Source: Bacteroidaceae bacterium (GTDB taxonomy: Bacteria; Bacteroidota; Bacteroidia; Bacteroidales; Bacteroidaceae). Taken from it: DNA of 64,000 nucleotides. Below the pieces are notes generated by a model, which did no database searches, had not been told where the DNA came from, and saw nothing but the letters and a program-made list of their open reading frames with translations. The stretch lies in contig JAZLLE010000063.1 in the NCBI GenBank assembly GCA_045597985.1, positions 13,973 through 77,972 of the forward strand, in the 5' to 3' direction. This document shows positions 1 through 64,000 of this stretch, piece by piece; position 1 is the first letter of the stretch; every line of letters begins with the position of its first letter. A program made the translations under genes and the position numbers.

Positions 1-2053
1 TCAGGCTTACCCTGAGGCCGGCTTTCTCCAACAGATAAACGGCATCCGACGCTCCCATTCCCACCACATTCGGAACGAGTCCGTTGTTGTAGTCGCGCAC
101 AGTGAGCCGCAGCGTGTCATTATCGATCGATGCTGTTCCCCAGGTGCTGTCACTCAGTTCGGCGCCATCTTCCGTGAGCGCATCTATCTTCAATTCCCTC
201 AGTATAGTATGAGCCTTAGCCAAATCGCCGGAGAGGACCCTTGGAGTGTGTCCGTTCACGGTATCAAGAGCCTCCGCGATATCTCTTGTCTCCGACATAG
301 ACATTACCTTTTCCGATATCTCGTTGAAGACAGGACCGGCAACTCCGGCACCATATCCCACAGGCGTATGTACCGCCACTATGCAGGAGTATTTAGGATT
401 ATCGGCAGGGAAATATCCACAGAATGACGCCAGATAAGAGCGTCCGCCACTCGTATAGCCACTGGCGCCATGAGACATCTGGGCAGTTCCTGTCTTTCCG
501 GCTACCTTAAAGAAAGGAGAGCCAGCCTGTTTACCCGTTCCGTCAGATACAACTTTCTCAAGCATATATCTTATATCGCGCAATGTAGTCTCCTTGCACA
601 TCTTCTCACGCGCCACTTTCACTGGAAACTCCTGAATGACCTTTCCATTGCGTCTGACCTCCGTCACCAGTCTGGGCTCCACCATACATCCGTCATTGGC
701 TATTCCATTATAGAAAGCCAGAGTATTGATGGCCGGCAACTGAACATTATAGCCATACGTCATCCAAGGCAGACGAGTGGCGTCCCAGTATCCGTCCTTT
801 CTGATTACCGGAGCACCGGTTCCAGTAAGCTGCATCTGGAAATGGGTGTTTATTCCCGTTCTGTATATGCCCTCCACAAAGTCTGACTCGTGGCCTTTAT
901 AGTGCGGTGCTATAAGTTTGGCAGTACCAATGTTCGATGACTCCATCAGAATCTCCGCAGTGGTGAGCCATCCCTCCGCGTGTGAGTCAGTCATCCTTAC
1001 ACCCCCAAAGCCGAAGTATTGTCCTTTCTCGCAGTAAATGCTGTCTGCGAGCGATATCTTTCCGTCGTCAAGAGCCACCATCATAGATACGGTCTTGAAT
1101 GTTGAGCCCGGCTCATATATCTCTCTCACGACATTATTCTGAATCTCATAATAGCTGCCCTCGCCGGTACGGGTCAGGCTGGCCATAGCCTTGATATCGC
1201 CGGTGGCCACCTCCATCAGCACCGCTACTCCAGATGTGGCGCCAAGGTCAACAAGCCTGCGTCTGAGCGCGGTCTCGGCTACATCCTGCATACGCACGTT
1301 GAGAGTAGTCACAATGTCGCAACCGTCAATCTGGGCGGTATCCACAATGGTACGTACCGTGTTGCGGATACGCTCCTCGTGACCCACGCCCGGTTTACCA
1401 CGCAGCACTGAATCGAACGAGAGCTCAAGTCCATATCTGGCAGAGTCCTTGGCACCGTAAAGGTCTCCCAATGTACGTGTAGCCAGACGGCCGAATGGCT
1501 TCTTGCGCGCTACGACACTATTCTTGCTGTAGAACCACCCGTCATAGCGTGTCTTCAGCCACGGCACCATCTCAACGGCCTCCTTGTATTGATTATACGA
1601 CAACGCTCTGGCATCGGGCATCAACGCATAATAGTGGCTCTTCTGCGAATAACCTTTCTTATAGTACTCTATAAACCGGCTCTCTGAGATATCCGGAAAG
1701 ATGCCATGCATGGCGGTTGCCGTAGCAGAGAGGTAATTATTATAAAGACTATCCTTGCGCATCTGGTCCATCTCACGCAGCCTGGCTACCCGCTCGCCGC
1801 TTTTGAAATCAAGGAAGATGCGGTATTGAGGCATACTGCTCGCCATAAGCAATCCCTCATCACTGAGGATATTGCCACGACGCGGCTCGATAGTCTTGTT
1901 CCAGGTAACCATATATCCGGCCACCTCGTTCCAGTAATTCCGCTCGGCGAACATCACAAAGACAAGTTTGCCCACAATAAACAAGGCTGCCACAGCCAGC
2001 AGCAGCATTATGCCTTGAAAGCGGTCAACTGATTTGTCTCGTTTCTTATCCAT
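1..2053 (-). CDS. ftsI: Penicillin-binding protein / peptidoglycan transpeptidase FtsI (PBP3-like); C-terminal end runs off the window
   Basis: Absent from the ORF track because no stop lies in the window. My minus-strand translation from the ATG at 2053 gives MDKKRDKSVDRFQGIMLLLAVAALFIVGKLVF (TM anchor). The three PBP motifs STFK (SxxK), SSN and KTGT are present. It lies directly downstream of mraZ-rsmH-ftsL. Confidence 0.85.
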   Translation of the reverse strand, partial: MDKKRDKSVDRFQGIMLLLAVAALFIVGKLVFVMFAERNYWNEVAGYMVTWNKTIEPRRGNILSDEGLLMASSMPQYRIFLDFKSGERVARLREMDQMRKDSLYNNYLSATATAMHGIFPDISESRFIEYYKKGYSQKSHYYALMPDARALSYNQYKEAVEMVPWLKTRYDGWFYSKNSVVARKKPFGRLATRTLGDLYGAKDSARYGLELSFDSVLRGKPGVGHEERIRNTVRTIVDTAQIDGCDIVTTLNVRMQDVAETALRRRLVDLGATSGVAVLMEVATGDIKAMASLTRTGEGSYYEIQNNVVREIYEPGSTFKTVSMMVALDDGKISLADSIYCEKGQYFGFGGVRMTDSHAEGWLTTAEILMESSNIGTAKLIAPHYKGHESDFVEGIYRTGINTHFQMQLTGTGAPVIRKDGYWDATRLPWMTYGYNVQLPAINTLAFYNGIANDGCMVEPRLVTEVRRNGKVIQEFPVKVAREKMCKETTLRDIRYMLEKVVSDGTGKQAGSPFFKVAGKTGTAQMSHGASGYTSGGRSYLASFCGYFPADNPKYSCIVAVHTPVGYGAGVAGPVFNEISEKVMSMSETRDIAEALDTVNGHTPRVLSGDLAKAHTILRELKIDALTEDGAELSDSTWGTASIDNDTLRLTVRDYNNGLVPNVVGMGASDAVYLLEKAGLRVSL

Positions 2054-2055
2054 AC

Positions 2056-2424
2056 CTATTTTTTGCCTGAATGAATACGGTACGGAGACTGCTCCGATGT
2101 CTGTAACCCTGAATTACCATTGCCTACAGCCTGCTCTATATACGAGGGCTTGCTTTTGGCCGATACATCGCTTGTGGTGTTCAAAGCCTGATAGCGCACA
2201 TCAACAAGTTCTTTTTTCAACTTCTCTATACGTACAAGATCGCACTGACTGTCGTATCTGTTGCCTACATATATGAGCACAAGCAGTATTACAAGCAGGG
2301 CAAAAGGAATCTGACGGCGAAGGAACGCCACTATGCGCGGATCCTCACCCTTCAGAAGTTGTTTGATGCCGAATTTGCTCACCTCCGGAGCCTCGGCCTG
2401 CCTGCCATTAACCGACTCTGCCAT
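2056..2424 (-). CDS. FtsL-like cell division membrane protein
   Basis: A 122 aa ORF with a single TM helix (IPFALLVILLVLIYVGNRY) followed by a coiled-coil-like segment. It sits between rsmH and ftsI as in dcw clusters. The call rests mostly on position. Confidence 0.65.
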   Translation of the reverse strand: MAESVNGRQAEAPEVSKFGIKQLLKGEDPRIVAFLRRQIPFALLVILLVLIYVGNRYDSQCDLVRIEKLKKELVDVRYQALNTTSDVSAKSKPSYIEQAVGNGNSGLQTSEQSPYRIHSGKK

Positions 2425-2426
2425 AA

Positions 2427-3356
2427 TTACAATCTCTCCGCTATTCTAAGCCGCGCACTGCGCGAGCGTGGGTTCGACATCTGTTCCTCCGCATCGGCCG
2501 CAACCGGTTTTCCTATCATACGGTACGGCACATTCCTGTTGCCATAGAAATCCTCCTCAACCTTGCCGTCCACATTACCGCTACGCATGACATTCTTTAC
2601 CATACGGTCCTCTATCGAGTGATATGTAATAACCACAAGACGGCCACCGGGACGAAGAAGGCTCGCAGCTTGCTGAAGCATCTCCTGAAGCGCGTCGGTC
2701 TCGTGGTTCACCTCCATGCGCAATGCCTGGAACACCTTGGCCATATCTTTCCTGACCCGCTCGCGGCCTATCAGAGGCTCCGCTATGGAGCAGAGCTGAC
2801 CCGTGCGCTCAATGCGGGACTTTGCGCGGGCGGTTGCAACGGCTCTGGCCAGGCGGCCTCCGCACTGCAGCTCTCCATACAGATAGAATATTCGCGCCAG
2901 ACTCTCCTCGTCGTAGTCATTCAGCACATCTGCGGCACTGCGGCCCTCTCTCTGGTTCATACGCATATCGAGCGGCGCATCGAACCTGAATGAGAATCCG
3001 CGCTCCGCATCGTCAAAATGATGCCAGGACACGCCAAGGTCCGCAAGTATGCCGTCAAGCTTATCTACGCCGTAATAGCGCATAAAGTTGCGCATATACC
3101 TGAAGTTGCTATATACGAATGTGAAGCGTGAGTCAGAAAGCGCATTTGCCATTGCATCGGCATCCTGATCAAAGCCATACAGATGGCCTTTGTCTGAAAG
3201 TCCTGAGAGTATCTCGCGGGAGTGGCCCCCGCCGCCAAATGTAGCGTCGGCATATACCCCATCGGGGGTAACAACCAGTCCGCCTACGCTCTGTTTGAGA
3301 AGGACCGGTACGTGATATGTCGTCTCGTTATTCTCCAATATTCTGATATGTGACAA
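2427..3356 (-). CDS. rsmH: 16S rRNA (cytosine1402-N4)-methyltransferase RsmH (MraW)
   Basis: A 309 aa ORF with YHVPVLL, DATFGGGGHS and SFRFDAPLDMRM motifs typical of RsmH. It follows mraZ. Confidence 0.95.
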   Translation of the reverse strand: MSHIRILENNETTYHVPVLLKQSVGGLVVTPDGVYADATFGGGGHSREILSGLSDKGHLYGFDQDADAMANALSDSRFTFVYSNFRYMRNFMRYYGVDKLDGILADLGVSWHHFDDAERGFSFRFDAPLDMRMNQREGRSAADVLNDYDEESLARIFYLYGELQCGGRLARAVATARAKSRIERTGQLCSIAEPLIGRERVRKDMAKVFQALRMEVNHETDALQEMLQQAASLLRPGGRLVVITYHSIEDRMVKNVMRSGNVDGKVEEDFYGNRNVPYRMIGKPVAADAEEQMSNPRSRSARLRIAERL

Positions 3357-3363
3357 ATCGCTC

Positions 3364-3855
3364 TCACTCGGTCATAAACTCTTTAATACCCTCCGCAAAA
3401 CCGGCATCACTCATAAACGGCTCATTGCCTCCGCTCCTGGCCTCCGCTACTGACGGGGCCCACACCTCGATGGTCTGCTCCATTCCCACGAAAAGCGCCT
3501 GCTGCCCTATGCCAACCTTGTCAAGCAGTACACGGGGAATCAGTATTCTGCCGCTCGCGTCAAGAGGAATCTCCACAGCCTCAGATACCATCTTGCGATA
3601 AACCATCTGCTGTGTGCTGTCGAAACGGTTCAATCTTGAACGGACCTTCTCCACCTCGGCCCGCCACTGACTCTCCGGATAGATGACCAGACAATTCTCA
3701 AAGAAGTCCTTTCGCACTACAAGCGTGACATCCGGCACCTCGGCGTCAGCCGAAACGGAGGTCAGGAAGTAGCGGCGATAGGCAGCCGGCAGAAACACGC
3801 GGTTCTTGCTGTCAATCTTAGCCGAATATTGTCCGATAAAACTCATCTTCTCCAC
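3364..3855 (-). CDS. mraZ: Transcriptional regulator MraZ
   Basis: A 163 aa ORF with duplicated SpoVT/AbrB-like halves (DSKNRVFLPAAYR and DASGRILIPRVLL). It is the first gene of the dcw cluster. Confidence 0.95.
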   Translation of the reverse strand: MEKMSFIGQYSAKIDSKNRVFLPAAYRRYFLTSVSADAEVPDVTLVVRKDFFENCLVIYPESQWRAEVEKVRSRLNRFDSTQQMVYRKMVSEAVEIPLDASGRILIPRVLLDKVGIGQQALFVGMEQTIEVWAPSVAEARSGGNEPFMSDAGFAEGIKEFMTE

Positions 3856-3874
3856 TTGGGGTTAATTCAGGTTT

Positions 3875-3882
3875 CAAAGTTA
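3875..3882 (-). promoter_or_regulatory. Bacteroidota -7 promoter box (TAACTTTG, fits TAnnTTTG) upstream of mraZ
   Basis: The minus strand reads cctAACTTTGaaa about 20 nt upstream of the mraZ ATG and fits the TAnnTTTG consensus. Confidence 0.4.
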
Positions 3883-3891
3883 GGCATTTTG

Positions 3892-3917
3892 CCCCACTTC
3901 ACACCACAACGCCCCAC
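3892..3917 (-). promoter_or_regulatory. Putative MraZ operator: three direct GTGG(G/T)G repeats at 10-bp spacing
   Basis: The minus strand reads aaaGTGGGGcgttGTGGTGtgaaGTGGGGc. That is TGGGG/TGGTG/TGGGG with 5-nt spacers, just upstream of and overlapping the mraZ promoter. It matches the TGGGN-N5 triple-repeat operator known for E. coli MraZ. Confidence 0.55.
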
Positions 3918-4081
3918 TTTTTATGCTAAAGTTTTCAACAGGTTGTTAATAAGGCATCAAGAGATACTGTCTGGGATGGCTTCTGGCACACCCGAGACCA
4001 CTTTTCTGCCTTCAGGTATAGATGTTACGGAAAATTCATATATCTTTGCACCCGTCTTGAGGACATAAGCGCAAAAACACT

Positions 4082-4156
4082 GATCCGTTAGCTCAGTTGG
4101 TTTAGAGCGCTTGCTTGACAGGCAAGAGGTCGGCGGTTCAAATCCGCCACGGATCA
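4082..4156 (+). tRNA. tRNA-Val (anticodon GAC)
   Basis: Hand-folded cloverleaf: acceptor GATCCGT/ACGGATC, D arm GCTC..GAGC, anticodon stem CTTGC/GCAAG with loop TTGACAG, T arm GGCGG-TTCAAAT-CCGCC, discriminator A. Confidence 0.9.
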
Positions 4157-4530
4157 CACGACAATCCCACTTAATTGATATGAATATCAGTCAGGTGGGA
4201 TTTTCTATTTAAAATTTGTCTGAATTCCGCTTTATTTTGCCCTTTTCAGGGTCGTTCTTGCCACTTTTCTTGCCCCCTTTCGGAATTGCCGTATTCGGGC
4301 ACCTGCGGATTCAATCAACTTGCTTGCTATTCCTGTGAAAATCGCCATTGTTTTGAGTTTTTAAAGCGTTAAACAATAATACTGCCCTCGTCTCAGGTTC
4401 ACGCCGCAAAGTTATGGCGTCTATTTGGAACCGCAATGGGTTGTCCTCGACTCCGGCCCCGTTTGTCCCAAAGTATGCCGTAAATGCCTGATTAACAACG
4501 AGCCGCAGAGCACCCCTACGGTTTTCCCCT

Positions 4531-4709
4531 GTGATTCCGCTATTCCTTCACTGTGACTCCACCGTGACTCCTCTTGTTTTCCACTCATTTTCCGCCTCTG
4601 AGTGGAGAACGAGTGGACACAGAGAGGAGGCAGAGTGGACCCAGAGTGGACACAGAGTGGAGAACGAGTGGAGACCCACTGGACACATAGTGGAGACCCA
4701 CTGGACACC
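4531..4709. repeat. Degenerate tandem array in strict 11-bp phase
   Basis: Units of GAGTGGAnnnn start at 4600, 4611, 4622, 4633, 4644, 4655 and 4666. GTGGAGACCCACTGGACAC occurs twice, at 4668 and 4690 (22 bp apart). GTGA(C/T)TCC occurs at 4531, 4553 and 4564. Confidence 0.65.
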
Positions 4710-4997
4710 GGATTATACAAGTGTTCGCTGCGGCTCCGATATGACTACGATACGCCTTCGCCGTGCCTTCACCATTTCATCGATGTTTTTCCGCTCAAAA
4801 ACGGAGCCAGAACGAACAAAGAGCGAAAGAGCGGACACTTAGCGAACACCGAACGGACAAAGACGGGGGCGTCATTTGAACTGTGTCAATCGTTGAATCG
4901 CGTTTTCTATACGACCCGGGATTTACGTTTATTTATGCAATTGGCACTTTGTTTCGTGGAAAGTTTCCTATCTTCGCAAAGACGAATTGCATATAAT

Positions 4998-5402
4998 ATG
5001 AAGCCGGATTCTATGAGACCAGTAAAAAGAAAACATGTTCATATGACAGACATTCTCCCTATCATTCTGATTTTGGCAGGCGTCACACTCTTTATGATGA
5101 CGTACTGGCCTTGTGGTGTTACCGTTGACAAGGATAAAAACATCAACCTTGAAGTAGTAATCGGTAAGAGCCACATGATTCCTGCTGATGAAATCGCAAT
5201 TTCTGAAGTTCCCGATGGCCTTCTCTCTCATTTAATCAAGATAAACGGTTTGAGTCTTGGCAAGATTAAATACGGAAAATTCAAGAACACGAAAAGCGGT
5301 CAGAAAATGTTCCTCTACTTTACAGGCAAGGAGGACAAAGTATGCTTTGAGTATGATGGGGTTCTATATGTGGTAGATGATTGGAGGACCGACATTAAAT
5401 AA
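4998..5402 (+). CDS. Small membrane-anchored hypothetical protein (possible bacterial PH-like domain)
   Basis: This is the downstream part of the 4602..5402 ORF. The start is moved to MKPDSMRPVKRK because the upstream part crosses the repeat array. There is one TM helix (ILPIILILAGVTLFMMTYW) and then a ~90 aa soluble domain. Confidence 0.5.
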   Translation: MKPDSMRPVKRKHVHMTDILPIILILAGVTLFMMTYWPCGVTVDKDKNINLEVVIGKSHMIPADEIAISEVPDGLLSHLIKINGLSLGKIKYGKFKNTKSGQKMFLYFTGKEDKVCFEYDGVLYVVDDWRTDIK

Positions 5403-5524
5403 GAACAAATTCCCGGTTACCGACTTCTTCGATAACCGGGAACAAAAGCAACCGGTGTCTAGAGCCTGGCCCCTGAGACAGTCTCTGACTGTGGCTTTTC
5501 CGCAACACCCTCTATTACCAGAAC

Positions 5525-6007
5525 TTACCAGATAGCCACAACGATGTAGTACATCATCATTCCTGAGGCCACCAGTTTCATTCCGGTGCCGGACAGGAAG
5601 CCGAGGAATGCGCCAAGAGAGGCTTTTGCAGAGCCCCAGATATCCTTATCGGCCGAGAACAGCTCTGCAAGGAACGCCCCGAGAAGGCTTCCTACAATCA
5701 TACCCAACGGAGGCAGCAGCAGGCCTACGACCAACCCCAGGAGCGCGCCTCTGCTGGCGGCTTTGGTACCACCGGTCATACGGGTAAACTTTGCAGGCAC
5801 AATGTAATCGAGTATTGTGACCACTATCATTATGGCCAGCCACACCAGCAGGGCGGCAACCGTAACACGGTGTCCGCCATCGCTTTTATTGATAAACACA
5901 AGCAGCAAGCCCACCCAGCTTACGGGCGGCCCTGGAAGACCGGGCACAATGCTGCCTACTATGCCAAGAATACCGGAGGCCAGGGCTAAAATCTCAAGAA
6001 TCGACAT
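5525..6007 (-). CDS. DUF456-family membrane protein
   Basis: A 160 aa ORF with four hydrophobic segments. The N-terminus ILALASGILGIVGSIVPGLPGPP is typical of DUF456 proteins. Confidence 0.75.
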   Translation of the reverse strand: MSILEILALASGILGIVGSIVPGLPGPPVSWVGLLLVFINKSDGGHRVTVAALLVWLAIMIVVTILDYIVPAKFTRMTGGTKAASRGALLGLVVGLLLPPLGMIVGSLLGAFLAELFSADKDIWGSAKASLGAFLGFLSGTGMKLVASGMMMYYIVVAIW

Positions 6008-6278
6008 AATTGTTGCAAATGAGCGCTCAATAATGCACTCTCACATTGCGAAGATACTCATTTCTGGTTAATTCACCCGATTTGAGGATAAAAAATCAAG
6101 CCGTTTTGTCAGTATTTAACCAAGACTGTATGTCAGTTTGTCATTATACACTTGTTTTTTACTGTCAATTCAACGCTTTTCCATACACGGCATCGCTTTT
6201 GAGATTAATACAGCGAGGCCACCTGGGGCGCGGGGAGACCTCGGGAGAGAATTTTATTAGAAACAGAATCTTAAAGTA

Positions 6279-6286
6279 AAGGAGGT
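6279..6286 (+). promoter_or_regulatory. Strong Shine-Dalgarno sequence AAGGAGGT 7 nt upstream of the hsp20 ATG
   Basis: The sequence reads gtaAAGGAGGTaataattATG. No comparable SD is visible in front of the other genes in the window. Confidence 0.5.
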
Positions 6287-6293
6287 AATAATT

Positions 6294-6722
6294 ATGTTAG
6301 TACGTAGAGCAACAAACAACTGGTTTCCATCACTGTTCGGCGATTTCTTTGACAACGCTGTGATTGCACCCGCAAGACAGTTCGCATCACCGGCCGTGAA
6401 CATTCTTGAGGACGAGGGCAACTTCCAGATTGAGGTAGCCGCTCCTGGTATGAACAAAGAGGACCTGAACATTCAGGTAGAGAACGACGACGAGCTTCTC
6501 ATAACATTGGAGAGGAAAAGCGAGGCCGAGGACAAGGAGAAGAGAAACTACCTGCGCAGGGAGTTCTCATACGCATCGTACCGCCAGGCATTCACCCTGC
6601 CGGAGGACGTAGATAAGGAGAAAATCTCGGCACAGATGACAAACGGCGTTCTCCGCATCACACTTCCAAAGAAAGAGGAGACCGTCAGAGTACCTGCCAC
6701 ACGCAAGATAGAAATTGACTGA
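6294..6722 (+). CDS. Hsp20/alpha-crystallin family small heat-shock protein
   Basis: A 142 aa ORF with alpha-crystallin domain signatures (FQIEVAAPGMNKEDLNIQVEND..LLITLER, NGVLRITLPK). Confidence 0.9.
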   Translation: MLVRRATNNWFPSLFGDFFDNAVIAPARQFASPAVNILEDEGNFQIEVAAPGMNKEDLNIQVENDDELLITLERKSEAEDKEKRNYLRREFSYASYRQAFTLPEDVDKEKISAQMTNGVLRITLPKKEETVRVPATRKIEID

Positions 6723-6795
6723 AAGCACTAAAGAAAAACGTCGATACACTTGCGGTTTCCGCTGACTGACTATATCTTTGCGTAAAATTCTAAAG

Positions 6796-6838
6796 GGAGT
6801 ATTCTCCGTCGCAAGGCGGAAAATACTCCTTGTTTTTA
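6796..6838 (+). terminator. Rho-independent terminator after hsp20
   Basis: A 13-bp stem GGAGTATTCTCCG / CGGAAAATACTCC with one mismatch, followed by TTGTTTTTA. Confidence 0.6.
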
Positions 6839-6841
6839 TAT

Positions 6842-8470
6842 ATGGAAACAAGTTCTAATACGCAGAGACATCTGGCCGGGGCATTGCCGCTCTTGCCCGC
6901 AGCCGTCATACTGGCAAGTTGCATGGCCCACTGTCACGAAGCCCGCACGTTGCCGGTGCTGCATCTTATCTTACAAAGCATTGCTATATATCTTGCAGTT
7001 CAGATCATAGTCAGCAATGCCAGACTACGTGAGCCGGCAGAATTCATATCAATCCTGACGCTCTCCGGCATCTGCCTTTTCGAGGCGGCGTCAGGAATGT
7101 CTCAACTTACAGGCAAACGTATATCGGCACACGGAATAGGCCAATGTACCGGCACATTTCAGAACCCCGGGCCATACGGAGGATTCTTAGCGGTATCGGC
7201 AGTAATTCTATTAAGCTGGATTATCAGCGGAATATCCAATAAAGGACAATGGCTGCGGCACCTTGGAATTCCCGCATACGCTGCGGCCGCATCGTCAGTT
7301 ATTATGCTGCCTGCCACAATGAGCCGTGCCGGAATGCTCTCACTTGCTGCGGGAATAGCCGCAATAGTCACTTGCGGCTACGACATACGCTATAAAATCC
7401 TCAGGAAATACGCCAAAGAGACATTTTTCCGGCCTGCCGCCATCACTCTGTCCGTATTAGTGTTGACGGCAGGCCTATTTGCCTACTACCAGAAAAAAGA
7501 CTCCGCAGACGGCCGCCTGTTTATGGGAAAAATCAGCATATTAGCAATGAGAGAAAAGCCCTTGGCGGGATATGGTCCGGGAAAATACACAGCGGCATAC
7601 GGTGATGCCCAACGCGAGTACTTCCGCAAAGGCACATATACTGAGCGGGAGAGAATGCTGGCTGACAGTCCGGAATACGCCTTCAACACATTTCTGGCCG
7701 TGGGCGTAGATTACGGAATACCTGCAATGATTATGTTCCTGCTCACCATTGCAATGGCAGTTTTGGCAGGAATCAGGAGAGTCTCACCCGCCGGGTATGG
7801 CCTGCTTGCGTTATGCGTCTTTGCCTTGTTCTCATATCCGCACGAGATTAAGGTATTTCAAATAATGGCGCCACTGCTCCTGTCTTTCTGCAACAAAGGC
7901 ATAACCCATAGTAAAGCACATATTAGATATACCTTATTGATAATAACGGCTGCCGGCTATGGCATAACCACGTACAAGCTTATCCCAATCAGGAAGGCGG
8001 AATCAGAATGGCACAAGGCAGAGGTACTCTACAAGCAGGAGAGATACGAGATGACTGCGAGAAGATATGCGGAATTGTCGCCATATCTAAGTGGCAACCA
8101 CATATTTCTGTTTCAATACGGCAGAGCATTACTCAAGACAGGAGAACATCGTCTTAGCGACTCTGTTTTGCACATAGGAGCCTCCATCAGTTGCGATCCT
8201 ATGTTCTGGAATCTGATCGGGCAGAATCAGCAGGCGTTAAAAGATTACTCCGAGGCAGAGGCAAGCTATCTTCACGCATACGCTATGGTGCCAAACCGTC
8301 TGTATCCGCTGTACCTTCTATTGAAGCTATACAGTGAGAGCGGTCAGGACATCAAGTATCAGAGAACTTTGCTCTATGTGAGCAGATTCAAGCCCAAGAT
8401 TGAGTCGCGCCTCACCGAAGAGATGCGCAAGGAGATAGAGAATCAGAAGTCAAAGCCAGCGGAAAGATAG
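6842..8470 (+). CDS. O-antigen ligase-like (Wzy_C-type) polytopic membrane protein with C-terminal TPR-like region
   Basis: About 10 TM segments with a large loop, and a C-terminal helical-repeat region (YKQERYEMTARRYAEL..., ALKDYSEAEASYLHAY). The start is moved from 6830 to the METSSN ATG at 6842 because 6830 lies inside the hsp20 terminator. Confidence 0.7.
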   Translation: METSSNTQRHLAGALPLLPAAVILASCMAHCHEARTLPVLHLILQSIAIYLAVQIIVSNARLREPAEFISILTLSGICLFEAASGMSQLTGKRISAHGIGQCTGTFQNPGPYGGFLAVSAVILLSWIISGISNKGQWLRHLGIPAYAAAASSVIMLPATMSRAGMLSLAAGIAAIVTCGYDIRYKILRKYAKETFFRPAAITLSVLVLTAGLFAYYQKKDSADGRLFMGKISILAMREKPLAGYGPGKYTAAYGDAQREYFRKGTYTERERMLADSPEYAFNTFLAVGVDYGIPAMIMFLLTIAMAVLAGIRRVSPAGYGLLALCVFALFSYPHEIKVFQIMAPLLLSFCNKGITHSKAHIRYTLLIITAAGYGITTYKLIPIRKAESEWHKAEVLYKQERYEMTARRYAELSPYLSGNHIFLFQYGRALLKTGEHRLSDSVLHIGASISCDPMFWNLIGQNQQALKDYSEAEASYLHAYAMVPNRLYPLYLLLKLYSESGQDIKYQRTLLYVSRFKPKIESRLTEEMRKEIENQKSKPAER

Positions 8471-10914
8471 TAATCCAGTCCTTTGGCATATTTACAGTCA
8501 GTCCAATGAAGATTCAGCTTTATAGGTCCGAAGAATGTACGATACCCCAGCTCAATGCCGCATCCCCAGAAAGTGGGTTTTATACTGCTGAAAAGATCCG
8601 AGAACTCAGGCGTTTCCCTGACAACGGCACCTATGCCGGAAAGATATAGTTTCTTCCCAATCTGGAAACGCGCGTCCAGGCTGGCTGTATATACGTGATT
8701 GAACATCTCGCCCACATTACCGAATCCCACGAAAGGAATATGCTGAGGCAGGTAACGGCCACGGAAGGCGCCGCCCAGGAAATTATTGTGTATGGGTGTG
8801 AAATCCTGTGTATAGACATCCACATTGGAAAAGAAGCTTCGGTAATACAGGCTCGGAGTAAGCGTGAGCCAGCCGGTAGCCGGAACAGCAAGCCTCGCAT
8901 CGATGTTCAGAATAGGCACCGGAGTAAAGTTCAAGGCAGCGAAATTCGCGAAATCATACTCGAAGCCCACTCCACCGACAAAGCCCCGGGTTGGGAACTG
9001 ACGGTCGTTCATAGTATTGACATCTAAATTCACGAAACCAGTAATAAAATGCCCTTTTCTCACATTATCCGGAAGCTTTGAGGGCCCACTTTCCGGAGCG
9101 CCCACGGAATAAAGGGGCATATATATCGGGATTGAGGAATACTCGTGCCTTATGCCTGCACGTATATTATAAGACCGCCCGTGAATTGTTGACAGATACA
9201 GTTCCTGTCTGGTATCGAAAAACGCGATATTATATTCTGTATTCTCACTTTCTGTAAGGATATCGCTTCTGATATACCCTGTGTTAGTTCTGAAATTAAT
9301 CTGAGCGAATCCATCGGGGATATAGGATACCGTAAGGTCCAGGCTCTGCTGAACAGACACCTTGGCGGTAGCGTCAAAGCGCCACCCTTTCAGTTTATGC
9401 GCATTCAGACGCAAGTTGAACAGCAGCTCAGCCATCTCCTCATTGTCAAGTCGGAATCCCATAGCGAAGTTGTGTATCTGGCCTGGAACGCAGTCAAAGA
9501 CAAGAGTGTAGGAATCATCGTAATCATCTTGCAGCAAAGAGTAATTCACTTTCTCAAAAGAACCCGATGCCATTACCCTGCACATGGCATCCTCGATCTC
9601 CTTTTGCGATATCTCGCGATAACCGCTCAGATTCAGAATCTTACGGAACATTTTCTGCTCGCTCTTATCTATTCCGTTAACCATAATTCCGGAAATACGG
9701 ACATTCTGTCTATACAAGTTTATAGCCTTCTTGCGTTGAACGGTATCATTGCGGGTGTAATCGCCCAACTGTTCCTTAATTTTCTGAAAATCAGCGGCCC
9801 TGTCCTGCGCCGCCTTGTAACCGTAATCTATCATCTCAGAAATAGCCTCAGAATTGAAACTCAGCATATTCCGGCCACCTGTCTCAGGCTTTATCAGCAG
9901 ATCGGGCTCAAAAGACTTGTTGCTGCGGGCATCATCGCCCAGCATCGTTATCATACAGTTCACCACATCCACCACACCGTTCACCTGGGAATATGTGGTA
10001 CCTCTCTTGGCCACCTCCACACCTATTATGATATCCGCGCCCATAGCCTTGGCTATATCAACCGGGAAATTGTTTCGTGTGCCGCCATCTACCAGCACCT
10101 TGTTATTGGTTCTGACAGGTGCGAAAACTCCCGGTATGGATATGGTAGAGCGTATGGCTTTTGGCAGAGAGCCCTTTGTATGATAATTCGCCTTGGCCGA
10201 GACCAGATCAGACGAGACGCATACAAAAGGAACAGGCAGGCTTTCAAACGGAATATCCTCGTGAAAGCCTACAGAAAGGCTGGAGAACATATTCTCAACA
10301 TTGAAGCCTTCTATGTAACCGGAAGGAATGGAAGAGAGAAATTTCCTGCGTGCCTCAGTACCTTGCAAGTCGTCATCATCAACATCGGCATCAAACACCC
10401 GGTCTCTGATAGTACGTGCAGCATCCTCGTAATAGAAAGGAACAGACAACAGGTATTTCCCCTTATCCACCTTATGCTCGTAAGACAGGAACCTCATATC
10501 AATATTGTCGCTCATCATCCGGCTCCAGTCAACCGACTTGAAAATATCCTCCAGCTCGTGACTGTCGTAACCGAGTGAATACATTCCGGACATCAGGCCG
10601 CCCATACTGGTTCCACACAACAAGTCAACAGGAATACCCGCCTCCTCAAGATAGCGGAAAAAGCCAATGTAGGCCGCGCCTTTGGCACCGCCTCCGCTCA
10701 AGACAAGCGCCACTGTAGGACGATGCTCATTCTGCCTTATGCTGTCGAGTCTGGACCGCATGGCGCTAATAGCAATGGAGTCAGATACGGGATCAACGCT
10801 GTTGGCAGCCAGATTGTTCGGGAACCTTTGTGCCAGAGCAGTCAAGGCCTGGGCGAAAAGCACGGCAACAGCGAATATTCTCTTTATTATCACTGATTTG
10901 TCATTCATATTCAA
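8443..10914 (-). CDS. Patatin-like phospholipase fused to POTRA/Omp85-type beta-barrel (PlpD-like, type Vd autotransporter architecture)
   Basis: Signal peptide, patatin motifs GGGAKG and GTSMGG (GxSxG), a DGG motif (VLVDGGTRNN), a long beta-rich C-terminal half and a terminal aromatic residue (GFDF). Confidence 0.85.
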   Translation of the reverse strand: MNMNDKSVIIKRIFAVAVLFAQALTALAQRFPNNLAANSVDPVSDSIAISAMRSRLDSIRQNEHRPTVALVLSGGGAKGAAYIGFFRYLEEAGIPVDLLCGTSMGGLMSGMYSLGYDSHELEDIFKSVDWSRMMSDNIDMRFLSYEHKVDKGKYLLSVPFYYEDAARTIRDRVFDADVDDDDLQGTEARRKFLSSIPSGYIEGFNVENMFSSLSVGFHEDIPFESLPVPFVCVSSDLVSAKANYHTKGSLPKAIRSTISIPGVFAPVRTNNKVLVDGGTRNNFPVDIAKAMGADIIIGVEVAKRGTTYSQVNGVVDVVNCMITMLGDDARSNKSFEPDLLIKPETGGRNMLSFNSEAISEMIDYGYKAAQDRAADFQKIKEQLGDYTRNDTVQRKKAINLYRQNVRISGIMVNGIDKSEQKMFRKILNLSGYREISQKEIEDAMCRVMASGSFEKVNYSLLQDDYDDSYTLVFDCVPGQIHNFAMGFRLDNEEMAELLFNLRLNAHKLKGWRFDATAKVSVQQSLDLTVSYIPDGFAQINFRTNTGYIRSDILTESENTEYNIAFFDTRQELYLSTIHGRSYNIRAGIRHEYSSIPIYMPLYSVGAPESGPSKLPDNVRKGHFITGFVNLDVNTMNDRQFPTRGFVGGVGFEYDFANFAALNFTPVPILNIDARLAVPATGWLTLTPSLYYRSFFSNVDVYTQDFTPIHNNFLGGAFRGRYLPQHIPFVGFGNVGEMFNHVYTASLDARFQIGKKLYLSGIGAVVRETPEFSDLFSSIKPTFWGCGIELGYRTFFGPIKLNLHWTDCKYAKGLDYYLSAGFDF

Positions 10915-11036
10915 TGTAGTTGGAAATCCAATGCAAAAATACTTAATAATTTCAGACAGCCACTACCTCAGGAGAATGTAACGTAAATGTCACATAATTG
11001 TCACACCGTTTTTGTTGCCATGCCACAGTAATTTTG

Positions 11037-11044
11037 TACCTTTG
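11037..11044 (+). promoter_or_regulatory. -7 promoter box TACCTTTG
   Basis: Fits TAnnTTTG, 45 nt upstream of the ATG at 11089. An overlapping TAATTTTG lies at 11029-11036. Confidence 0.4.
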
Positions 11045-11088
11045 TTCTCAAACTGCTAATCAAGCAAAGAATTATACTACTATAAGTT

Positions 11089-14000
11089 ATGAAATTTGTA
11101 AGAACATTCATTCTAAGCATTCTTGTATGTCTGTCAGTATCGCAGGCAGCAGAATCACAGACCATTGAGACTGACCCGCTGGTAAACGCCATGCGCGAGG
11201 AGCTCAAGTTCAGTATGGACCAGCTCAAGGAAAAGCCCGTACCGGCATACTTTATGTCGCTCAGGCTGAACGACAGCTACACAGCAACCGTAAGCAGCAA
11301 TTTCGGTGTATCCATAACAAATGAGGAGCGCGTACGCAACCTTACTCCACAGGTGCGCGTAGGCTCACCCGAGACCGACAACTTCAAGTACGAGAACCAG
11401 GCCCAGGATGCCAGCCGTGGCTATCGCAGCAGCAATATGGAGACAGTTACGGTTCCTTTCACCGACAACGCCATTATGGCTGTAAGACAGGGCATCTGGA
11501 GCGAGACAATGAAGCGTTACGGCATAGCAGTGAACAACTACAATGCCGCCCTGTCAAAGATGAAGACCAATGCCGACAATGAGGACAAGGCCCCCTGCTT
11601 TGCCGATGCTCCCGTTGAGAAATATTACGAGGCACCCTATCCAGAGGAGACATACAACTTTGACCGTACATACTGGGAGAAGCGTATGGACCATATCTCA
11701 GCCGTATTCAAGGAGTGCAGGCTGCTTGAGCAGGGAGTGGCCAACCTCAGCTATCAGGTAGAGCGTATTTACACCCTGACCTCCGACGGCTCAGTAGTGG
11801 CACAGAACCGCAAGTCGGTGCGTCTGATGCTAGCCGGAGCCATTCGTGCCACCGACGGTATGACCTGTCAGCTCTACAAGGACTGGTTCTCCTACTCTCT
11901 GGACAACCTGCCAGATGACGAGACCATCATAGCCGATGTACGCGATCTCATTGAGCGTCTGCTCGCACTGCGCGAGGCTCCTATCGCCGATCCGTACGCA
12001 GGCCCGGCACTGATGTCAGGCTCAGCCAGCGGAGTATTCTTCCACGAGATATTCGGCCATCGTCTGGAGGCACACCGTATGAAGAGCGGCGGCCAGACTT
12101 TCAAGAATCTGGTGGGCCAGCCCGTGCTTCCAGAGAGTTTCCAGGTATATGACGACCCTACACTCGACAACTACGCCGGCACATCACTCTACGGCCACTA
12201 CCTTTATGATGACGAGGCTGTCAAGGCACAGCGTGTCACCTGCGTGGAGAATGGAGTGCTGAAGAACTTCCTTGTTGACCGCACGCCCATCGACGGTTTC
12301 CCTGCCAGCAACGGTCACGGACGCGCCAGCGCAGGCTACGATCCTGTATCACGTCAGTCCAACCTGATTATCGAGAACACCAGCCCATACACCGAGGAGC
12401 AGCTTCGTGAGATGTTCATCAAGGCCATCAAGGACGAGGGCAAGGAGTACGGATACTATTTCCGCACAGCCACCAGCGGTCTGACCTATCTTGGCGACGG
12501 TGGCTCAATCAACTCGTTCGGTGTTGACCCGGTTGAGGTGTATCGCGTATATGCCGACGGCCGTCCCGACCAGCTTGTCCGTGGCGTAACCCTCATCGGC
12601 ACACCGCTCGCAATGTTCTCTGGCATAGCGGCAGGAGGAGCCACCCCGACGGTCTTCACCGGCCAGTGCGGAGCCGAGTCCGGCTGGGTGCCTGTAACAG
12701 CCATCTCACCGACAATTTTCATATCAAAAGTTGAGACACAGCGTTCCGAGACCGGCTACCAGCTTCCGCCGGTGCTGGAGCGTCCGGAATATAAGGATGT
12801 AAAGGGCGATGAGGGCGACATCATCTTCAGCGCCATGAATGACGAGATGGAGCGCACTATGACCCAGCTCAAGTCCGATGGTCAGGACACTCCATTCTAT
12901 ACAGACTACAGGATCAACTCATCAAGAGGCTTCTCGTCCAGCTCATCTCTGGGAGGACTCTTACGCAGCAACTATACCCCCGGCAATCTTACAGGCTCCA
13001 TCAGCATACAGATTGGTGACACAATGGTTACAAACAGCCCGGTAAGCGCACGCGTCAATACAGGCAACCAGCCTGAGTACGACTGCATCAGATACTCACT
13101 CTGGCAACTCAGCGACGCCATCTACAAATATGCCATAGGCAACTACAGCAGCAAGGTAGCCACCCTGAAGAACAACCCGAAGCCTGAGGCTGAGGCAGCG
13201 CTCCCCGAGCATATCGTAATGCCTGGAGGTGAGTTCATATCGCCAAGCGTCAAGAACCAGGCCATCGACCGCAAGAAGATGGAGGGGCTCACCAACACGC
13301 TCTCCGCAATTTATCTGGATTACCCCACCCTATACAACACCGAGGTATCCATGAACATCGAGTACACCGATGTATATCGTCTCAACTCCGAGGGACTGAA
13401 GATGCGCACCCCGTTCATACAGATGTCACTTGACACCAGGGCATCCGTCAGAACCGTCACCGGTGCCGAGATCGTAGAGACCTACACACTGCCTTTCGAC
13501 TGCACCGACTATGACGAGGAGACACTTGCGGCAGGCATACGCGAGTTTGCCGACGCTATGGTCACAAAGAGCCAGGCCGAGACCGTGAACGAGTTCTACA
13601 TCGGTCCTATCCTGCTGGAGAAAGAGGCTGTATCGTACTCATTCAACACCATCGTGACCAAATACGGCGTAGCCACCAACACCTGGGATATGTACTCCAG
13701 AATGTACGGCAGCTCACAGGAGAGCAACATCAACGGCGGCCTGCTATTAGGCAAGCGCTTCCTTGATCCGAAGCTCGGCATACATCTTTACTCAGATATG
13801 GAGAGCTACAACGGTATCAGACTGGGAGGCAGCTACAAGGTGGATTACGAGGGCACCACACCTGAGTCAGACTTCGTACTGGTGGAGAAGGGCATTCTGA
13901 AGCAACTTATCAGCGGCCGTCACCCGGGTGTAGGCGCTACCCGTCCTACCGGCCACTCCATTGTGTCGTCATACTCAGAGCCAGATGTCAGAATGAGCAT

Positions 14001-14379
14001 AATGCACGTCACATACGATAAGCCAAGTCCACTCTCCAAGATGAAGTCAAAACTCATCTCAGAGGCAAGGAAGGCCGGACTTGACCACACCTATATGCTC
14101 CGCAACATCTCTTACAACTGCTTCATCCTGACCCGCATAGATGTAAAGACAGGCAAGGAGACGGTCATCCACTCCAACACCCCGAGCTTTGAGAGGCGCG
14201 AGCTGATGCACGTAATAGCAGCATCAAGGGAGGAGGCCATACAGAGCTACCTGTACAACTCCAACAATATGCCTACAATGATTGCGCCGGAGTCAATGCT
14301 TCTGGAGAGCGTGGAGATGAACCTGCAGAAGCCAGACATCGCCCAGGAGTTCCAGCTGGTCAACCCGGCCCTGCGCTGA
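11089..14379 (+). CDS. Secreted single-chain TldD/PmbA-family metallopeptidase (TldD-like half plus PmbA/TldE-like half)
   Basis: A 1096 aa ORF with a signal peptide. The HExxxH motif (FHEIFGHRLEAH) occurs in the first half only. Both halves end in PmbA_TldD-type C-terminal beta regions (GxxxGxC..GW and GHS motifs). Confidence 0.8.
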   Translation: MKFVRTFILSILVCLSVSQAAESQTIETDPLVNAMREELKFSMDQLKEKPVPAYFMSLRLNDSYTATVSSNFGVSITNEERVRNLTPQVRVGSPETDNFKYENQAQDASRGYRSSNMETVTVPFTDNAIMAVRQGIWSETMKRYGIAVNNYNAALSKMKTNADNEDKAPCFADAPVEKYYEAPYPEETYNFDRTYWEKRMDHISAVFKECRLLEQGVANLSYQVERIYTLTSDGSVVAQNRKSVRLMLAGAIRATDGMTCQLYKDWFSYSLDNLPDDETIIADVRDLIERLLALREAPIADPYAGPALMSGSASGVFFHEIFGHRLEAHRMKSGGQTFKNLVGQPVLPESFQVYDDPTLDNYAGTSLYGHYLYDDEAVKAQRVTCVENGVLKNFLVDRTPIDGFPASNGHGRASAGYDPVSRQSNLIIENTSPYTEEQLREMFIKAIKDEGKEYGYYFRTATSGLTYLGDGGSINSFGVDPVEVYRVYADGRPDQLVRGVTLIGTPLAMFSGIAAGGATPTVFTGQCGAESGWVPVTAISPTIFISKVETQRSETGYQLPPVLERPEYKDVKGDEGDIIFSAMNDEMERTMTQLKSDGQDTPFYTDYRINSSRGFSSSSSLGGLLRSNYTPGNLTGSISIQIGDTMVTNSPVSARVNTGNQPEYDCIRYSLWQLSDAIYKYAIGNYSSKVATLKNNPKPEAEAALPEHIVMPGGEFISPSVKNQAIDRKKMEGLTNTLSAIYLDYPTLYNTEVSMNIEYTDVYRLNSEGLKMRTPFIQMSLDTRASVRTVTGAEIVETYTLPFDCTDYDEETLAAGIREFADAMVTKSQAETVNEFYIGPILLEKEAVSYSFNTIVTKYGVATNTWDMYSRMYGSSQESNINGGLLLGKRFLDPKLGIHLYSDMESYNGIRLGGSYKVDYEGTTPESDFVLVEKGILKQLISGRHPGVGATRPTGHSIVSSYSEPDVRMSIMHVTYDKPSPLSKMKSKLISEARKAGLDHTYMLRNISYNCFILTRIDVKTGKETVIHSNTPSFERRELMHVIAASREEAIQSYLYNSNNMPTMIAPESMLLESVEMNLQKPDIAQEFQLVNPALR

Positions 14380-14407
14380 CATTATTAGAAATAAGTCTAT
14401 TAAAAAG

Positions 14408-14435
14408 TACCCGGAGCAGATTGCTGTTCCGGGTA
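14408..14435 (+). terminator. Hairpin terminator candidate after the TldD-like gene
   Basis: A 12-bp stem TACCCGGAGCAG / CTGTTCCGGGTA with one mismatch and loop ATTG, followed by TTT. Confidence 0.5.
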
Positions 14436-14442
14436 TTTAGTA

Positions 14443-14450
14443 TATATTTG
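14443..14450 (+). promoter_or_regulatory. -7 promoter box TATATTTG
   Basis: Fits TAnnTTTG, 58 nt upstream of the ATG at 14508. Confidence 0.4.
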
Positions 14451-14507
14451 CACCGTCTGTGCCGCCGTGAGCAGACGCTGATGCCAAACGTTTAATTACA
14501 TACTACT

Positions 14508-15959
14508 ATGAGAGACTTTCTAAAAAAGGATTCTTTTCCCCATCCGATGCTTCCACGTAATGCGATGAGTGTTTTCATCGTACTTTTCTGTATGCTTTCC
14601 TGTGGCAGGAACGCAGCGCTGAGGTATGCCCTAAAATCCGCAGGAGACAACCGCGCGGAGTTGGAGAAGGTTCTCAGGCACTACAAAGATGAGCCTGAGA
14701 AACTTGCCGCGGCCCGCTACCTCATTGAAGGACTGCCGGCGCACTATTCTTACCAAGGCACGGAGATTGAGCAGTACTACGACATTGCCGCCAGGATTCT
14801 TGCATCCGGTCTGCCACCTGAGCAGCAACGTGACTCACTGCTTGTCATAAGTGACCGGTGTTTCAGAGACGCGCCTTTGCGAACTATCTCAGACGCCAGG
14901 ATCATCACATCCGGTTTTCTGATTCACGACATCGACGTCTCATACCGGCAATGGAAAAACCGCAGTTGGGCAAAGCAAGCCACATTCCAGGAATTCTGTG
15001 AGTGTATGCTTCCCTACAAGATGGCTGAGTTACAAAGCCTCGATGACTGGCGGGACACTCTTTTGAACCTTTTCACCGATGATTTGCGCAATATGCCTTA
15101 CGATGACGTTGAGTATGGAACCGCAATGAGGACAGGCGACATCATTAAGAACGAGGCGCAACGTAAGATGAGCCGGTACGGACTATACAGCCGTAGCGGA
15201 CTGCCATTGCTAAGCGCATACCTGCTACCAAGACAAACGTTTGGCGACATACCTGACTATGCCCTGATTGGAGCACTGGCCTTGCGTGCGGCAGGCGTAC
15301 CGGTGGTAATAGACGAGACACCCGTAGGAGCGCGCTATGAGGCTGCTACACGCTGGTTTGTAGTCCTGAGCGACAGAGGGACCTGGGAGCCTTCGGAATG
15401 GGACCTCTCTACGGGTATTGGATGGGGATTCTTTCCATACGAGCGTGGGCCCAAGGTCTGGCGTCGCACATACTCAATCAACAAGGAGCGTCTGAGGTAT
15501 CTGAGGAAAGCCCGCGTGATTTATCCTTTTGATCTCTGCAAGACCGATGTAACCGGCAAATACTTTCTCACCACAGACCTGACATTACCCATATCCAGAG
15601 AGACAAGGAAACGGCTCAGGGATAAATATGTCTATATCGCATCTGCTGTAAGAGACACCACCCACGCACAACGGTCACGCTCGTTCACTGGCGAATACTC
15701 CAAACAGCTTCCGCAGACGTTTTCATCGGTTGATCCAGGCTGGTGTATCGTAGATTTCGGACAGATTCACCGGAGAAATGCCATATTCAGGAATATGGGG
15801 CGTGAGGTTCTTTATCAAGCGTACGGCTATGACGGAGAACGCCTCATTTCCATTACAAAGCCCTTCATTCTTCACAAGGACAACCATATTGAATATATAT
15901 CAGACGACACGATAAACTCACCGTCATTGGACAAATGGCGCAACAACCCATTACTATGA
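14508..15959 (+). CDS. Transglutaminase-like lipoprotein paralogue, catalytic Cys/His not conserved
   Basis: A 483 aa ORF with a lipoprotein-type signal (MSVFIVLFCMLSCG; the true start may be the ATG at 14565). It aligns along its length with the next gene. At the transglutaminase core it reads GDIPDY and ATRWF where the paralogue has GSCHDY and GHSWF. Confidence 0.7.
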   Translation: MRDFLKKDSFPHPMLPRNAMSVFIVLFCMLSCGRNAALRYALKSAGDNRAELEKVLRHYKDEPEKLAAARYLIEGLPAHYSYQGTEIEQYYDIAARILASGLPPEQQRDSLLVISDRCFRDAPLRTISDARIITSGFLIHDIDVSYRQWKNRSWAKQATFQEFCECMLPYKMAELQSLDDWRDTLLNLFTDDLRNMPYDDVEYGTAMRTGDIIKNEAQRKMSRYGLYSRSGLPLLSAYLLPRQTFGDIPDYALIGALALRAAGVPVVIDETPVGARYEAATRWFVVLSDRGTWEPSEWDLSTGIGWGFFPYERGPKVWRRTYSINKERLRYLRKARVIYPFDLCKTDVTGKYFLTTDLTLPISRETRKRLRDKYVYIASAVRDTTHAQRSRSFTGEYSKQLPQTFSSVDPGWCIVDFGQIHRRNAIFRNMGREVLYQAYGYDGERLISITKPFILHKDNHIEYISDDTINSPSLDKWRNNPLL

Positions 15960-17974
15960 AACCCCGGACATTTCCCCACAGCCAAAGGCCAACAGCAAAC
16001 AGTCAAAGGCCAGCATCAAAGCTGACAGCAGGACTGACAGCTTTGATGCTCCTCACCTCATGTCACAGCGAGCCTCTTTCCCTTCGTCAGGCACTGAGAT
16101 ATGCCCAAGACAACAGGCCACAGCTGGAGAGTGTGCTTCAGCATTACCGCAACGACCCTGAAAAACTTGCCGCAGCCCGGCATCTTATATCCAATATGCC
16201 CGCCCATTACTCCTATCGTGACACATCAGCCATCAATGCCTATTACGCCACGGCTCTTGAGGTGATGAGCCAGGACATTACCCCCGAGCATCAACGCGAC
16301 ACCTTACGTGATATCAGCGAGCGATGCTATCCGGGAATGACACACGATGTAGTCTCAGACATACAGGTAATGACCGCCGGTTATCTAATCTACAGCATTG
16401 ACCAGGCCTTTGAGCAGTGGCGCACACGGCCGTGGGCATCACACCTCACTTTCCCGGAGTTCATTGACTGGATACTGCCTTACAAGGCCGCTGAGCTGCA
16501 GAGTCTGGACTGCTGGCGCGACACGCTCTCAAAAGAGTTCTCAGACAGCATCGGCGCCATTCCACCGGACGATTCCAGGCGTTTGAGCATCTACGGAGCA
16601 ATTGACATAGTCCGCGATGAGATTACCCGCGACCGCCCTCCCCGTGTGCTTTGGGAGGAACAGAGCGGATACCGCCTGCTAAGCGCGTCAACGCTCAAGA
16701 ATATGACCTTCGGCTCGTGCCACGATTACGTGACAATGGGTGTGCTCACTTTTCGCTCACTCGGACTGCCCGCCGTGATTGACCGTGTTCCTGTGTGGGG
16801 ACGTAACAATCAGGGGCACAGCTGGTTCACCTTCATATCCGACCGGGGCATTGAGACACCCACAATGAACTCACTTATTGTGCCTGCCGGAATAGGCTTC
16901 TATCCATACGAGCGATGCCCCAAGGTGTTCCGCACCACCTATGCAATCAACCCTGACAGACTACGATATATAAAAAGATCCAACTACCGGCATCCCTTCC
17001 CACTCTGCGAGCAGGATGTCACCGACCATTATTGCCGCACCTCAGATCCAGTCATAGCATTGCGCAAAGGGACACGCATCAAGGAACGGTACGCATACAT
17101 TGCCATGCTAACCAATCAGGACGGGCCGCACTACACCATCCTTGATTTCGGGCGTGTGCGTCATCACAAGGCTCATTTCACTCAAATAGGCAGAAACATT
17201 CTGTACATCGCGCTGGGCTATGACGGAAAGAGACTCATTCCTGTGTCAGACCCGTTCATCATAGAGAAAAGCGGCTGCGTCAGATATATTACGGGCGATG
17301 CCACAGTCATCCGGCACATCAACATCCGGCGCAAATACTATCAGTCAGCCAACGTAGTGGAGATGCGCAGACGTCTTCTTGGCTCGAGGATACAATATGC
17401 TGACCGCAGTGATTTCAGCGACGCCATCACCGCATACACCTTCAGCACCACAGAAATACCAGACAAGATACTACTGCCGCACACCACGGGCGCACACCGC
17501 TACTGGCGCTATTTAGGAGCAGACGGCACCTACGGAAGCATTGCTGAGCTTACCTTCTTTGACGCAGACTCTACACGTATGGACGGCATTCCTTTGGCTG
17601 ACCCTCGCGTTCCAGCCGATACAGTCAGGCGTGCCTTCGATAGCGGCTGGCTCACCAACTTCGAGAGTGCCGAAGGACAGGCAGACGCTGTCTGGGTGGG
17701 TATGGACTTAGGGAGAGCGCAGCACGTGAGTTACGTGCGCGTAGTGCCACGGAGCGATGATAACGACATCTGCCCCGGCAACAGATATGAGCTGCTATAC
17801 TGGGACAGCCGCAGCCTTGATTGGGTATCAGCCGGCCGCCAGACCGCCACCGACAATGTCCTGCAATACGACAGCATCCCCGCCGGTACCCTCCTCTGGC
17901 TCCGTAACCTGACCAGGGGCAGCGATGAGCGCCCATTCCTCATAGACAACAGTGGAAACGTCGAATGGTGGTAA
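15956..17974 (+). CDS. Transglutaminase-like lipoprotein with C-terminal discoidin (F5/8 type C)-like domain
   Basis: The start is set at the ATG that overlaps the upstream stop (ATGA). Lipobox LLTSC. Transglutaminase core FGSCHDY...GLPAVID...GHSWF...SDRG. The C-terminal ~150 aa is discoidin-like (WVGMDLGRAQHVSYVRVVPRSDDN..YELLYW). Confidence 0.75.
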   Translation: MKPRTFPHSQRPTANSQRPASKLTAGLTALMLLTSCHSEPLSLRQALRYAQDNRPQLESVLQHYRNDPEKLAAARHLISNMPAHYSYRDTSAINAYYATALEVMSQDITPEHQRDTLRDISERCYPGMTHDVVSDIQVMTAGYLIYSIDQAFEQWRTRPWASHLTFPEFIDWILPYKAAELQSLDCWRDTLSKEFSDSIGAIPPDDSRRLSIYGAIDIVRDEITRDRPPRVLWEEQSGYRLLSASTLKNMTFGSCHDYVTMGVLTFRSLGLPAVIDRVPVWGRNNQGHSWFTFISDRGIETPTMNSLIVPAGIGFYPYERCPKVFRTTYAINPDRLRYIKRSNYRHPFPLCEQDVTDHYCRTSDPVIALRKGTRIKERYAYIAMLTNQDGPHYTILDFGRVRHHKAHFTQIGRNILYIALGYDGKRLIPVSDPFIIEKSGCVRYITGDATVIRHINIRRKYYQSANVVEMRRRLLGSRIQYADRSDFSDAITAYTFSTTEIPDKILLPHTTGAHRYWRYLGADGTYGSIAELTFFDADSTRMDGIPLADPRVPADTVRRAFDSGWLTNFESAEGQADAVWVGMDLGRAQHVSYVRVVPRSDDNDICPGNRYELLYWDSRSLDWVSAGRQTATDNVLQYDSIPAGTLLWLRNLTRGSDERPFLIDNSGNVEWW

Positions 17975-18472
17975 ACCGGCAATAAAGGTTAACGCAATAA
18001 ACCTTTTAATGACAATTCTTGCAAATAGAGATGGTAAGCAGAATGATTATGACACATACAAGCGTCCTGTGCGATTCTTCAACTGGAATGGGGAGTGTCT
18101 GCTCGCCTTCTACATTGACCAGCAGACATACTCCATAACATACGACAGCGTTCATATAAAAATTTTCGGACTCAACGAGCGTACCGAGGAACTATTTGAG
18201 TATGATGTCAGTGACTACATTCAATAGACAAAATGATGATACTTTCAGCGCTTGACAGTTATAGGTCGCTAATAGTGGGTATATACTCGGAAATCCGGAC
18301 GATTGGTATCTTATTCCCGGCAACGATGTTCTACAATTCAGCAAGTAAAGCAAGCAGACCTTACGACATTTTTAAAGATGATTCAACACAGCCCACAGTT
18401 CCGAGTGTGCGAACATACTACCGCAACTCGCGGCGCTGGAAGGTCTGGGTAAGGCCGTAGAGCATTGCGGAT

Positions 18473-18772
18473 GTGGCAATCAGGGCCATTACTACGGCAC
18501 TTGAGGCATCGGCCATCCGAAGAAGGTCAAACAGATGTTGCAGGAAACCTACCGGTTGGGCGGGAGTTGTTATAGAATACGAGACAGGCTCCTGGCCAGC
18601 CGATAATATGACAAGCCACACTTTTCGGCAAGACTATTATTTCGCATTCGGTGACAACAGTATGGACTCGCAGGATTCCCGCTACTGGGGGTTCATACCC
18701 GAGGATTTCATCATCGGCATTGTGGGCGGCCGGAAATATCGTAACAACCCTAATCAGACAATTACGCAATGA
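18473..18772 (+). pseudogene. C-terminal remnant of an S26 signal peptidase I-like gene
   Basis: It ends with FGDNSMDSQDSRYWGFIPEDFIIG, the conserved GDNxxxSxDSRYWG box of LepB. No Ser/Lys catalytic boxes are visible upstream. The same frame (18233-18460) is broken by an in-frame stop at 18458-18460. Confidence 0.45.
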
Positions 18773-19134
18773 GGAGATTTGTTCCATTACTCGCCGTGAC
18801 TGTGATGTGTCTGGCCTCCTGCACAGGCCGCTCATCGGGTATAAGGCTGCGCCGAGACACCGTCAGTGTAGGTAGTGTTCATCTGGGAGATACCGCAAAG
18901 GCCCGCTTCACGGTTATAAACAGGACAGACGGCACAGTATCGGTAACGATTATGCCGGAGTGCGACTGCACGGCCGTTACGCCGGAGAATCTGGTGTTGC
19001 CGCCACACTCCCGTGGCAGAGTCTGTGCGCACATCACAACAGATACGCCAGGATCATTTACGAAATATGTGTTCCTGCAAAGCGATGACAATAATGATTT
19101 CCTAACCCTTACGGTAAACGGTGAAGTATGGTAA
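18769..19134 (+). CDS. DUF1573-domain lipoprotein
   Basis: A 121 aa ORF with lipobox LASC and a DUF1573-like beta-sandwich pattern (GSVHLGDTAKARFTVINRTDGTVSVT..CDCT). Its ATG overlaps the upstream stop (ATGA). Confidence 0.75.
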   Translation: MRRFVPLLAVTVMCLASCTGRSSGIRLRRDTVSVGSVHLGDTAKARFTVINRTDGTVSVTIMPECDCTAVTPENLVLPPHSRGRVCAHITTDTPGSFTKYVFLQSDDNNDFLTLTVNGEVW

Positions 19135-19272
19135 CCTCAAAATACGATCTAAAAGGACACTCTGACAGAATATCAACAAGCACAACGTTAATTGTAGTGA
19201 AATTGCGACATTTGTGACGAAAATATCACTATAATGTCACGGCAAATCCTTGTTGTATATACTGTTTTGCGC

Positions 19273-19280
19273 TACCTTTG
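19273..19280 (+). promoter_or_regulatory. -7 promoter box TACCTTTG upstream of the efflux operon
   Basis: Fits TAnnTTTG. It lies inside the long version of the ORF (19278 start), which supports the ATG at 19338 as the real start. Confidence 0.45.
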
Positions 19281-19337
19281 GCACTTGTAACAATGGCAGA
19301 GCATCAATATGCCAGTCCGCCTTATTACAACGGGACA

Positions 19338-20867
19338 ATGAGAAAAATACTTATCACTACCGCACTGCTGATTGCGGTGCTCAGCAGCGGTCAGGCATCG
19401 CTTCAGGCACAAGGCACCACTCAGCCTGAGATGGCCGGACAGACGGTTATCGGGCCCAGGATACTCTCTATGGAGGATGTGATACGCCTGGCGCAGGAGA
19501 ACTCCATATCGGCTATGACCAACCGCAACATCTTTGCGGCATCGTACTGGCAGTACCGCTCGTTCAAGGCACAGTATCTGCCGTCGCTCAACCTGAACGG
19601 AAATCTGGCAAACTTCAACCGCTCGCTCATCACGCTTCAGGACTACAACACCGGAGCCATACGATATGCCGAGAACTACAATATGTCCAACGACCTGACG
19701 CTGTCCATCCGCCAGAACATAGCGCTGACGGGAGGTACGCTGTCGCTCTCCACATCGTTGCAGAGGCTGGACCAGTTCGGCCAGCAACGGCTTACCAACT
19801 GGTACGCGCAGCCCATATACCTCTCTTATATGCAGCAGCTGTGGGGCTACAACTCGCTCAAGTGGGATAAGAAGACCGAGCCGCAGAACTACGAGATAGC
19901 CAAGCGCCAGTACCTGGAGAATATGGAGAGCGTTACCATAAGCGCGGCCGACTGCTTCTGGAACCTTAACGCCGCCAAGGTGAGTTACGAGAACGCACTG
20001 CAGAGCTTCGAGGAGAGCAGGCGCCTGTACAAGGCCGCCCAGACCCGTTTCCAGATGGGCACCATCACACGCGACAACCTGCTGCAGCTTGAGCTCAGGA
20101 TGCTGAACGACTCACTTGCCATACAGAGCCAGAAGGTAAGCCTTCGCTCAGCGCAGAACACCCTGTGCTCATACATCGGCTATCAGGAGGACACCGAGCT
20201 GACCCTTACTATCAGCTACGCCATTCCTGACATTCTGCTCAATTACGATGAGGTTCTTGAGAAAGCCCTTGAGAACTCATCGTTCAACCTCTCGCAAGAG
20301 GTATCAAAGGTTGAGGCTGAGCGCAGTGTGGCGCAGGCCAAGGCCAACCGTGGCATCTCCGCATCGGTCAACGCGCGCTTCGGACTGTCCAACGACGGCG
20401 ATACCTTCAACAAGGCATTCATCGGGCTGAAGGACCAGGAGGTTGTAGGTGTGAGTTTCTCAGTGCCTATCGCCGACTGGGGGCTTGGCGAGGGGCGCGT
20501 GAAGATGGCCAAGGCTCAGGCCGAGACACAGAAAAGCCGTCTTGAGCAGTCTCTGGCCGACTACCGTCAGAACCTTTTCGTGCAGGTGATGCAGTTCAAC
20601 AATCAGCGCAGCCAGTGCGAGATATCGAAGCGTGCCGCACAGATTGCCGAGGAGAGCTATGAGCTGGCGCTTCGTAACTTTGGCAGTGGAGCAATGTCCG
20701 TAACCGACCTGAACCAGCTGCAGAGCAACCGCGACAACGCCCGCAACACATACGAGAACAACATCCGCAGTTTCTGGAGCCAGTACTTCAACCTGCGCAA
20801 GACCACATTATATGATTTTATCTCAGGCACTGACATAAGCGCCGAATTTGACAGAATAGTAAAATGA
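19338..20867 (+). CDS. TolC-family outer membrane efflux protein
   Basis: Signal peptide MRKILITTALLIAVLSSGQASLQAQ and two OEP-type repeats (coiled-coil-rich, LSLEDVIRLA-type start). It is the first gene of an operon with MFP and RND genes. Confidence 0.85.
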   Translation: MRKILITTALLIAVLSSGQASLQAQGTTQPEMAGQTVIGPRILSMEDVIRLAQENSISAMTNRNIFAASYWQYRSFKAQYLPSLNLNGNLANFNRSLITLQDYNTGAIRYAENYNMSNDLTLSIRQNIALTGGTLSLSTSLQRLDQFGQQRLTNWYAQPIYLSYMQQLWGYNSLKWDKKTEPQNYEIAKRQYLENMESVTISAADCFWNLNAAKVSYENALQSFEESRRLYKAAQTRFQMGTITRDNLLQLELRMLNDSLAIQSQKVSLRSAQNTLCSYIGYQEDTELTLTISYAIPDILLNYDEVLEKALENSSFNLSQEVSKVEAERSVAQAKANRGISASVNARFGLSNDGDTFNKAFIGLKDQEVVGVSFSVPIADWGLGEGRVKMAKAQAETQKSRLEQSLADYRQNLFVQVMQFNNQRSQCEISKRAAQIAEESYELALRNFGSGAMSVTDLNQLQSNRDNARNTYENNIRSFWSQYFNLRKTTLYDFISGTDISAEFDRIVK

Positions 20868-21952
20868 GAGCAAGAATTCTGATGCTGGCGGCACTGACAG
20901 TGATGGCCGCGGCGGGATGTAAGGAGAAGGGCAACAGCAACGCCGAGTCGGAGGATATGGCCGGAATGGCCCGTCAGGACTACTCCGTAGAGAAGAATCA
21001 GGTTACCGTACAGAAACTCGAGTACCGCACCTTCCACAAGCAGCTTATTTGCAACGGCCGTGTGCAGGCCGCCGAGAAGAGCAAGATATCATTCCAGGCC
21101 AACGGCACAGTTGCAAAGATAAATGTCCGCGAGGGTCAGGCCGTAAGCAAGGGTCAGATACTGGCATCACTTGACAAGACACAGCTGAGAGAGCAGTATG
21201 AGTCTGCCAAGCTAGCCTTCGAGAAGGCCAAGATGACTCTCTCCGACCGTCTGCTGGACTATGGCTACACCATTGCCGACACAGCCAACATACCGGCCGA
21301 TGTGAGGCGCGCCATCTATATCAACACCGGTTTCTCCGACTCAGAGATGGCTTACCGCCGTGCCAGCCGCGACTACGGGAACTCAGACCTCAAGGCCCCG
21401 TTCGCCGGCAAGATAGCCAGCATCACAGCCAAGGAGTACGAGCCGTCGGGCGCCTTCTGCACCCTCATAGCTGACCAGACCCTCGATGTGATATTCAGCA
21501 TCCTTGAGACCGAGTACAAGTTCATGCGCGTAGGTCAGGCAATAACCATCACCCCGTTCGTTGACGAGGACATCGCACTGAACGGCACAATCACCTCTAT
21601 CAACCCCACAGTGGAGCAGAACGGCCAGATACAGGTAATGGCAAAGGTACGCAACAACGGCAGTCTGTTGGACGGTATGAACGTGCGCATCATCGTAGAG
21701 AACGACCTGCCCCACCAGCTGGTTGTAAACAAGAGCGCCGTACTGATTCGCGACAATCAGGAGGTTCTGTTCCGCTACATTGATGGCAAGAGCGTCTGGA
21801 CATACGTCAACATCGTGATGAGCAACAGCACCGAGCACGTCGTAGCCCCAAACACCGACCGTGGCGGCGACCTCAACCCCGGCGACCTTATCATCGTCTC
21901 CGGCAACCTCAACCTAGGTGACGACACCCCAGTTGAACTGCTGGAAGAATAA
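20864..21952 (+). CDS. Efflux RND transporter periplasmic adaptor (MFP/HlyD family) lipoprotein
   Basis: Lipobox AAAGC, a biotinyl-lipoyl-like hairpin (GTVAKINVREGQAVSKGQILASLD) and a beta-barrel C-terminal domain. It has an ATGA overlap with the TolC-like gene. Confidence 0.85.
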   Translation: MRARILMLAALTVMAAAGCKEKGNSNAESEDMAGMARQDYSVEKNQVTVQKLEYRTFHKQLICNGRVQAAEKSKISFQANGTVAKINVREGQAVSKGQILASLDKTQLREQYESAKLAFEKAKMTLSDRLLDYGYTIADTANIPADVRRAIYINTGFSDSEMAYRRASRDYGNSDLKAPFAGKIASITAKEYEPSGAFCTLIADQTLDVIFSILETEYKFMRVGQAITITPFVDEDIALNGTITSINPTVEQNGQIQVMAKVRNNGSLLDGMNVRIIVENDLPHQLVVNKSAVLIRDNQEVLFRYIDGKSVWTYVNIVMSNSTEHVVAPNTDRGGDLNPGDLIIVSGNLNLGDDTPVELLEE

Positions 21953-21990
21953 GGAATGTTAGTAAAAACCTGATTATAATGATTACGGAG

Positions 21991-22185
21991 TTTTGTCGTA
22001 GAGGCTGCGGGACTATCCCCGGAGCGGCGTCAGGCGAGGTAGCTCAGATGGCCGTCAAGAACGCCGGTGTCTGAGCTGCGTTAGGCGCGCGAGGCGTGAC
22101 TAAAAGCTGCGAGTTCGGCGTTTAGGTCATCTGAGCGTAAGCGAGTAGCCGCGCAGGTAATAGCCCCGCAGCCTCTACGACAAAA
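21991..22185. repeat. ~195 bp imperfect palindrome (MITE/REP-like or structured RNA element) between the MFP and RND genes
   Basis: Perfect 21-bp terminal inverted repeats: TTTTGTCGTAGAGGCTGCGGG (21991-22011) and CCCGCAGCCTCTACGACAAAA (22165-22185). Further complementary blocks lie inside (GCTCAGATG/CATCTGAGC, AACGCCG/CGGCGTT). Confidence 0.7.
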
Positions 22186-22231
22186 CGGACAGAAAGCAAT
22201 TTCTGTTAAAACGGACAGGAAGCAATAATAT

Positions 22232-25200
22232 ATGTTCAAAGGATTGATAAAGCGGCCCATTGCCGTAATAATGATACTGATAGCAGTGATGGTGCTCGGC
22301 ATCGTCTCCATCAGGATGCTGCCCGTATCACTCGTGCCAGACATAGACATCCCACAGATAACCGTACAGGTATCATCGCCCAATATGTCCGCCCGCGAGC
22401 TCAACGAGACCCGCATCAACGGCCTCCGTGGAGAGCTGGTACAGGTGCCCGACCTTGAGAGCATCATCTGCGAGACCAAAGACGGCAACGGAGTCATCAC
22501 GATGACCTTCAAGTACGGCACCGACGCCGACTACATCTTTATGGATGTGAACGAGCGCATAGACCGCGCCACCGGCGGCTGGCCACAGAGCGAGGACCGC
22601 CCCACCGTGATGCGAGCCAGCGCCACCGACATACCAGCATTCTTCGTGAACGTGACCCTGAAAGACGATTTCGACCAGACCTCCAACCGCTTCCTTGAGA
22701 TGAGCGACTTCACCCGTCAGGTAATAGTGCGCCGTTTTGAGCAGCTGCCCGAGGTGGCAATGGTGGATATCACCGGACAGGTCTTCCCCGAGATGCTCAT
22801 AGTGCCCGATATGGAGACACTCAACGCCCTCGGCATCACCGAGACCGAGCTTGAGAACGCCATCAACGGAGCCAACGTACAGCTTGGCAACCTGTCCATA
22901 CGCGACGGCGAGTACCGCTTCAACGTACGCTTCGAGTCGCGCATCCTCACCGTTCAGGACATAATGGATGTATATCTGAACATCCACGGGCGAGTATTCC
23001 AGATAAAAGACCTGGCAGAGGTGCGCGAGCAGCCGCAGGTTCGCAAGGGAATGGCCACGTCCGACGGCAAGCCCACCATCACCCTGGCCGTAATCAAACG
23101 CACGGAATCGAAGATGGCCGACCTCAGGAAAGGAGTGAGGGAACTTACCGAGGCATTTGCCACAGACTATCCCGATATGGAGTTCCAGATTACCCGCGAC
23201 CAGACCGAGCTTCTGGACTACTCCATCAACAATATGGTGAGCAACCTGCTCTTCGGCGCGCTCTTCGCCTGCCTCATCATATTTTTCTTCATGCAGGACT
23301 TCAAGTCACCGCTTCTGGTGGTGATAACCATACCTACGGCACTCATAATGTCATTTATGATGTTCTACGTGCTGCACATCTCCATCAACGTGATATCACT
23401 GTCCGGACTGGTGCTTGGACTTGGTATGATGGTGGATAACTCCATAATTGTGATAGACAACATCACCCAGCGGTGGGGTAAGGGCGAGCCCTTGGAGATA
23501 GCCTGTGTGCAGGGCTCACAGGAGGTATTCGGGCCGATGTTCAGCTCCGTGCTCACCACCTGCGCCATATTCGTGCCGCTTGTCTTTATGAGCGGAATAG
23601 CCGGAGCGCTCTTCTATGACCAGGCCATTGCTGTAACCATCACGCTTTTCGCCGCACTGCTGGTATCGGTGCTGGTCATTCCCGTATTCTACTATCAGCT
23701 GTATCGCAAGAGCCCATGCCTCATACCCAACAAGCTCATATCCAGGATAAGCGTTGGCAATATGACCGTAGGCTACGACAACCTGCTCAAGTGGTTCTTC
23801 CGCCGCAGAGGCGTTATGTGGGGTATCTTCGGCGCATCGGTGCTGCTGATAGGCGTGATCTTCACCAACATCGGCAAGGAGCGTCTGCCGCAGATGTCGC
23901 ACAACGACACGCTGCTCAAGATAGAGTGGAACCAGCGCGTCACCGCCGAGGAGAACAGCCGCCGCTGCAACGAGCTGGTCAATGAGTTTGACCAGCTGGT
24001 GGAGCAATCCACCGTAATGGCAGGCGTGCAGCAGTTCGTACTCTCGCATACCGGCGACATAGGCCCGTCCGAGGCTGTAATCTATATGAAAACCGCATCC
24101 ACACGCGATGTGAGGAGACTGGAGAAGGAGGTGTCTGACTATATGCGCTCACACTGGCCCAAGGCGGTGTTCAGCTGCAAGGCGTCGGGAAACCTGTTCG
24201 ATATGATATTCGCCGACAAGGAGGCCACCCTGACCGCGCATATCCGCGTGTCCGACGGCTCCACCCCCGAGCCCGCACAGCTCAACGAGCTGCTGGAGAA
24301 GCTTCGCAAGGCATTGCCCGGTGTCTATATCAGGCCGGCCGAGTGGAACGAGTACATAGAGATGGTCACAGACCCTGAGAAGCTGGCACTGTACGGAGTG
24401 TCGTACGGCCAGGTGCTGAGCTATCTGCAGCAGTCATTGGGCGACAACTCAGTGATGCGCGTGGCCAAAGGCAGCCAGTCCGTGCCGGTAATCATCGGCA
24501 CAGACAGGAAACAGGCCGACGACCTTATCCAGAACAACTATGTCAGGACATCAGACGGGGGCAAGGTGCCGCTTGAGATACTGCTCAAGGAGAACCGCAA
24601 CCGCGATCTGAAGAACATTACGAGCGGTGTGGAGGGCGAGTATTACCGTCTGGAGCTGGAGCCGTCCAGGAAAGAGATCAAGAGCACAATGGCCACAATA
24701 AAGAAGATTGTCCGGCAGGACGAGCGCTTTGAGGTGGATTTCGCAGGCTCATACTTCTCCAACCGCACTATGGTCAAGGAGCTGTGCCTGGTACTGCTTA
24801 TCTCAGTGCTGCTGCTCTTCTTCATACTTGCGGCACAGTTCGAGTCGCTCATCCAGCCCTGCATCATAATGTCAGAGCTTGTAATAGACATCTTCGCGGC
24901 ACTTGCCGTGCTGTTCATCTGCGGTGAGACGCTGAACCTTATGTCAATGATAGGCATCGTGGTGATGAGCGGTATCGTAATCAACGACTCAATCCTGAAG
25001 GTTGACACCATCAACCGCCTCAGGCAGAGCGGAATGGAGCTGAAGCACGCCATATTCGAGGCCGGCAGCCGACGTCTGAAAGCCATACTTATGACATCGC
25101 TCACCACAATACTGGCCATAGCCCCGTTCCTGGTTCGCGGCAATATGGGAAGCGACCTGCAGTACCCGCTGTCGCTGGCGCTCATTAGCGGTATGATAGC

Positions 25201-25288
25201 CGGAACATTCGTCAGCGTATTCTTTGTGCCTCTGTGCTACTATGCTATTGAGATGCGCAGGGAGAGACGTGGCAAATCAGCCAAATGA
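22232..25288 (+). CDS. RND efflux permease (AcrB/MdtB-like), first of two tandem copies
   Basis: A 1018 aa ORF with the 12-TM plus two large periplasmic loop organisation and an N-terminus FIKRPIAVIMILIAVMVLG typical of ACR_tran proteins. Confidence 0.9.
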   Translation: MFKGLIKRPIAVIMILIAVMVLGIVSIRMLPVSLVPDIDIPQITVQVSSPNMSARELNETRINGLRGELVQVPDLESIICETKDGNGVITMTFKYGTDADYIFMDVNERIDRATGGWPQSEDRPTVMRASATDIPAFFVNVTLKDDFDQTSNRFLEMSDFTRQVIVRRFEQLPEVAMVDITGQVFPEMLIVPDMETLNALGITETELENAINGANVQLGNLSIRDGEYRFNVRFESRILTVQDIMDVYLNIHGRVFQIKDLAEVREQPQVRKGMATSDGKPTITLAVIKRTESKMADLRKGVRELTEAFATDYPDMEFQITRDQTELLDYSINNMVSNLLFGALFACLIIFFFMQDFKSPLLVVITIPTALIMSFMMFYVLHISINVISLSGLVLGLGMMVDNSIIVIDNITQRWGKGEPLEIACVQGSQEVFGPMFSSVLTTCAIFVPLVFMSGIAGALFYDQAIAVTITLFAALLVSVLVIPVFYYQLYRKSPCLIPNKLISRISVGNMTVGYDNLLKWFFRRRGVMWGIFGASVLLIGVIFTNIGKERLPQMSHNDTLLKIEWNQRVTAEENSRRCNELVNEFDQLVEQSTVMAGVQQFVLSHTGDIGPSEAVIYMKTASTRDVRRLEKEVSDYMRSHWPKAVFSCKASGNLFDMIFADKEATLTAHIRVSDGSTPEPAQLNELLEKLRKALPGVYIRPAEWNEYIEMVTDPEKLALYGVSYGQVLSYLQQSLGDNSVMRVAKGSQSVPVIIGTDRKQADDLIQNNYVRTSDGGKVPLEILLKENRNRDLKNITSGVEGEYYRLELEPSRKEIKSTMATIKKIVRQDERFEVDFAGSYFSNRTMVKELCLVLLISVLLLFFILAAQFESLIQPCIIMSELVIDIFAALAVLFICGETLNLMSMIGIVVMSGIVINDSILKVDTINRLRQSGMELKHAIFEAGSRRLKAILMTSLTTILAIAPFLVRGNMGSDLQYPLSLALISGMIAGTFVSVFFVPLCYYAIEMRRERRGKSAK

Positions 25289-28200
25289 CAATGGAGCAGA
25301 CAGAGAATAAGAGAAAAGGATTGTCATCGTTCTCCGTCATCCTGGTGATGATGGTCTTTATGGTGGTTGGCGCCGGCATCCTGCCGATGCTCAACATCCA
25401 GTACTCTCCGCGCCAGGAGATGCAGTCTCTGTACGCATATATCAATTATCCGAATGCCTCCGCCCGCGTGGTTGAGTCGGAGGCTACATCGCTCGTGGAG
25501 GGAGCGCTCAGCTCACTTGAGGGAGTGACCGACGTACGCGCATCGTCATACAATAACGGCGGAAACGTGAATGTAGAGTTCAAGAAGGGCACCAATATGA
25601 AATCAGTGCGCTTCGAGGCCGCCACCAAGCTGCGTCAATTGCGCAAGTCTCTGCCCGAGGGGGCCAGCGTGGGGCTGAGCGGCTCGGTATCGGGAAGCGA
25701 AGGCTCGCAGACCATTCTCGCATATACCATCAATGCCGACATGCCGGCAGACCGCATAGTGGATTATGCTGAGAAGCACATCCGCACTCCGCTCTCCAGA
25801 ATAGAGGGTGTGGAGAGCGTCAGCACCTCGGGAGCATCACCGTTCGAGTGGGCGGTCACCTTCGACCCGAACTCGCTCCGTGCTGTCGGACTGTCTCCAA
25901 GTGACCTGAGCAGCGCCTTCAGCCAGCATTTCCAGAACAACATCGTAGGCACTTTTCTCAAGGACAACGACCTGATGCTGGTGCGCCTGCGCTCCACCTC
26001 GCTCGACTGCGCCCTTGAGGATATACCAATACGCAAGGTGAACGGCCGTATGTACTTCTTGGGCGATTTCGCAACCGTCAAGTACCAGGAGCAGCCGCCT
26101 GGCTCATACCGCAGGATCAACGGACTGAACACCATAGACATCTATGTGGATGCCGAGGAAGGCATCAATACAATAAAAGTGGCCGCCGCCGTGAAGGAAA
26201 AGATGGAGGAGTTGAGGCAGACTTTCCCCGAGAACTTCACCATCCGTATGACCCACGACGCATCGGTATCCCTGAACAACGAGATTCACAAGATATTCTT
26301 CCGCGCCATAATGTCGCTGCTCTTCCTGCTGCTGTTCGTGCTGCTGGTAAGCCGCAGTTTCCGCTATTTAGCCATCATCGGGCTTACCATCACCGTAAAC
26401 CTGCTCTCGGCGGTTATCTTCTACTGGCTGCTCAACATTGACATTGAGCTGTACTCAATGGCCGGAATAACAGTCTCGCTCGGCATCATCATCGACACCG
26501 CCATAGTGATGGCAGACCACTTCACCTACTACCACAACCGTAAGGTGATGACCTCCATAGCCGGGGCCCTGCTCACCACCATAGCGGCCCTGCTCATAAT
26601 ATTCTTCCTGCCGGAGCAGACACGCGCCAACCTGACGAACTTTGTCTGGGTAATCATTATCAACCTTACGCTCTCAATGATTGTGGCGTTCCTTTTCGTA
26701 CCGGCGCTTTTGGACAAGATTCCTCTCAAATCGAGAGGCGTGGCCCGCCACACCACCCGCGTAAAGCGTCTGGTAGTCAGGTGGAGCAACTGGTATGAGC
26801 GCCTCATCGTGTGGGGCAGAGCGCACAGATGGGTATTCATCGTACTGCTAATCTGGCTGTTCGGTGTTCCAATACATCTGCTTCCATCCAACGTACACCA
26901 TAAGGATAACTATTATGATACCCAGGGCGGCCTTGTAGGACTCTACAACAAGACCATCGGCGGCAAGTGGTATCAGAAGAACAGACAGATTTTCGAGTAC
27001 GTGCTGGGCGGCTCGTTCAACATATTCTCCAAGAACCTCAACTCAGGCTCATTCTACAGGAACCCCGAGGAGGAGCTGAACAAGAGGCTCGATGTGAGCG
27101 CGCAGATGGCCGAGGGCTGCACCGCGCAGCAGATGAACGAGATAATCAGCGCTATGGAGAACTGGCTGAGCCAGTTTGACGGCATAGAGATGTTCCAATC
27201 ATCAGTGAGCGGCAACAACGGAAGCATCTCCATCACCTTTGACAAGGAGGCTGGAAGGACCCGTCTTCCATACGAGCTGAAGCAGAAGCTGTGGGCCAAG
27301 GCAATGAGCTACGGAGGAGCCACCTGGTCGGTAAGCGCGCTTGACCCCGATGACAATTACCTGAGCAACAGCGTGTACCGCTCTTCGTGGAGCCACACCA
27401 TCTCACTCTACGGCTACAACTACGACATCCTGTACCGCTATGCCGGCGAGCTGCGCGACAGCCTGCTCGCACGCAAGCGCGTATCGGCGGCCGACATAGC
27501 AGGCTCGTGGGGCAATATGCCGTCAAGCGAGTTCTTCCTTGATATGGACCGCAAGAGAATAGCCCTTCAGGGACTCAACGTAAGCCAGTATTTCGGATAT
27601 CTGACCGAGCAGCTGTACGACAACGGCGTAGGCTCCATCTTTAATGGCGAGAAGAACATTCCCGTTCAGCTCACCTCATCAGAGAAGGACTATTACGACC
27701 TGTGGCACATCAACAACGATATGATTGACATAGACAGTGCCAAGATACGACTGAACGACCTGGGCTCCATAACCAAGCGGCGCACCGGCGTAGGCATAGA
27801 GCGCCACAATCAGGAATACGTGGTATCGGTAGGCTACGACTTTGTGGGCTCATACGAGCTGGCCGGCCGTATGAACGAGGAGCTGACAAAGACGTTCAAC
27901 CAGAAGATGCCTCTTGGATTCCACGTAGGCAATGACGACGGGTACTGGTGGGGCAGTCAGGAGAAAAGGCAGCAGGCCTTGCTTCTGTTCATAGTAGCAA
28001 TAATCATCTATATGATTTGCGCCACTATGTTCGAGTCACTACACAAGCCGCTCTCCATAATAGTAATGATACCTTTGGGACTCATAGGGCTCTTCCTTGC
28101 TTTCCCAATCTTCGGAGTCACCTTCGACCAGGGCGGATATGCCGCAATGGTGATGCTCTGCGGTATCGTGGTCAACGCCAGCATTTACCTGATAAGCGAG

Positions 28201-28479
28201 TACAACACCGTAACCAAATCGCGCTACACCGACGCTCCTGTCACGGAGCGGCAGAACATACGCTATTGGGTGAAGGCATACAACCGCAAGATAATCCCCA
28301 CCCTGCTCACCATCATATCAACAGTGCTGGGTCTTATCCCGTTCCTGTTCGACGGCAAGGAGGGCAGCTACTTCTGGTATGCCTTCGCCATCGGCGTGAT
28401 AGGCGGAATGATATTCTCCATCATAGCCCTGGTGTTCTTTATGCCGGTGTTCGTACCGCTCAAAAAACGTAATCAATAG
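25285..28479 (+). CDS. RND efflux permease, second tandem copy (MdtC-like partner)
   Basis: A 1064 aa ORF with RND topology. It has an ATGA overlap with the preceding permease. Confidence 0.9.
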   Translation: MTMEQTENKRKGLSSFSVILVMMVFMVVGAGILPMLNIQYSPRQEMQSLYAYINYPNASARVVESEATSLVEGALSSLEGVTDVRASSYNNGGNVNVEFKKGTNMKSVRFEAATKLRQLRKSLPEGASVGLSGSVSGSEGSQTILAYTINADMPADRIVDYAEKHIRTPLSRIEGVESVSTSGASPFEWAVTFDPNSLRAVGLSPSDLSSAFSQHFQNNIVGTFLKDNDLMLVRLRSTSLDCALEDIPIRKVNGRMYFLGDFATVKYQEQPPGSYRRINGLNTIDIYVDAEEGINTIKVAAAVKEKMEELRQTFPENFTIRMTHDASVSLNNEIHKIFFRAIMSLLFLLLFVLLVSRSFRYLAIIGLTITVNLLSAVIFYWLLNIDIELYSMAGITVSLGIIIDTAIVMADHFTYYHNRKVMTSIAGALLTTIAALLIIFFLPEQTRANLTNFVWVIIINLTLSMIVAFLFVPALLDKIPLKSRGVARHTTRVKRLVVRWSNWYERLIVWGRAHRWVFIVLLIWLFGVPIHLLPSNVHHKDNYYDTQGGLVGLYNKTIGGKWYQKNRQIFEYVLGGSFNIFSKNLNSGSFYRNPEEELNKRLDVSAQMAEGCTAQQMNEIISAMENWLSQFDGIEMFQSSVSGNNGSISITFDKEAGRTRLPYELKQKLWAKAMSYGGATWSVSALDPDDNYLSNSVYRSSWSHTISLYGYNYDILYRYAGELRDSLLARKRVSAADIAGSWGNMPSSEFFLDMDRKRIALQGLNVSQYFGYLTEQLYDNGVGSIFNGEKNIPVQLTSSEKDYYDLWHINNDMIDIDSAKIRLNDLGSITKRRTGVGIERHNQEYVVSVGYDFVGSYELAGRMNEELTKTFNQKMPLGFHVGNDDGYWWGSQEKRQQALLLFIVAIIIYMICATMFESLHKPLSIIVMIPLGLIGLFLAFPIFGVTFDQGGYAAMVMLCGIVVNASIYLISEYNTVTKSRYTDAPVTERQNIRYWVKAYNRKIIPTLLTIISTVLGLIPFLFDGKEGSYFWYAFAIGVIGGMIFSIIALVFFMPVFVPLKKRNQ

Positions 28480-28482
28480 AGT

Positions 28483-29064
28483 ATGCTGCAAATTCAAGAC
28501 GTAATAGTATCGTTCGACGTGCTGACCAAATGCTTCAGTTGCGATTTATCGGCCTGCAAGGGGGCCTGCTGCATCGAGGGCGACGCAGGCGCGCCTGTCA
28601 CACCAGAGGAAATCGCACAGATTGAGGAGCTTCTGCCGGAGATATGGGACGAACTCTCCATTGAGGCCCGCGGGGTCATCAACAGACAGGGAGTGGCCTA
28701 CTCCGACCCTGAGGGCGAGCTTGTCACATCCATTGTGAATGGCAAGGACTGTGTCTTCACCTGCTACGGAGATGACGGCTGCTGCTATTGCGCCATAGAG
28801 AAGGCCTTCCGCGAGGGACGCTGCAAGTTCAAGAAACCCGTATCATGCCACCTTTACCCCATCCGCGTGAGTAAGACAGGCGATTACTATGCTTTGAACT
28901 ATGACCGCTGGGATGTATGCCGCGCCGCCGTACTGAAAGGCGAGGCCGAGGGAATGCCCATCTACAAGTACCTGCGCGAGCCCCTGATAAGGCGCTTCGG
29001 CCAGGCCTGGTACGATGAGCTTGACCTCACCATAGGCGAGCTCAAGCGCCAGGGCATCATCTGA
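28483..29064 (+). CDS. DUF3109-family Cys-rich protein
   Basis: A 193 aa ORF with CFSCDLSACKGACCIEGDAGAP and later CxC/CYC clusters typical of DUF3109. It starts 3 nt after the RND stop. Confidence 0.75.
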   Translation: MLQIQDVIVSFDVLTKCFSCDLSACKGACCIEGDAGAPVTPEEIAQIEELLPEIWDELSIEARGVINRQGVAYSDPEGELVTSIVNGKDCVFTCYGDDGCCYCAIEKAFREGRCKFKKPVSCHLYPIRVSKTGDYYALNYDRWDVCRAAVLKGEAEGMPIYKYLREPLIRRFGQAWYDELDLTIGELKRQGII

Positions 29065-29148
29065 CAAGAACGGAGTTGTTTCTGTTGGCTGTAGCAAGTG
29101 GTGGGAAGAGGTCGCATCTAAAACCGCATCGGTTTGGCTTCGGAGGCC

Positions 29149-32100
29149 TTACGCTGGTTTTATGGACGGCAGATAGTCCGGTGTGACGAGTCGTCGGTTT
29201 ATCAGTTCTGTCCGGATGGCTGTGTATCTGGTGGCGATGTTCAAGGCTTGTTCTGCTGGAATGTGCCTGAAAACATAATCAAGAGCGGGACAGAAGTATT
29301 TCAATTCCAGCGCCCTTACGTTATTGTCGGACAGCAGGACAAGTTCCATGAGCTGGAGAGTCTGCAAAGCCAGTTCATACAACCCGTCAGGATTGCCATT
29401 CACTGCGTGGCAGAACAAGTCCAGCACCTGTGCCATCATCAAATGCCGCATTGCAATGGAATCCTTAGGGTTCTTTTCAAGAATATCCAAGGTGGTGCTG
29501 CGTAGTTCTTCAATAGGTTCTTCTGTCAGCGAACCGCAGCTGGCAAGAATGTCCGCTCCGGACTTCAGCATAGTGGCAAGGCTGTGATGGAGCATGATGT
29601 CATCGGGATGCTTCCGATGTTCCTTACGGAGAATGTCAATGGCTTTTGCAATTGAATCGGAAGCCTGCTCCGGCCTTCCTGCAACAATCTGGCAACGAGC
29701 CTGATAATCCCAGACAAAAGAATATTGTCTGGCAATACCTGGTACTGAAAGATATCGCTCCATCTCATCGATCAGCTGTCCGTTCCACTCCATTGCCACA
29801 GCATTATCAAGACTCATCAGGATGCCACTTCTCCGTACCTTTGCCATATATAGATCCAGAAGCATCGCATCTGAAGGCTGATTTTGGGCGAGAAGCCTGA
29901 AGAGCTCAATTGAGACTCTGTTTTTTTCCAGACCGATTGTTATGTATCTTTTCTGCTGGGCTGCATTTGTCCCCATATCAATCCAGTTGGAAGAATGCTC
30001 ATCCAGACACGAAGCGTAGCTGTATGTCAGTGAGAATGTCGGACTGTTCAGGTATAGTATTCTTGTCTGCTGTTCCTGCAATCCCTTGAAATGAACGGCA
30101 TTCGACAGATTGCCGCAATAACGCTTCTCAAAGTCTGATCTGGCATCAAAATACAAGGCGTTGGCAAGAATGGCACAAAGGCTCTTGTGGGTAAGCGCGT
30201 TTATTTGCAGGAATGCCGACTCCATGGCTGAGATGATCTGTGCGGATATATTCGGATCTGAAGTCCTTTCAATCATACACTTTTCCAAGAAGATGAAATT
30301 CCAATACGAGATGCATAACAGGATCTGACTGTCATAGCTCTGAGATTCATGGAACCTTGCCAGTGAATCATAGAACGACTGTTCTGCATTCCCTTCAAAC
30401 AGGGACACCAGTTCAGGCCAAACGGTTTGTGTAGCAGAGCAGGCGATTTCATTCCTTGTCCGTTCAATGAAAAAAAACGTACAGGCATTTAGTTCGGCTC
30501 TGATGGCCTCATATATCATACCATCGGCATATTCAGGAAGGCTTTCAATTATCTTGCTCAACTGCAATGCCTTACCGTATAGGTAATTCCATGGCTTGGG
30601 CTGTTCGAGTGGATCAATGTCGCACGGTCGCATCCCTGACGTGTTACGAATGTCATTGTCGAACTTGATGACATCGGCGATATAATCCTCTTTAAGCAGA
30701 GGAGCAAATGTTTTTTTTACTGTTTGAAAGGAGAGCAGGGATACGTCTTCGCGATATGACTGCCTCAAGCGTTCAAGAGATGTGAAACCAAAAGACGCTG
30801 AATCCAATACTTCACGGGCGAGGCAGGCTTCTTCGTCGGTTGGGAATGATTCGACCAGATAATCCGGCAGCAGGCGGACATCAGGGGGAGTGTTCTCAAT
30901 GACTTCTTGCAGATAGAAGGAGATCTTTTCTGCCTCATCCACATCAGCGATGTTTCTCATCTTCGCAAAGTCATTCAAATCCAGTCCGATAAGATGATTG
31001 AGAACCATTATAGTCCACAATGGATTGCCGCATGCCGGTCTGCCGTCATCTCTCTTCCTCTCAGTCAGAGAGTCGAGAACTTTCCTTGGCAGTCCTTTGT
31101 GAGCTATTTGCGTGTACAGGGCGGCGATTTGTCTGGTAGATTCTTCATCCTGTTCTGGTATCGACAGATAGCGGGCGTTTTCGCCATCGCGCAGACAGGT
31201 GATGTCAATATTAGTCGTGAGGACGATGGAAAAGTTCTGCGTGTCAACCAAATCGGCAAGGATATATTTAAGATCTTTCAAGTACTGCACATTGTCTATC
31301 AGGAGCAGCACCCTTTTCTCCTGTTGTCCGGCGATTTCTGACAGATACTTCATCAGAATGCCGGGGTGAGCCTCTACCGACAGAGGCAGCTTCGGGAAGC
31401 CCTGTCCGGGAAGCATCCACAGAAACTTTTTCAGCATCACCTCCGCATAAGAGTCATACCCGGCTTTGCACGAGAAGTGCATAAGCGGAAGCCATTGTCC
31501 GCTATCCCGCAGCTCATTGAACAAGTGGGCAATCAGAGATGTCTTCCCCATACCGTCCCAGGCCTTGATTACAAGAGGCGTCGACGAAGAACCAAGGTGT
31601 GATGTCACCTCATTGAGAAATGCAGCATCGGGGACATAGTATGAATCCCTTTCTTCGGCGAAGGTAAAGTCTGCGCGGACCATATCGTCCAGCTCGGTGC
31701 AGTTCGCCGCATCAATGTCAATCTCCGACATTATGGTACGAACCAGTGGGTCGACTATGGATGTTATTGCCTTTTCATCAATTTCCAGTGACGTGCCATT
31801 CCAGCGGCAGTCATAATCTATGACATTACGCGTGTATCCGCTTGACTGATAGGTATCCCGGATTTTTCTCCGAAGACTGTCCAACTTGGCCACGTATCGG
31901 GGGTCGCTGTCACAGAAAATGGCTTTGGATACAGGATTCATCTTTTCATATACGTCCGGCTTTCTTAAAAAAAAGAAACTGCTTGAAAGAGATTTCCTGT
32001 CGTTCAAGACTCCGAACAGCATTTCTAATTCCGTGACACTACGTACATCACCCAGATCATCGCCCATCATGGCCCGTTCTTCGTCAGTCATGGAATCAAC

Positions 32101-32403
32101 GATGCCTTGCCAACGGTTTTCGGGAGGAATCCAACCATACCTGTCGCCGACGAAGCCGATGAAGAATGGTCGGGATGTTCGGATATAATCGAGGCAGTCA
32201 TTAAGAACCTTGCTCTCGCGTTCTTCTTCAGGTATGTCCTGTGTGTTCACACCCCAACGCAAGTCAACTATTCGGACTGCAGCATCTACATGCCTGAATT
32301 TCAGAGCACTTTCTATGGCAGGTTTCAAGACACTGAGCACAATGTCCCGTTCAGCGTCCATGTCCTTGAAAGTACTGCTTATAAAAATGCCTATAGTTTT
32401 CAT
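29149..32403 (-). CDS. DUF4062 (N-terminal) - P-loop STAND/NACHT-like NTPase - C-terminal helical (TPR-like) repeat protein
   Basis: A 1084 aa ORF. The N-terminus IFISSTFKDMDAERD...FFIGFVGDRYGWIP matches my recollection of DUF4062. Walker A is AWDGMGKTS and Walker B is RVLLLIDNV. The C-terminal ~550 aa is all-helical repeat-like sequence. Confidence 0.8.
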   Translation of the reverse strand: MKTIGIFISSTFKDMDAERDIVLSVLKPAIESALKFRHVDAAVRIVDLRWGVNTQDIPEEERESKVLNDCLDYIRTSRPFFIGFVGDRYGWIPPENRWQGIVDSMTDEERAMMGDDLGDVRSVTELEMLFGVLNDRKSLSSSFFFLRKPDVYEKMNPVSKAIFCDSDPRYVAKLDSLRRKIRDTYQSSGYTRNVIDYDCRWNGTSLEIDEKAITSIVDPLVRTIMSEIDIDAANCTELDDMVRADFTFAEERDSYYVPDAAFLNEVTSHLGSSSTPLVIKAWDGMGKTSLIAHLFNELRDSGQWLPLMHFSCKAGYDSYAEVMLKKFLWMLPGQGFPKLPLSVEAHPGILMKYLSEIAGQQEKRVLLLIDNVQYLKDLKYILADLVDTQNFSIVLTTNIDITCLRDGENARYLSIPEQDEESTRQIAALYTQIAHKGLPRKVLDSLTERKRDDGRPACGNPLWTIMVLNHLIGLDLNDFAKMRNIADVDEAEKISFYLQEVIENTPPDVRLLPDYLVESFPTDEEACLAREVLDSASFGFTSLERLRQSYREDVSLLSFQTVKKTFAPLLKEDYIADVIKFDNDIRNTSGMRPCDIDPLEQPKPWNYLYGKALQLSKIIESLPEYADGMIYEAIRAELNACTFFFIERTRNEIACSATQTVWPELVSLFEGNAEQSFYDSLARFHESQSYDSQILLCISYWNFIFLEKCMIERTSDPNISAQIISAMESAFLQINALTHKSLCAILANALYFDARSDFEKRYCGNLSNAVHFKGLQEQQTRILYLNSPTFSLTYSYASCLDEHSSNWIDMGTNAAQQKRYITIGLEKNRVSIELFRLLAQNQPSDAMLLDLYMAKVRRSGILMSLDNAVAMEWNGQLIDEMERYLSVPGIARQYSFVWDYQARCQIVAGRPEQASDSIAKAIDILRKEHRKHPDDIMLHHSLATMLKSGADILASCGSLTEEPIEELRSTTLDILEKNPKDSIAMRHLMMAQVLDLFCHAVNGNPDGLYELALQTLQLMELVLLSDNNVRALELKYFCPALDYVFRHIPAEQALNIATRYTAIRTELINRRLVTPDYLPSIKPA

Positions 32404-32411
32404 CTTCTATA

Positions 32412-33638
32412 TCAACAAATGGAGCTGAATGAAGGCCGGAATGCCTCTCTGATCCTCTGCGCGAAGGCATTCAAGACTTCTTGCTGGCTAAAACCGAATG
32501 CCTCAACTCCCATCTTGATCATCAGATTGACCTCTTCAGCCTTCAACTTGTTGTCGGAGAGGACTTGATCCATTATGAATTTGAACAGTTCAAACCGGAG
32601 ATTGGGATTTTTCTGCAGAATAGCAGCCAGACTTTCATTAAAGACTCTCACGACATCGCCATTCTCAACTTTTTTCAACATATTCATCGGAAACAGGGTG
32701 AATTGCGATATTCTCTGGAGAATGTTTTCCTTTTCATCTTTGGATACTTCACCATCTGCACTTGCGATCAGGAGGCCGGCCGCTGCCATGAAATATGGCA
32801 TTTTGCTATCTATTTCCGATGTGGTTACCCTGCTTATCATAAACACCAGTTTTTTCATAATCGAGTCAAGTTCCTCCTGAGATGAGGCTGTGGCGAAGGC
32901 ATTGATGGCTTCGACCCTGATTGCATTGGCAGGGTGGTCGTTATATTGGAGGGACAGGAATTGTCCTTCGTAGAAATGAGCGAGAAGCTTGTGGTTGTGT
33001 CGGACAAATGCATCTATGTCAATATTCATTCCCTTCAGGTTTAGCCCAGACTGCAACTTAAAGAAAGCTGAAATGCAGGCATCTCTGTTCCCTGCCGCAA
33101 GGTAGCCGAAACGGTCAGCCACCAGTTCGCATAACTGGTTCCACGCCCTGACTTTAAGCTGGAGAAGCAAAGGTGACATGGATTCCAATTCCGGAAAGAT
33201 AAAAGAAATCAGGTTCGACAGTTCCCCGTCTCGGTTTATCTGGTGACCAAGTTCATGGCCGACCACAAAGCGCAGTTCGTCTTCTGTCATAAGTTCGATA
33301 AGTGCGGAATTGAGTCTTATGATTATCGGACGGTCAGGAGCAGTGTCAACTAAAGTGCAGGCATTGGCGCTTATCGAGTTGGTAATATAGAACTCGGCCT
33401 GTCTGTCAAATCCAAGTTTTGAGATTGTGTCCTGCAATAACTGATACAGATGTGGCATTATTTCCGGCTCAACCTTCAGCATATCTATGGCAAGGCTGGT
33501 ACGTATCAGGCTGTCATTCTGACCAATGGCTCCGACAGACTGCATGACCTGATCTATTACATCGCCTTCAAGCGAATCGTGTATTCTCTGTTTGAGTTCG
33601 CGCTCATAATTGAGAAACGGAGAAAATCTGTAATTCAT
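32412..33638 (-). CDS. M48-like zinc metallopeptidase with C-terminal TerB-like domain
   Basis: HExxH in FVVGHELGHQINRD. The C-terminal part carries LLIASADGEVSKDEKENIL plus a second half-repeat (SDNKLKAEEVNLMIKM), typical of TerB-like domains. Confidence 0.75.
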   Translation of the reverse strand: MNYRFSPFLNYERELKQRIHDSLEGDVIDQVMQSVGAIGQNDSLIRTSLAIDMLKVEPEIMPHLYQLLQDTISKLGFDRQAEFYITNSISANACTLVDTAPDRPIIIRLNSALIELMTEDELRFVVGHELGHQINRDGELSNLISFIFPELESMSPLLLQLKVRAWNQLCELVADRFGYLAAGNRDACISAFFKLQSGLNLKGMNIDIDAFVRHNHKLLAHFYEGQFLSLQYNDHPANAIRVEAINAFATASSQEELDSIMKKLVFMISRVTTSEIDSKMPYFMAAAGLLIASADGEVSKDEKENILQRISQFTLFPMNMLKKVENGDVVRVFNESLAAILQKNPNLRFELFKFIMDQVLSDNKLKAEEVNLMIKMGVEAFGFSQQEVLNAFAQRIREAFRPSFSSIC

Positions 33639-33652
33639 AGGATAATACTTAC

Positions 33653-35398
33653 TTATTCTTTGTTCAAAATGTAATCCAGGGCATCAATCAGAATCCTATC
33701 CTTGTCCTTCTCTTCTTCAGGAAGGGACTCAAAAGGAACGATGTCGGGATGTATGAATCTTTTCTTGTCTTTGACCGGTCCTGGCTTGTAGCCCATAAGA
33801 AGGGCCGACATCACCCATCTCCTATGCTCTGCTTCGTAAACTGGCAACTGTTCTGAACTTATGTCAAAGCATTTAGTGCGTAGTGGAAGAGCGCTGGCGC
33901 AGAAGATGCTGGAGCATTTGTCTGCCTCACTGATCGGATACCATGCATCTTCAGGGGAGTCTGCAGGAGGATTCATATACGCCTTGTTGTAAATGAAATT
34001 CACTCTTTGTCCGAGTTTCAGCCTGTTTCCCATCAAAGGGTCGGTAATAGTTTTGTTTGCAAGGCCGAATATGGTGATGTCACCATACATTCCGGTTGAC
34101 AGAGCCAGTTGGATGATGTCATCGGAATCATTTAGATACAAGGCTGTCCGGGAAGTTGTATGGGAAATTTCAGGAAGATGCAGGGCACATTCCACTGCCT
34201 TATGCGAATCCTCGATGCAAATCAATATGCGCAATTCCGTTGATCCGTCTTTTGCTGATGATTGGATTATGTCCCTTGGAATGGAGTCGTTATGTCCAGC
34301 CTCAACAAATTCCCATTCAATGTCAAGATAATCATTTTCTGATGCAGGACTATGTTCTGTCCTGACTCCACTGCCGGATATGAAGGTGTAGTGAGACATC
34401 TCGAACAGGGTCGGATGAGCGGCGAGCATGGACTGACGGCATTCTGATATGTCGGGATCAATCATGGTGATGACGGTCCGACGCCCGAACCGTTTGAATG
34501 AAGGATAATGGCAGATATGGGCTATTTCGACAGCTGTTGAAACCGCTACCTTACCGGAACCGAAAATGACAAAGCGGGCCGCCTTGTCTTCCGATGTCCT
34601 GATGACCGGAAGGTAATCAGTGCCAACCATCAGTTGTTCGGCATAATATTCAAATTCATCAATGATGTTAACCTGCAGTCCCGATACGCAGCCGTCAGAC
34701 TCCGAAGCGTTCTTCATGTACTGGAACACTTCCTTGACTTCCTGCTCCCTGATTGAAAGGAAGCATGGAATTTTCCTGTCTGTCGCAGGAACGGCTCTCT
34801 TGAGGATAGACAGAGTCCTGAGGTTGAGCGCATCGTGATTCGGGTCGGAAGCATTGCCTGTCAAATAGATGCACTCTGCATCATATATACAGGTTGAAAG
34901 GATATCGTCCTCATCGGTTTGACTTCCATGGTAGTAATAGACCTCGTTCCCCAGTTCCGGATCGTTTTCACAGAGGACAACAACAGTCTTTCCACTGTCG
35001 AGAAGAGCCTGCACCACAACAGGTACACTGCCTCCCTCTCCGAAAACGACTACGTGTCCTTTCAGGCGATAGCGTCTTTCTCCATTCCTGACGGATTCAC
35101 TGATATTGTCGAAGATATTGGTGAATACGCTTATGAGAAGTGCGGAAAATACCAGAGTGCTTAAAATAGCGAGAATGATACGGAACCAGTAGTGCGAACC
35201 GGCTGCCAGGGAATAACCCGGGTCCAGAAAAACCGCCACCACATCCTCCCACGAGAAGTCACCTTCGTCAAAGAACAGTTTTACCGTCAGTATCGCTGAA
35301 AATATTATCAACAGCGTTATTGCACAGAGCCATCCAAGCTGCTTTCCACTGTCTTTTGCCAAAAGCCTGTCCAGTTTTCTCTTTAATGGGGATTTCAT
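33653..35398 (-). CDS. 2-TM membrane protein with two Rossmann/RCK-like domains and a C-terminal RyR domain
   Basis: The start is set at MKSPLKRK (35398); the longer ORF to 35509 would overlap the upstream gene. TM helices are LGWLCAITLLIIFSAILTVKLFF and FRIILAILSTLVFSALLISVF. VVVFGEGGSVPVVVQALLDSGKTVVVL is Rossmann-like. The C-terminus EHRRWVMSALLMGYKPG..KRFIHPDIVPFESLPEEEKDKDR matches the RyR-domain signature. Confidence 0.7.
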   Translation of the reverse strand: MKSPLKRKLDRLLAKDSGKQLGWLCAITLLIIFSAILTVKLFFDEGDFSWEDVVAVFLDPGYSLAAGSHYWFRIILAILSTLVFSALLISVFTNIFDNISESVRNGERRYRLKGHVVVFGEGGSVPVVVQALLDSGKTVVVLCENDPELGNEVYYYHGSQTDEDDILSTCIYDAECIYLTGNASDPNHDALNLRTLSILKRAVPATDRKIPCFLSIREQEVKEVFQYMKNASESDGCVSGLQVNIIDEFEYYAEQLMVGTDYLPVIRTSEDKAARFVIFGSGKVAVSTAVEIAHICHYPSFKRFGRRTVITMIDPDISECRQSMLAAHPTLFEMSHYTFISGSGVRTEHSPASENDYLDIEWEFVEAGHNDSIPRDIIQSSAKDGSTELRILICIEDSHKAVECALHLPEISHTTSRTALYLNDSDDIIQLALSTGMYGDITIFGLANKTITDPLMGNRLKLGQRVNFIYNKAYMNPPADSPEDAWYPISEADKCSSIFCASALPLRTKCFDISSEQLPVYEAEHRRWVMSALLMGYKPGPVKDKKRFIHPDIVPFESLPEEEKDKDRILIDALDYILNKE

Positions 35399-35466
35399 TG
35401 TTTTAAGTAGTTTCGTTTTGTTAAAATAGTATTTTTGCCCGAAAATAAAAGAGGATGTACCTGCCC

Positions 35467-36396
35467 TTAGCCGAAAATCTTGTAGAACAGAATTGTCAGG
35501 ACAGTACACGCAGCCGCACTTATGACAGGAAGCCCAATCGATGGACCGTCAAAGATCAGACATACCATAGTAAAGGCATAGAGGAACAACAATTCAGCAA
35601 CAACTCCTATAAGGACGGCAATTGTGCCGTCAATCACATAGTCGGTATATATCATCAGCAGCGGCAGAGCGATGATGAAAGGAACGGACACTAGTAAAAC
35701 AAGCAATGCGAGAAAGAACACGATTCTGGCTACCCAGGACACTATCCTTACAGTAAAATCTCCAAAATGATAATCCTTTTCTGTCTTTGCATCATCTTCT
35801 TTCAAATATGATATGTAGCCGTGCAGTTGAGAAGCTCTGACTCCATGCCTTACAAGAGAGGACATCCCCGGAATCAATGAATAAAACTTTGCTTTCTTGT
35901 CGGGAACCAGGGAATAGTCCACATTTGTGGCAAGGCTGTCCTTGAAAGTAATGGTCACGCTTTCCGTTGAAAGGCTGTCATCCTTAGCAAGGACTTTTAT
36001 GGGGAAAACCACCTCCGCTCCGCTCATTTCCGAAGGGTAAGCCAGCTCTCTTTCAATTTCTCTCAAGGATTTCCCGATAACCTTGGATTCAAGTGAATCC
36101 TTGCAGATCAGGGCTGCTTTGGTAGGGTCGAATCCCTTAATCTTATAGTAATGAGGCAGCTCGGATATTTTGACCCAGGAGCGTGTGCCGTTTTCCCATT
36201 GAACCAGAGCCTCCCTCTCAGATAGAGACTTCTTGTCCGAACGCTCTGCTAGAAGGTGCGCTTCTTTCTTCCCAACCATGCACTCCCAGACGGGATCGTC
36301 GGGAGCCTCGAACGGATTGCCGAGAGTCGCTCTGAAATAAAAGAATGCAGAAACGATTATGGCAAGACTGACAAAAGAACTGATTATATACTTCAT
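35467..36396 (-). CDS. Membrane protein of unknown family (N-terminal TM, ~200 aa extracytoplasmic domain, 3 C-terminal TMs)
   Basis: A 309 aa ORF with clear hydrophobic segments at both ends and no recognisable motif. It is co-directional with and tightly spaced within the operon. Confidence 0.6.
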   Translation of the reverse strand: MKYIISSFVSLAIIVSAFFYFRATLGNPFEAPDDPVWECMVGKKEAHLLAERSDKKSLSEREALVQWENGTRSWVKISELPHYYKIKGFDPTKAALICKDSLESKVIGKSLREIERELAYPSEMSGAEVVFPIKVLAKDDSLSTESVTITFKDSLATNVDYSLVPDKKAKFYSLIPGMSSLVRHGVRASQLHGYISYLKEDDAKTEKDYHFGDFTVRIVSWVARIVFFLALLVLLVSVPFIIALPLLMIYTDYVIDGTIAVLIGVVAELLFLYAFTMVCLIFDGPSIGLPVISAAACTVLTILFYKIFG

Positions 36397-36415
36397 TGCT
36401 TCATTTTATTCAAGC

Positions 36416-37222
36416 TCATGCATCGAAACGCCCGTCATCATCAATATAATCTTCATCATTCAATCCCGGAGCGAATTCCCCTTCACCGACAAGAGCCACG
36501 ATGACCGAGATGTTGTCGTGGCCGCCGTTGTCCCTGGCACGCTCGACCAGCCCTGCAGCCGGTTCAAAGTCATTGGAAAGGATTACCTCCATTTCATCAT
36601 CACTTACCTCATCGGTGAGGCCATCGGAGCAGATGACTATCATATCCTCATCAAGGAGACGGTCAGTGATATTCTCCACCTTTACAGCCCCTATACTTCC
36701 AGCGCCAATGCAGGAGAGCAGGAGTTTTTTGTCTCTCACGTTGCCTGTGATTCCCCTCTCCGTATCGTCAGTCGTGAGTTGGGTGAGTCTGCCGCCCCTG
36801 AAACGGTACGTTCTGCTGTCTCCGGAATTCACAAGAAGGATTTGTCCGAGCATCCAGATTACTCCGGTAAGAGTGCATCCCATCGCGGATTTCAGTCCTT
36901 CTTCAGCTGCCCTCCCATTGAATTCGGCGCTGATCCCGGCAAGGTGGTCTGTAAAAGCGGATACAAAGGCCTCAGGAGAATCGAATTCTCTGTCAGACAG
37001 CAGTTTGTCTATGCTTGTCAACAGTTCCCTGCTGGCTACTTCGCCTTTTTCGTGTCCTCCCATGCCATCAGAGACGAAAAGATGGAACTGCCTCATTTCC
37101 TGCACATTGACAGTAAGGTCGGTGCCGGCATCACTCAACAGAAAACCTCCGAGGGACAACATATCCTCATTATGATCTCTGATACAACCTTTGTCGCAGT
37201 ATGCCTGAATAGTCAGTTTCAT
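36416..37222 (-). CDS. PP2C-family Ser/Thr protein phosphatase
   Basis: PP2C motifs RDHNEDM, VSDGMGGH, CSDGLTD and GGHDNISVIV. Confidence 0.9.
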   Translation of the reverse strand: MKLTIQAYCDKGCIRDHNEDMLSLGGFLLSDAGTDLTVNVQEMRQFHLFVSDGMGGHEKGEVASRELLTSIDKLLSDREFDSPEAFVSAFTDHLAGISAEFNGRAAEEGLKSAMGCTLTGVIWMLGQILLVNSGDSRTYRFRGGRLTQLTTDDTERGITGNVRDKKLLLSCIGAGSIGAVKVENITDRLLDEDMIVICSDGLTDEVSDDEMEVILSNDFEPAAGLVERARDNGGHDNISVIVALVGEGEFAPGLNDEDYIDDDGRFDA

Positions 37223-37725
37223 TGGATGACGAAGGATAAACGTGAGATTTTAAGAGTATCTCCCTTTTTGATAGGATATGGAGTGTTGGGTTTGAGTCGG
37301 ATTCCGTTCAGATATGTACCATTGGTGCTTCCATAGTCCATTACGGTCCAACCTTGAGAAGTACGGGCAAACTCTCCGTGCCTGCCCGACACAAAAATGC
37401 AGGATGAGAATTCCGCATAGATTCCGCTTGTCCTTCCGAAAGGGCCTGCTTTCAGCTCAAGTTTCATCCCCTCGCCTGCCAGATACCAGGGCTTGGCATC
37501 CACAGTGATGTCAGCAGTCCGGACTGTGGTTGTCGCAATAGTTGCGGGGCTGATTCCGGCTTGAGAGAAATACTCTTTGCCCCCGACGAGTGTGGCTCCG
37601 CATATAGGGCATTCCGTTCCTCTTTGAAGAACTTTGCAATCAGGACAGAAAGACAGTTTCTGACCGCACTGATCACAGTAGAAGCTGTCATCATCTATAA
37701 TTTCCTTGCAATAGAGGCATCTCAT
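37219..37725 (-). CDS. Double zinc-ribbon plus FHA domain protein
   Basis: The N-terminus has four CxxC pairs (CLYC..CDQC..CPDC..CPIC). The C-terminal FHA signature is GR..(SG)RH..DYGSTNGTYLNG...GD.L. Confidence 0.85.
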   Translation of the reverse strand: MRCLYCKEIIDDDSFYCDQCGQKLSFCPDCKVLQRGTECPICGATLVGGKEYFSQAGISPATIATTTVRTADITVDAKPWYLAGEGMKLELKAGPFGRTSGIYAEFSSCIFVSGRHGEFARTSQGWTVMDYGSTNGTYLNGIRLKPNTPYPIKKGDTLKISRLSFVIQ

Positions 37726-40217
37726 ATATTCATTCTTTTCATTTCGTTATAACCTGCATCCATATCCTCAAGCGTAATCGTGCACTCCTGGTCTTCGCTT
37801 GTATCACTTCCGGCATACAAAAGTCTCATATTATGGCAGTTGCGCACGTTGTCAAACAGGTTCCCGACATCGCGGGCATTTCCGAAATTGGCATCCCTGC
37901 AGACATATATCTCCTCGAATATCGCACAGGCGCGTGAATATGCCTCCGGATCCAGCCTGTACTCATTCTTCACCACGATGCGCCTGAATATCTCCATCAT
38001 CTGGGCCGCATCGTAATCCTCAAAGAATATCTTCTGGGTGAAGCGTGACTTGAGCCCGGAATTCGTTGCCATGAACGCCGTCATCTCCTTGGTGTAACCG
38101 GCCGCGATGCACACGAACTTGCCTTTATTGTTGAGGAGCAGCGGGACGAGGGTGCCGATACATTCGAGCCCAAAGTCATCCTGATGGCTGGTATTCAGGG
38201 TGTAAGCCTCATCTATGAAGAGAATGCCGCCCATTGCCCTCATTACGGCATCCCTGGTCTTGGAAGCTGTCTGGCCCTCATATTCAGCAACCAGATCCCC
38301 GCGCCCCACCTCAACGACTTCATCCGTCGCCAGGACTCCGAGGCTCTTAAGTATTTTACCCATCATCCTCGCAACGGTGGTCTTACCTGTTCCGGGATTG
38401 CCGAGGAACATATAATGGTCTGCGGGAATCTTTGGCGAACATCCTTTCCGTAGGGCTTTCTTCTGCTCCTGAATGATGTTGGCGGCAAGCAGTTTCAGGT
38501 ATCTTTTCACGCCATCGAGTCCTACAAGCTCATCAAGTTGCGACAGGACTTCATCTATACAGATATCCCTTGTCCCTTCTTCACCGACAATGTCCTCGTA
38601 TGTTAGGGTTTTTCCTTCATTCCTCCTGGTGGCGGCATCCAGTCCCTCAATTCGTTTCCCTCTCCTTTCCACTGCTGCTTCGAAGAAATTGCGGACATCA
38701 CGTCCGTTGCCGAACTGCTCGGAACGACGGTTGTACATCTGTTCCATTGGGATATGGAGCTTCTCGATTGCCTCATCCGTAAGGGAGAACCCGGCCTTGG
38801 TTGCGTTCAGCAAGAAAATCTTCTCAAGTTCGACAGGTTTGTAGTCGGGGAATTCTATTGTTTTGTTGAAACGCGACTTTAGTCCGGAATTTGCCTTCAT
38901 AAAATCGCCCATCTCCCGTTTGTACCCCGCAATGATGCAGACGAACTGGCCTTTGTATGTCTCAAGAAGAGGCAGCAGGGTGTTGATACCCGCCTGACCG
39001 TACTGTCCGTTTGCCAAACCGTAGGCCTCATCAATGAAAAGGACTCCGCCCATGGCCTTGTCAACGACATCCCGGACGTTCTTCTCAGTATCTCCGATAT
39101 ACTGGCCTATAAGTTCCGAAGGATTAGTCTCTATGAGCTGACCTTTGGGAAGAGCCCCGATTGCGGCAAGTATTTCTGCGAATTTTCTGGATATCGTAGT
39201 CTTGCCCGTTCCGGGATTTCCCGTGAACACATAGTGGTCGTTGACAGTCACCCTTGCATCCGGTCCCTGCTCTTCCTGCACAATGTGGATGTCGTTGATG
39301 ATTGTTCTGATTTCGTTTTTGACATTTTCAAGTCCGATGAAGTTGCTGAGGTCCTCCCAAATTTCCGTTTCGGAACGCGGGACGAAAACCTTGCCCTTGA
39401 CGTCATCAGGAATTATCGTATCTGTCCCGCCCCTGTTGAACATATTGGTGGCAATCTCTTCTGCCTTGCTTACGGCTAGATGACCGTTCCCCGGTGTCCC
39501 CTCTCCCAGGTGCACCATCCATTCATAATGCCCCTTAAGTCTGGTGACGGCGTCATCAGTCATATTCAGCTTAAACCTTTTTTTCAGGATTGCGGCAGTT
39601 AGAGCGGCCAGAACATCCTCATCAATGTTGACGAGCCGGAAATTGAACTCAAAGAGGTTCGCGACTCCACGATTGTAGGACAGGAAACTCTCCATATCAT
39701 TGTAGAGTCCTGTCATAATGACAACGGGCAACTTTGACGCACCCTTGGTCATCCTCGCAAACAGGGGGTCCAGTGAGGTGATCTCCGACGACCTGGCCCC
39801 ACATAGGATCTTGTGAACGTTTGTAATGACCAGCACGCCTTCGGAAATGCCCGACAATTGTTTGTCCAGATCCGAGGCCCAGTTGTCATAGTCAGCTGCA
39901 TCCACTTCAACAACCTGCTTCTTATCGACTATTCCGGCCCCGGCTGCCATATCAATTATTTCATTGGCGATGAATTTCTTGCCGCTTCCCTGGGGGCCGA
40001 GGATAAGGCTGTCCAGTCCGACTCTTGTGCCTGTCCCTGATATTTTGAGATGAGACGCCAGCTTAAGTCTTTCCTGGAATTTTTTAATTTCGTTTTCCAG
40101 ACACTCTTTACCGAAATATCCTTCCCTTGAGACAATTATCTCGAGGGGCTCTCCGCATTTCTTGCAGAATCTGGCGGACGGACGGTTCTGGGCACCGCAT
40201 TTGTTACAATTACTCAT
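37722..40217 (-). CDS. Zinc-ribbon protein with three tandem CbbX/SpoVK/EccA-type AAA+ modules (first one degenerate)
   Basis: The N-terminus has CNKC..CKKC. Module 1 has GPQGSGKKF and no DE Walker B (GVLVITN). Modules 2 and 3 have GNPGTGKTT and LFIDEAY, plus SGLKSRF sensor/arginine regions. Confidence 0.85.
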   Translation of the reverse strand: MSNCNKCGAQNRPSARFCKKCGEPLEIIVSREGYFGKECLENEIKKFQERLKLASHLKISGTGTRVGLDSLILGPQGSGKKFIANEIIDMAAGAGIVDKKQVVEVDAADYDNWASDLDKQLSGISEGVLVITNVHKILCGARSSEITSLDPLFARMTKGASKLPVVIMTGLYNDMESFLSYNRGVANLFEFNFRLVNIDEDVLAALTAAILKKRFKLNMTDDAVTRLKGHYEWMVHLGEGTPGNGHLAVSKAEEIATNMFNRGGTDTIIPDDVKGKVFVPRSETEIWEDLSNFIGLENVKNEIRTIINDIHIVQEEQGPDARVTVNDHYVFTGNPGTGKTTISRKFAEILAAIGALPKGQLIETNPSELIGQYIGDTEKNVRDVVDKAMGGVLFIDEAYGLANGQYGQAGINTLLPLLETYKGQFVCIIAGYKREMGDFMKANSGLKSRFNKTIEFPDYKPVELEKIFLLNATKAGFSLTDEAIEKLHIPMEQMYNRRSEQFGNGRDVRNFFEAAVERRGKRIEGLDAATRRNEGKTLTYEDIVGEEGTRDICIDEVLSQLDELVGLDGVKRYLKLLAANIIQEQKKALRKGCSPKIPADHYMFLGNPGTGKTTVARMMGKILKSLGVLATDEVVEVGRGDLVAEYEGQTASKTRDAVMRAMGGILFIDEAYTLNTSHQDDFGLECIGTLVPLLLNNKGKFVCIAAGYTKEMTAFMATNSGLKSRFTQKIFFEDYDAAQMMEIFRRIVVKNEYRLDPEAYSRACAIFEEIYVCRDANFGNARDVGNLFDNVRNCHNMRLLYAGSDTSEDQECTITLEDMDAGYNEMKRMNI

Positions 40218-42735
40218 TGATGATTCCTCTTTCTTTCCTGGTTATCTGAATTCCGGACTCTACGGCGTCAGGCGTGTCCGTTATTTTATTGATATAATAC
40301 TGCCCAACCATAAGGACCCAGAAAATGGCAATGAATATCAGCAGCGTCTTGCGACGTTTCTTCAAAGTATTCCTGTAATCCTCAATGGCGTCATCATCAA
40401 CATAGGCACTCAATGAAGAAGTGAATGTCTCTTCGTTGTTGAAGGCGAAATACAGCGGTTCCAGAGTCAATTCCATGAAACCTGGCCCACCTTTCATTCT
40501 GTCAACATCTCCCGCACGGCCCACAAATACGACCTTGACCAAGAAAAGTATGATAATGGTCAGGATGACGGCTGCATAAATCCATGTCAGATAGGCTCCC
40601 AGCAATTTCACAATCACAAAAAGAAGTATGCCCAAAACCAGTCCGGATATGATTGGGACAAAACATCCGTCAACATCAAATAGGAACGAAGCTACTATGC
40701 CCAGAGCAACTCCTATAAGTATGAAGGTCCAACCGAAATTGATTCCACTTATATTGATTTCAGGGTATTCCGCTACAAGGTTGATGGCGCTTATCATAAG
40801 GATGACTGCCGGTATCCCAGCAAGCACCAATGAAAGGATGCGCTGTATCAGGCCTCTGGCGGCAAGTGGTCCTGCACCGCGTCCGGCTTTGTCGGCTGTA
40901 TCGCCTGCAATGCAGACAGCTAAATCGAAGCGCCGGCCCTCAACGCAGTCAGGACAATATTTGCGATACTCTTTCAGATAATCGGCAAGCAATTTCTCAT
41001 AGGTGTATTGTCTTGCCATGTCAATATACGGGTTTTCGTGGTACTTTACCGCTAAAAAGCCGCGTATTCCTGCCGGCTCGTCAGGATAGTCGTAAGTCGG
41101 GGTATGCTCGAAACCGACGATGGTCTTCATCATTGCTGTCTGTTCCAGATAATCAGCATCCTTTGGACCGGCTTTTTTCTTATTGTCCCGGCTGTCGAAA
41201 TTAAGGCAGTACTTCAACCAGTCAAGTTGTTTAGTGAATCTATTCCCCTTGTGTCTGAAGAACCAGACGAGATAACTTTTTTCCGAATACAATTCAAAAC
41301 TTGAGATCAGACGCACAAAGATGCCGGATCCGTTTATTATTCTGGAACATTCAGAGTCCCATTCCTTCAGAGCCCTCTTCCTGTCACCTCCGAATCTTCC
41401 GTAGAAAATGTTATATGCTTCATTGAGAACCGCTCCGATAGACTCTCCGGTCATAGCGTATCCGGGATTATCCGGAGTGCGCAAGTTCAGGTCATACAAA
41501 GGATTCAGAATGTGAAGGGCGCACAACATTCCCGAAATTTCATCCTTCGGGAAATCCTTCTCCACTATGCGGTCTATCTCAATTTTCAGCTCCGGTCGTT
41601 TTTCCAGCCATTTGGACACCTGTCCGCTGTAAAGGTAGGATCTGGCCAGTTTCTGGTCTTTAAGCATGAATGCAGCCAACTCCTGCGGCGAATGTGCCAC
41701 CTGGTTTTTCTGACCATTGAAAATGACTTCGAAGCCCCCTGCGTACACTGAAACCTCATCTTGTTTCTGAATTGTGCGTCTGATTTCAGCTAATCCCCAC
41801 CTGTGTGCGGGGTCCTTGACAAGGAGACCACGGATAATCCTGTTCAAAGGATCGGGAATATCCCCGTCAACCTTAATCTTGTCATTCCGTTTCTCAATCG
41901 CCAGTTCGGCTTCTCTCGCATACAGGTTCTTCTCCCCTTTCCACAGACTGAGGGCTGTCATTCCAAGTGAATAGAAATCCGATGCCGGTGTCAAAGTACA
42001 ATAAGTCTTCCCTCCGATGATCGCCACATTGGAAGGATCATACACTTCGGGAGCGGCATAAATCGGTGTCCTGTTCTGAACTGTGGACACTTTCCCGTTT
42101 TCAAAAAAGTCCGCGAACCCGAAATCGCAAAGAACGCAATCCCAAGTATCTTTGTCCGTTATGAGAATGTTGGCCGGTTTGACGTCCTTGTGTATGAAAC
42201 CATTCCTGTGACAGGCATCAAGGCACAGCGCAATTTTGGCTACTATGTGCGTGATAGCTTCGACATTTCCCCTCAGATCGTATTGTGCGGCAGCTCCAAG
42301 TGGATAGTATTTCATCAGCTCGAAATCACATTGTATGCCGTCAAAGTCCCTGGTACCAAAGTCTATGACGTCAGCCACGTAACCCTTGCCGGACATTGCC
42401 TTGACCTTTTTCAGGATCCCGGCATTGCACTTGACATTAGGCTTATAACGTTTGAGGGCAGTTCCATCATTCTGGATGATGAGCTCCCCCTCGGAGCCAC
42501 TAACTGAGGGACCTGACCCGCGTCTCATATCCGGTCCGGGTTGAGGTGCAACGGCCTCGGGGTCTATGGCAGAGCCTTGGGGTGTATATTGCACCGCCTC
42601 AGGATCTATGGCGGAACCCTGAGGGGTATATAGCATATCTTCGGAATCCAAGGCCGTCCAAAGGTCGGTATTCAGCACCAGTTCCGGACCGTTTTTGCCT
42701 CCGGAATCCTGATTATCGTCAAGTTGGTCTGCCAT
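40210..42735 (-). CDS. Membrane-anchored Hanks-type Ser/Thr protein kinase (non-RD) with large unknown middle domain and ~5 C-terminal TMs
   Basis: Catalytic loop HKDVKPANILI, plus DFGFA and AAPEV motifs. There is an N-terminal tandem YTPQGSAIDPEAV repeat. Five hydrophobic helices lie in the last ~230 aa. Confidence 0.85.
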   Translation of the reverse strand: MADQLDDNQDSGGKNGPELVLNTDLWTALDSEDMLYTPQGSAIDPEAVQYTPQGSAIDPEAVAPQPGPDMRRGSGPSVSGSEGELIIQNDGTALKRYKPNVKCNAGILKKVKAMSGKGYVADVIDFGTRDFDGIQCDFELMKYYPLGAAAQYDLRGNVEAITHIVAKIALCLDACHRNGFIHKDVKPANILITDKDTWDCVLCDFGFADFFENGKVSTVQNRTPIYAAPEVYDPSNVAIIGGKTYCTLTPASDFYSLGMTALSLWKGEKNLYAREAELAIEKRNDKIKVDGDIPDPLNRIIRGLLVKDPAHRWGLAEIRRTIQKQDEVSVYAGGFEVIFNGQKNQVAHSPQELAAFMLKDQKLARSYLYSGQVSKWLEKRPELKIEIDRIVEKDFPKDEISGMLCALHILNPLYDLNLRTPDNPGYAMTGESIGAVLNEAYNIFYGRFGGDRKRALKEWDSECSRIINGSGIFVRLISSFELYSEKSYLVWFFRHKGNRFTKQLDWLKYCLNFDSRDNKKKAGPKDADYLEQTAMMKTIVGFEHTPTYDYPDEPAGIRGFLAVKYHENPYIDMARQYTYEKLLADYLKEYRKYCPDCVEGRRFDLAVCIAGDTADKAGRGAGPLAARGLIQRILSLVLAGIPAVILMISAINLVAEYPEINISGINFGWTFILIGVALGIVASFLFDVDGCFVPIISGLVLGILLFVIVKLLGAYLTWIYAAVILTIIILFLVKVVFVGRAGDVDRMKGGPGFMELTLEPLYFAFNNEETFTSSLSAYVDDDAIEDYRNTLKKRRKTLLIFIAIFWVLMVGQYYINKITDTPDAVESGIQITRKERGIINE

Positions 42736-43469
42736 TATTCTTCAGCTTTGATTTTTTTTTTGACAACGCGTTCCTGCAGCACCTTGTCCTCATACACCCA
42801 GGTTCCTCCCCGGAAGGGCTCGGCGCACTCGCTCGGCTGTCTGTGATGGCAGCCGCAGAAATTGCAAATCCATCCCACTGGTGATTTGATCCTGACTTCC
42901 TCCTGCAATACGGTGGTGACGGCGATGTTTCTCGCGGAATAATAGTTGAACTGCTGCTGAGGTGTGCTCCCTGCGGGAGGAAGCATTTGGGCGAACAGCT
43001 CTTCTATATCCTTCACCGTCCGGAGATATTCTTCCTGCAGTCCAGGAGCAGCGGCTTCAGTGAAGGCGATATCAGACGAGAACATCTTGAGAAACTCCAG
43101 AGTCCCTTCGCTTGCCTCTGCCGCCGTTCCGGAAATCCGCTCTTTTATTTTCACGGCTTTCTCTATAAGGCGGCTGACTTGTTGGTAAACAGGATCACGC
43201 TTTGCCTTTTCAATGGCGGCTTCCGCAGCCCTGTTCAACGGGGCATTGCATCTGCTGCAAAATGAACGATAGTTTAACGTACCGCATACCGGGCATACAG
43301 TGCCGCCGAGGGGCATTCTACATTCGTCGCATACGGTCTGTCCGGGGACTGTCCGAGCTCCGCAAAAACTACACTCGCCTTCAGGCGGCTTGCCCGTCTC
43401 ATGTCTTCCGGGGGACTTTGTTACTGTCCGCACGGTCTCTTCCCATTTTTGCCTGCCTTCCATATCCAA
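42735..43469 (-). CDS. Zinc-ribbon protein (double zinc ribbon N-terminal, extra CxxC near the C-terminus)
   Basis: CSFC..CDEC..CPVC..CSRC, then a helical linker, then WICNFCGCHH. Its stop overlaps the kinase start (TAATG). Confidence 0.65.
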   Translation of the reverse strand: MDMEGRQKWEETVRTVTKSPGRHETGKPPEGECSFCGARTVPGQTVCDECRMPLGGTVCPVCGTLNYRSFCSRCNAPLNRAAEAAIEKAKRDPVYQQVSRLIEKAVKIKERISGTAAEASEGTLEFLKMFSSDIAFTEAAAPGLQEEYLRTVKDIEELFAQMLPPAGSTPQQQFNYYSARNIAVTTVLQEEVRIKSPVGWICNFCGCHHRQPSECAEPFRGGTWVYEDKVLQERVVKKKIKAEE

Positions 43470-43499
43470 ATCAGTCCATAGCGCGAATGTTTATCCTAC

Positions 43500-45254
43500 T
43501 CAACTCCAGGGATCGGAGATTTCCATATCAGCTATCTCGTCAAGGCAGCTGTTCCCGCCTTTGGAATCATCCTGTTTCCCGTTGCCCTGTTTGATGCCAT
43601 TGAATTTGGGTATACAATACTTTTCTATTTCGTTCTTGAAATCGTCGAGCAGACCGTCGGTGTATGCCTGGATGACATCTACCAATTTAGCCTCATCGCC
43701 AAAGCGGTATGCGCACAGAATGCAGAAAGCATGGAACTTTTCGCTTACCTTCTTAGGGCAATGGCCTTCGGAAATCATCTGTGCCATCATGCTGTAGCAT
43801 TCGGAACTGCCATATGCAGACCCTATGTTGAACCACTTCCATGCAGCTTCATCGTCCTCATCGAAACCGAGTGTACCGTAATAATAGTATTTGCCCAGAA
43901 TCGCCGGAGCAATATTGTCTCCCAACCTTGATGCTTTCTCCAAATCGGCTTTAATTTCTGCCGTCCTGCGTACTTTTTCCTTCGAGGTCAGGTCATCATA
44001 GCCATCTTCACCTCTCAGCCCCCGCATAGCGTAACTCCAGGCATCATTGTGTTCGATTCCAATCCCGATGTATTGGTCGAACATCTCCTTTTCGACAATA
44101 TTACCATCGTTATCACAACACATCATATACGCCAGTCTTGACAATGACTCAAAATATCCCATGCTGACGGCCCGAATATATGCGTCTTCCGCCTTTTCTT
44201 TCTGACCTGCTTCCTGATAGGCGCGTCCTAACAAGTCGTAAGCTTCCGGATCGTAATTGAAAATGTCCTTTTCATCCTCTCCTGTTGCGTCTTTCAGCAT
44301 GTCAGTCATGGTGTCGATGACTATCTGCGGATTAGCAGATTGCCCATTCATGCCATAAATAATATCCTTCCACAGAAAATAAAAAGCTTTAATGCTTCTC
44401 TTCTTCCCAGCTTCGTTCATAAGACTATTGTATTTGTCGGGATCTGCCTCCTCATAGTAGCCGTCACGGGCAAGAAGCGCCAGACCGCAGTATGCTTCAC
44501 TCAGACCTCGAGCGGCAGATGCCTCGAAAAGAGCACGTGTCTTTCTGAGGTTTTCACAGCTGGGACGTACAAGCTGGTAGTAGCGTCCAAGGGTATATTG
44601 GGCAATGGCGTCACCATCGTCGGAAAGTTTTTTCAGTTCGCCTACCTGTTTGTCGGTGAGCATGAACATAGGATATACATAATTTGGGATACGCAGGAAC
44701 AACCGGCGAGATGTCGAATCAGCTATAGACGCATACAACAGCTGATCGAAGACGCCTGACATATCGTTCTTTTTGAAACACTCAGCACTCTTTTGCAGAC
44801 GACGTTGAAGTTCTTCACGGAACTCTTCTTCTGTCATTTCGCCGTTGCTTTCCGGCTCACTTTCTTCTTCCGGCTCGCTTTCTCCTATTTCCTCCATAAG
44901 TTCATTAAATAAGATATCTACAGTCTCCTTGCCGTCATAGCCGAATTTCTCACAGATATGCTCGGCAAAGCGTCTTTTCTGCTCGTCGATAGTGCCTTCT
45001 GAGAATATCATGGAAACAAGGTTTTTCATATATTCCACCTTGTCTTCATCTGACTTAGGCATATCAATGACCAATTTCTCACTGTCCTTCATACATTGGT
45101 CAAGTTCCCACTGAGTCAGATTGAATTCCTTTGCAACCAGCAGTATGTAGTCTCTTTCGTTCTCGGTCATCTGACCGTCAAGACGAGACATACTTATTAG
45201 ATTTGTGACATGAGCCAGTTGCGCACTTTTCTTAGTTCGATAGTTGAAAGCCAT
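43500..45254 (-). CDS. TerB-like N-terminal domain plus Sel1-like repeat (SLR) protein
   Basis: The start is set at MAFNYRTKK (45254) because a -7 box lies at 45292-45299. The TerB-like half-repeats are SRLDGQMTENERDYIL and IFSEGTIDEQKRRFAEHI. An acidic linker follows, then Sel1-like repeats (AQYTLGRYY, GLALLARDGYY, GKYYYYG). Confidence 0.75.
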   Translation of the reverse strand: MAFNYRTKKSAQLAHVTNLISMSRLDGQMTENERDYILLVAKEFNLTQWELDQCMKDSEKLVIDMPKSDEDKVEYMKNLVSMIFSEGTIDEQKRRFAEHICEKFGYDGKETVDILFNELMEEIGESEPEEESEPESNGEMTEEEFREELQRRLQKSAECFKKNDMSGVFDQLLYASIADSTSRRLFLRIPNYVYPMFMLTDKQVGELKKLSDDGDAIAQYTLGRYYQLVRPSCENLRKTRALFEASAARGLSEAYCGLALLARDGYYEEADPDKYNSLMNEAGKKRSIKAFYFLWKDIIYGMNGQSANPQIVIDTMTDMLKDATGEDEKDIFNYDPEAYDLLGRAYQEAGQKEKAEDAYIRAVSMGYFESLSRLAYMMCCDNDGNIVEKEMFDQYIGIGIEHNDAWSYAMRGLRGEDGYDDLTSKEKVRRTAEIKADLEKASRLGDNIAPAILGKYYYYGTLGFDEDDEAAWKWFNIGSAYGSSECYSMMAQMISEGHCPKKVSEKFHAFCILCAYRFGDEAKLVDVIQAYTDGLLDDFKNEIEKYCIPKFNGIKQGNGKQDDSKGGNSCLDEIADMEISDPWS

Positions 45255-45291
45255 TTGTTTAGAAATTAATGAGAGATTAGCTACATGTTTG

Positions 45292-45299
45292 CAAATATA
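45292..45299 (-). promoter_or_regulatory. -7 promoter box TATATTTG for the ten-gene operon
   Basis: The minus strand reads cttATATTTGcaaac about 40 nt upstream of the ATG at 45254 and fits TAnnTTTG. Confidence 0.45.
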
Positions 45300-45999
45300 A
45301 GAATTATTAGAAAACACATTCACTAATTCCTATCTTATTTTGGACCATCGGATGCCCTATTTGGCGTCCTCACGCAGTTTCTCTTTATATTTCCCGTCAT
45401 AGTCATCACCTCTCGGAACAAGGTACTTGAAGAACACGCAGTCGTAAATGATCTGTATGTGGAAGATGAAGAACGTACGGAGGCCCACGTTTTGTATCAA
45501 AACTGTAATCTGAGAGTGTTAGCCAGTTGAACAATAAGCTCGCATACTATGATGGAGCGGTGTTGTATCAATAAGGAATATTTACATATTTCGCTCAGCT
45601 CATGATGTCGCTCTGACTGTTTGCCTGATGTAAATATGAGGATTTTACCTCCATATTACAGGCGCGTCGGATGTGTCGCCTAAGACGCCCGTTTCCTGGG
45701 TTCAATAGATGACAAGTGGAGGTCATCTATAGAACCTTCGAGACCCCCTTCTTTTATGAGCGTTTTATGAATTTGAATAGATTGAGGCCAGAACTGGCAT
45801 CCGAACCCTCTTGTCATATTTCATATTCTGCTTGTACATTCTTGTCGCGAGTTGTAAAATATCCTAACAAATCTTTATCCCACACTTTTTGGGCGAGCCG
45901 TTTTGGCCAGTCCGATAGCGAACATTATCATTACGTTATTTTATAGCTTGAGAAAACTGTCCCCGTTTTTGTATAACTTCGTGGCAAATTTCTTTTTAG

Positions 46000-47910
46000 A
46001 TGGCTATATTATCTATTCTACTTGCATTTCTGCTAGCCGCCCCGTTTAGTGGAGCCATGCAGCCTGTTACCTCAAAAAAGAGTATGGAACGTGTGTCCAC
46101 AGATACCTTGCGCATGAGTTTTGACTTAAATATCTCAAACGGATGGCACGTCTATTCAACACACCAGACCGGAGGTCCTACCAGCGCAGAGATTCAGCTT
46201 GACTCCATTTCCGGTGCCAGACTTGCAGGCTACTTGAGATTCAATGGTGAGGAACAGAGACATCACGATGCAATGTTCGGAGCCGAAGTCAGCTATTTTA
46301 AGAGGCACGTCCGTTTCATACAAGATGTAGTCCTGACATCAGACGAATGGCATATTGAAGGCAACCTCACATACGGAGCCTGCAATGACGAGAGCTGCCT
46401 GCCCCCCACACACATAGAATTCGCCTACGAGTCAGCCACTGCCGTTAGTCCGGAACATACGGACAGTATTGCCAGTGACCATACCGACTTTAGTGCCCTG
46501 GAAGGTTTTGATAGCTCACAATGGACACCGGTAAGTTACAGCGAGGCCCCACTCAGTCAGGACCGCGGTTTGTTGGCACTGTTTCTGACCAGTATGCTTG
46601 GCGGATTGCTGGCATTGCTCACGCCTTGTGTCTGGCCCATCATCCCAATGACCGTAAGTTTCTTCCTGAAGCGCTCAGCAGACCGCCACAAAGCCTTGCG
46701 CGATGCTATTATCTACGGACTGTGCATAATGGCTGTCTATGTAAGCATTGGTTTGGTCATCACGCTGATTTTCGGAGCCAACGCCCTGAATTCGCTGGCC
46801 ACAAGCGCCATAGTCAACATAATATTCTTTGCAGTCTTGGCCGCATTCGCATTCTCGTTCTTCGGACTGTTTGAAATAACCTTGCCATCTGGTTGGAGTA
46901 CAGGCACCGACCGCAAAGCCCGAAATTCAGGTTTCGGAGGTCTGTTCTTTATGGCACTTACCCTGGCCATTGTATCGTTCTCCTGCACAGGCCCTATTAT
47001 AGGATTCCTGCTTGTAGATGCCGCCCAGAACGGCAGCATCCTTGCACCCACAATAGGAATGACCGGCTTCTCGCTGGCACTGGCCATTCCATTCGCACTG
47101 TTCGCCATGTTCCCCGGCTGGCTAAAGTCCATGCCACGCTCTGGCGGATGGATGCATAAAGTCAAGGTAACCCTGGGATTCGTTGAGCTGGCTTTCTCGC
47201 TCAAGTTCCTGTCTGTAGCCGATATGGCATACGGCTGGGGCATACTGCCACGCGAGCTTTTCATAATCCTGTGGATAATAATGGCAGTAATCCTGGGTCT
47301 GTACCTGCTCGGTATTATAAAATTCGGAAAAGAGGGAAAATCAGACAGGCCCGGACCAGTGTCAATAACTGTAGGCATAATCTCACTGCTATTCGCCGCA
47401 TGGCTTGTGCCCGGCCTCTGGGGTGCACAGCTCAAGGCCATAAGCGCTTTCTGCCCGCCTATGTCAACACGCATCCTCAAGAGTGACGTCACTGTGATTG
47501 AGGCCGATTTCACCGACTATTCCCAAGCCCTTGCAGCCTCAAGGGAAAGCGGCAAGCCCGTACTGGTTGACTTCACCGGCTTCGGCTGCGTAAACTGCCG
47601 CAAGATGGAAGCCGCTGTATGGACCGACCCCGACGTGTCAGCCACAATCAGGAACAACTACATTCTGGTCTCACTCTATGTTGATGACCGCACACCCCTG
47701 GACCATCCTGCAACAGTAACAGAGAACGGTCAAAACGTAAAGATACGCACCGTGGGTGACAAATGGAGCCTGCTACAACGCTATAAATTCGCCGCCAACG
47801 CCCAGCCGTTCTATGTCATTGTTGACTCAGACGGCAAAATGTTGGCCGGTCCCTACACATTTGATCAGGACGTAACCCACTTCAAGGATTTCCTCAAGCT
47901 GAAGAACTGA
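46000..47910 (+). CDS. dsbD: Thiol:disulfide interchange protein DsbD-family (protein-disulfide reductase)
   Basis: Signal peptide, an N-terminal domain with GACNDESCLPP, a central 8-TM DsbD domain (LTPCVWPIIP, SFSCTGPIIG) and a C-terminal thioredoxin fold (FGCVNCRKME). Confidence 0.85.
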   Translation: MAILSILLAFLLAAPFSGAMQPVTSKKSMERVSTDTLRMSFDLNISNGWHVYSTHQTGGPTSAEIQLDSISGARLAGYLRFNGEEQRHHDAMFGAEVSYFKRHVRFIQDVVLTSDEWHIEGNLTYGACNDESCLPPTHIEFAYESATAVSPEHTDSIASDHTDFSALEGFDSSQWTPVSYSEAPLSQDRGLLALFLTSMLGGLLALLTPCVWPIIPMTVSFFLKRSADRHKALRDAIIYGLCIMAVYVSIGLVITLIFGANALNSLATSAIVNIIFFAVLAAFAFSFFGLFEITLPSGWSTGTDRKARNSGFGGLFFMALTLAIVSFSCTGPIIGFLLVDAAQNGSILAPTIGMTGFSLALAIPFALFAMFPGWLKSMPRSGGWMHKVKVTLGFVELAFSLKFLSVADMAYGWGILPRELFIILWIIMAVILGLYLLGIIKFGKEGKSDRPGPVSITVGIISLLFAAWLVPGLWGAQLKAISAFCPPMSTRILKSDVTVIEADFTDYSQALAASRESGKPVLVDFTGFGCVNCRKMEAAVWTDPDVSATIRNNYILVSLYVDDRTPLDHPATVTENGQNVKIRTVGDKWSLLQRYKFAANAQPFYVIVDSDGKMLAGPYTFDQDVTHFKDFLKLKN

Positions 47911-47968
47911 TACAGGCCGCAGAATGCAAAACAAAAAAGACCGGCCATACAATGACCAGTCTCACGAG

Positions 47969-48043
47969 TGTTTCGTCGCGGATTCGAACCGCGGACCTCT
48001 TGCGTGTGAAGCAAGCGCTCTAAACCGGCTGAGCTAACGAAAC
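47969..48043 (-). tRNA. tRNA-Val (anticodon CAC)
   Basis: The reverse complement folds as acceptor GTTTCGT/ACGAAAC, D arm GCTC..GAGC, anticodon stem CTTGC/GCAAG with loop TTCACAC, and T arm CGCGG-TTCGAAT-CCGCG. Confidence 0.9.
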
Positions 48044-48105
48044 ATTAATCTCGGCCGCAAAGATACACAAATTTTGATTATGTGTCCTGTGTGGCCGAAA
48101 CTATT

Positions 48106-49608
48106 TTATCCAATCAGCACCTTGCCGGTCATATCCGACGGAACGGGCAGGCCCATAATGGCCAGGATGCTCGGAGCCACGTCGGCCAGGATACCATCAT
48201 GTACGGTAGCCTCCTTGCGCGGAGTGACATAGATTACCGGAACAGGATTCAGAGAGTGTGCGGTGTTTGGAGTGCCGTCGGCGTTGACCGCATTGTCGGC
48301 ATTTCCGTGATCGGCAATGATGATGGCCTCGTAGCCGTGAGCCTTGGCGGTCTCAATCACATCGTGAACGCAGGTATCGACAGCTGTGACAGCCTTCTCT
48401 ATTGCCTCATATACGCCAGTATGGCCCACCATATCACCGTTAGCGAAATTCACCACGATGAAATCGTACTTGTCAGTAGAGATTGCCTCAACCAGGCGGT
48501 CGCGTACCAGATAGGCGCTCATCTCCGGCTGAAGGTCGTATGTAGCTACCTTCGGTGACGGAACAAGTATGCGGTCCTCACCCTCGTACGGAGTCTCGCG
48601 GCCACCGTTCAGGAAGAATGTAACGTGAGCGTACTTCTCGGTCTCGGCAATGTGGAGCTGGGCCAGTTTCTGACTCGACACATACTCGCCGAGGGTGTTG
48701 TTCACGTTCTCCTTGTCGAACAGGATATGAACGCCCTGGAATGATGCGTCGTACGGAGTGAGGCAGTAGTACTGCAGGCCAGGTATGGTGCTCATACCGG
48801 CCTCCGGCATATCCCGCTGTGTGAGTACTATGGTAAGCTCCTTGGCACGGTCGTTGCGGAAGTTGAAGAAGATAATCACATCGCCCTCCTCAATGCGGCT
48901 GTCGTATGCGGTGTTGACGATTGGTTTCATAAACTCGTCGGTAACGCCATCCTCGTATGACTCAAGTACAGCCTTGACCATATCGTCGGCCTTCTTGCCC
49001 TCACCGTTAACCAGCTGGTCGTAGGCTACCTTAACGCGTTCCCAACGCTTGTCACGGTCCATGGCATAATAGCGGCCAATGATGGTAGCCACTTTGTCGC
49101 CACGCTCCACAAGAGTCTTGACGAAGCCCCGACCGCTCTTCGGGTCGGTATCGCGGCCGTCCATAAAGCAGTGTACGTATGCGTTGTCCAGGCCATACTC
49201 GCGGGCGATGTCGCAGAACTTAAGAAGATGTTCCAGTGAGCTATGTACGCCGCCGTCCGACACCAGGCCCATCAGATGCAGCTTCTTGCCGGTCTTCCTG
49301 GCATAGCTGTATGCGGCCACAACCTCAGGATTCTGCATAATGCTGTTGTCAGCAATGGCATGGTTAATCTTGACAAGGTCCTGATATACCACGCGGCCTG
49401 CTCCGATGTTCAGATGGCCAACCTCTGAGTTACCCATCTGGCCGTCTGGCAGACCTACATTCTCACCACTGGCAAGCAGCTGTGCGTGCGGATAGGTGGC
49501 GTTGAGATAGTCCATATAAGGAGTAGGCGTGTTGAAGATGACATCTGACTTTGAACGGTTTCCAATACCCCAGCCGTCAAGGATCATAAGCAATGCTTTC
49601 TGTTTCAT
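48106..49608 (-). CDS. gpmI: 2,3-bisphosphoglycerate-independent phosphoglycerate mutase
   Basis: A 500 aa ORF with [22 protein letters not shown] and other iPGM motifs. Confidence 0.95.
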
Positions 49609-49644
49609 ATATGTTTAGGTTAAATTATTTACACAAGTGGACGC

Positions 49645-49652
49645 AAAGTTAC
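49645..49652 (-). promoter_or_regulatory. -7 promoter box TAACTTTG upstream of gpmI
   Basis: The minus strand reads gTAACTTTGcg about 37 nt upstream of the ATG at 49608. Confidence 0.4.
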
Positions 49653-49694
49653 AAAAAGAACAGTTTCACTATTCCCGTTTAAAATAAAAACCGA

Positions 49695-49702
49695 TACCTT
49701 TG
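49695..49702 (+). promoter_or_regulatory. -7 promoter box TACCTTTG upstream of the S8 peptidase gene
   Basis: Fits TAnnTTTG, about 20 nt upstream of the ATG at 49723. Confidence 0.35.
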
Positions 49703-49722
49703 CGTATCAAAAACAAACCAAA

Positions 49723-51141
49723 ATGAATTTTCTTGCAATTCTTTTCATCTACTTTCTGAGTTTCTCAGACAAGAACGGAAGCGACCACATCGCATTGGGA
49801 GAGCGCGCGATAGAGCAACGCGCCAAGTGGAACATTGAGATTGACTCACTGGACTATACCGTCAGTCCTGTTTATCTGGACAGTGTACGCTCCCTGGGAG
49901 CTACGGTGATGCACACCAGCCGTTGGATAAACGGCGCCACCGTGAGCATCCCTGAGGACAGCATCACTCTGGCAAGGCTGAAGGAATGCAGTTTCATTAA
50001 GGATATTGAGCTCACGCGTGATGAATCACATCAACAAATAGAATCTATAGTCAAAGATACTGATATTGAAGTACCAGTCGGGAACGACTCTGCCATATAC
50101 GGCAGAGCACTCCAGCAGCTTGAGCTGTACAATCTGCCGCCACTGCACAAGGCAGGCTTTGAGGGTCAGGGCATACATCTGGCGGTAATTGACGGCGGAT
50201 TTCAGAACGCAGACTCCGTCACAGCTTTCAATCCTATCCGCGAACAGATACTCGGGCATTATGACCTTACAGACGACAAATACGATTTCTTCGGTGACAA
50301 GGGTTTCCACGGCACTGCCTGCCTGAGCCTCATTGCCGCAGTACGCAATGATTTTCTGGGCTCAGCCACTAAAGCCTGCTATTATATGATACGCTCCGAG
50401 GAATGCGATACAGAGAGCCCAAAGGAGGGCGACAATCTGGTGGCCGCACTGGAGCTGGCGGACAGCCTCGGCGTAAATATTGCATCCATATCACTGGGAT
50501 ACTATGCGTTCGACAACACAAGCCTGAATTATACATATCAGGATATGGACGGTAAGTCAACACGTCCGTCACGCGCCGCCACAATCGCGGCCAGGAAGGG
50601 AATGTTGCTCTGCGTCTCCGCCGGAAACGAGGGGAAAAAGGAGTGGCACTACATCACCACTCCGGCCGATGCGGACAGTATCCTTACAGTGGGTGCTGTC
50701 TATAAAAACAGGAAAGTCACTGATTTCTCGTCACGCGGACCAGCGTACGATGGCAGGATAAAGCCTGAGGTATGCGCTTTCGGCAGCCAGGCCACGATAT
50801 TGAATGCGAGTACAGACTCACTTCGAACCGGCAGCGGAACATCGTTCGCCTGCCCGCTTACTGCAGGTCTGGCAGCTTGCCTGTGGTCAGCCCATCCGGA
50901 TGAGACTGCTCAGCAGATACGCTGGCGAATAATATGCTCCGCCGACCGCTATGATGCTCCGGACAGCGATTACGGCTATGGCATTCCAGATGCCTGGAAG
51001 GCCCACACACTGTCAGTCACGAAAGCCGGGACTGCCACAAATAGCACGTACAGTACCAACAAGACATTCATTGACGGACATATTCTTATCCTGAAGGGAG
51101 ATGAATATTATGATATTTCTGGCAGAAAAAGTACTAAATAG
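49723..51141 (+). CDS. S8-family (subtilisin-like) serine peptidase
   Basis: Catalytic triad contexts AVIDGGF (Asp), HGTACLS (His) and GTSFACP (Ser), with an N-terminal signal/anchor. Confidence 0.85.
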   Translation: MNFLAILFIYFLSFSDKNGSDHIALGERAIEQRAKWNIEIDSLDYTVSPVYLDSVRSLGATVMHTSRWINGATVSIPEDSITLARLKECSFIKDIELTRDESHQQIESIVKDTDIEVPVGNDSAIYGRALQQLELYNLPPLHKAGFEGQGIHLAVIDGGFQNADSVTAFNPIREQILGHYDLTDDKYDFFGDKGFHGTACLSLIAAVRNDFLGSATKACYYMIRSEECDTESPKEGDNLVAALELADSLGVNIASISLGYYAFDNTSLNYTYQDMDGKSTRPSRAATIAARKGMLLCVSAGNEGKKEWHYITTPADADSILTVGAVYKNRKVTDFSSRGPAYDGRIKPEVCAFGSQATILNASTDSLRTGSGTSFACPLTAGLAACLWSAHPDETAQQIRWRIICSADRYDAPDSDYGYGIPDAWKAHTLSVTKAGTATNSTYSTNKTFIDGHILILKGDEYYDISGRKSTK

Positions 51142-51206
51142 CGCCACAATCCGTGATGATAACCTTGTTTAACGTATAGATTGGCCTGCCCAACGAAAAT
51201 AACATA

Positions 51207-51214
51207 TATATTTG
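51207..51214 (+). promoter_or_regulatory. -7 promoter box TATATTTG
   Basis: Fits TAnnTTTG, 73 nt upstream of the ATG at 51287. Confidence 0.4.
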
Positions 51215-51286
51215 CACCGCAAACAAGCGGGGGAAGCCGAAAACCCATGACAGAGTAGGCTGGACTAAAACATTTATTATTACAAA

Positions 51287-51766
51287 ATGAAAAAAATCGT
51301 TTTAGCTATCGCATTAGCAGTATGTACACTTAGCGCAAACGCTCAGGTATGGATGGGAGGAAGTCTTGGTCTCAATGTTACAAAGAACAAGATAATTGAT
51401 GACACCAACACAACATTTACAATAGCTCCAGAGGTAGGTTATTCACTCAATGACAATTGGGATGTTGCCTTAGGTCTTGGCTATTCAACAGACACCAAAG
51501 CCTTCTCTATCAAGCCATACGCACGTTATACATTCGCTCAGCTGGGCAGCGTTGGTTTCTTCGTTGACGGTGGAATTGACTACACCACAAAGGTTGACGA
51601 GTTCTGGATTGGTCTTCGTCCGGGCATTAAGTTTGCCGCATCAGACAAGATTACACTTGTAGCTCACCTTGGCAGCTTTGGTTACGTTACAAACGACGCA
51701 GCAAGCAACTTTGGTCTGAATATCAACAACAGCGCATTGTCATTCGGAATGTACTGGGCTTTCTAA
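51287..51766 (+). CDS. Small outer-membrane beta-barrel protein
   Basis: A 159 aa ORF with a signal peptide ending ANAQ, an alternating beta-strand pattern and a C-terminal aromatic residue (MYWAF). Confidence 0.7.
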
Positions 51767-51840
51767 TCAGAACTGAAATCAGAAATAAGGAGTGGTCTTC
51801 AGCATACGTGCCAAGGCCACTCTTTTTTAATAATACAATT

Positions 51841-52815
51841 ATGGCAGAGATTAAGTCAATAGGCATCATAACATCGGGAGGAGATGCGCCAGGAATGAAC
51901 GCGGCGGTCAGAGCCGTAACCCGCTCGGCGATATTCGCAGGCTGGAAGGTATTCGGTATATACCGTGGCTGGGAAGGCCTTATTCACGAGGATATCAAGG
52001 AGTTCACCACCGAGAGCGTGAGCAGTATAATACAGAGGGGCGGTACTATTCTCAAGACAGCACGCAGTGAGGAGTTCCGCACGCGCGACGGCCGGGACAA
52101 AGCCTATCAGACTCTTTGCAAATACCATATTGACGCACTAATAGTAATAGGTGGCAACGGCTCGCTGGCAGGTGCTGAGGAGCTGGCCAGAGAACACGAC
52201 GTGCCCGTGATTGGTCTGCCGGGAACGATTGACAATGATCTGTACGGCACAGATGCCACAATAGGATACGACAGTGCTCTCAACACCATAGTTGAGTGCG
52301 TTGACAAGATACGCGACACAGCTACCTCACACGACCGCATTTTCTTCGTTGAGGTGATGGGGCGCGATGCCGGTTTCCTGGCACAAAACAGTGCCATCGC
52401 CGCAGGAGCGGAGGCTGCGATTATTCCGGAGGACAGCACAGACATAGACCAGCTGGCTACATTCATCAACCGTGGTATCCGCAAGAGCAAGAACAGCTCA
52501 ATAGTAATTGTATCAGAGAAGGATGGCGGTGCCATGCACTATGCGGAGCGCGTACGCAAGGAGTATCCCCAATTCGATGTACGCGTGTCAATACTCGGGC
52601 ATCTTCAGCGCGGTGGCACCCCAAGCGCATACGACCGCATCCTGGCGTCACGACTAGGAGTTGCAGCTATCGAGGCACTTCAGGAGGGACAGCGCAACGT
52701 TATGATTGGCATTGACGATGATAAGATTGTCTATGTGCCAATAGCAAAGGCCATAAAGAAAGACAAGCCCATTGACCCGGAGCTGATAAACGTGCTTACA
52801 GTCCTGTCAATCTGA
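51841..52815 (+). CDS. pfkA: ATP-dependent 6-phosphofructokinase
   Basis: The start is set at [22 protein letters not shown]. The motifs GGDGS-like GGNGS and PGTIDND are present. Confidence 0.9.
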
Positions 52816-52822
52816 GACGGCC

Positions 52823-53431
52823 CTATAATCCAAAATCCAAAGACATCTGACCATCGCCAAGCAGATTGAAAGTAAGGCGATGGTATGGTGTAGTGCCATA
52901 CTCTTTGATGGCCTGTCTGTGTCTTGCGGTAGGGTATCCTTTATTTGAAAGCCAGTCATACTGCGGATACTCTGCCGCTATGGCATTCATGAAGTCATCA
53001 CGATATGTCTTGGCCAGAACCGATGCTGCGGCTATGGACATCATCCTGGCATCGCCTTTTACAATAGTGGTATGAGATATGCCCGGATACGGCTTGAAAC
53101 GGTTGCCATCTATAAGAAGATGCTCCGGTCGAGTTTTCAGTCCGTCAATGGCACGATGCATGGCCAGAATGGATGCTGACAGGATATTGATTTTGTCTAT
53201 CTCGTGGTTATCCACAACTCCGACAGCCCAAGCGAGTGCCTCGCGCTCAATTACAGGACGCAATGCATAACGTTGCCGTTCAGTAAGCTGCTTTGAGTCG
53301 TTCAGCAACTCATTCCTGAAATCAGGCGGCAGAATCACCGCAGCAGCATATACAGGCCCTGCCAGGCAACCGCGTCCGGCCTCATCACATCCGGCCTCTA
53401 TCCTACCCTCTTTAAGAAACGGCAACAACAT
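52823..53431 (-). CDS. rnhB: Ribonuclease HII
   Basis: [15 protein letters not shown] and ILSASILAK motifs. The start is taken at the second Met (MLLPFLK); the first ATG is at 53461. Confidence 0.9.
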
Positions 53432-53645
53432 ATCATTACTTTTATGTGCAAATATGAGCAAAAAAAGCGAGACCAGAACCGATACGGTTGAAAACTATTC
53501 ATTCTTTTTAAGTTTATTTATCAATAGTAACAAATGCAAGAAATACGAATAAATAGTAATTTCGCGCAAAATTACAAAAGCGGGGTCTGACTCGGCAATG
53601 AATACGACCATACAGCAAACGTAAAGAATTAAAAATCAGATAGAA

Positions 53646-55883
53646 ATGAAGTTAACAAACCAGATTGAGGGGTTCAAGGGTTACACTTGGAAAAGAGAGA
53701 TTAACGTACGCGACTTTATTCAGCACAACTACACTCCATACGATGGCGATGGCTCGTTCCTGACAGGACCTACAGAGCGCACCACAGTATTGTGGCAGAA
53801 GCTCAGCGAGATGTTCGTTGTTGAGAGAGAGAAAGGAGTCTATGACGCCGAGACCAAGCTGCCACAATCGCTTCACACATACGGGGCTGGCTATATAGAT
53901 AAGGACAACGAGGTTGTTGTAGGTCTTCAGACCGACGCGCCGCTCAAGAGAGGTATTTTCCCGAGAGGCGGCATCAGGATGGTTGAATCCGCCCTTGAGG
54001 CATACGGCTACAAACTGGATCCGGCTACGAAGGACATCTATACGAAATATCGCAAGACACACAATGAGGGTGTTTTCTCGGCATACACAAACGATATCCG
54101 CGCCGCACGTCACGCGCACATCATCACAGGACTGCCAGACGCTTACGGCCGTGGACGTATCATTGGAGACTACCGACGCATTGCCCTTTATGGTGTCAAC
54201 AACCTTATTGAGGAGAAGAAGCGTTTTCTGGACCGTCTGGATATTCAGGAGATGACGGAGGAGTGCATACAGAGCCGCGAGGAGACCAGCGAGCAGATAT
54301 CCGCTCTGAAGGACTTTGTAAAGATGTGCGCCGATTACGGCTTTGATGTGACCGTGCCCGCAAAGAACGCCCGCGAGGCTGTACAGTGGGTGTATTTCGG
54401 CTACCTTGGAGCCGTAAAGGACCAGGACGGAGCCGCAATGTCGCTGGGACGTGTCAGCACATTCCTGGACATTTTCATTGAGAGAGACATCCGCGAGGGA
54501 ATCCTTACCGAGGCTGAGGCTCAGGAATTGATTGACCAGATGGTTATCAAACTGCGCATTGTACGATTCCTGCGTACACCAGAGTACAACGACCTTTTCA
54601 GCGGAGATCCGGTATGGGTTACCGAATCACTGGGCGGTATGGGTGTTGACGGACGCACACTGGTTACCAAGACCTGCTTCCGGATGCTTCACACACTGGA
54701 GAATCTTGGACCGGCACCGGAACCTAACCTCACCGTTCTATGGGCTGAGAAACTGCCTGAGAACTGGAAGAGGTACTGTGCGCAGGTATCAATCAAGACA
54801 AGTGCCATACAATACGAGAACGATGATCTGATGCGCGCTGATTATGGCGATGACTATGGTATTGCCTGCTGCGTAAGCCCTATGAAGATTGGCAAGCAGA
54901 TGCAGTTCTTCGGTGCCCGCGCCAACCTTGCAAAGTGCCTTCTCTACGCCATCAACGGTGGCCGCGACGAGATGACAGGCGAGCAGGTAGGTCCTGATTA
55001 TGCTCCTATCACATCTGAGTACCTTGACTATGAGGAGGTGATGTACAAGTTCGAGAATATGATGAGATGGCTGGCCAAGACATACGTAAATGCCCTCAAG
55101 ATCATCCACTATATGCACGACAAGTACGATTACGAGGCATACCAGATGGCCCTTATTGACGGAGATGTAATTCGCACACGCGCAACGGGAATAGCCGGAT
55201 TGTCTATCGTGACAGACTCACTGGCCGCCATCAAGTACGGCAAGGTGAGGGTTATTCGCGATGAGCGCGGCATTGCCACCGGATTCAAGCAGGAGGGCAG
55301 CTACATTCCTTTCGGCAACAACTTTGAGAATACCGACAAACTGGCACTGATGGTAACTGAGAAGTTTATGGAGTTTCTGCGACAGCACGAGACCTACCGT
55401 CACGCGGAGCCCACGCAGTCACTGCTTACCATTACATCTAACGTTGTCTATGGAAAGAGAACCGGAGCCACTCCTGACGGACGTCCCTGCGGGACACCGT
55501 TCGCTCCTGGCGCAAACCCGATGAACGGGCGCGACACTAAGGGTGCGGTGGCCGCATTGTCATCAGTAGCAAAACTGCCGTTCCAACACAGCCACGACGG
55601 CATATCATACACATTCGCCATCACTCCAGGCACACTCGGCAAAGACACAGAGAGCAAGATTTGCAACCTTGTTGGTCTTCTGGACGGTTATTTCGCTCCG
55701 GATGGAGGACAGCATCTGAATGTGAATGTGTTTGACCGTCAGCTTCTGGAAGATGCCATGGAGCATCCCGAGAAGTATCCGCAGCTCACAATCCGCGTGA
55801 GCGGCTATGCTGTGAACTTTGTAAAGCTCACACGCGAGCAGCAGCTTGACGTTCTGAGCCGTACAATCAACCAAAGTCTGTAA
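53646..55883 (+). CDS. pflB: Formate C-acetyltransferase (pyruvate formate-lyase)
   Basis: A 745 aa ORF with the active-site CCVS motif (IACCVSPM) and the glycyl-radical motif RVSGYAV. Confidence 0.95.
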
Positions 55884-55886
55884 GCA

Positions 55887-56636
55887 ATGACAGGAAGGAT
55901 TCATTCACTGGAGTCCTTCGGCACAGTTGATGGCCCTGGAATACGTTTTGTGACGTTTCTCCAGGGCTGTCCTATGAGATGTGCATTCTGTCACAACCCA
56001 GACACCTGGGCCATTGACGCTCCGGTTCAGTACGAGATGACTCCGAAAGAGCTTCTTGACGAGACAATGCGCTACTACGGCTTCATTCACAAAGGAGGCG
56101 TTACCTGCACTGGAGGCGAGCCTTTATTGCAGGCTGAGTTTGTGACAGAATATTTCCGTCTGTGCCACAAGGAGGGTCTGCATACAGCCTTGGATACATC
56201 GGGAGCGATATTCGGACCTAACAACGCACAGCCGTTCCCTCAGATAGCAGCCGCCATAGAACAGAGCGATCTGGTGATGCTTGACATCAAGACTCTGGAC
56301 GAGGAGCTGCACAGATCATATACAGGTTGCTCATCAAGCACCAACAAGACTTTCCTGAACTATCTGCAGGAAACAGGGATGCCCACCTGGATAAGACATG
56401 TTGTTGTTCCCGGAATAACAGCCGATATCCTCATGTTGGAGGAATTGGCGGAATACCTGAGACCCTTCAGCGTTGTTGAACGCGTTGAGTTGCTGCCATA
56501 TCATACTATGGGGAAGTACAAATATCAGAATATGGGAATACCCTACCGTCTGGAAGACACCCCCCCTCTGGACAATGATGCATTGGAAACTGCCAGACAG
56601 ATATTCCGGGAAATCCTGAATTGTAAGATAAGTTAA
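55887..56636 (+). CDS. pflA: Pyruvate formate-lyase activating enzyme (radical SAM)
   Basis: CPMRCAFCHNPD (CxxxCxxC) and GGVTCTGGEP motifs. It lies immediately downstream of pflB. Confidence 0.95.
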   Translation: MTGRIHSLESFGTVDGPGIRFVTFLQGCPMRCAFCHNPDTWAIDAPVQYEMTPKELLDETMRYYGFIHKGGVTCTGGEPLLQAEFVTEYFRLCHKEGLHTALDTSGAIFGPNNAQPFPQIAAAIEQSDLVMLDIKTLDEELHRSYTGCSSSTNKTFLNYLQETGMPTWIRHVVVPGITADILMLEELAEYLRPFSVVERVELLPYHTMGKYKYQNMGIPYRLEDTPPLDNDALETARQIFREILNCKIS

Positions 56637-56705
56637 TTTATCCGGGGCGCTTTGGTTATTTCTGCCGTTTCCGCTATCTTCGCCAATCGTTAACAAAAAC
56701 CACCG

Positions 56706-57377
56706 ATGAACAGAATACCGACTGTCACAAAGAACCTCCTTATAATAAACGTACTATTGTGGTTTGGAGGTGTGGCCATGACCAGGATAGGCATTGACTT
56801 CAACTCGCTGTTCGGCCTGCATTTCTTCAAGGCATCCGACTTCAGATTTTACCAGCTCTTCACATATATGTTTATGCACGAAGGGTTCTGGCACGTATTC
56901 TGCAATATGTTCGCAGTATGGATGTTTGGCAGTATGATGGAGAATACCTGGGGCCCTCGCCGCTATCTCTTTTTCTACATTGCCTGCGGACTGGGAGCCG
57001 GACTCATCCAGGAGGGAGTCCAGTATATACAGTGGGTGGCTGACTTGTCAAAATACGGTGCCGTAAACATTGGATATGGCGCGATACCTATGCAGGAATA
57101 TCTCAATATGATCAATACGGTAGGCGCATCGGGTGCCGTCTACGGGATATTGCTGGGCTATGGAATGACCTACCCCAACAACCCCATCTTCATTATTCCG
57201 ATACCCGTGCCCATCCAGGCAAAATGGCTAATCATAGGCTATGTACTGCTTGAGTTGCTTTCCGGACTCAGCAACAGTCCTGGAGACAACGTGGCCCACT
57301 TCGCCCACCTTGGCGGAATGCTCGTAGGATTTCTGATAATTCTATACTGGAAAAACAAATACAGGCTACATCGCTGA
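56706..57377 (+). CDS. Rhomboid-family intramembrane serine protease
   Basis: Six TM segments, the HxxxN context (FMHEGFWHVFCNM), GASGAVYG (GxSG) and AHLGG. Confidence 0.85.
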   Translation: MNRIPTVTKNLLIINVLLWFGGVAMTRIGIDFNSLFGLHFFKASDFRFYQLFTYMFMHEGFWHVFCNMFAVWMFGSMMENTWGPRRYLFFYIACGLGAGLIQEGVQYIQWVADLSKYGAVNIGYGAIPMQEYLNMINTVGASGAVYGILLGYGMTYPNNPIFIIPIPVPIQAKWLIIGYVLLELLSGLSNSPGDNVAHFAHLGGMLVGFLIILYWKNKYRLHR

Positions 57378-57403
57378 GAGTCAATATCGCATTCTATCGC
57401 CCC

Positions 57404-58477
57404 ATGAGAGCCGTTGGTAAAATCATATATTATCCTTTGATTGCCATTAATATCATAGTTGCGGCATTAATGGTTGCCAGCGGATGGAGCAGTTATCTAT
57501 ATGTAAGTTCTTTTCCTGTAATTTCCCTGTTTGGGATGGCATTTCCAGCTATCTTTGTCATAAATCTGCTGTTTCTTCTGATATGGCTTGTCTTCTGGAA
57601 AAAAGCTCTTTGGCTGCCATTGCTGGCTATTATTCTGACCATTAGGCCGACACTCACATACTCACCTCTCCACATGTCAAAAGAGCCGCACAAAAATGGG
57701 GATAGCACCATCAAATTACTTTCATACAACACATTTTATCTTAACATATTCAAATTAGGCGGCAGTGGCACTGACAATCCGATATTGAATTACATAAACA
57801 AGAGTGAGGCAGATATTATCTGTTTACAGGAGTCCAACAGCGGCGTGCTCAAGAATGTAATAAAAAACGATAAGGATTTTTTACCAGGCTTAAAGTACAG
57901 TTGCCACACAGTGAATATGTCAACCATAACACGATGGCCCATTCTTGAATGGAAAAAGATTGATTTTCCTGATTCTAATAATTGCTGCCTGTATTCACGT
58001 ATTCTGGTTGGCTCTGACACGCTTGCTGTCTATAACTGTCATTTTCAATCTTTCGGACTCAACCAGGATGAGATAGACGATTACAACCATCTTATTGAAA
58101 ACCCTAAGGATACAGCCAGCTACAAGGGGTCAAAATCAACTTTAAGGAAACTGATGAGGGCTGCGGTGAAGAGAGCCGGACAAGGTGCTATGATTGCAGA
58201 GATGATTGAGAATGAGGATGCCAGATACATCCTTCTATGCGGTGATTTCAACGACACACCACTCTCTTATACCCACCGCATCATAGCGAAAAGACTCACG
58301 GATGTCTATGCCGCATCGGGGTTCGGACCCGGAATCTCCTACAACAGAAACAGACTCTATTTCAGGATAGACCACACTTTCTGCAATAAGGCGCTCAAGC
58401 CAATACACTGTCTCGTGGACAGGTCAATAAAAGAATCAGACCACTATCCCGAAATATCATTTCTGAGATTGCAATAA
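57404..58477 (+). CDS. Membrane-anchored endonuclease/exonuclease/phosphatase (EEP) family protein
   Basis: N-terminal 3-4 TMs followed by EEP motifs (LLSYNT, ICLQE, GDFND, SDHYP). Confidence 0.75.
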   Translation: MRAVGKIIYYPLIAINIIVAALMVASGWSSYLYVSSFPVISLFGMAFPAIFVINLLFLLIWLVFWKKALWLPLLAIILTIRPTLTYSPLHMSKEPHKNGDSTIKLLSYNTFYLNIFKLGGSGTDNPILNYINKSEADIICLQESNSGVLKNVIKNDKDFLPGLKYSCHTVNMSTITRWPILEWKKIDFPDSNNCCLYSRILVGSDTLAVYNCHFQSFGLNQDEIDDYNHLIENPKDTASYKGSKSTLRKLMRAAVKRAGQGAMIAEMIENEDARYILLCGDFNDTPLSYTHRIIAKRLTDVYAASGFGPGISYNRNRLYFRIDHTFCNKALKPIHCLVDRSIKESDHYPEISFLRLQ

Positions 58478-58553
58478 TCCCAATCACGGACTCATTTGCA
58501 TCGTTTCTAATATAAATTAATACGCGCGCGTGCTTGTGAACCGAAAATTTGTC

Positions 58554-58561
58554 TATATTTG
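58554..58561 (+). promoter_or_regulatory. -7 promoter box TATATTTG upstream of secDF
   Basis: Fits TAnnTTTG, 67 nt upstream of the ATG at 58628. Confidence 0.4.
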
Positions 58562-58627
58562 CACCCTTGAATTTTGCGGTGTAATCCGCACTATGTTCAG
58601 ACAACAAATAATTAACCAATTAATAAT

Positions 58628-61600
58628 ATGCAAAACAAAGGATTTGTAAAGGTGTTTGCGATAGCATTGACAGTAGTATGTCTGTTCTATCTCTCCTTTA
58701 CTTTCAGAACCCGCAGCATTGAGAAGAAAGCTGCACAGAGTCCAATGGGCGAGCAGGCCTACCTTGACTCAGTGATGAACGAGAAAGCCTGGTTGGGAAT
58801 CTACTCCTACAAAGAGTGCCGTGAGATGGAGATAGGCCTGGGCCTTGACCTGAAGGGCGGTATGAACGTCATTCTTGAGGTATCAGTACCCGATGTAGTG
58901 AAGGCTCTTGCCAACAACAGCAAGGACGAGAACTTCAACGCCGCCTTATCGGCAGCCACAAAGCGCTCGGTAAGCAGCCAGGACAATTTTGTTGATCTCT
59001 TTGTTGAGGAGTTCCGCAAGATTGACCAGACAAGTAATCTCAACAAGTTCTTCGCAACCTCTATGCTGAAGGACCGTGTGGATGTACAGAGCACTGACGA
59101 GCAGGTAATCTCCGTACTGAAGGAGGAGATTGACGCTGCCATCAGCAATGCATTCCTGGTGCTCCGCACACGTATTGACCGTTTCGGTGTGGCACAGCCA
59201 AACATCCAGGAACTGGAGGGCAAGCAGGGCCGCATTATGGTTGAGCTTCCTGGTGTCAAGGAGCCGGAGCGTGTAAGAAAACTCCTGCAGGGTTCCGCAA
59301 ACCTGGAATTCTGGGAGACATACAAGTTCGGTGAGCTGGCCGATATTATTCAGGCCGCAGACCGTAAGCTCCGTCTGGCCGAGGCTGGTACAGAGGAGGC
59401 TCAGGAGACAGAGACCGCCAAAGAGGAGACCGCAGCCGTAGCAGAGGCAACTATAAACTCTACGGACAGCCTTGCCAACCTGCTTCTCAATGACAGTGAT
59501 GTTCAGACAGAGCTTACCGCTGCACAGAAGGCTGAGCTCCGCAAGGCCAACCCGCTTCTCTCCCGCCTTAACCCGCCATCATACCAGAACAGCTGTGTAA
59601 TCGGTATCGCACACAAGAACGATACAGCCGAGGTCAACAGACTGATGGCACGCGCCGACATCAAATCAATGTTCCCGCGCGACCTCAAGACTCTCTGGGG
59701 TGTCAAGGCAATTGATACAAAAGAGCAGTACTTTGAGCTCTACGCCATCAAGGTTACCAACAGAGACGGCAACGCCGCTCTGAACGGTGATGTTGTCACC
59801 AGCTCAAAGGATGAGTTCGACCAGCACGGAAATCCTTGCGTGAGTATGTCTATGAACACAGAGGGAGCACGCCGCTGGGCACAGCTCACAAAGCAGAACA
59901 TCAACCGCAACATCGCCATTGTTCTGGACGGCCTGGTATATAGCGCACCTAACGTAAACGACGAGATTACAGGTGGAAACAGCCAGATTACAGGCGCCTT
60001 CACCATTGAGGACACCCAGGACCTTGCAAACGTTCTGAAGTCCGGTAAGATGCCGGCTCCCGCAAAGATTGTTCAGGAGGATATCGTAGGCCCGTCACTC
60101 GGTCAGGAGTCAATCCGCCAGGGATTCATCTCCTTCATCGTGGCCTTCATCATCCTTATGATTTATATGTGCCTCATCTACGGATTCGTTCCGGGTATGA
60201 TAGCCAACGGAGCACTGCTCTGCAACTTCTTCTTCACATTGGGTATTCTTACCTCATTCCAGGCGGCACTTACAATGTCCGGTATCGCAGGTATCGTACT
60301 TACCTTAGGTATGGCAGTCGATGCGAACGTACTTATCTATGAGCGTACGAAGGAGGAGCTCAAAGCCGGCAAGGCTGTATCCGCAGCACTGGCAGATGGA
60401 TACAAGAATGCTTTCTCGGCCATCTTCGACTCCAACTTCACATCAATCATCACAGGTATCATCCTGTTCGTATATGGTACAGGCCCTATCCGTGGATTCG
60501 CCACGACTCTGATCATAGGTATCATCTGCTCATTCTTCACAGCAGTGTTCCTTACACGTATCGTCTATGAGCACTTCCTTGAGAAGGGCAAGATGCAGGA
60601 CCTCACATTCACCACAGCTTTCTCAAAGAATCTGATGGTGAACACCAGGATTGGCTTTATGGAGGCAGCAAAGAAGTCATTCGTGATATTCGGTGCTGCA
60701 GCAGTGGTATTCATCGGTTTCCTCTGCATAAGAGGTCTGAGCAAGAGTATTGACTTCACCGGTGGCCGTAACTTTGTCGTTCAGTTTGAGCAGCCTGTTG
60801 AGCCGGAGGAGGTACGCGACATTCTTGAGAAGGTCATCACCGAGGACAATGTTCAGGCAATCGCCCTTGGTACCGACCACAAGACAATCCGTATCACAAC
60901 CAACTACCGCATTGAGGATGATTCAGAGAGCATCGATGCAGAGATTGAGGAGTTCCTTTTCACCTCACTCAAGTCTGCAGGCAAGCTCAGCCAGACACTC
61001 GATCTGGCTACATTCATTGACCGTGACAACCGCACCGGCGGCTCAATCATCAGCTCACAGAAGGTTGGACCTTCAATTGCCGAGGATATCACACGCGGAG
61101 CTATCATCTCCGTCATCCTGGCTCTGATTGCCATCTTCCTGTACATCCTTATCCGTTTCCGCAACGTAGCATACTCAGTAGGCGCTATCGTAGCTCTGTT
61201 CTTCGATACTCTGGTTATTCTGGGTATGTACTCAATCTGCTGGGGCTGGATGCCGTTCTCACTTGAGATTGACCAGACCTTCATCGGTGCCGTGCTGACC
61301 GCTATAGGTTACTCAATCAACGATAAGGTGGTTATCTTCGACCGTATCCGCGAATATACTCACCTCTATCCGAAGCGCGATAAGAAGCAGCTCTTCAACG
61401 ATGCCCTGAACACCACTCTGGCACGTACAATCAATACATCAGTAAGTACATTGATAGTATTGCTCTGTATCTTCTTCCTTGGCGGTGACAGCATCCGCAG
61501 CTTCGCATTCGCCATGATTCTTGGTGTAATCTTCGGTACCTGCTCATCACTCTTCGTGGCAGCTCCAACCGCTTACACAATTATGCGCAGGAAGAATTAA
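58628..61600 (+). CDS. secDF: Protein translocase subunit SecDF (fused)
   Basis: A 990 aa ORF with a SecD periplasmic domain (GLDLKGGM) and two 6-TM SecD/SecF blocks. The fusion is typical of Bacteroidota. Confidence 0.95.
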   Translation: MQNKGFVKVFAIALTVVCLFYLSFTFRTRSIEKKAAQSPMGEQAYLDSVMNEKAWLGIYSYKECREMEIGLGLDLKGGMNVILEVSVPDVVKALANNSKDENFNAALSAATKRSVSSQDNFVDLFVEEFRKIDQTSNLNKFFATSMLKDRVDVQSTDEQVISVLKEEIDAAISNAFLVLRTRIDRFGVAQPNIQELEGKQGRIMVELPGVKEPERVRKLLQGSANLEFWETYKFGELADIIQAADRKLRLAEAGTEEAQETETAKEETAAVAEATINSTDSLANLLLNDSDVQTELTAAQKAELRKANPLLSRLNPPSYQNSCVIGIAHKNDTAEVNRLMARADIKSMFPRDLKTLWGVKAIDTKEQYFELYAIKVTNRDGNAALNGDVVTSSKDEFDQHGNPCVSMSMNTEGARRWAQLTKQNINRNIAIVLDGLVYSAPNVNDEITGGNSQITGAFTIEDTQDLANVLKSGKMPAPAKIVQEDIVGPSLGQESIRQGFISFIVAFIILMIYMCLIYGFVPGMIANGALLCNFFFTLGILTSFQAALTMSGIAGIVLTLGMAVDANVLIYERTKEELKAGKAVSAALADGYKNAFSAIFDSNFTSIITGIILFVYGTGPIRGFATTLIIGIICSFFTAVFLTRIVYEHFLEKGKMQDLTFTTAFSKNLMVNTRIGFMEAAKKSFVIFGAAAVVFIGFLCIRGLSKSIDFTGGRNFVVQFEQPVEPEEVRDILEKVITEDNVQAIALGTDHKTIRITTNYRIEDDSESIDAEIEEFLFTSLKSAGKLSQTLDLATFIDRDNRTGGSIISSQKVGPSIAEDITRGAIISVILALIAIFLYILIRFRNVAYSVGAIVALFFDTLVILGMYSICWGWMPFSLEIDQTFIGAVLTAIGYSINDKVVIFDRIREYTHLYPKRDKKQLFNDALNTTLARTINTSVSTLIVLLCIFFLGGDSIRSFAFAMILGVIFGTCSSLFVAAPTAYTIMRRKN

Positions 61601-61630
61601 GGTCAAACACCTTATATATTATTATTAAGG

Positions 61631-61667
61631 CTTCCGGTTGTTCTTTGAACTTCCGGAAGTTTTTTTT
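61631..61667 (+). terminator. Rho-independent terminator after secDF
   Basis: Stem CTTCCGG / CCGGAAG followed by T8. Confidence 0.7.
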
Positions 61668-61711
61668 CTCAAAAGTTATTTGTATTATTGCGTCTGAAAA
61701 AAACAGACATT

Positions 61712-62914
61712 ATGAGAAAACTGGCTTTCACACTCTTTTGCCTTATAGCGACTACAAATGTATTTGCGGATATCAACGCAGATTCCATCAAATCGGAATT
61801 AGACAAAATTGTGCTGCTGAAGGATGATGCGAGGCAGACCATAGAGAAATACAAGAAGGGAGTCCTTAAGGGCGATGATAAGTCTATGAACCTGCTTGGA
61901 GTGGAATGCATGAGCGGGACAAATATCAAGGCAGACCTCATGTTGGGAATGAATCTGCTGGAGACTGCCGCCAACAATGGCTATCTGGATGCTCAATACA
62001 ATCTTGGCAACTACTACTTTATTTTCTGGGTACGCAAGCCTGAGAATACGGCATATTTCTCGGCCGCCAACAAATGGCTGCGCAAGGCTGTAAAGACACA
62101 GGATGTACGCTCATACAATCTGCTGGGCCGTCTTTACTTTGAATATGGCAAACATAATGCCGACCCGAACTTCCTGACTCAGGCCCGTATGCTGCTTGCC
62201 ACTGTTCCAGGTGTTGAGGAGGTTAGCAATAAGAACGAAGAGCTCATTACCACACAGGCTACACTTGGCAATATCTGTCTTGGGCAATGGCGTATGGACC
62301 AGGACACAACAGCATTGCGCGATGCCAAGAAATGGTATCGTCTGGTGCTGAGATCCGACAAGGAGTACCCCACGTTCTCAACATATATTGATTCGCTGGC
62401 ATACGTCCTCAGTCAGGGAGTGCCTATGTCCATCGACCCGAAAGACGAGAGCGCGCAAGCCAACGCCGCACCTCAGGGTGGCCCGATGGGAGGCTTTGGC
62501 GGTATGGGCGGATTCGGTGGATTTGGAGGATTCGGAGGTCCGATGGGTGGTGGCCCAGGCGGCCCTATGGCAGGCCCGCAAGGTCCGGCAGCCACATACC
62601 CCGGCGGTATGATGCAGATGATGAATTTTATCCGCTCCAACACATTCTACCCGAAGGATTGTGAGGATGCCCGCATAAAAGAGACAGTCACAGTGCAGTT
62701 CACCATCGGAAAGGATGGAGCCGTTGTCAATCCGAAAGTTATCAAGAACGTAAACTATCTTTTAGGTCAGGAAGCCCTCCGCACAGTAATGCTTATGCCC
62801 GACTGGATTCCTGCCAAGACTGAGGATGACACCACAGTTGAATATACAACCACAACAAACGTATCATTTGGCTCAGGCGGAATGGGCGGCGGAATGGGTA
62901 TGATGATGTTCTAA
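61712..62914 (+). CDS. Sel1-repeat protein with Gly/Met-rich linker and TonB C-terminal-like domain
   Basis: The start is set at MRKLAFTLFCLIATTNVFA (signal peptide). Sel1-like repeats are present (AQYNLGNYY). The linker is GGPMGGFGGMGGFGGFGGFGGPMGGGPGGPMAGPQGP. The C-terminal TonB_C-like block is YPKDCEDARIKETVTVQFTIGKDGAV. Confidence 0.7.
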   Translation: MRKLAFTLFCLIATTNVFADINADSIKSELDKIVLLKDDARQTIEKYKKGVLKGDDKSMNLLGVECMSGTNIKADLMLGMNLLETAANNGYLDAQYNLGNYYFIFWVRKPENTAYFSAANKWLRKAVKTQDVRSYNLLGRLYFEYGKHNADPNFLTQARMLLATVPGVEEVSNKNEELITTQATLGNICLGQWRMDQDTTALRDAKKWYRLVLRSDKEYPTFSTYIDSLAYVLSQGVPMSIDPKDESAQANAAPQGGPMGGFGGMGGFGGFGGFGGPMGGGPGGPMAGPQGPAATYPGGMMQMMNFIRSNTFYPKDCEDARIKETVTVQFTIGKDGAVVNPKVIKNVNYLLGQEALRTVMLMPDWIPAKTEDDTTVEYTTTTNVSFGSGGMGGGMGMMMF

Positions 62915-62917
62915 AAA

Positions 62918-62947
62918 ATAAAGGAGAGTCTTAAGGCCCTCCTTTAT
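62918..62947. terminator. Bidirectional hairpin between convergent genes
   Basis: A 9-bp stem ATAAAGGAG / CTCCTTTAT flanked by A-run and T-run sequences. Confidence 0.6.
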
Positions 62948-62968
62948 TTTTATATTGCAGCCAACGGC

Positions 62969-63982
62969 CTACTTCACCATCCAGGTGTCGTTTGTCTCAA
63001 GCAACTCAGCGAAGTTGTGATACTTCTTCTTTGCAGACACCTCCTCAACCTGAGCATAAACGGCATCGTTATAGGTTGGAGCATCAACATCACGGATAAC
63101 GCCAAGTGCAACCGGGAAGTCTGGTCCTTCCATCAATGCCAGCTTAAGCTGCAGGGTGCTGTCCTCGCAATGAGCATCGTGAACAAGGATATCCTTCTCT
63201 GTGATGCCATTCTCGCCAAGTTTTACAACCTTCAGACCGAAACCCTCCTGCATCAAGCCGAACTCGTCGTTCTCACCAAACAGCATTGGCTGGCCATGTC
63301 TCAGGTAGATGGCGTTCTTTGAACGACCCTCCTTTGTATATACATCGGCGTGAGTACCATCGTTAAAGATGACACAATTCTGCAGAACCTCGGTAACGGC
63401 CGCACCCTTGTGTCGGGCGGCGGCTGTAAGGCACTCAACAGCGCCGGGAGCATCTACTGCCACACAACGCGCAAAGAAGTGACCGCGTGCGCCGAAGCAG
63501 AGCTCTGCAGGGTGGAACGGATCCTCAACAGTACCATAAGGCGATGACTTGCTGACAAAGCCCCTCAATGATGTGGGTGAGTACTGACCCTTGGTAAGGC
63601 CATATACACGGTTGTTCAGCAGAATCATATTAAGGTCTATGTTACGCCTCATAGCGTGAATGAAGTGATTACCGCCAATAGCCAGACCATCGCCATCACC
63701 GGATATCTGCCAGATGGTCAGATTCGGATTGGCAACCTTAGCGCCGGTAGCAATAGCGGCGGCGCGTCCGTGAATGGTATGGAAACCGTAAGTATTCATA
63801 TAGTAAGGCAGACGCGATGAGCATCCGATACCAGAGATGACCGCCACATTGTGCGGAGCGATTCCAAGATCGGCCATTGCCTTATGCAAGGCAGCCAAAA
63901 GGGCGTGATCGCCACAACCCGGACACCAGCGGGGCTGTCCCGACTTGAAATCCTGTGCTGTATATTTACATTCCTCTGCCAT
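62969..63982 (-). CDS. korB: 2-oxoacid:ferredoxin oxidoreductase beta subunit (TPP-binding)
   Basis: A 337 aa ORF with WCPGCGDH, GIGCSSR and SGDGD(G)LAIGGNH TPP-binding motifs. Confidence 0.85.
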   Translation of the reverse strand: MAEECKYTAQDFKSGQPRWCPGCGDHALLAALHKAMADLGIAPHNVAVISGIGCSSRLPYYMNTYGFHTIHGRAAAIATGAKVANPNLTIWQISGDGDGLAIGGNHFIHAMRRNIDLNMILLNNRVYGLTKGQYSPTSLRGFVSKSSPYGTVEDPFHPAELCFGARGHFFARCVAVDAPGAVECLTAAARHKGAAVTEVLQNCVIFNDGTHADVYTKEGRSKNAIYLRHGQPMLFGENDEFGLMQEGFGLKVVKLGENGITEKDILVHDAHCEDSTLQLKLALMEGPDFPVALGVIRDVDAPTYNDAVYAQVEEVSAKKKYHNFAELLETNDTWMVK

Positions 63983-64000
63983 AGCTTACTTATTTAAAAT

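Follow-up and report, generated by a model that had tools for sequence, protein, structure and literature searches.

Introduction

Threonine phosphorylation controls the T6SS through PpkA, PppA, Fha1 and ClpV, which represent four part types: a membrane Ser/Thr kinase (STK), a PP2C phosphatase, an FHA protein and an AAA+ protein. In Actinobacteria, the PknB/PstP/FhaA-FhaB operon is linked to peptidoglycan-synthesis genes. Where AAA+ proteins of the SpoVK/EccA clade have been characterized, they act as dedicated chaperones on envelope or secretion substrates rather than as immune effectors; MurG activity is promoted by SpoVK, and a link to mycolic-acid synthesis has been reported for EccA1. Other relevant precedents come from anti-phage defense. 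Experiments reported in 2026 preprints showed that DUF4062 acts against phages as a TIR-like NADase, and Swarozyc, Evangelion and Avs2, each a single-gene NIR protein, defend on their own. One validated type of Thoeris pairs a TIR protein with an ion channel, and TerB domains are also found in the validated defense systems Shango, Bunzi and Dionysus.

Here we analyze a ten-gene locus in a 64,000-nucleotide stretch of DNA (the window) from a gut or rumen member of the Bacteroidales. It contains all four part types of the T6SS module together with a DUF4062 protein and a channel-like protein. We find that three parts make up the locus: a conserved core (g2-g6), a separable pair (g10 and g8) and a set of floating accessories (g1, g7 and g9).

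Results

The locus comprises ten open reading frames, g1 to g10, all on the minus strand between 29,149 and 45,254, with junctions ranging from -8 to +68 nt. Read directly, the g2/g3 junction is TAATG, g3 and g4 share the 8-nt overlap ATGAGTAA, and the g4/g5 and g5/g6 junctions are both ATGA. The other five junctions are gaps of 30, 19, 68, 14 and 8 nt, the longest (68 nt) lying between g7 and g8, and none of the ten-gene junctions contains a terminator-like site. A candidate Bacteroidetes-type -7 promoter box, TATATTTG, is located on the minus strand at 45,292-45,299, 38 nt upstream of the g1 ATG. It is the only minus-strand TAnnTTTG between 29 and 46 kb, and the pattern occurs 16 times on the minus strand of the whole window. 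At the opposite end, g10 converges with a plus-strand DUF3109 gene (28,483-29,064). The original prediction had described the same reading frames, junctions, single -7 box and convergence, and we reproduced each of them exactly. It is plausible that the ten genes are transcribed as a single unit.

Conservation was measured in a metagenome census in which g2 sequences were clustered at 80% identity into lineages, and a lineage was counted if it had at least 8.5 kb of downstream sequence. In all 26 such lineages g3, g4, g5 and g6 are present and share the strand of g2, with one group showing the permuted order g2-g4-g5-g6-g3. Contexts anchored on the AAA+ gene contain STK-AAA-FHA-PP2C in every case, with the g2 family present in all four distinct lineages. 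A genome scan anchored on g5 found g3, g4 and g6 beside 5/5 true orthologues and g2 beside 4/5; 75 generic-FHA control loci yielded no g2 or g4 homologue. Kinase, PP2C, FHA and AAA+ motifs are conserved across the core orthologues. The core has no name in PADLOC, NCBIfam or the searchable literature, in agreement with the earlier claim that no named system has this gene set, and PADLOC reported no complete system at the locus, only generic kinase and AAA matches. We conclude that g2-g6 form a deeply conserved and undescribed kinase/phosphatase/FHA/AAA+ cassette.

The flanks of this cassette differ from lineage to lineage without exception, and many loci, L005, L007 and L010 among them, consist of a bare five-gene core among housekeeping genes. 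Plasmid, phage and viral-contig collections contain no copy of the g2 marker, which thus shows no sign of mobility. None of the core genes encodes a recognizable toxin. The system is common among Bacteroidales of the gut and rumen, with 1105 members in one AAA+ cluster.

The first core gene, g2 (42,735-43,469), encodes a double zinc ribbon (Pfam DZR) followed by a helical hairpin and a conserved C-terminal C-x2-C...H...C beta-hairpin domain with the motifs LPPAGSTPQ and LGGTW (family alignments A2-A4). Its AF2 model (pLDDT 78.5) and its sequence match nothing in the PDB, and none of the 169 clusters that constitute the family at E <= 1e-10 among 1.84e9 representatives is named. The membrane Ser/Thr kinase g3 (40,210-42,735; Pkinase, E = 1.7e-23) consists of an N-terminal Thr-repeat tail, the kinase domain, a conserved domain of about 290 residues whose function is unknown and five C-terminal TM helices between residues 633 and 815, as judged by hydropathy. 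HKDxKPxN, DFG, APE and the beta3 Lys are kept in 27 g3 orthologues, and 8 of the 27 carry PG_binding domains; PG_binding_1 forms the C-terminal end of 7, so that about 30% of the kinases finish in a peptidoglycan-binding domain predicted to be periplasmic. In the tail of g3, two copies of a 42-nt tandem repeat (42,554-42,635, minus strand; TRF score 108) encode QYTPQGSAIDPEAV twice. At least three periodic threonines are present in the N-terminal tails of 24 of the 27 orthologous kinases, mostly within APQGTAT/APQKTAV heptads whose copy number ranges from 2 to 9 across the family. The repeat in g3 is the local version of a family-wide Thr-repeat array, which we propose offers phospho-Thr docking sites to the FHA protein g5.

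An N-terminal zinc ribbon precedes three concatenated AAA+ modules of the SpoVK/CbbX/EccA clade, one degenerate and two intact, in g4 (37,722-40,217), which matches Pfam AAA and AAA_lid_6 and, in three stretches, the NCBIfam SpoVK model TIGR02881 (466.6 bits). Walker A motifs occur at residues 74 (GPQGSGKK), 333 and 606 and the Walker B motif LFIDEAY at residues 392 and 665; the module at residue 74 has no Walker B. This plan is common to 27 orthologues with 2 to 5 intact modules each, and the number of modules across the family runs from 3 to at least 6. In g5 (37,219-37,725), a Thr/Pro-rich linker joins a double zinc ribbon (DZR) to an FHA domain (E = 1.8e-12) whose phospho-Thr-binding motifs GR, SxxH and TNGT are invariant in alignment A1. 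The phosphatase g6 (36,416-37,222) belongs to PP2C_2 (E = 2.5e-8) and matches the NCBIfam Stp1/IreP model at E = 2e-34, yet falls under its equivalog cut-off.

The last gene, g10 (29,149-32,403), combines a DUF4062/NIR domain (E = 4e-11; 43.2 bits against a Pfam cut-off of 24.7), a P-loop STAND NTPase (AAA_22, 28.7 bits against 27) and helical repeats. Its N-terminus resembles the NIR domain of TEP1 (PDB 11gz_A, E = 6.5e-16), with RSVTELE aligned to RSVTEME, and the candidate catalytic residue Glu125 (32,029-32,031, minus strand) is conserved in this alignment. We therefore predict, from sequence, that g10 is a DUF4062/NIR-STAND NADase that keeps its catalytic Glu. The earlier statement that the locus holds no classical toxin genes is outdated in this respect, as DUF4062 is an NADase effector.

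Starting from its ATG, g8 spans 33,653-35,398; the mechanical reading frame extends to 35,509. The AF2 model (pLDDT 88.3, pTM 0.81) suggests a 2-TM P-loop channel with tandem RCK domains, similar to GsuK, and a C-terminal RyR domain. Foldseek returned GsuK at E = 3e-11 with probability 1.0, followed by Slo1, MthK and CASTOR; PDB entries of GsuK are NAD- and ADP-bound. The RyR match is 25.8 bits against a cut-off of 27.4, and orthologues carry a precomputed match. A putative pore loop, FLDPGYS (35,210-35,230, minus strand), follows the pore helix; the family keeps G61 and the Gly-rich loops without exception and D59 almost without exception. The canonical TVGYG filter is absent from g8. In 8/9 contexts a DUF4062 or TIR_2 gene is found no more than a few genes away from the g8 orthologue, and one context of a g8 relative is a TIR/caspase/CHAT island. 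Because DUF4062 is an NADase effector and g8 models as an RCK-gated channel, part of the locus belongs to an already described kind.

The remaining genes are less constant. The product of g1 (43,500-45,254; 584 residues from its ATG, with the mechanical reading frame reaching a GTG at 45,323) has weak Pfam matches to an N-terminal TerB and to TPR, and its repeats match SEL1L in PDB sequences. TerB scores 17 bits here, under the cut-off, and 37 bits in the L001 orthologue; L004 has another orthologue (59% identity), and g1-like genes occur in 8 of the 18 lineages with both flanks. Hydropathy predicts one N-terminal and three C-terminal TM helices in g7 (35,467-36,396), which has no match in Pfam, PADLOC, NCBIfam, PHROGs or the PDB. 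Its orthologues are found in L001, L008, L106, L142 and L175, and it follows the PP2C gene in several lineages with a 3-module AAA+ protein. An M48-type HExxH metallopeptidase (E = 4e-12) with a C-terminal TerB (20.6 bits, under the cut-off) is encoded by g9 (32,412-33,638), a soluble protein with no TM helix by hydropathy. Orthologues of g9 are present in 6/18 lineages. They usually precede g2 within the core operon, in some cases on the opposite strand, and in L160 the gene is downstream; in the window, g9 is flanked by g8 and g10 at distances of 14 and 8 nt. We conclude that g1, g7 and g9 are floating accessories. Every domain call of the original prediction was recovered, those of TerB and RyR from sub-threshold matches, and its TM counts agree with ours.

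Only g2-g6 always occur together; g1, g7, g8, g9 and g10 vary in presence, position and strand. L004 retains the gene order of the window for nine of the ten genes, with g7 missing and two genes added. L175, a close relative whose g8 is 88% identical, lacks g9 and carries a Sel1 gene in inverted orientation between g7 and g8. DUF4062/channel genes trail the core in at least four lineage groups (the window with L004 and L175; L009; L170; partially L171), and their gene order differs. The pair also exists without the core, as a DUF4062-Sel1-DUF1963-470aa-channel cluster in L172, and we conclude that g10 and g8 are separable. Accessory sets (TerB, M48, DUF1963/TYPP, NIR-STAND and channel) turn over rapidly, even among close relatives. 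The full ten-gene set is found neither in the other 37 clustered g2 lineages nor at any other locus examined, L175 included. The original prediction staked its reading on orthologues co-occurring more than expected by chance; they do so far above chance, and this test therefore failed to refute it. The ten genes do not form one fixed system.

Discussion

We give an even chance to the reading that the locus is a modular, phospho-regulated, probably co-transcribed conflict island, most likely anti-phage, with three layers. Layer A (g2-g6) would be a self-contained switch that works by Thr phosphorylation and is linked to an AAA+ chaperone. The membrane kinase g3 may sense envelope or membrane perturbation and phosphorylate its own N-terminal Thr-repeat array, g5 would dock on the phospho-threonines through its FHA domain, and the similar zinc ribbons of g2, g4 and g5 could recruit g4 into the complex, where it would remodel a dedicated target until g6 resets the switch. 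Layer B would pair an NLR-like NADase with a channel: activated g10 would oligomerize through its STAND module and hydrolyze NAD+, the tandem RCK ring of g8 would respond to the change in NAD+/ADP-ribose or to another g10 product, and a non-selective cation pore would open, depolarizing the membrane and aborting the infected cell. Layer C (g1, g9 and g7) may supply exchangeable membrane-surveillance, adaptor or processing accessories. A licensing phospho-relay could run from the core to g10 and g8. Functional coupling of layers A and B is unproven because layer B stands alone in L172 and is split off by an inverted gene in L175.

Those two arrangements also suit a different reading, possible though on the unlikely side, that two or three independent defense systems (the kinase/AAA+ core, the NIR-STAND protein with its channel, and possibly M48-TerB) lie side by side, co-transcribed in this genome only and without mutual signaling. 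Identity to L004 is 76-85% for g8-g10 versus 59-73% for g1-g6, the longest junction separates g7 from g8, g9 is absent from L175, and Swarozyc, Evangelion and Avs2 need no partner. However, DUF4062/channel genes recur behind the core in differing orders, and g9, elsewhere an accessory of the core operon, is interleaved between g8 and g10. At the other extreme, the obligate ten-component system of the original prediction is very improbable. Although the genes are co-directional and tightly coupled behind a single -7 box, and L004 retains nine of them in order, the neighborhood census contradicts it, with five universal genes, a ten-gene set that is unmatched elsewhere, and gains and losses in L004 and L175.

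The core itself could instead serve envelope homeostasis as a housekeeping pathway of Bacteroidales, along the lines of PknB/PstP/FhaA-FhaB, in which a kinase that senses peptidoglycan acts through a SpoVK-like chaperone to activate an enzyme of cell-wall or envelope biosynthesis, with the NADase and channel as mere neighbors. We consider this rather unlikely. The PG_binding domains, a best NCBIfam match of g5 to FhaB/FipA (far under the cut-off), the roles of SpoVK and EccA1, the bare cores and the abundance of a toxin-less core are consistent with it, but the changing accessory sets, the variable numbers of AAA+ modules and Thr repeats and the lineage-specific locations are not, and no peptidoglycan-synthesis gene (RodA, PBP) is linked to the core, unlike in the actinobacterial operon. 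Control of a secretion machine of the T6SS or T7SS EccA type is the least credible reading and highly improbable: the four part types are the same and g4 scores 409 bits against the EccA model TIGR03922, but its cut-off is 466.65, and no Hcp, VgrG, TssB/C, EccC or FtsK-type gene occurs in the ten genes or the ten flanking genes scanned, nor did we see one in related loci.

Counted against a defense role are the toxin-less and bare cores, the lack of a complete PADLOC system, the absence of the g2 marker from the plasmid, phage and viral-contig collections, the chaperone-type SpoVK/EccA clade and the missing TVGYG filter in g8. Leaning toward defense are the NIR/DUF4062-STAND protein with its conserved Glu, the resemblance of g8 to GsuK, the proximity of g8 to DUF4062 and TIR_2 genes, the Thoeris precedent of a TIR protein with an ion channel, TerB, accessory turnover and the varied flanks. 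Its combination of a conserved core with an NADase and a channel-like partner makes the locus a strong, though unproven, candidate for a new immune system of bacteria.

Layout and gene content of the locus

All ten minus-strand ORFs (g1 to g10, 5' to 3', 45254 down to 29149) are present as originally predicted, and we re-read each of their junctions directly, using ATG start codons at 45254 for g1 and 35398 for g8. g1 and g2 are separated by 30 nt, g2 and g3 meet at TAATG, g3 and g4 overlap by 8 nt (ATGAGTAA), and the g4/g5 and g5/g6 junctions each read ATGA; gaps of 19, 68, 14 and 8 nt follow at g6/g7, g7/g8, g8/g9 and g9/g10. The single Bacteroidetes -7 motif (TAnnTTTG) proposed upstream of the first gene lies at 45292-45299 on the minus strand, 38 nt upstream of g1. 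It is the sole minus-strand copy between 29 and 46 kb, and that strand has 16 copies across the whole 64-kb window. A terminator scan found no terminator-like hairpin within any junction of the locus. Based on the junction spacing, the one -7 motif and the hairpin-free junctions, a single transcript for all ten genes is plausible.

The last gene, g10, converges on a DUF3109 gene, as had been noted, and on the other flank a 745-nt gap precedes a divergent DsbD gene. This gap (45255-45999) is long for this genome; it lacks ORFs of 80 aa or more as well as Rfam matches, leaving the -7 box as its sole noted content. An RND efflux operon followed by DUF3109 occupies the left flank (19278-29064, plus strand) and encodes an outer-membrane factor, a membrane-fusion protein and two tandem AcrB-type pumps. 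Two tRNA-Val genes, with anticodons GAC and CAC, lie at 4082-4157 (+) and 47968-48043 (-), the second between the DsbD and iPGM genes and ~2.7 kb from the locus. Directly upstream of an outer-membrane beta-barrel ORF at 51287-51766 is a DUF805b RNA motif at 51227-51261 (+; Rfam RF02914, 39.2 bits, gathering score 35.6). One 325-aa ORF antisense to the PP2C gene (36359-37336, +) is without support and almost certainly spurious. The G+C content of 30000-46000 is ~47%, compared to ~51-56% in the left flank and ~51% in the right flank, a mild offset that is compatible with horizontal acquisition of the locus without proving it.

Profile searches of all ten proteins recovered the predicted domain list. 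g1 contains a weak TerB match and Sel1/TPR repeats, g2 is a double Zn ribbon protein, and g3 is a protein kinase with five C-terminal TM helices by hydropathy. g4 has a Zn ribbon and three AAA+ modules of the SpoVK/CbbX/EccA type, g5 joins DZR to FHA, and g6 is a PP2C phosphatase. The remaining proteins are a 4-TM protein of no family (g7), a protein with two TM helices and a weak RyR match (g8), an M48 peptidase with a weak TerB match (g9), and a DUF4062 protein with a P-loop (g10).

This gene set had been thought to match no named system, and our searches of PADLOC-DB v2, NCBIfam 20 and the literature agree. No named anti-phage system in the two libraries was matched with all required components, and neither the five genes g2-g6, hereafter the core, nor the pairing of g10 with g8 is described in the literature and libraries that we searched. 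The PADLOC matches are generic ones to kinase (mad6, MkoA, PD-T4-6) and AAA (IetA, TRIP13) models; six of the ten proteins have none, and those of g8 and g9 are marginal (E about 0.007-0.01). Scores against the NCBIfam MAD6 and IteA models are far below the cut-offs, and PHROGs returned generic domain matches for the locus proteins and nothing more.

A conserved five-gene core

Neighbourhoods were inspected around four different anchor genes. With g4 as the anchor, homologues at 73%, 51%, 41% and 38% identity (in the related loci L004, L001-3, L005-6 and L007) all share the gene order DZR protein, kinase, multi-AAA+, DZR-FHA and PP2C. Exact-match look-ups gave no record of the g4 and DUF3109 proteins of the window themselves. 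A g5-anchored scan using one genome per species listed at least 80 FHA loci, most of them encoding generic FHA proteins. At least five true orthologues, from Cryptobacteroides, Prevotella/Prevotellaceae and other Bacteroidales, are among the matches listed; g3, g4 and g6 accompany all five, and g2 accompanies four of the five. The other 75 listed loci served as a negative control. A kinase or PP2C is often present in them, and none (0/75) has a g2 or g4 homologue, showing that the STK/PP2C/FHA triad is common and that the added Zn-ribbon protein and concatenated AAA+ are what is specific.

We also scanned metagenomes with a 6-sequence g2 alignment, and the 80 loci obtained came from rumen and human gut. 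Clustering these loci and the earlier ones at 80% g2 identity gave 38 lineages. In every lineage with at least 8.5 kb downstream of g2 (26/26), g3, g4, g5 and g6 lie on the same strand. Co-occurrence across genomes, on which the original prediction depended, is therefore borne out for the core by these 26 lineages and by the 75 control loci. Two lineages (L105 and L107) have a permuted order, g2-g4-g5-g6-g3, which favors selection on linkage over mere inheritance. The g2 family itself is small: out of 1.84 billion representatives, 169 clusters at 50% identity match it at E <= 1e-10, none of them named. This marker was not found in viral-contig, plasmid or phage collections. One AAA+ cluster has >1100 member sequences in human-gut data.

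A Bacteroidales chromosome (OZ245940.1; L012:549-13114) carries a core variant in which no g2 homologue was detected. Its AAA+ protein has 1938 aa with 6 Walker A and 5 Walker B motifs, a module number sufficient for a ring from a single chain. DUF6272, a SiaC-family phosphoprotein and a 178-aa gene follow this core in an arrangement that resembles a partner-switch module.

Features of the core proteins

In 27 orthologues of the kinase g3, little or no variation is seen in the catalytic loop H-K-D-x-K-P-x-N, DFG, APE and the beta3 Lys, and two activation-loop Thr and a ~290-aa post-kinase domain are also kept. The C-terminus bears PG_binding_1 in 7/27 and PG_binding_2 in 1/27, as would fit TM helices that are odd in number and a C-terminus in the periplasm. 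Most orthologues also have a feature that the original prediction did not mention: ahead of the kinase domain, their N-terminal tail is made up of short Thr-containing repeats in tandem, such as APQGTAT, APQKTAV, APEKTAT, GSTVAA and DKTIRSG, in up to 9 copies. At least three periodic Thr are found in 24/27 tails, and many of the arrays are never equalled by shuffles of the same tail. In the window, QYTPQGSAIDPEAV occurs twice in the g3 tail, and the underlying DNA is a 42-nt tandem repeat at 42554-42635.

All 27 g4 orthologues start with a C-x2-C...C-x2-C ribbon, followed by one module with a Walker A motif and no Walker B. Next come 2, 3, 4 or 5 intact modules, in proteins of 820-861, ~1100, 1394 and 1938 aa. 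Modules 2 and 3 of g4 contain GNPGTGKT, LFIDEAY, an AGY sensor-1 signature and a GN(G/A)R sensor-2, and module 2 also has a Y-I-G pore loop. The protein scores 466.6 against TIGR02881 (cut-off 422.95) when summed over its three modules, and it matches AAA_lid_6 at E = 7e-24. Such AAA+ features, including the GY sensor-1 and sensor-2 Arg, define a SpoVK-EccA-like clade, whose members have been argued to be chaperones with narrow, dedicated substrates (PMC11513918). With AAA_lid_6, the GY sensor-1 and the sensor-2 Arg all readable in its sequence, g4 belongs to the SpoVK/CbbX/EccA clade. Unlike other members, it is one polypeptide with one degenerate and two intact modules (up to ~six in relatives), an N-terminal Zn ribbon replaces the TPR or beta-domains, and it is always linked to STK, FHA and PP2C genes and found in Bacteroidota. 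We rejected the possibility that g4 is a T7SS EccA: its TIGR03922 score of 409.2 is below the cut-off of 466.65, and its N-terminus is a Zn ribbon rather than TPR. The window flanks and related loci contain no FtsK/EccC gene.

The phospho-Thr-binding motifs GR, SxxH and TNGT are retained in g5, whose Thr/Pro/Gln-rich linker is variable, and the usual metal-binding Asp motifs of PP2C are readable in g6. A structural model of g2 (pLDDT 78.5) contains Zn ribbons, a helical hairpin and a C-terminal Zn-binding beta-hairpin. It has no true match in the PDB by fold (best E = 0.76) or by profile; weak matches to Zn-ribbon ribosomal proteins and a coiled coil were rejected.

Comparison with other phospho-regulated systems

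The T6SS threonine-phosphorylation pathway reportedly consists of PpkA, PppA and Fha1 acting with ClpV. To our knowledge, this pathway is the closest characterised analogy to the logic of the core, in that each would unite a membrane Ser/Thr kinase carrying a periplasmic sensor with an opposing PP2C, an FHA scaffold and an AAA+ protein. However, the AAA+ of the core is of the SpoVK/CbbX/EccA clade and not of the ClpV/ClpB type, and the core has extra Zn-ribbon proteins and the Thr-repeat array of its kinase. The T6SS pathway itself was rejected as an identity for the locus: the triad is present, but T6SS structural genes are not. T6SS component families were found neither among the 20 genes scanned nor in related loci, with the TagH model reaching 20.8 bits only. 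The absence of secretion-apparatus and vWA genes had been part of the original prediction; indeed, the loci scanned contain no T6SS or FtsK/EccC gene, and profile searches gave no vWA match.

The TerY-P triad is said to be a kinase/PP2C conflict module predicted by comparative genomics. A theme of GAP1-N2 kinase, PP2C and vWA was predicted in the same way (PMC7159879). Like these modules, the core links PP2C to an active STK, which in some cases is fused to a Zn ribbon or TM helices, in variable operons associated with stress or conflict, and it is associated with TerB. It differs in having no vWA protein, with the FHA adaptor and concatenated AAA+ in its place, and in belonging to another phylum. 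A TerY-P triad or Ter stress locus was rejected because there is no vWA or TerA/C/D/Z match and only the TerB-like domains of g1 and g9 are present. Overall, we rate the locus as a variant of phospho-regulated, NTPase-centred conflict systems and of NIR/TIR plus membrane effector pairs.

Turnover of the accessory genes

The ten genes had been read as one system. They are not a constant set: g1, g7, g8, g9 and g10 vary among lineages. We counted accessories in the 18 lineages with both flanks visible, in which the 10-kb flank limit leaves genes downstream of long AAA+ genes under-sampled. Within this sample, g1-like TerB/Sel1 proteins occur in 8/18 lineages and g9-like M48-TerB proteins in 6/18; a small TerB protein is found in four, and DUF1963, a ~200-aa family and g7 in three each. 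The g9-like genes are mostly upstream, between g1 and g2, sometimes on the opposite strand, and downstream once. Close relatives of the window differ as well. L004 lacks g7 and has DUF1963 and a 215-aa gene added after g1. In L175, whose g8 is 88% identical, g9 is missing, an oppositely oriented 417-aa Sel1 gene separates g7 from g8, and the locus borders on ribosomal protein genes in place of DUF3109. In the other loci examined, the window's own flanking genes are never beside the system.

Shango, Bunzi and Dionysus are validated systems that contain TerB domains, with membrane surveillance suggested as the role of these domains, and DUF1963 is the TYPP domain, chaperone-like by prediction. 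g9 is a soluble M48-type HExxH peptidase. Neither it nor g7 has sequence relatives in the PDB, and g7 has no relatives of known function.

A predicted NADase paired with a channel-like protein

DUF4062 has just been shown to be a TIR-like NADase and renamed NIR. It acts in abortive defence against phages in Swarozyc, Evangelion, a DUF4062-Avs2, Vulcan and Vesta, all single-gene systems except the two-gene Vesta, and it lies beside STAND NTPases in the eukaryotic proteins TEP1, NWD1 and NPHP3; its catalytic glutamate is E97 in KpSwz, E108 in PsAvs2 and E1008 in hTEP1 (10.64898/2026.05.01.722283, 10.64898/2026.06.25.731849, 10.64898/2026.09.04.749371). g10 scores 43.2 bits against PF13271 (DUF4062; cut-off 24.7), and its N-terminus matches the solved TEP1 NIR domain (PDB chain 11gz_A) at E = 6.5e-16. 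In this alignment g10 RSVTELE falls on TEP1 RSVTEME, which would put E125 of g10 at the position of the catalytic E1008 if residue 113 of the chain, from an 896-1113 construct, is E1008. Judged by its sequence, g10 belongs to the NIR kind and is a predicted NADase.

Downstream of this domain, g10 has a P-loop (AAA_22 at 28.7 bits, just over the cut-off of 27; NPHP3_N faint, at 16.5 bits and below its cut-off), in which Walker A GMGKT and Walker B LLLID are readable. A further ~700 residues had been termed helical repeats in the original prediction. Residues 252-1084, the putative STAND/repeat part, have no PDB or NCBIfam match, and g10 has no PADLOC Avs match. The N-terminal DUF4062 with its catalytic Glu position kept recalls DUF4062-Avs2, Swarozyc, Evangelion, Vulcan and TEP1, and a candidate STAND-type P-loop NTPase and putative repeats after DUF4062 would recall the NLR-like or Avs-like plan of PsAvs2 and TEP1. 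The described NIR systems differ from g10, whose predicted operon also encodes a kinase/AAA+ cassette, the M48-TerB peptidase and a channel-like protein.

The channel-like protein is g8. Its AF2 model (pLDDT 88.3, pTM 0.81) matches GsuK at E = 3e-11 and probability 1.0 over ~536 columns by Foldseek, and it also matches Slo1/BK, MthK and CASTOR; GsuK is a two-RCK channel from Geobacter with NAD- and ADP-bound PDB entries. In the model, an outer helix, pore helix, loop and inner helix are followed by two tandem RCK (Rossmann) domains, both with their Gly-rich loops kept, and by the C-terminal RyR domain. This combination of helix topology and cytosolic RCK domains makes g8 a predicted channel of the RCK-gated P-loop type. 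Its loop reads FLDPGYS and not the K+ selectivity filter TVGYG, and across 33 homologues G61 never varies and D59 hardly ever does; this suggests a different or non-selective conductance. Although the modelled pore topology and tandem RCK domains resemble those of GsuK, MthK and Slo, TM-scores against known RCK channels are only ~0.4 because domain orientations differ. The filter, the extra RyR domain and a genomic context of immune type rather than ion homeostasis also set g8 apart from them.

A DUF4062 gene adjoins g8 or is a few genes off in the window and in L004, L175, L009, L170, L171 and L172. In L168, TIR_2 genes adjoin the g8-like channel, and the only context without a TIR-like neighbour is that of a distant relative (L173, 25% identity). 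The core adjoins g8 in the window, L004, L175, L009 and L170, and in part in L171.

Some of these loci have further features. L168:7791-20893 encodes, in order, M48 (with a Zn ribbon), a Zn-ribbon protein, PrsW protease, the channel, TIR_2, a 170-aa gene, TIR_2, caspase C14 and TPR-CHAT; M48, Zn-ribbon and channel themes thus recur there without the kinase/AAA+ core. Three consecutive ADP-ribosylglycohydrolase genes (L170:16376-21237, minus strand) lie ~4 kb from a NIR-STAND/channel/DUF1963 module, a tie to ADP-ribose metabolism that may be coincidence. In L171:6910-14964, DUF4062-channel-DUF1963 is convergent with M48-TerB, PP2C and DZR-FHA, and HTH, HipA toxin and RHS genes are found at the expected kinase/AAA+ place; this looks like a rearranged or decayed core.

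The pairing of a TIR with an ion channel has been validated in Thoeris type X, in which ThsB is the TIR protein and ThsK the channel effector (10.64898/2025.12.03.692087). At the level of architecture, g10 and g8 may by analogy share its logic of an NAD-consuming enzyme and a membrane effector, except that the enzyme here would be a putative NIR-STAND protein and not a TIR ThsB. NIR domains have so far been reported as NAD+ hydrolases, not signal producers.

Discussion

The observation and domain content behind the original interpretation, a candidate phage-defence or envelope-stress conflict system, hold up; the reading of the ten genes as one system does not, since g1 and g7-g10 are variable, and g10 is of an already described NADase kind. 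We propose that an envelope or membrane cue would activate the membrane kinase g3, which would phosphorylate its own Thr-repeat tail and thereby provide a docking site for the FHA domain of g5. The Zn ribbons common to g2, g4 and g5 could gather the AAA+ at the kinase, where it would remodel a dedicated substrate, and g6 would reverse the phosphorylated state. In the g10/g8 pair, g10 would sense a trigger via its repeats, oligomerise and hydrolyse NAD+, and the RCK ring of g8 would read the nucleotide change and open the pore.

The pair may be under the control of the core. The two are neighbours repeatedly, in several lineages, and in the window g9 sits between g8 and g10. However, the pair occurs alone in L172, where DUF4062-Sel1-DUF1963-470aa-channel sits amid housekeeping genes with no core; an inverted gene splits the two parts in L175; and relative to L004, g8-g10 are more conserved than g1-g6. 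A serious alternative is that the core is an envelope-homeostasis pathway, given that it has no toxin, that it is often bare among housekeeping genes and that its AAA+ clade is known for chaperones acting in the envelope and in secretion. The most far-reaching reading is less likely than not: the core would be an immune or membrane-surveillance machine that is widespread in gut and rumen Bacteroidales and had gone unrecognised. Graded autophosphorylation of the repeat array would recruit FHA adaptors and an AAA+ remodeller, and in some genomes the machine would directly license both an NLR-like NADase and an RCK-RyR channel gated by NAD/ADPR.

Bacteroidales are the dominant group of gut and rumen microbiomes, yet little of their phage-defence and Ser/Thr-phosphorylation biology has been charted. 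The locus reveals a deeply conserved five-gene cassette, unnamed in libraries or searchable papers, with two unusual features in its kinase tail of tandem Thr repeats and its concatenated SpoVK/EccA-clade AAA+ of variable module number. If the core acts in envelope homeostasis, it would give Bacteroidota their first described FhaA/PknB-like module, one with an AAA+ output. In the locus, the recently discovered NADase domain NIR (DUF4062) also has a channel-like RCK/RyR partner, giving a testable hypothesis of a new effector pairing in which NAD+ hydrolysis is coupled to ion-channel gating. Such a pairing would extend the TEP1/NWD1/NPHP3-type architecture to a multi-gene bacterial context and, if the most far-reaching reading is true, would be a bacterial parallel to the NAD-metabolite control of animal ryanodine-receptor channels.

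Follow-up and report, generated by a model that had tools for sequence, protein, structure and literature searches.

The gene at positions 29149 to 32403 of the window (the 64,000-nucleotide stretch of DNA analysed here) encodes an NLR-like STAND protein with an N-terminal NIR (DUF4062) domain. Across homologues of about 30% identity, its most faithful neighbour is the gene of a channel-like protein with RCK and RyR/R12 domains, and not the kinase gene. An even chance is given to a reading in which these proteins work within one Bacteroidales cassette, where the STAND protein would hydrolyse NAD+, the channel would read ADPR, and a phospho/AAA+ module would set the threshold. Three preprints from 2026 describe DUF4062 as a TIR-like NADase and DUF4062-STAND proteins as protecting against phage, so the single-protein NIR-STAND architecture is no longer new; the new part is the genomic context of the gene, including its RCK/RyR channel partner.

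The STAND gene is the last of ten tightly packed minus-strand genes that run from 45323 to 29149 with intergenic spacings of -8 to +68 nt. The genes, and the regions of the STAND protein, are as follows.

43500 to 45323, minus strand: first gene of the string, TerB-like N-terminus and Sel1/TPR-like repeats, 607 aa
42735 to 43469, minus strand: double-zinc-ribbon protein, 244 aa (Pfam DZR)
40210 to 42735, minus strand: Hanks-type Ser/Thr kinase, 841 aa (Pfam Pkinase, E=1.7e-23)
37722 to 40217, minus strand: zinc-ribbon and multi-AAA+ ATPase of CbbX/SpoVK/EccA type, 831 aa (Pfam, TIGR02881)
37219 to 37725, minus strand: double-zinc-ribbon and FHA phosphopeptide-binding protein, 168 aa (Pfam FHA, E=1.8e-12; DZR)
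36416 to 37222, minus strand: PP2C Ser/Thr phosphatase, 268 aa (Pfam PP2C_2; NCBIfam Stp1/IreP, E=2e-34)
35467 to 36396, minus strand: membrane protein without a family match, 309 aa
33653 to 35398, minus strand: channel-like partner with tandem RCK and C-terminal RyR/R12 domains, 581 aa (Pfam RyR, AF2, Foldseek)
32412 to 33638, minus strand: soluble M48-type Zn-metallopeptidase with a TerB-like C-terminal domain, 408 aa (Pfam)
29149 to 32403, minus strand: NIR(DUF4062)-STAND-TPR-like protein, 1084 aa (ORF, ATG start, Pfam DUF4062 and AAA_22)
31714 to 32403, minus strand: its NIR/DUF4062 TIR-like NADase domain, aa 1-230 (Pfam, TEP1 match, conservation)
31159 to 31593, minus strand: its P-loop NTPase core, aa 271-415 (motifs, family profile matches)
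30604 to 31158, minus strand: helical/winged-helix arm of the STAND module, aa 416-600 (AF2 secondary structure, conserved GLPL-like motif)
29152 to 30603, minus strand: C-terminal all-helical TPR-like solenoid, aa 601-1084 (AF2 model, Foldseek)

The first-pass annotation had placed the STAND gene at the end of the operon, 8 nt after the M48-TerB gene, and the spacing is exact: the M48-TerB stop codon occupies 32412-32414 and the STAND ATG begins at 32403. The M48-TerB gene follows the channel gene by 14 nt. These gaps of 8-14 nt and the common strand argue for co-transcription of the STAND gene with the genes upstream; shuffled sequence contains more terminator-like hairpins than this region does. 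The M48-TerB protein carries a HELGH motif at aa 128-132 and matches Pfam Peptidase_M48 (E=4.4e-12) and, below threshold, TerB (E=5.8e-4); a search for TM segments predicted none. The kinase has a C-terminal multi-TM region at about aa 628-816. The AAA+ ATPase matches Pfam AAA and AAA_lid_6 twice each and TIGR02881 with 466 bits (cutoff 423). The Pfam TerB and TPR hits of the 607-aa protein are weak and its start codon is uncertain; its Sel1-like homologue is inverted in loci L002 and L024. These two loci retain the gene of the 309-aa membrane protein, which is missing from L001, and homologues of the 244-aa double-zinc-ribbon protein occur in type D clusters and kinase-only loci.

The STAND reading frame is as first drawn, with an ATG start and 1084 aa, and an identical protein is present in NCBI (P0001), carried by an 89-kb contig. 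The N-terminal ~110 residues had been assigned to DUF4062; the identity of the domain holds. The Pfam DUF4062 match spans aa 6-96 (E=4.4e-11, 43.2 bits, gathering score 24.7), but the homology extends beyond the limits of that model, because residues 2-204 of the single sequence align with the human TEP1 DUF4062/NIR structure (PDB 11gz_A), the best solved-structure match of the domain (E=5e-15); the family profile reaches E=5.8e-43 against the same structure. E127 (codon 32023-32025) is kept in 63 of 63 homologues and is likely the catalytic Glu, R19, R49 and R88 are invariant in the same set, and the NADase catalytic site is intact. In a Pseudomonas Avs2 protein, the NIR domain serves as a TIR-like NADase effector (bioRxiv 10.64898/2026.09.04.749371, 10.64898/2026.05.01.722283). 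The NIR domains of PsAvs2, Vulcan, Vesta, Swarozyc and Evangelion turn NAD+ into ADPR in abortive-infection defence, which depends on the catalytic Glu in every system with a reported mutation.

Both nucleotide-binding motifs read from the sequence earlier, AWDGMGKTS and RVLLLIDNV, are present. In the Walker A motif, A281-W-D-G284-M-G286-K287-T-S (K287 codon 31543-31545), G284 and G286 never vary, 62 of 63 homologues have K287, and the P-loop is intact. The Walker B motif is L-L-L-I-D370-N-V (D370 codon 31294-31296), with Q373 at the NACHT-type second acidic position and N398 at the sensor-1 position, where there is no Arg. The window's clade retains D370; in the type C sister clade the Walker B Asp is changed (D->N), which together with Q373 and N398 makes ATP hydrolysis by the STAND module doubtful. 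The assignment to STAND NTPases is borne out by family profile matches to Apaf-1 NB-ARC (E=8.7e-6) and the plant TNL ADR2 (E=8.9e-6), beside a weak Pfam NPHP3_N signal and Foldseek matches to SAMD9, Sr35 and Dark. The arm contains a GLPL-like motif, G-N-P461-L462-W463, in which P461, L462 and W463 are each found in at least 90% of the 63 homologues.

The AlphaFold2 model is confident (pLDDT 89.6, pTM 0.84) and agrees with the all-helical C-terminus proposed earlier: the ~480 residues at aa 602-1069 are entirely helical, with a fold similar to that of TPR solenoids, LGN/Pins among them (TM about 0.5-0.59, normalised to target). This solenoid is presumed to be a sensor or partner-binding region, and a search of 1.84 billion representative proteins gave homologues in its own clade only. 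Conservation is highest in the NIR domain, falls through the NTPase and the helical arm and is lowest at the C-terminus, a gradient that would be expected where an enzyme effector is joined to a diversifying sensor. The effector-NTPase-sensor layout that had been suggested gains support from the role of NIR as NADase effector in relatives, including the Pseudomonas Avs2 protein.

The channel gene starts at ATG 35398; an alternative GTG at 35509 would give 618 aa. In its AF2 model (pLDDT 88), two TM helices and a short pore-like helix are followed by tandem RCK domains and the RyR/R12 domain. The top Foldseek matches are GsuK entries titled ADP-bound and NAD-bound, and Slo1, MthK and CASTOR come next; GsuK has been crystallised with NAD and with ADP and is gated by them. 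The pore loop, F-L-D-P-G-Y, has no K+ selectivity filter and ion conduction is therefore putative. The RyR/R12 domain (PF02026) also matches RyR repeats and 35tm in the PDB. Its residues H525 (codon 33824-26), W528 (33815-17), H550 (33749-51) and D567 (33698-700) are each invariant or found in at least 90% of the channel family, and are spaced identically to H75/W78/H100/D117 of the phage protein RyDEP, the four residues that bind cADPR/ADPR (PMC13232231). The R12 domain is a putative ADPR-type ligand site, consistent with the product of an NADase.

The same operon is kept in 4 of 4 close relatives, and relatives at about 30% identity still lie within related multi-gene clusters. The operon coupling noticed at first thus stands insofar as orthologues are not solitary, but the kinase module is replaced by the channel as the conserved partner. 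The kinase family is large (422 hits), and its kinase/FHA/PP2C/AAA+ module occurs in only some cluster types and mostly without a STAND gene. In cluster types A, B and C and in most type D loci the channel gene lies next to the NIR gene, as it also does with the 804-aa and NACHT-WG NIR forms, so that the adjacency holds across several divergent NIR architectures despite varying gene order. Recurrent companions besides the channel are M48-TerB, which adjoins the STAND gene in types A and B, and Sel1, DUF1963 and SH3 genes. Among 16 channel clusters retrieved via the channel itself, with a NIR gene counted if within 6 kb, six contain one (a TIR-Sel1 gene is additionally present in one of these), one has a canonical TIR gene (TIR-ZnR-FGE) as its sole NADase, and nine have no NADase neighbour. 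In one lineage the channel gene directly follows rpsC with nothing inserted. The channel, therefore, cannot depend on NIR.

In the proposed mechanism, a trigger would bind the fast-evolving C-terminal solenoid, or would arrive via the membrane kinase/FHA/PP2C switch and the AAA+ remodeller, and autoinhibition of the STAND protein would be released. [quoted passage not shown] The neighbouring channel may read this output via its R12 tetrad and GsuK-like RCK ring and open or close, which with the loss of NAD+ would collapse the membrane potential and stop growth in the manner of abortive infection. Licensing or the setting of a threshold may fall to the phospho/AAA+ module and the soluble M48-TerB protease.

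Less probable, though a serious contender, is a stand-alone Avs-like gene whose C-terminal repeats sense a phage protein and which kills by NAD+ depletion alone, with independent neighbours accumulated at a hot spot. Characterised NIR enzymes release linear ADPR as sole product, and single genes (PsAvs2, Vulcan, Swarozyc and Evangelion) suffice for defence with NAD+ depletion as their only means, which leaves a second effector dispensable. Some relatives are also solitary, such as the 1510-aa form in L031 and L032, the kinase module stands by itself in L104 and L105, and in one lineage the variable or absent inserts upstream of the channel gene, between conserved flanks, have the look of an integration hot spot. 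Independent neighbours, however, fit poorly with the co-transcription argued from the short gaps and single strand, and with the relocation of the complete cassette as a unit, which is found at differing chromosomal sites in L001, L002 and L024. The channel gene remains adjacent even in relatives at about 30% identity and despite changed gene order, the accessory M48, DUF1963, Sel1, DZR and AAA+ families recur in rearranged clusters, and the putative ligand site of the channel fits the NADase product; all three favour the cassette reading.

The flanks of the cassette also allow a physiological, non-immune interpretation. Housekeeping genes flank it in the window (RND efflux, DsbD, iPGM) and in relatives (dnaA, dnaN, ribosomal genes), no defence or mobile genes neighbour it within the window, and a PADLOC search gave no match, Avs profiles included, for the STAND protein. 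Bacteroidales carry the kinase module very widely, and in L105 its neighbours include a second M48 gene and one for HSP20; eukaryotic TEP1 indicates that NIR-NLR proteins need not act as classical immune receptors. The kinase/FHA/PP2C, AAA+, TerB, M48 and RCK channel components would then answer envelope or metabolic stress in a Bacteroidales circuit for membrane/ion homeostasis, and the NIR-STAND protein would tune the NAD(P)+/ADPR input to the channel with no killing. Such a role is unlikely in view of the patchy distribution of the cassette, whose site and make-up differ between related genomes, the rapid evolution of the STAND C-terminal region, the presence beside some channel homologues of TIR and patatin genes of the kind usual in defence islands, and the enrichment of NIR genes near defence genes across prokaryotes (20% versus 3.9% expected). 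Least probable is an NTPase-dead scaffold, a constitutive adaptor tethering NIR to a channel/M48 complex and activated solely by phosphorylation or proteolysis, which Q373, N398 and the sister-clade D->N change would suit but which the P-loop Lys, D370 and the conserved GLPL-like motif oppose, as does the fact that what many functional NLRs require is to bind or exchange nucleotide, not to hydrolyse it fast.

Compared with known systems, the cassette reading places the STAND protein closest to PsAvs2 and other NLR-like NIR proteins (Le Mouellic et al., bioRxiv 10.64898/2026.09.04.749371), which share the order of NIR, STAND and helical repeats. PsAvs2 has the same catalytic Glu, and the expected output is likewise ADPR and nicotinamide from NAD+, then growth arrest; unlike PsAvs2, a single gene, the protein here has no PADLOC/Avs match, a clade-specific C-terminal sensor, partly degenerate NTPase motifs and a place in a conserved multi-gene cassette. 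The NIR-then-STAND order also occurs in human TEP1 (NIR-NACHT-WD40, vault/telomerase), NWD1/NWD2 and NPHP3, but TEP1 is a eukaryotic, vault-associated protein with TROVE and WD40 domains, whereas here TPR-like repeats and membrane-protein partners are found. Among Thoeris systems with membrane effectors, type X combines a TIR protein with the ion-channel effector ThsK (bioRxiv 10.64898/2025.12.03.692087) and by description is alike in that a TIR-superfamily NAD+ consumer lies beside a membrane/ion-channel protein that possibly answers an NAD-derived ligand. The producer there is the small ThsB and here a large NLR-type NIR protein, the NIR enzymes tested so far yield linear ADPR alone, and M48-TerB, kinase/FHA/PP2C and AAA+ genes are additional here. 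TerY-P and other Ser/Thr kinase-PP2C(-FHA) conflict or stress modules, reportedly treated by Anantharaman et al. in 2012 and Gao et al. in 2020, likewise tie a kinase/PP2C phospho-switch to TerB-type proteins in one operon. The present operon has no vWA/TerY protein and instead encodes a CbbX/SpoVK-type multi-AAA+ ATPase, zinc-ribbon proteins and a multi-TM kinase; no TerY-P model is among the best 25 of the kinase's 33 PADLOC family hits. With GsuK, MthK, Slo1 and CASTOR, RCK-gated cation channels, the channel-like protein shares two TM helices, a re-entrant helix and a tandem-RCK gating ring, but it differs in having no TVGYG-type filter, an extra R12 domain and 13-15% identity. Its C-terminal PF02026 domain shares the His/Trp/His/Asp tetrad with RyDEP and related RyR/R12 proteins (PMC13232231); RyDEP is phage-encoded, small and soluble and acts as an anti-defence enzyme or sponge, whereas the domain here is host-encoded and predicted to be fused to a 2-TM/RCK protein. 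The pairing of a NIR-STAND protein with an ADPR-tetrad channel in gut Bacteroidales suggests an undescribed immune circuit, resembling cADPR–ryanodine-receptor signalling in animals.

The gene at 29149-32403 (minus strand) encodes a protein of 1084 residues, and an identical protein (P0001) is present at NCBI on an 89-kb contig. The open reading frame described in the first-pass annotation is real and carries the features assigned to it. DUF4062 occupies the N-terminus (Pfam PF13271, residues 6-96, 43.2 bits against a gathering score of 24.7, E = 4.4e-11), and the Walker A (A-W-D-G-M-G-K287-T-S) and Walker B (L-L-L-I-D370-N-V) motifs are where they had been read. An AlphaFold2 model (pLDDT 89.6, pTM 0.84), computed from an alignment of 63 sequences of this protein family, has an all-helical C-terminal half and is organized as follows.

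Domains of the STAND protein in the AlphaFold2 model
Residues 1 to ~230: alpha/beta domain
Residues 277-414: P-loop alpha/beta core
Residues 420-581: helical/winged-helix arm (helices 420-565, beta-hairpin 570-581)
Residues 602-1069: C-terminal region of 22 helices

The single-protein architecture proposed at first reading is therefore borne out, but it is no longer novel in view of preprints that appeared in 2026. Those preprints, on NADases with the same N-terminal domain in relatives, also back the interpretation of the three parts as effector, NTPase and sensor. Eight nucleotides separate the stop codon of the M48-TerB gene (32412-33638, minus strand) from the ATG of the STAND gene. A fusion or frameshift at this junction was considered and rejected, as the homologues share the start methionine and the alignment with human TEP1 begins at residue 2. 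Sequence identity among homologues declines from the N-terminal domain through the NTPase and the helical arm to the C-terminus (53, 38, 29 and 21%, respectively, in the comparison with the homologous protein P0015). A search of 1.84 billion representative proteins returned meaningful homologues of the C-terminal solenoid inside the DUF4062-STAND clade only, with none among known sensors.

DUF4062, since renamed NIR, is a TIR-like NADase and splits NAD+ into ADPR and nicotinamide, according to three 2026 preprints (among them bioRxiv 10.64898/2026.09.04.749371 and 10.64898/2026.05.01.722283). The same preprints identify NIR as effector in Swarozyc, Evangelion, Vulcan and Vesta, show that a conserved glutamate is needed for activity and defence, report linear ADPR as the only product of the enzymes assayed so far, and describe three active-site arginines in TEP1. 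Residues 2-204 of the STAND protein align with the crystallized NIR chain of human TEP1 (11gz_A, E = 5e-15; E = 5.8e-43 for the family profile). The segment S122-V-T-E125-L-E127 lines up with S-V-T-E-M-E of TEP1, placing E127 at the second glutamate. E127 is present in all 63 homologues, whereas E125 occurs in only 51 of them. By alignment, E127 takes the place of the catalytic glutamate of TEP1 (E1008; E108 in PsAvs2 and E97 in KpSwz), an equivalence that holds only if the 220-residue PDB chain spans residues 894-1113. R19, R49 and R88 are invariant across the 63-sequence alignment, which fits the three active-site arginines of TEP1. In the AlphaFold2 model, strands and helices alternate over residues 2-210 with pLDDT of ~80-90; the fold search, run with the whole protein only, gave STAND and TPR matches rather than TIR matches. 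The presumed catalytic residues of the NIR domain are thus intact, and the protein is, as judged from its sequence, a Bacteroidales addition to the newly defined NIR-NLR NADase family. Kinases, M48 proteases, RyR domains and Bacteroidales contexts are not mentioned in the 2026 NIR preprints.

The Walker A (A281-x4-G286-K287-T288) and Walker B (L-L-L-I-D370) motifs of the NTPase agree with their consensus sequences; K287 is found in 62 and D370 in 55 of the 63 homologues. The second acidic residue of NACHT-type sites is replaced by Q373 and the sensor-1 arginine by N398, so that the site departs from a hydrolysis-competent one. Distant TPR-type homologues have D-A-L-D-R-F-E at the Walker B region. 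In seven type C proteins (P0017-P0023, e.g. L029:10001-13261) the Walker B aspartate is changed to asparagine (V-V-L-I-I-N-N-A), with the P-loop lysine and the NIR glutamate retained, and the STAND module of this sister clade may be locked in a nucleotide-bound state. Because of Q373, N398 and the aspartate-to-asparagine change in the sister clade, the NTPase site looks suited to binding rather than hydrolysis. In Pfam the generic AAA_22 model is the sole one to pass (28.7 bits against 27), and NPHP3_N stays below its cut-off (16.5 against 24.8). More distant homologues match NACHT, NPHP3_N and nSTAND1. Positions 264-478 of the family profile hit the NB-ARC of Apaf-1 (E = 8.7e-6) and ADR2, a plant TNL (E = 8.9e-6), and a GLPL-like motif, G-N-P461-L462-W463, is at least 90% conserved at each residue. 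Foldseek comparison of the whole model retrieved SAMD9 (E = 3e-8), the CNL Sr35, Dark/Apaf-1 and LGN-type TPR proteins.

The gene at 33653-35398 (minus strand) encodes a channel-like protein of 581 residues with only ~30 detectable homologues in a set of 5.8 billion proteins. Its start codon could be a GTG at 35509 (618 residues, 43-nt overlap with the upstream membrane protein gene) or the ATG at 35398 (581 residues, 68-nt gap); the ATG is supported by the NCBI gene call and by all homologues. The AlphaFold2 model (pLDDT 88, pTM 0.82) has a short re-entrant helix flanked by two transmembrane helices, a pair of Rossmann-like domains and a helical domain at the C-terminus. Foldseek ranks GsuK entries first, with titles such as 'bound to ADP' or 'bound to NAD'; Slo1/BK, MthK and the CASTOR gating ring come next. 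The GsuK channel has tandem RCK domains and is controlled by ADP, NAD+ and Ca2+. The C-terminal domain is an RyR repeat (Pfam PF02026) that also matches the RyR1-3 repeats and the Bacteroides thetaiotaomicron entry 3nrt, as well as 35tm, in the PDB. Phage proteins with RyR/R12 domains bind or cleave 2'cADPR and 3'cADPR, and in the crystal structure of one of them, RyDEP, linear ADPR is held by H75, W78, H100 and D117, which are conserved across PF02026 (May 2026 preprint, PMC13232231). Their counterparts in the channel, H525, W528, H550 and D567, are spaced identically (3/25/42), and each is invariant or at least 90% conserved in the channel family. The channel is thus predicted to have a binding domain for an ADPR-derived ligand, and since ADPR is the ligand of RyDEP and the tetrad is kept, the product of the NADase would belong to the ligand class of the channel tail.

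The association of the two genes was examined from the side of the channel. A metagenome scan seeded with an 11-sequence channel alignment gave 65 loci. HMM scans of all loci sorted the channels into 20 clusters with a minimum identity of 70%. In 12 of the 20 clusters a NIR or TIR gene lies no more than 6 kb from the channel, as it does in 7 of the 16 that were found via the channel itself. Six of these 16 have a NIR gene within 6 kb, in architectures that include forms unlike that of the window, such as DUF4062-NACHT-WG (L060); in one of the six, some members (L036, L070) encode a TIR-Sel1 protein as well. A single cluster (L073-L075) has a canonical TIR gene alone, directly downstream. The product of this gene combines TIR_2, Zn-ribbon and FGE-sulfatase parts (e.g. 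L075:11848-13455 and L074:5264-6952), and its association with the channel is conserved at 52% identity between loci. For NIR and channel, either gene may come first; the two overlap in some loci and lie up to a few tens of nucleotides apart in others. As NIR is present in ~9% of genomes as a single gene (2026 preprint), its recurrence beside the channel across independent architectures far exceeds chance expectation. The pairing is not strict: the HMM scans detected no NADase neighbour in nine of the 16 clusters. A human-gut cluster of 19 loci (L040-L053, L057, L058, L079, L095 and L097) has no NADase gene and always has a 322-residue Ser/Thr kinase directly upstream of the channel (e.g. L047:8871-9839), so kinase-channel adjacency recurs independently of the large kinase of the window.

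The STAND gene is the last of ten minus-strand genes between 45323 and 29149, with intergenic gaps of -8 to +68 nt. Terminator-like hairpins are rarer in this region than in shuffled sequence. The sequence ahead of the first annotated start codon lacks a TAnnTTTG motif; scanning for sigma-70 promoters has no meaning in Bacteroidota. A scan of one genome per species gave 23 loci, of which 21 are from gut or rumen Bacteroidales metagenome-assembled genomes; the exceptions are from Phytobacter (L021) and Eubacteriaceae (L023). The former, the only enterobacterial match (Phytobacter massiliensis NZ_HE578949.1), has two divergent DUF4062 genes ~4 kb apart (7377-8756, plus strand, and 11040-14071, minus strand), one with a STAND-like region, and the channel homologue is absent. 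Exact-protein look-ups added 12 loci. Mapping by tblastn and Pfam defined four cluster types.

Gene content of the four cluster types
Type A (window, L001, L002, L024; 65-86% identity): TerB-Sel1, DZR, kinase, AAA+, DZR-FHA, PP2C, membrane protein, channel, M48-TerB, STAND
Type B (L025-L028): two small genes, channel, M48, STAND, Sel1, 116-residue gene, DUF1963, SH3 protein; no kinase or AAA+
Type C (L003, L004, L029, L030): DUF1963, 381-residue gene, Sel1, STAND, channel
Type D (L005-L018): TPR, DUF1963, 1356-residue STAND, AAA+, sometimes DZR with a kinase-like gene and a second AAA+, SH3, channel

The flanking genes of type A cassettes differ between genomes, which indicates that the cassette moves as a unit. 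The coupling of the STAND gene to a phospho-signalling operon, suggested in the first-pass annotation, holds as far as tight packing is concerned, but the conserved partner is a different one, the channel, and the kinase family, with 422 matches, greatly outnumbers the STAND clade and occurs without it. Strings of kinase, multiple AAA+, DZR-FHA, PP2C and DZR genes lacking STAND and channel are found at L104:7177-18514 and L105:4679-16324 in other Bacteroidales, and this standalone string appears to be undescribed. Of the large upstream proteins, that of L105 is TerB-like and that of L104 belongs to no Pfam family; an M48 gene is part of the L105 string only, and DUF1963 lies downstream in L104. 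We conclude that the window joins two modules, a widespread phospho/AAA+ module and a NADase/channel module. Both draw on the accessory families M48, DUF1963, Sel1/TerB, DZR and AAA+, which argues that they form one functional network rather than random neighbours. The M48-TerB protein is soluble, with HELGH at residues 128-132.

The SH3 gene of type B and the 381-residue gene of type C belong to one family (L026:11048-12313, L025:14025-15374, L029:8130-9275, L003:901-2046). Its members have transmembrane segments and a C-terminal H-Y-E-like ADP-ribosyltransferase signature (L-Y-H-G-T ... G-I-Y-F-A-P ... W-W-E-Y-C-M-Y); the Pfam PARP match (E = 2e-4) is below threshold, and the best catalytic-domain match in the PDB is PARP4 (E = 0.02). 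Vaults have two minor proteins, PARP4 and the NIR protein TEP1, so that the pairing of an NIR-NLR with a PARP-like enzyme recurs in bacteria. An RND efflux locus at 19278-28479 of the window converges on the STAND gene and consists of an outer-membrane factor, a membrane-fusion protein and two tandem AcrB-type pumps with frames overlapping by 4 nt. An AcrB/OEP pair also lies upstream of an unrelated type D cluster (L018:28-2718); efflux genes near both clusters may reflect coincidence or a shared insertion neighbourhood. Rfam identifies a DUF805b cis-regulatory RNA motif at 51227-51261 (plus strand, 39.2 bits; gathering score 35.6). It also identifies tRNA-Val genes (GAC and CAC anticodons) at 4082-4157 (plus strand) and 47968-48043 (minus strand); neither tRNA gene directly abuts the cassette.

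The most far-reaching reading, which we rate as somewhat less likely than not, is a hybrid of NLR and Thoeris, in which the NIR NADase would make ADPR or a cyclic derivative, the R12 domain and RCK ring of the adjacent cation channel would read it, and the kinase, FHA, PP2C and AAA+ proteins would license the response. In the mechanism that we tentatively favour, a trigger would act on the C-terminal solenoid, or would be relayed by the AAA+ ATPase and the switch of membrane kinase, FHA and PP2C proteins. Nucleotide binding and oligomerization of the STAND module would follow, switching on the NIR domains to hydrolyse NAD+. The R12/RCK part of the channel would read the ADPR or the fall in NAD+, and ion flux would add to NAD+ loss to arrest the cell; licensing or resetting may fall to the soluble M48-TerB protease. 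That ADPR would gate the channel is the strongest claim made here, and it draws entirely on comparative genomics and residue conservation.

In one gut lineage (L033, L060, L061, L063 and L071, around positions 5000-12000) the channel follows a run of ribosomal-protein genes, the last being rpsC. Nothing lies between rpsC and the channel in L063 and L071; the interval contains an 804-residue NIR protein and three unknown genes in L033, DUF4062-NACHT-WG and a 154-residue gene in L060, and a 775-residue TPR protein and a 207-residue gene in L061. The site may serve as a slot for variable sensors, or be a hot spot of integration. Such variation also fits the alternative that the STAND gene is a stand-alone Avs-like gene lodged in a hot spot, an explanation that we consider less likely. 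A non-immune membrane or ion stress circuit would agree with the housekeeping genes that flank the cassette in the window and with the PADLOC v2.0.0 result (zero families for the STAND protein at E <= 0.01 and no Avs/AVAST match), and is improbable. An NTPase-dead scaffold, compatible with Q373 and N398, stands beside a complete P-loop and is highly improbable.

If the hybrid reading is correct, the cassette is a prokaryotic counterpart, and possibly a precursor, of the animal axis from TIR/CD38 through cADPR to the ryanodine receptor, and shows how an NLR comes under the control of Ser/Thr phosphorylation and AAA+ proteins. It would also offer a tractable bacterial model for the long-debated direct action of ADPR-type nucleotides on the RyR repeat domain, and gating of the R12/RCK channel by the NADase product would define a function for host-encoded bacterial RyR domains, the first such assignment. 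The context of the cassette links three findings of 2025-2026 that had not yet been connected, namely that NIR domains are NADases, that RyR/R12 domains bind or cleave cADPR/ADPR, and that some Thoeris systems use ion-channel effectors. The cassette is a candidate defence or stress system of abundant gut and rumen Bacteroidales, and is invisible to the PADLOC v2.0.0 models tested here.

NCBIfam has no match for the STAND protein, and the other cassette genes gave generic kinase and AAA matches only with PADLOC and NCBIfam. Assignment of cassette genes to mad6, mad8 or IetA was rejected, the matches covering catalytic domains only, as was membership of TerY-P, there being no vWA/TerY gene. Searches by tblastn yielded two weak DUF4062 matches in the plasmid collection and none in the phage collection, giving no sign of plasmid or phage carriage. 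The cassette is not described by Kaur et al. 2020 (PMC7159879), and neither it nor the pairing of an NIR-NLR with an R12-RCK channel under a facultative phospho/AAA+ module has been found in the searchable literature. The STAND protein shares with Avs proteins the tripartite layout of effector, STAND module and repeats. Avs are autonomous single-gene systems that sense conserved phage proteins such as terminase or portal; this gene sits in a conserved cassette. The Thoeris producer makes a dedicated signal (a cADPR isomer, His-ADPR or the like); the tested NIR enzymes gave ADPR only. The cassette resembles Thoeris in pairing a gene of the NAD+-consuming TIR superfamily with an adjacent candidate effector across lineages, and type X Thoeris, where a TIR protein is paired with the ion-channel effector ThsK, offers a precedent (bioRxiv 10.64898/2025.12.03.692087).
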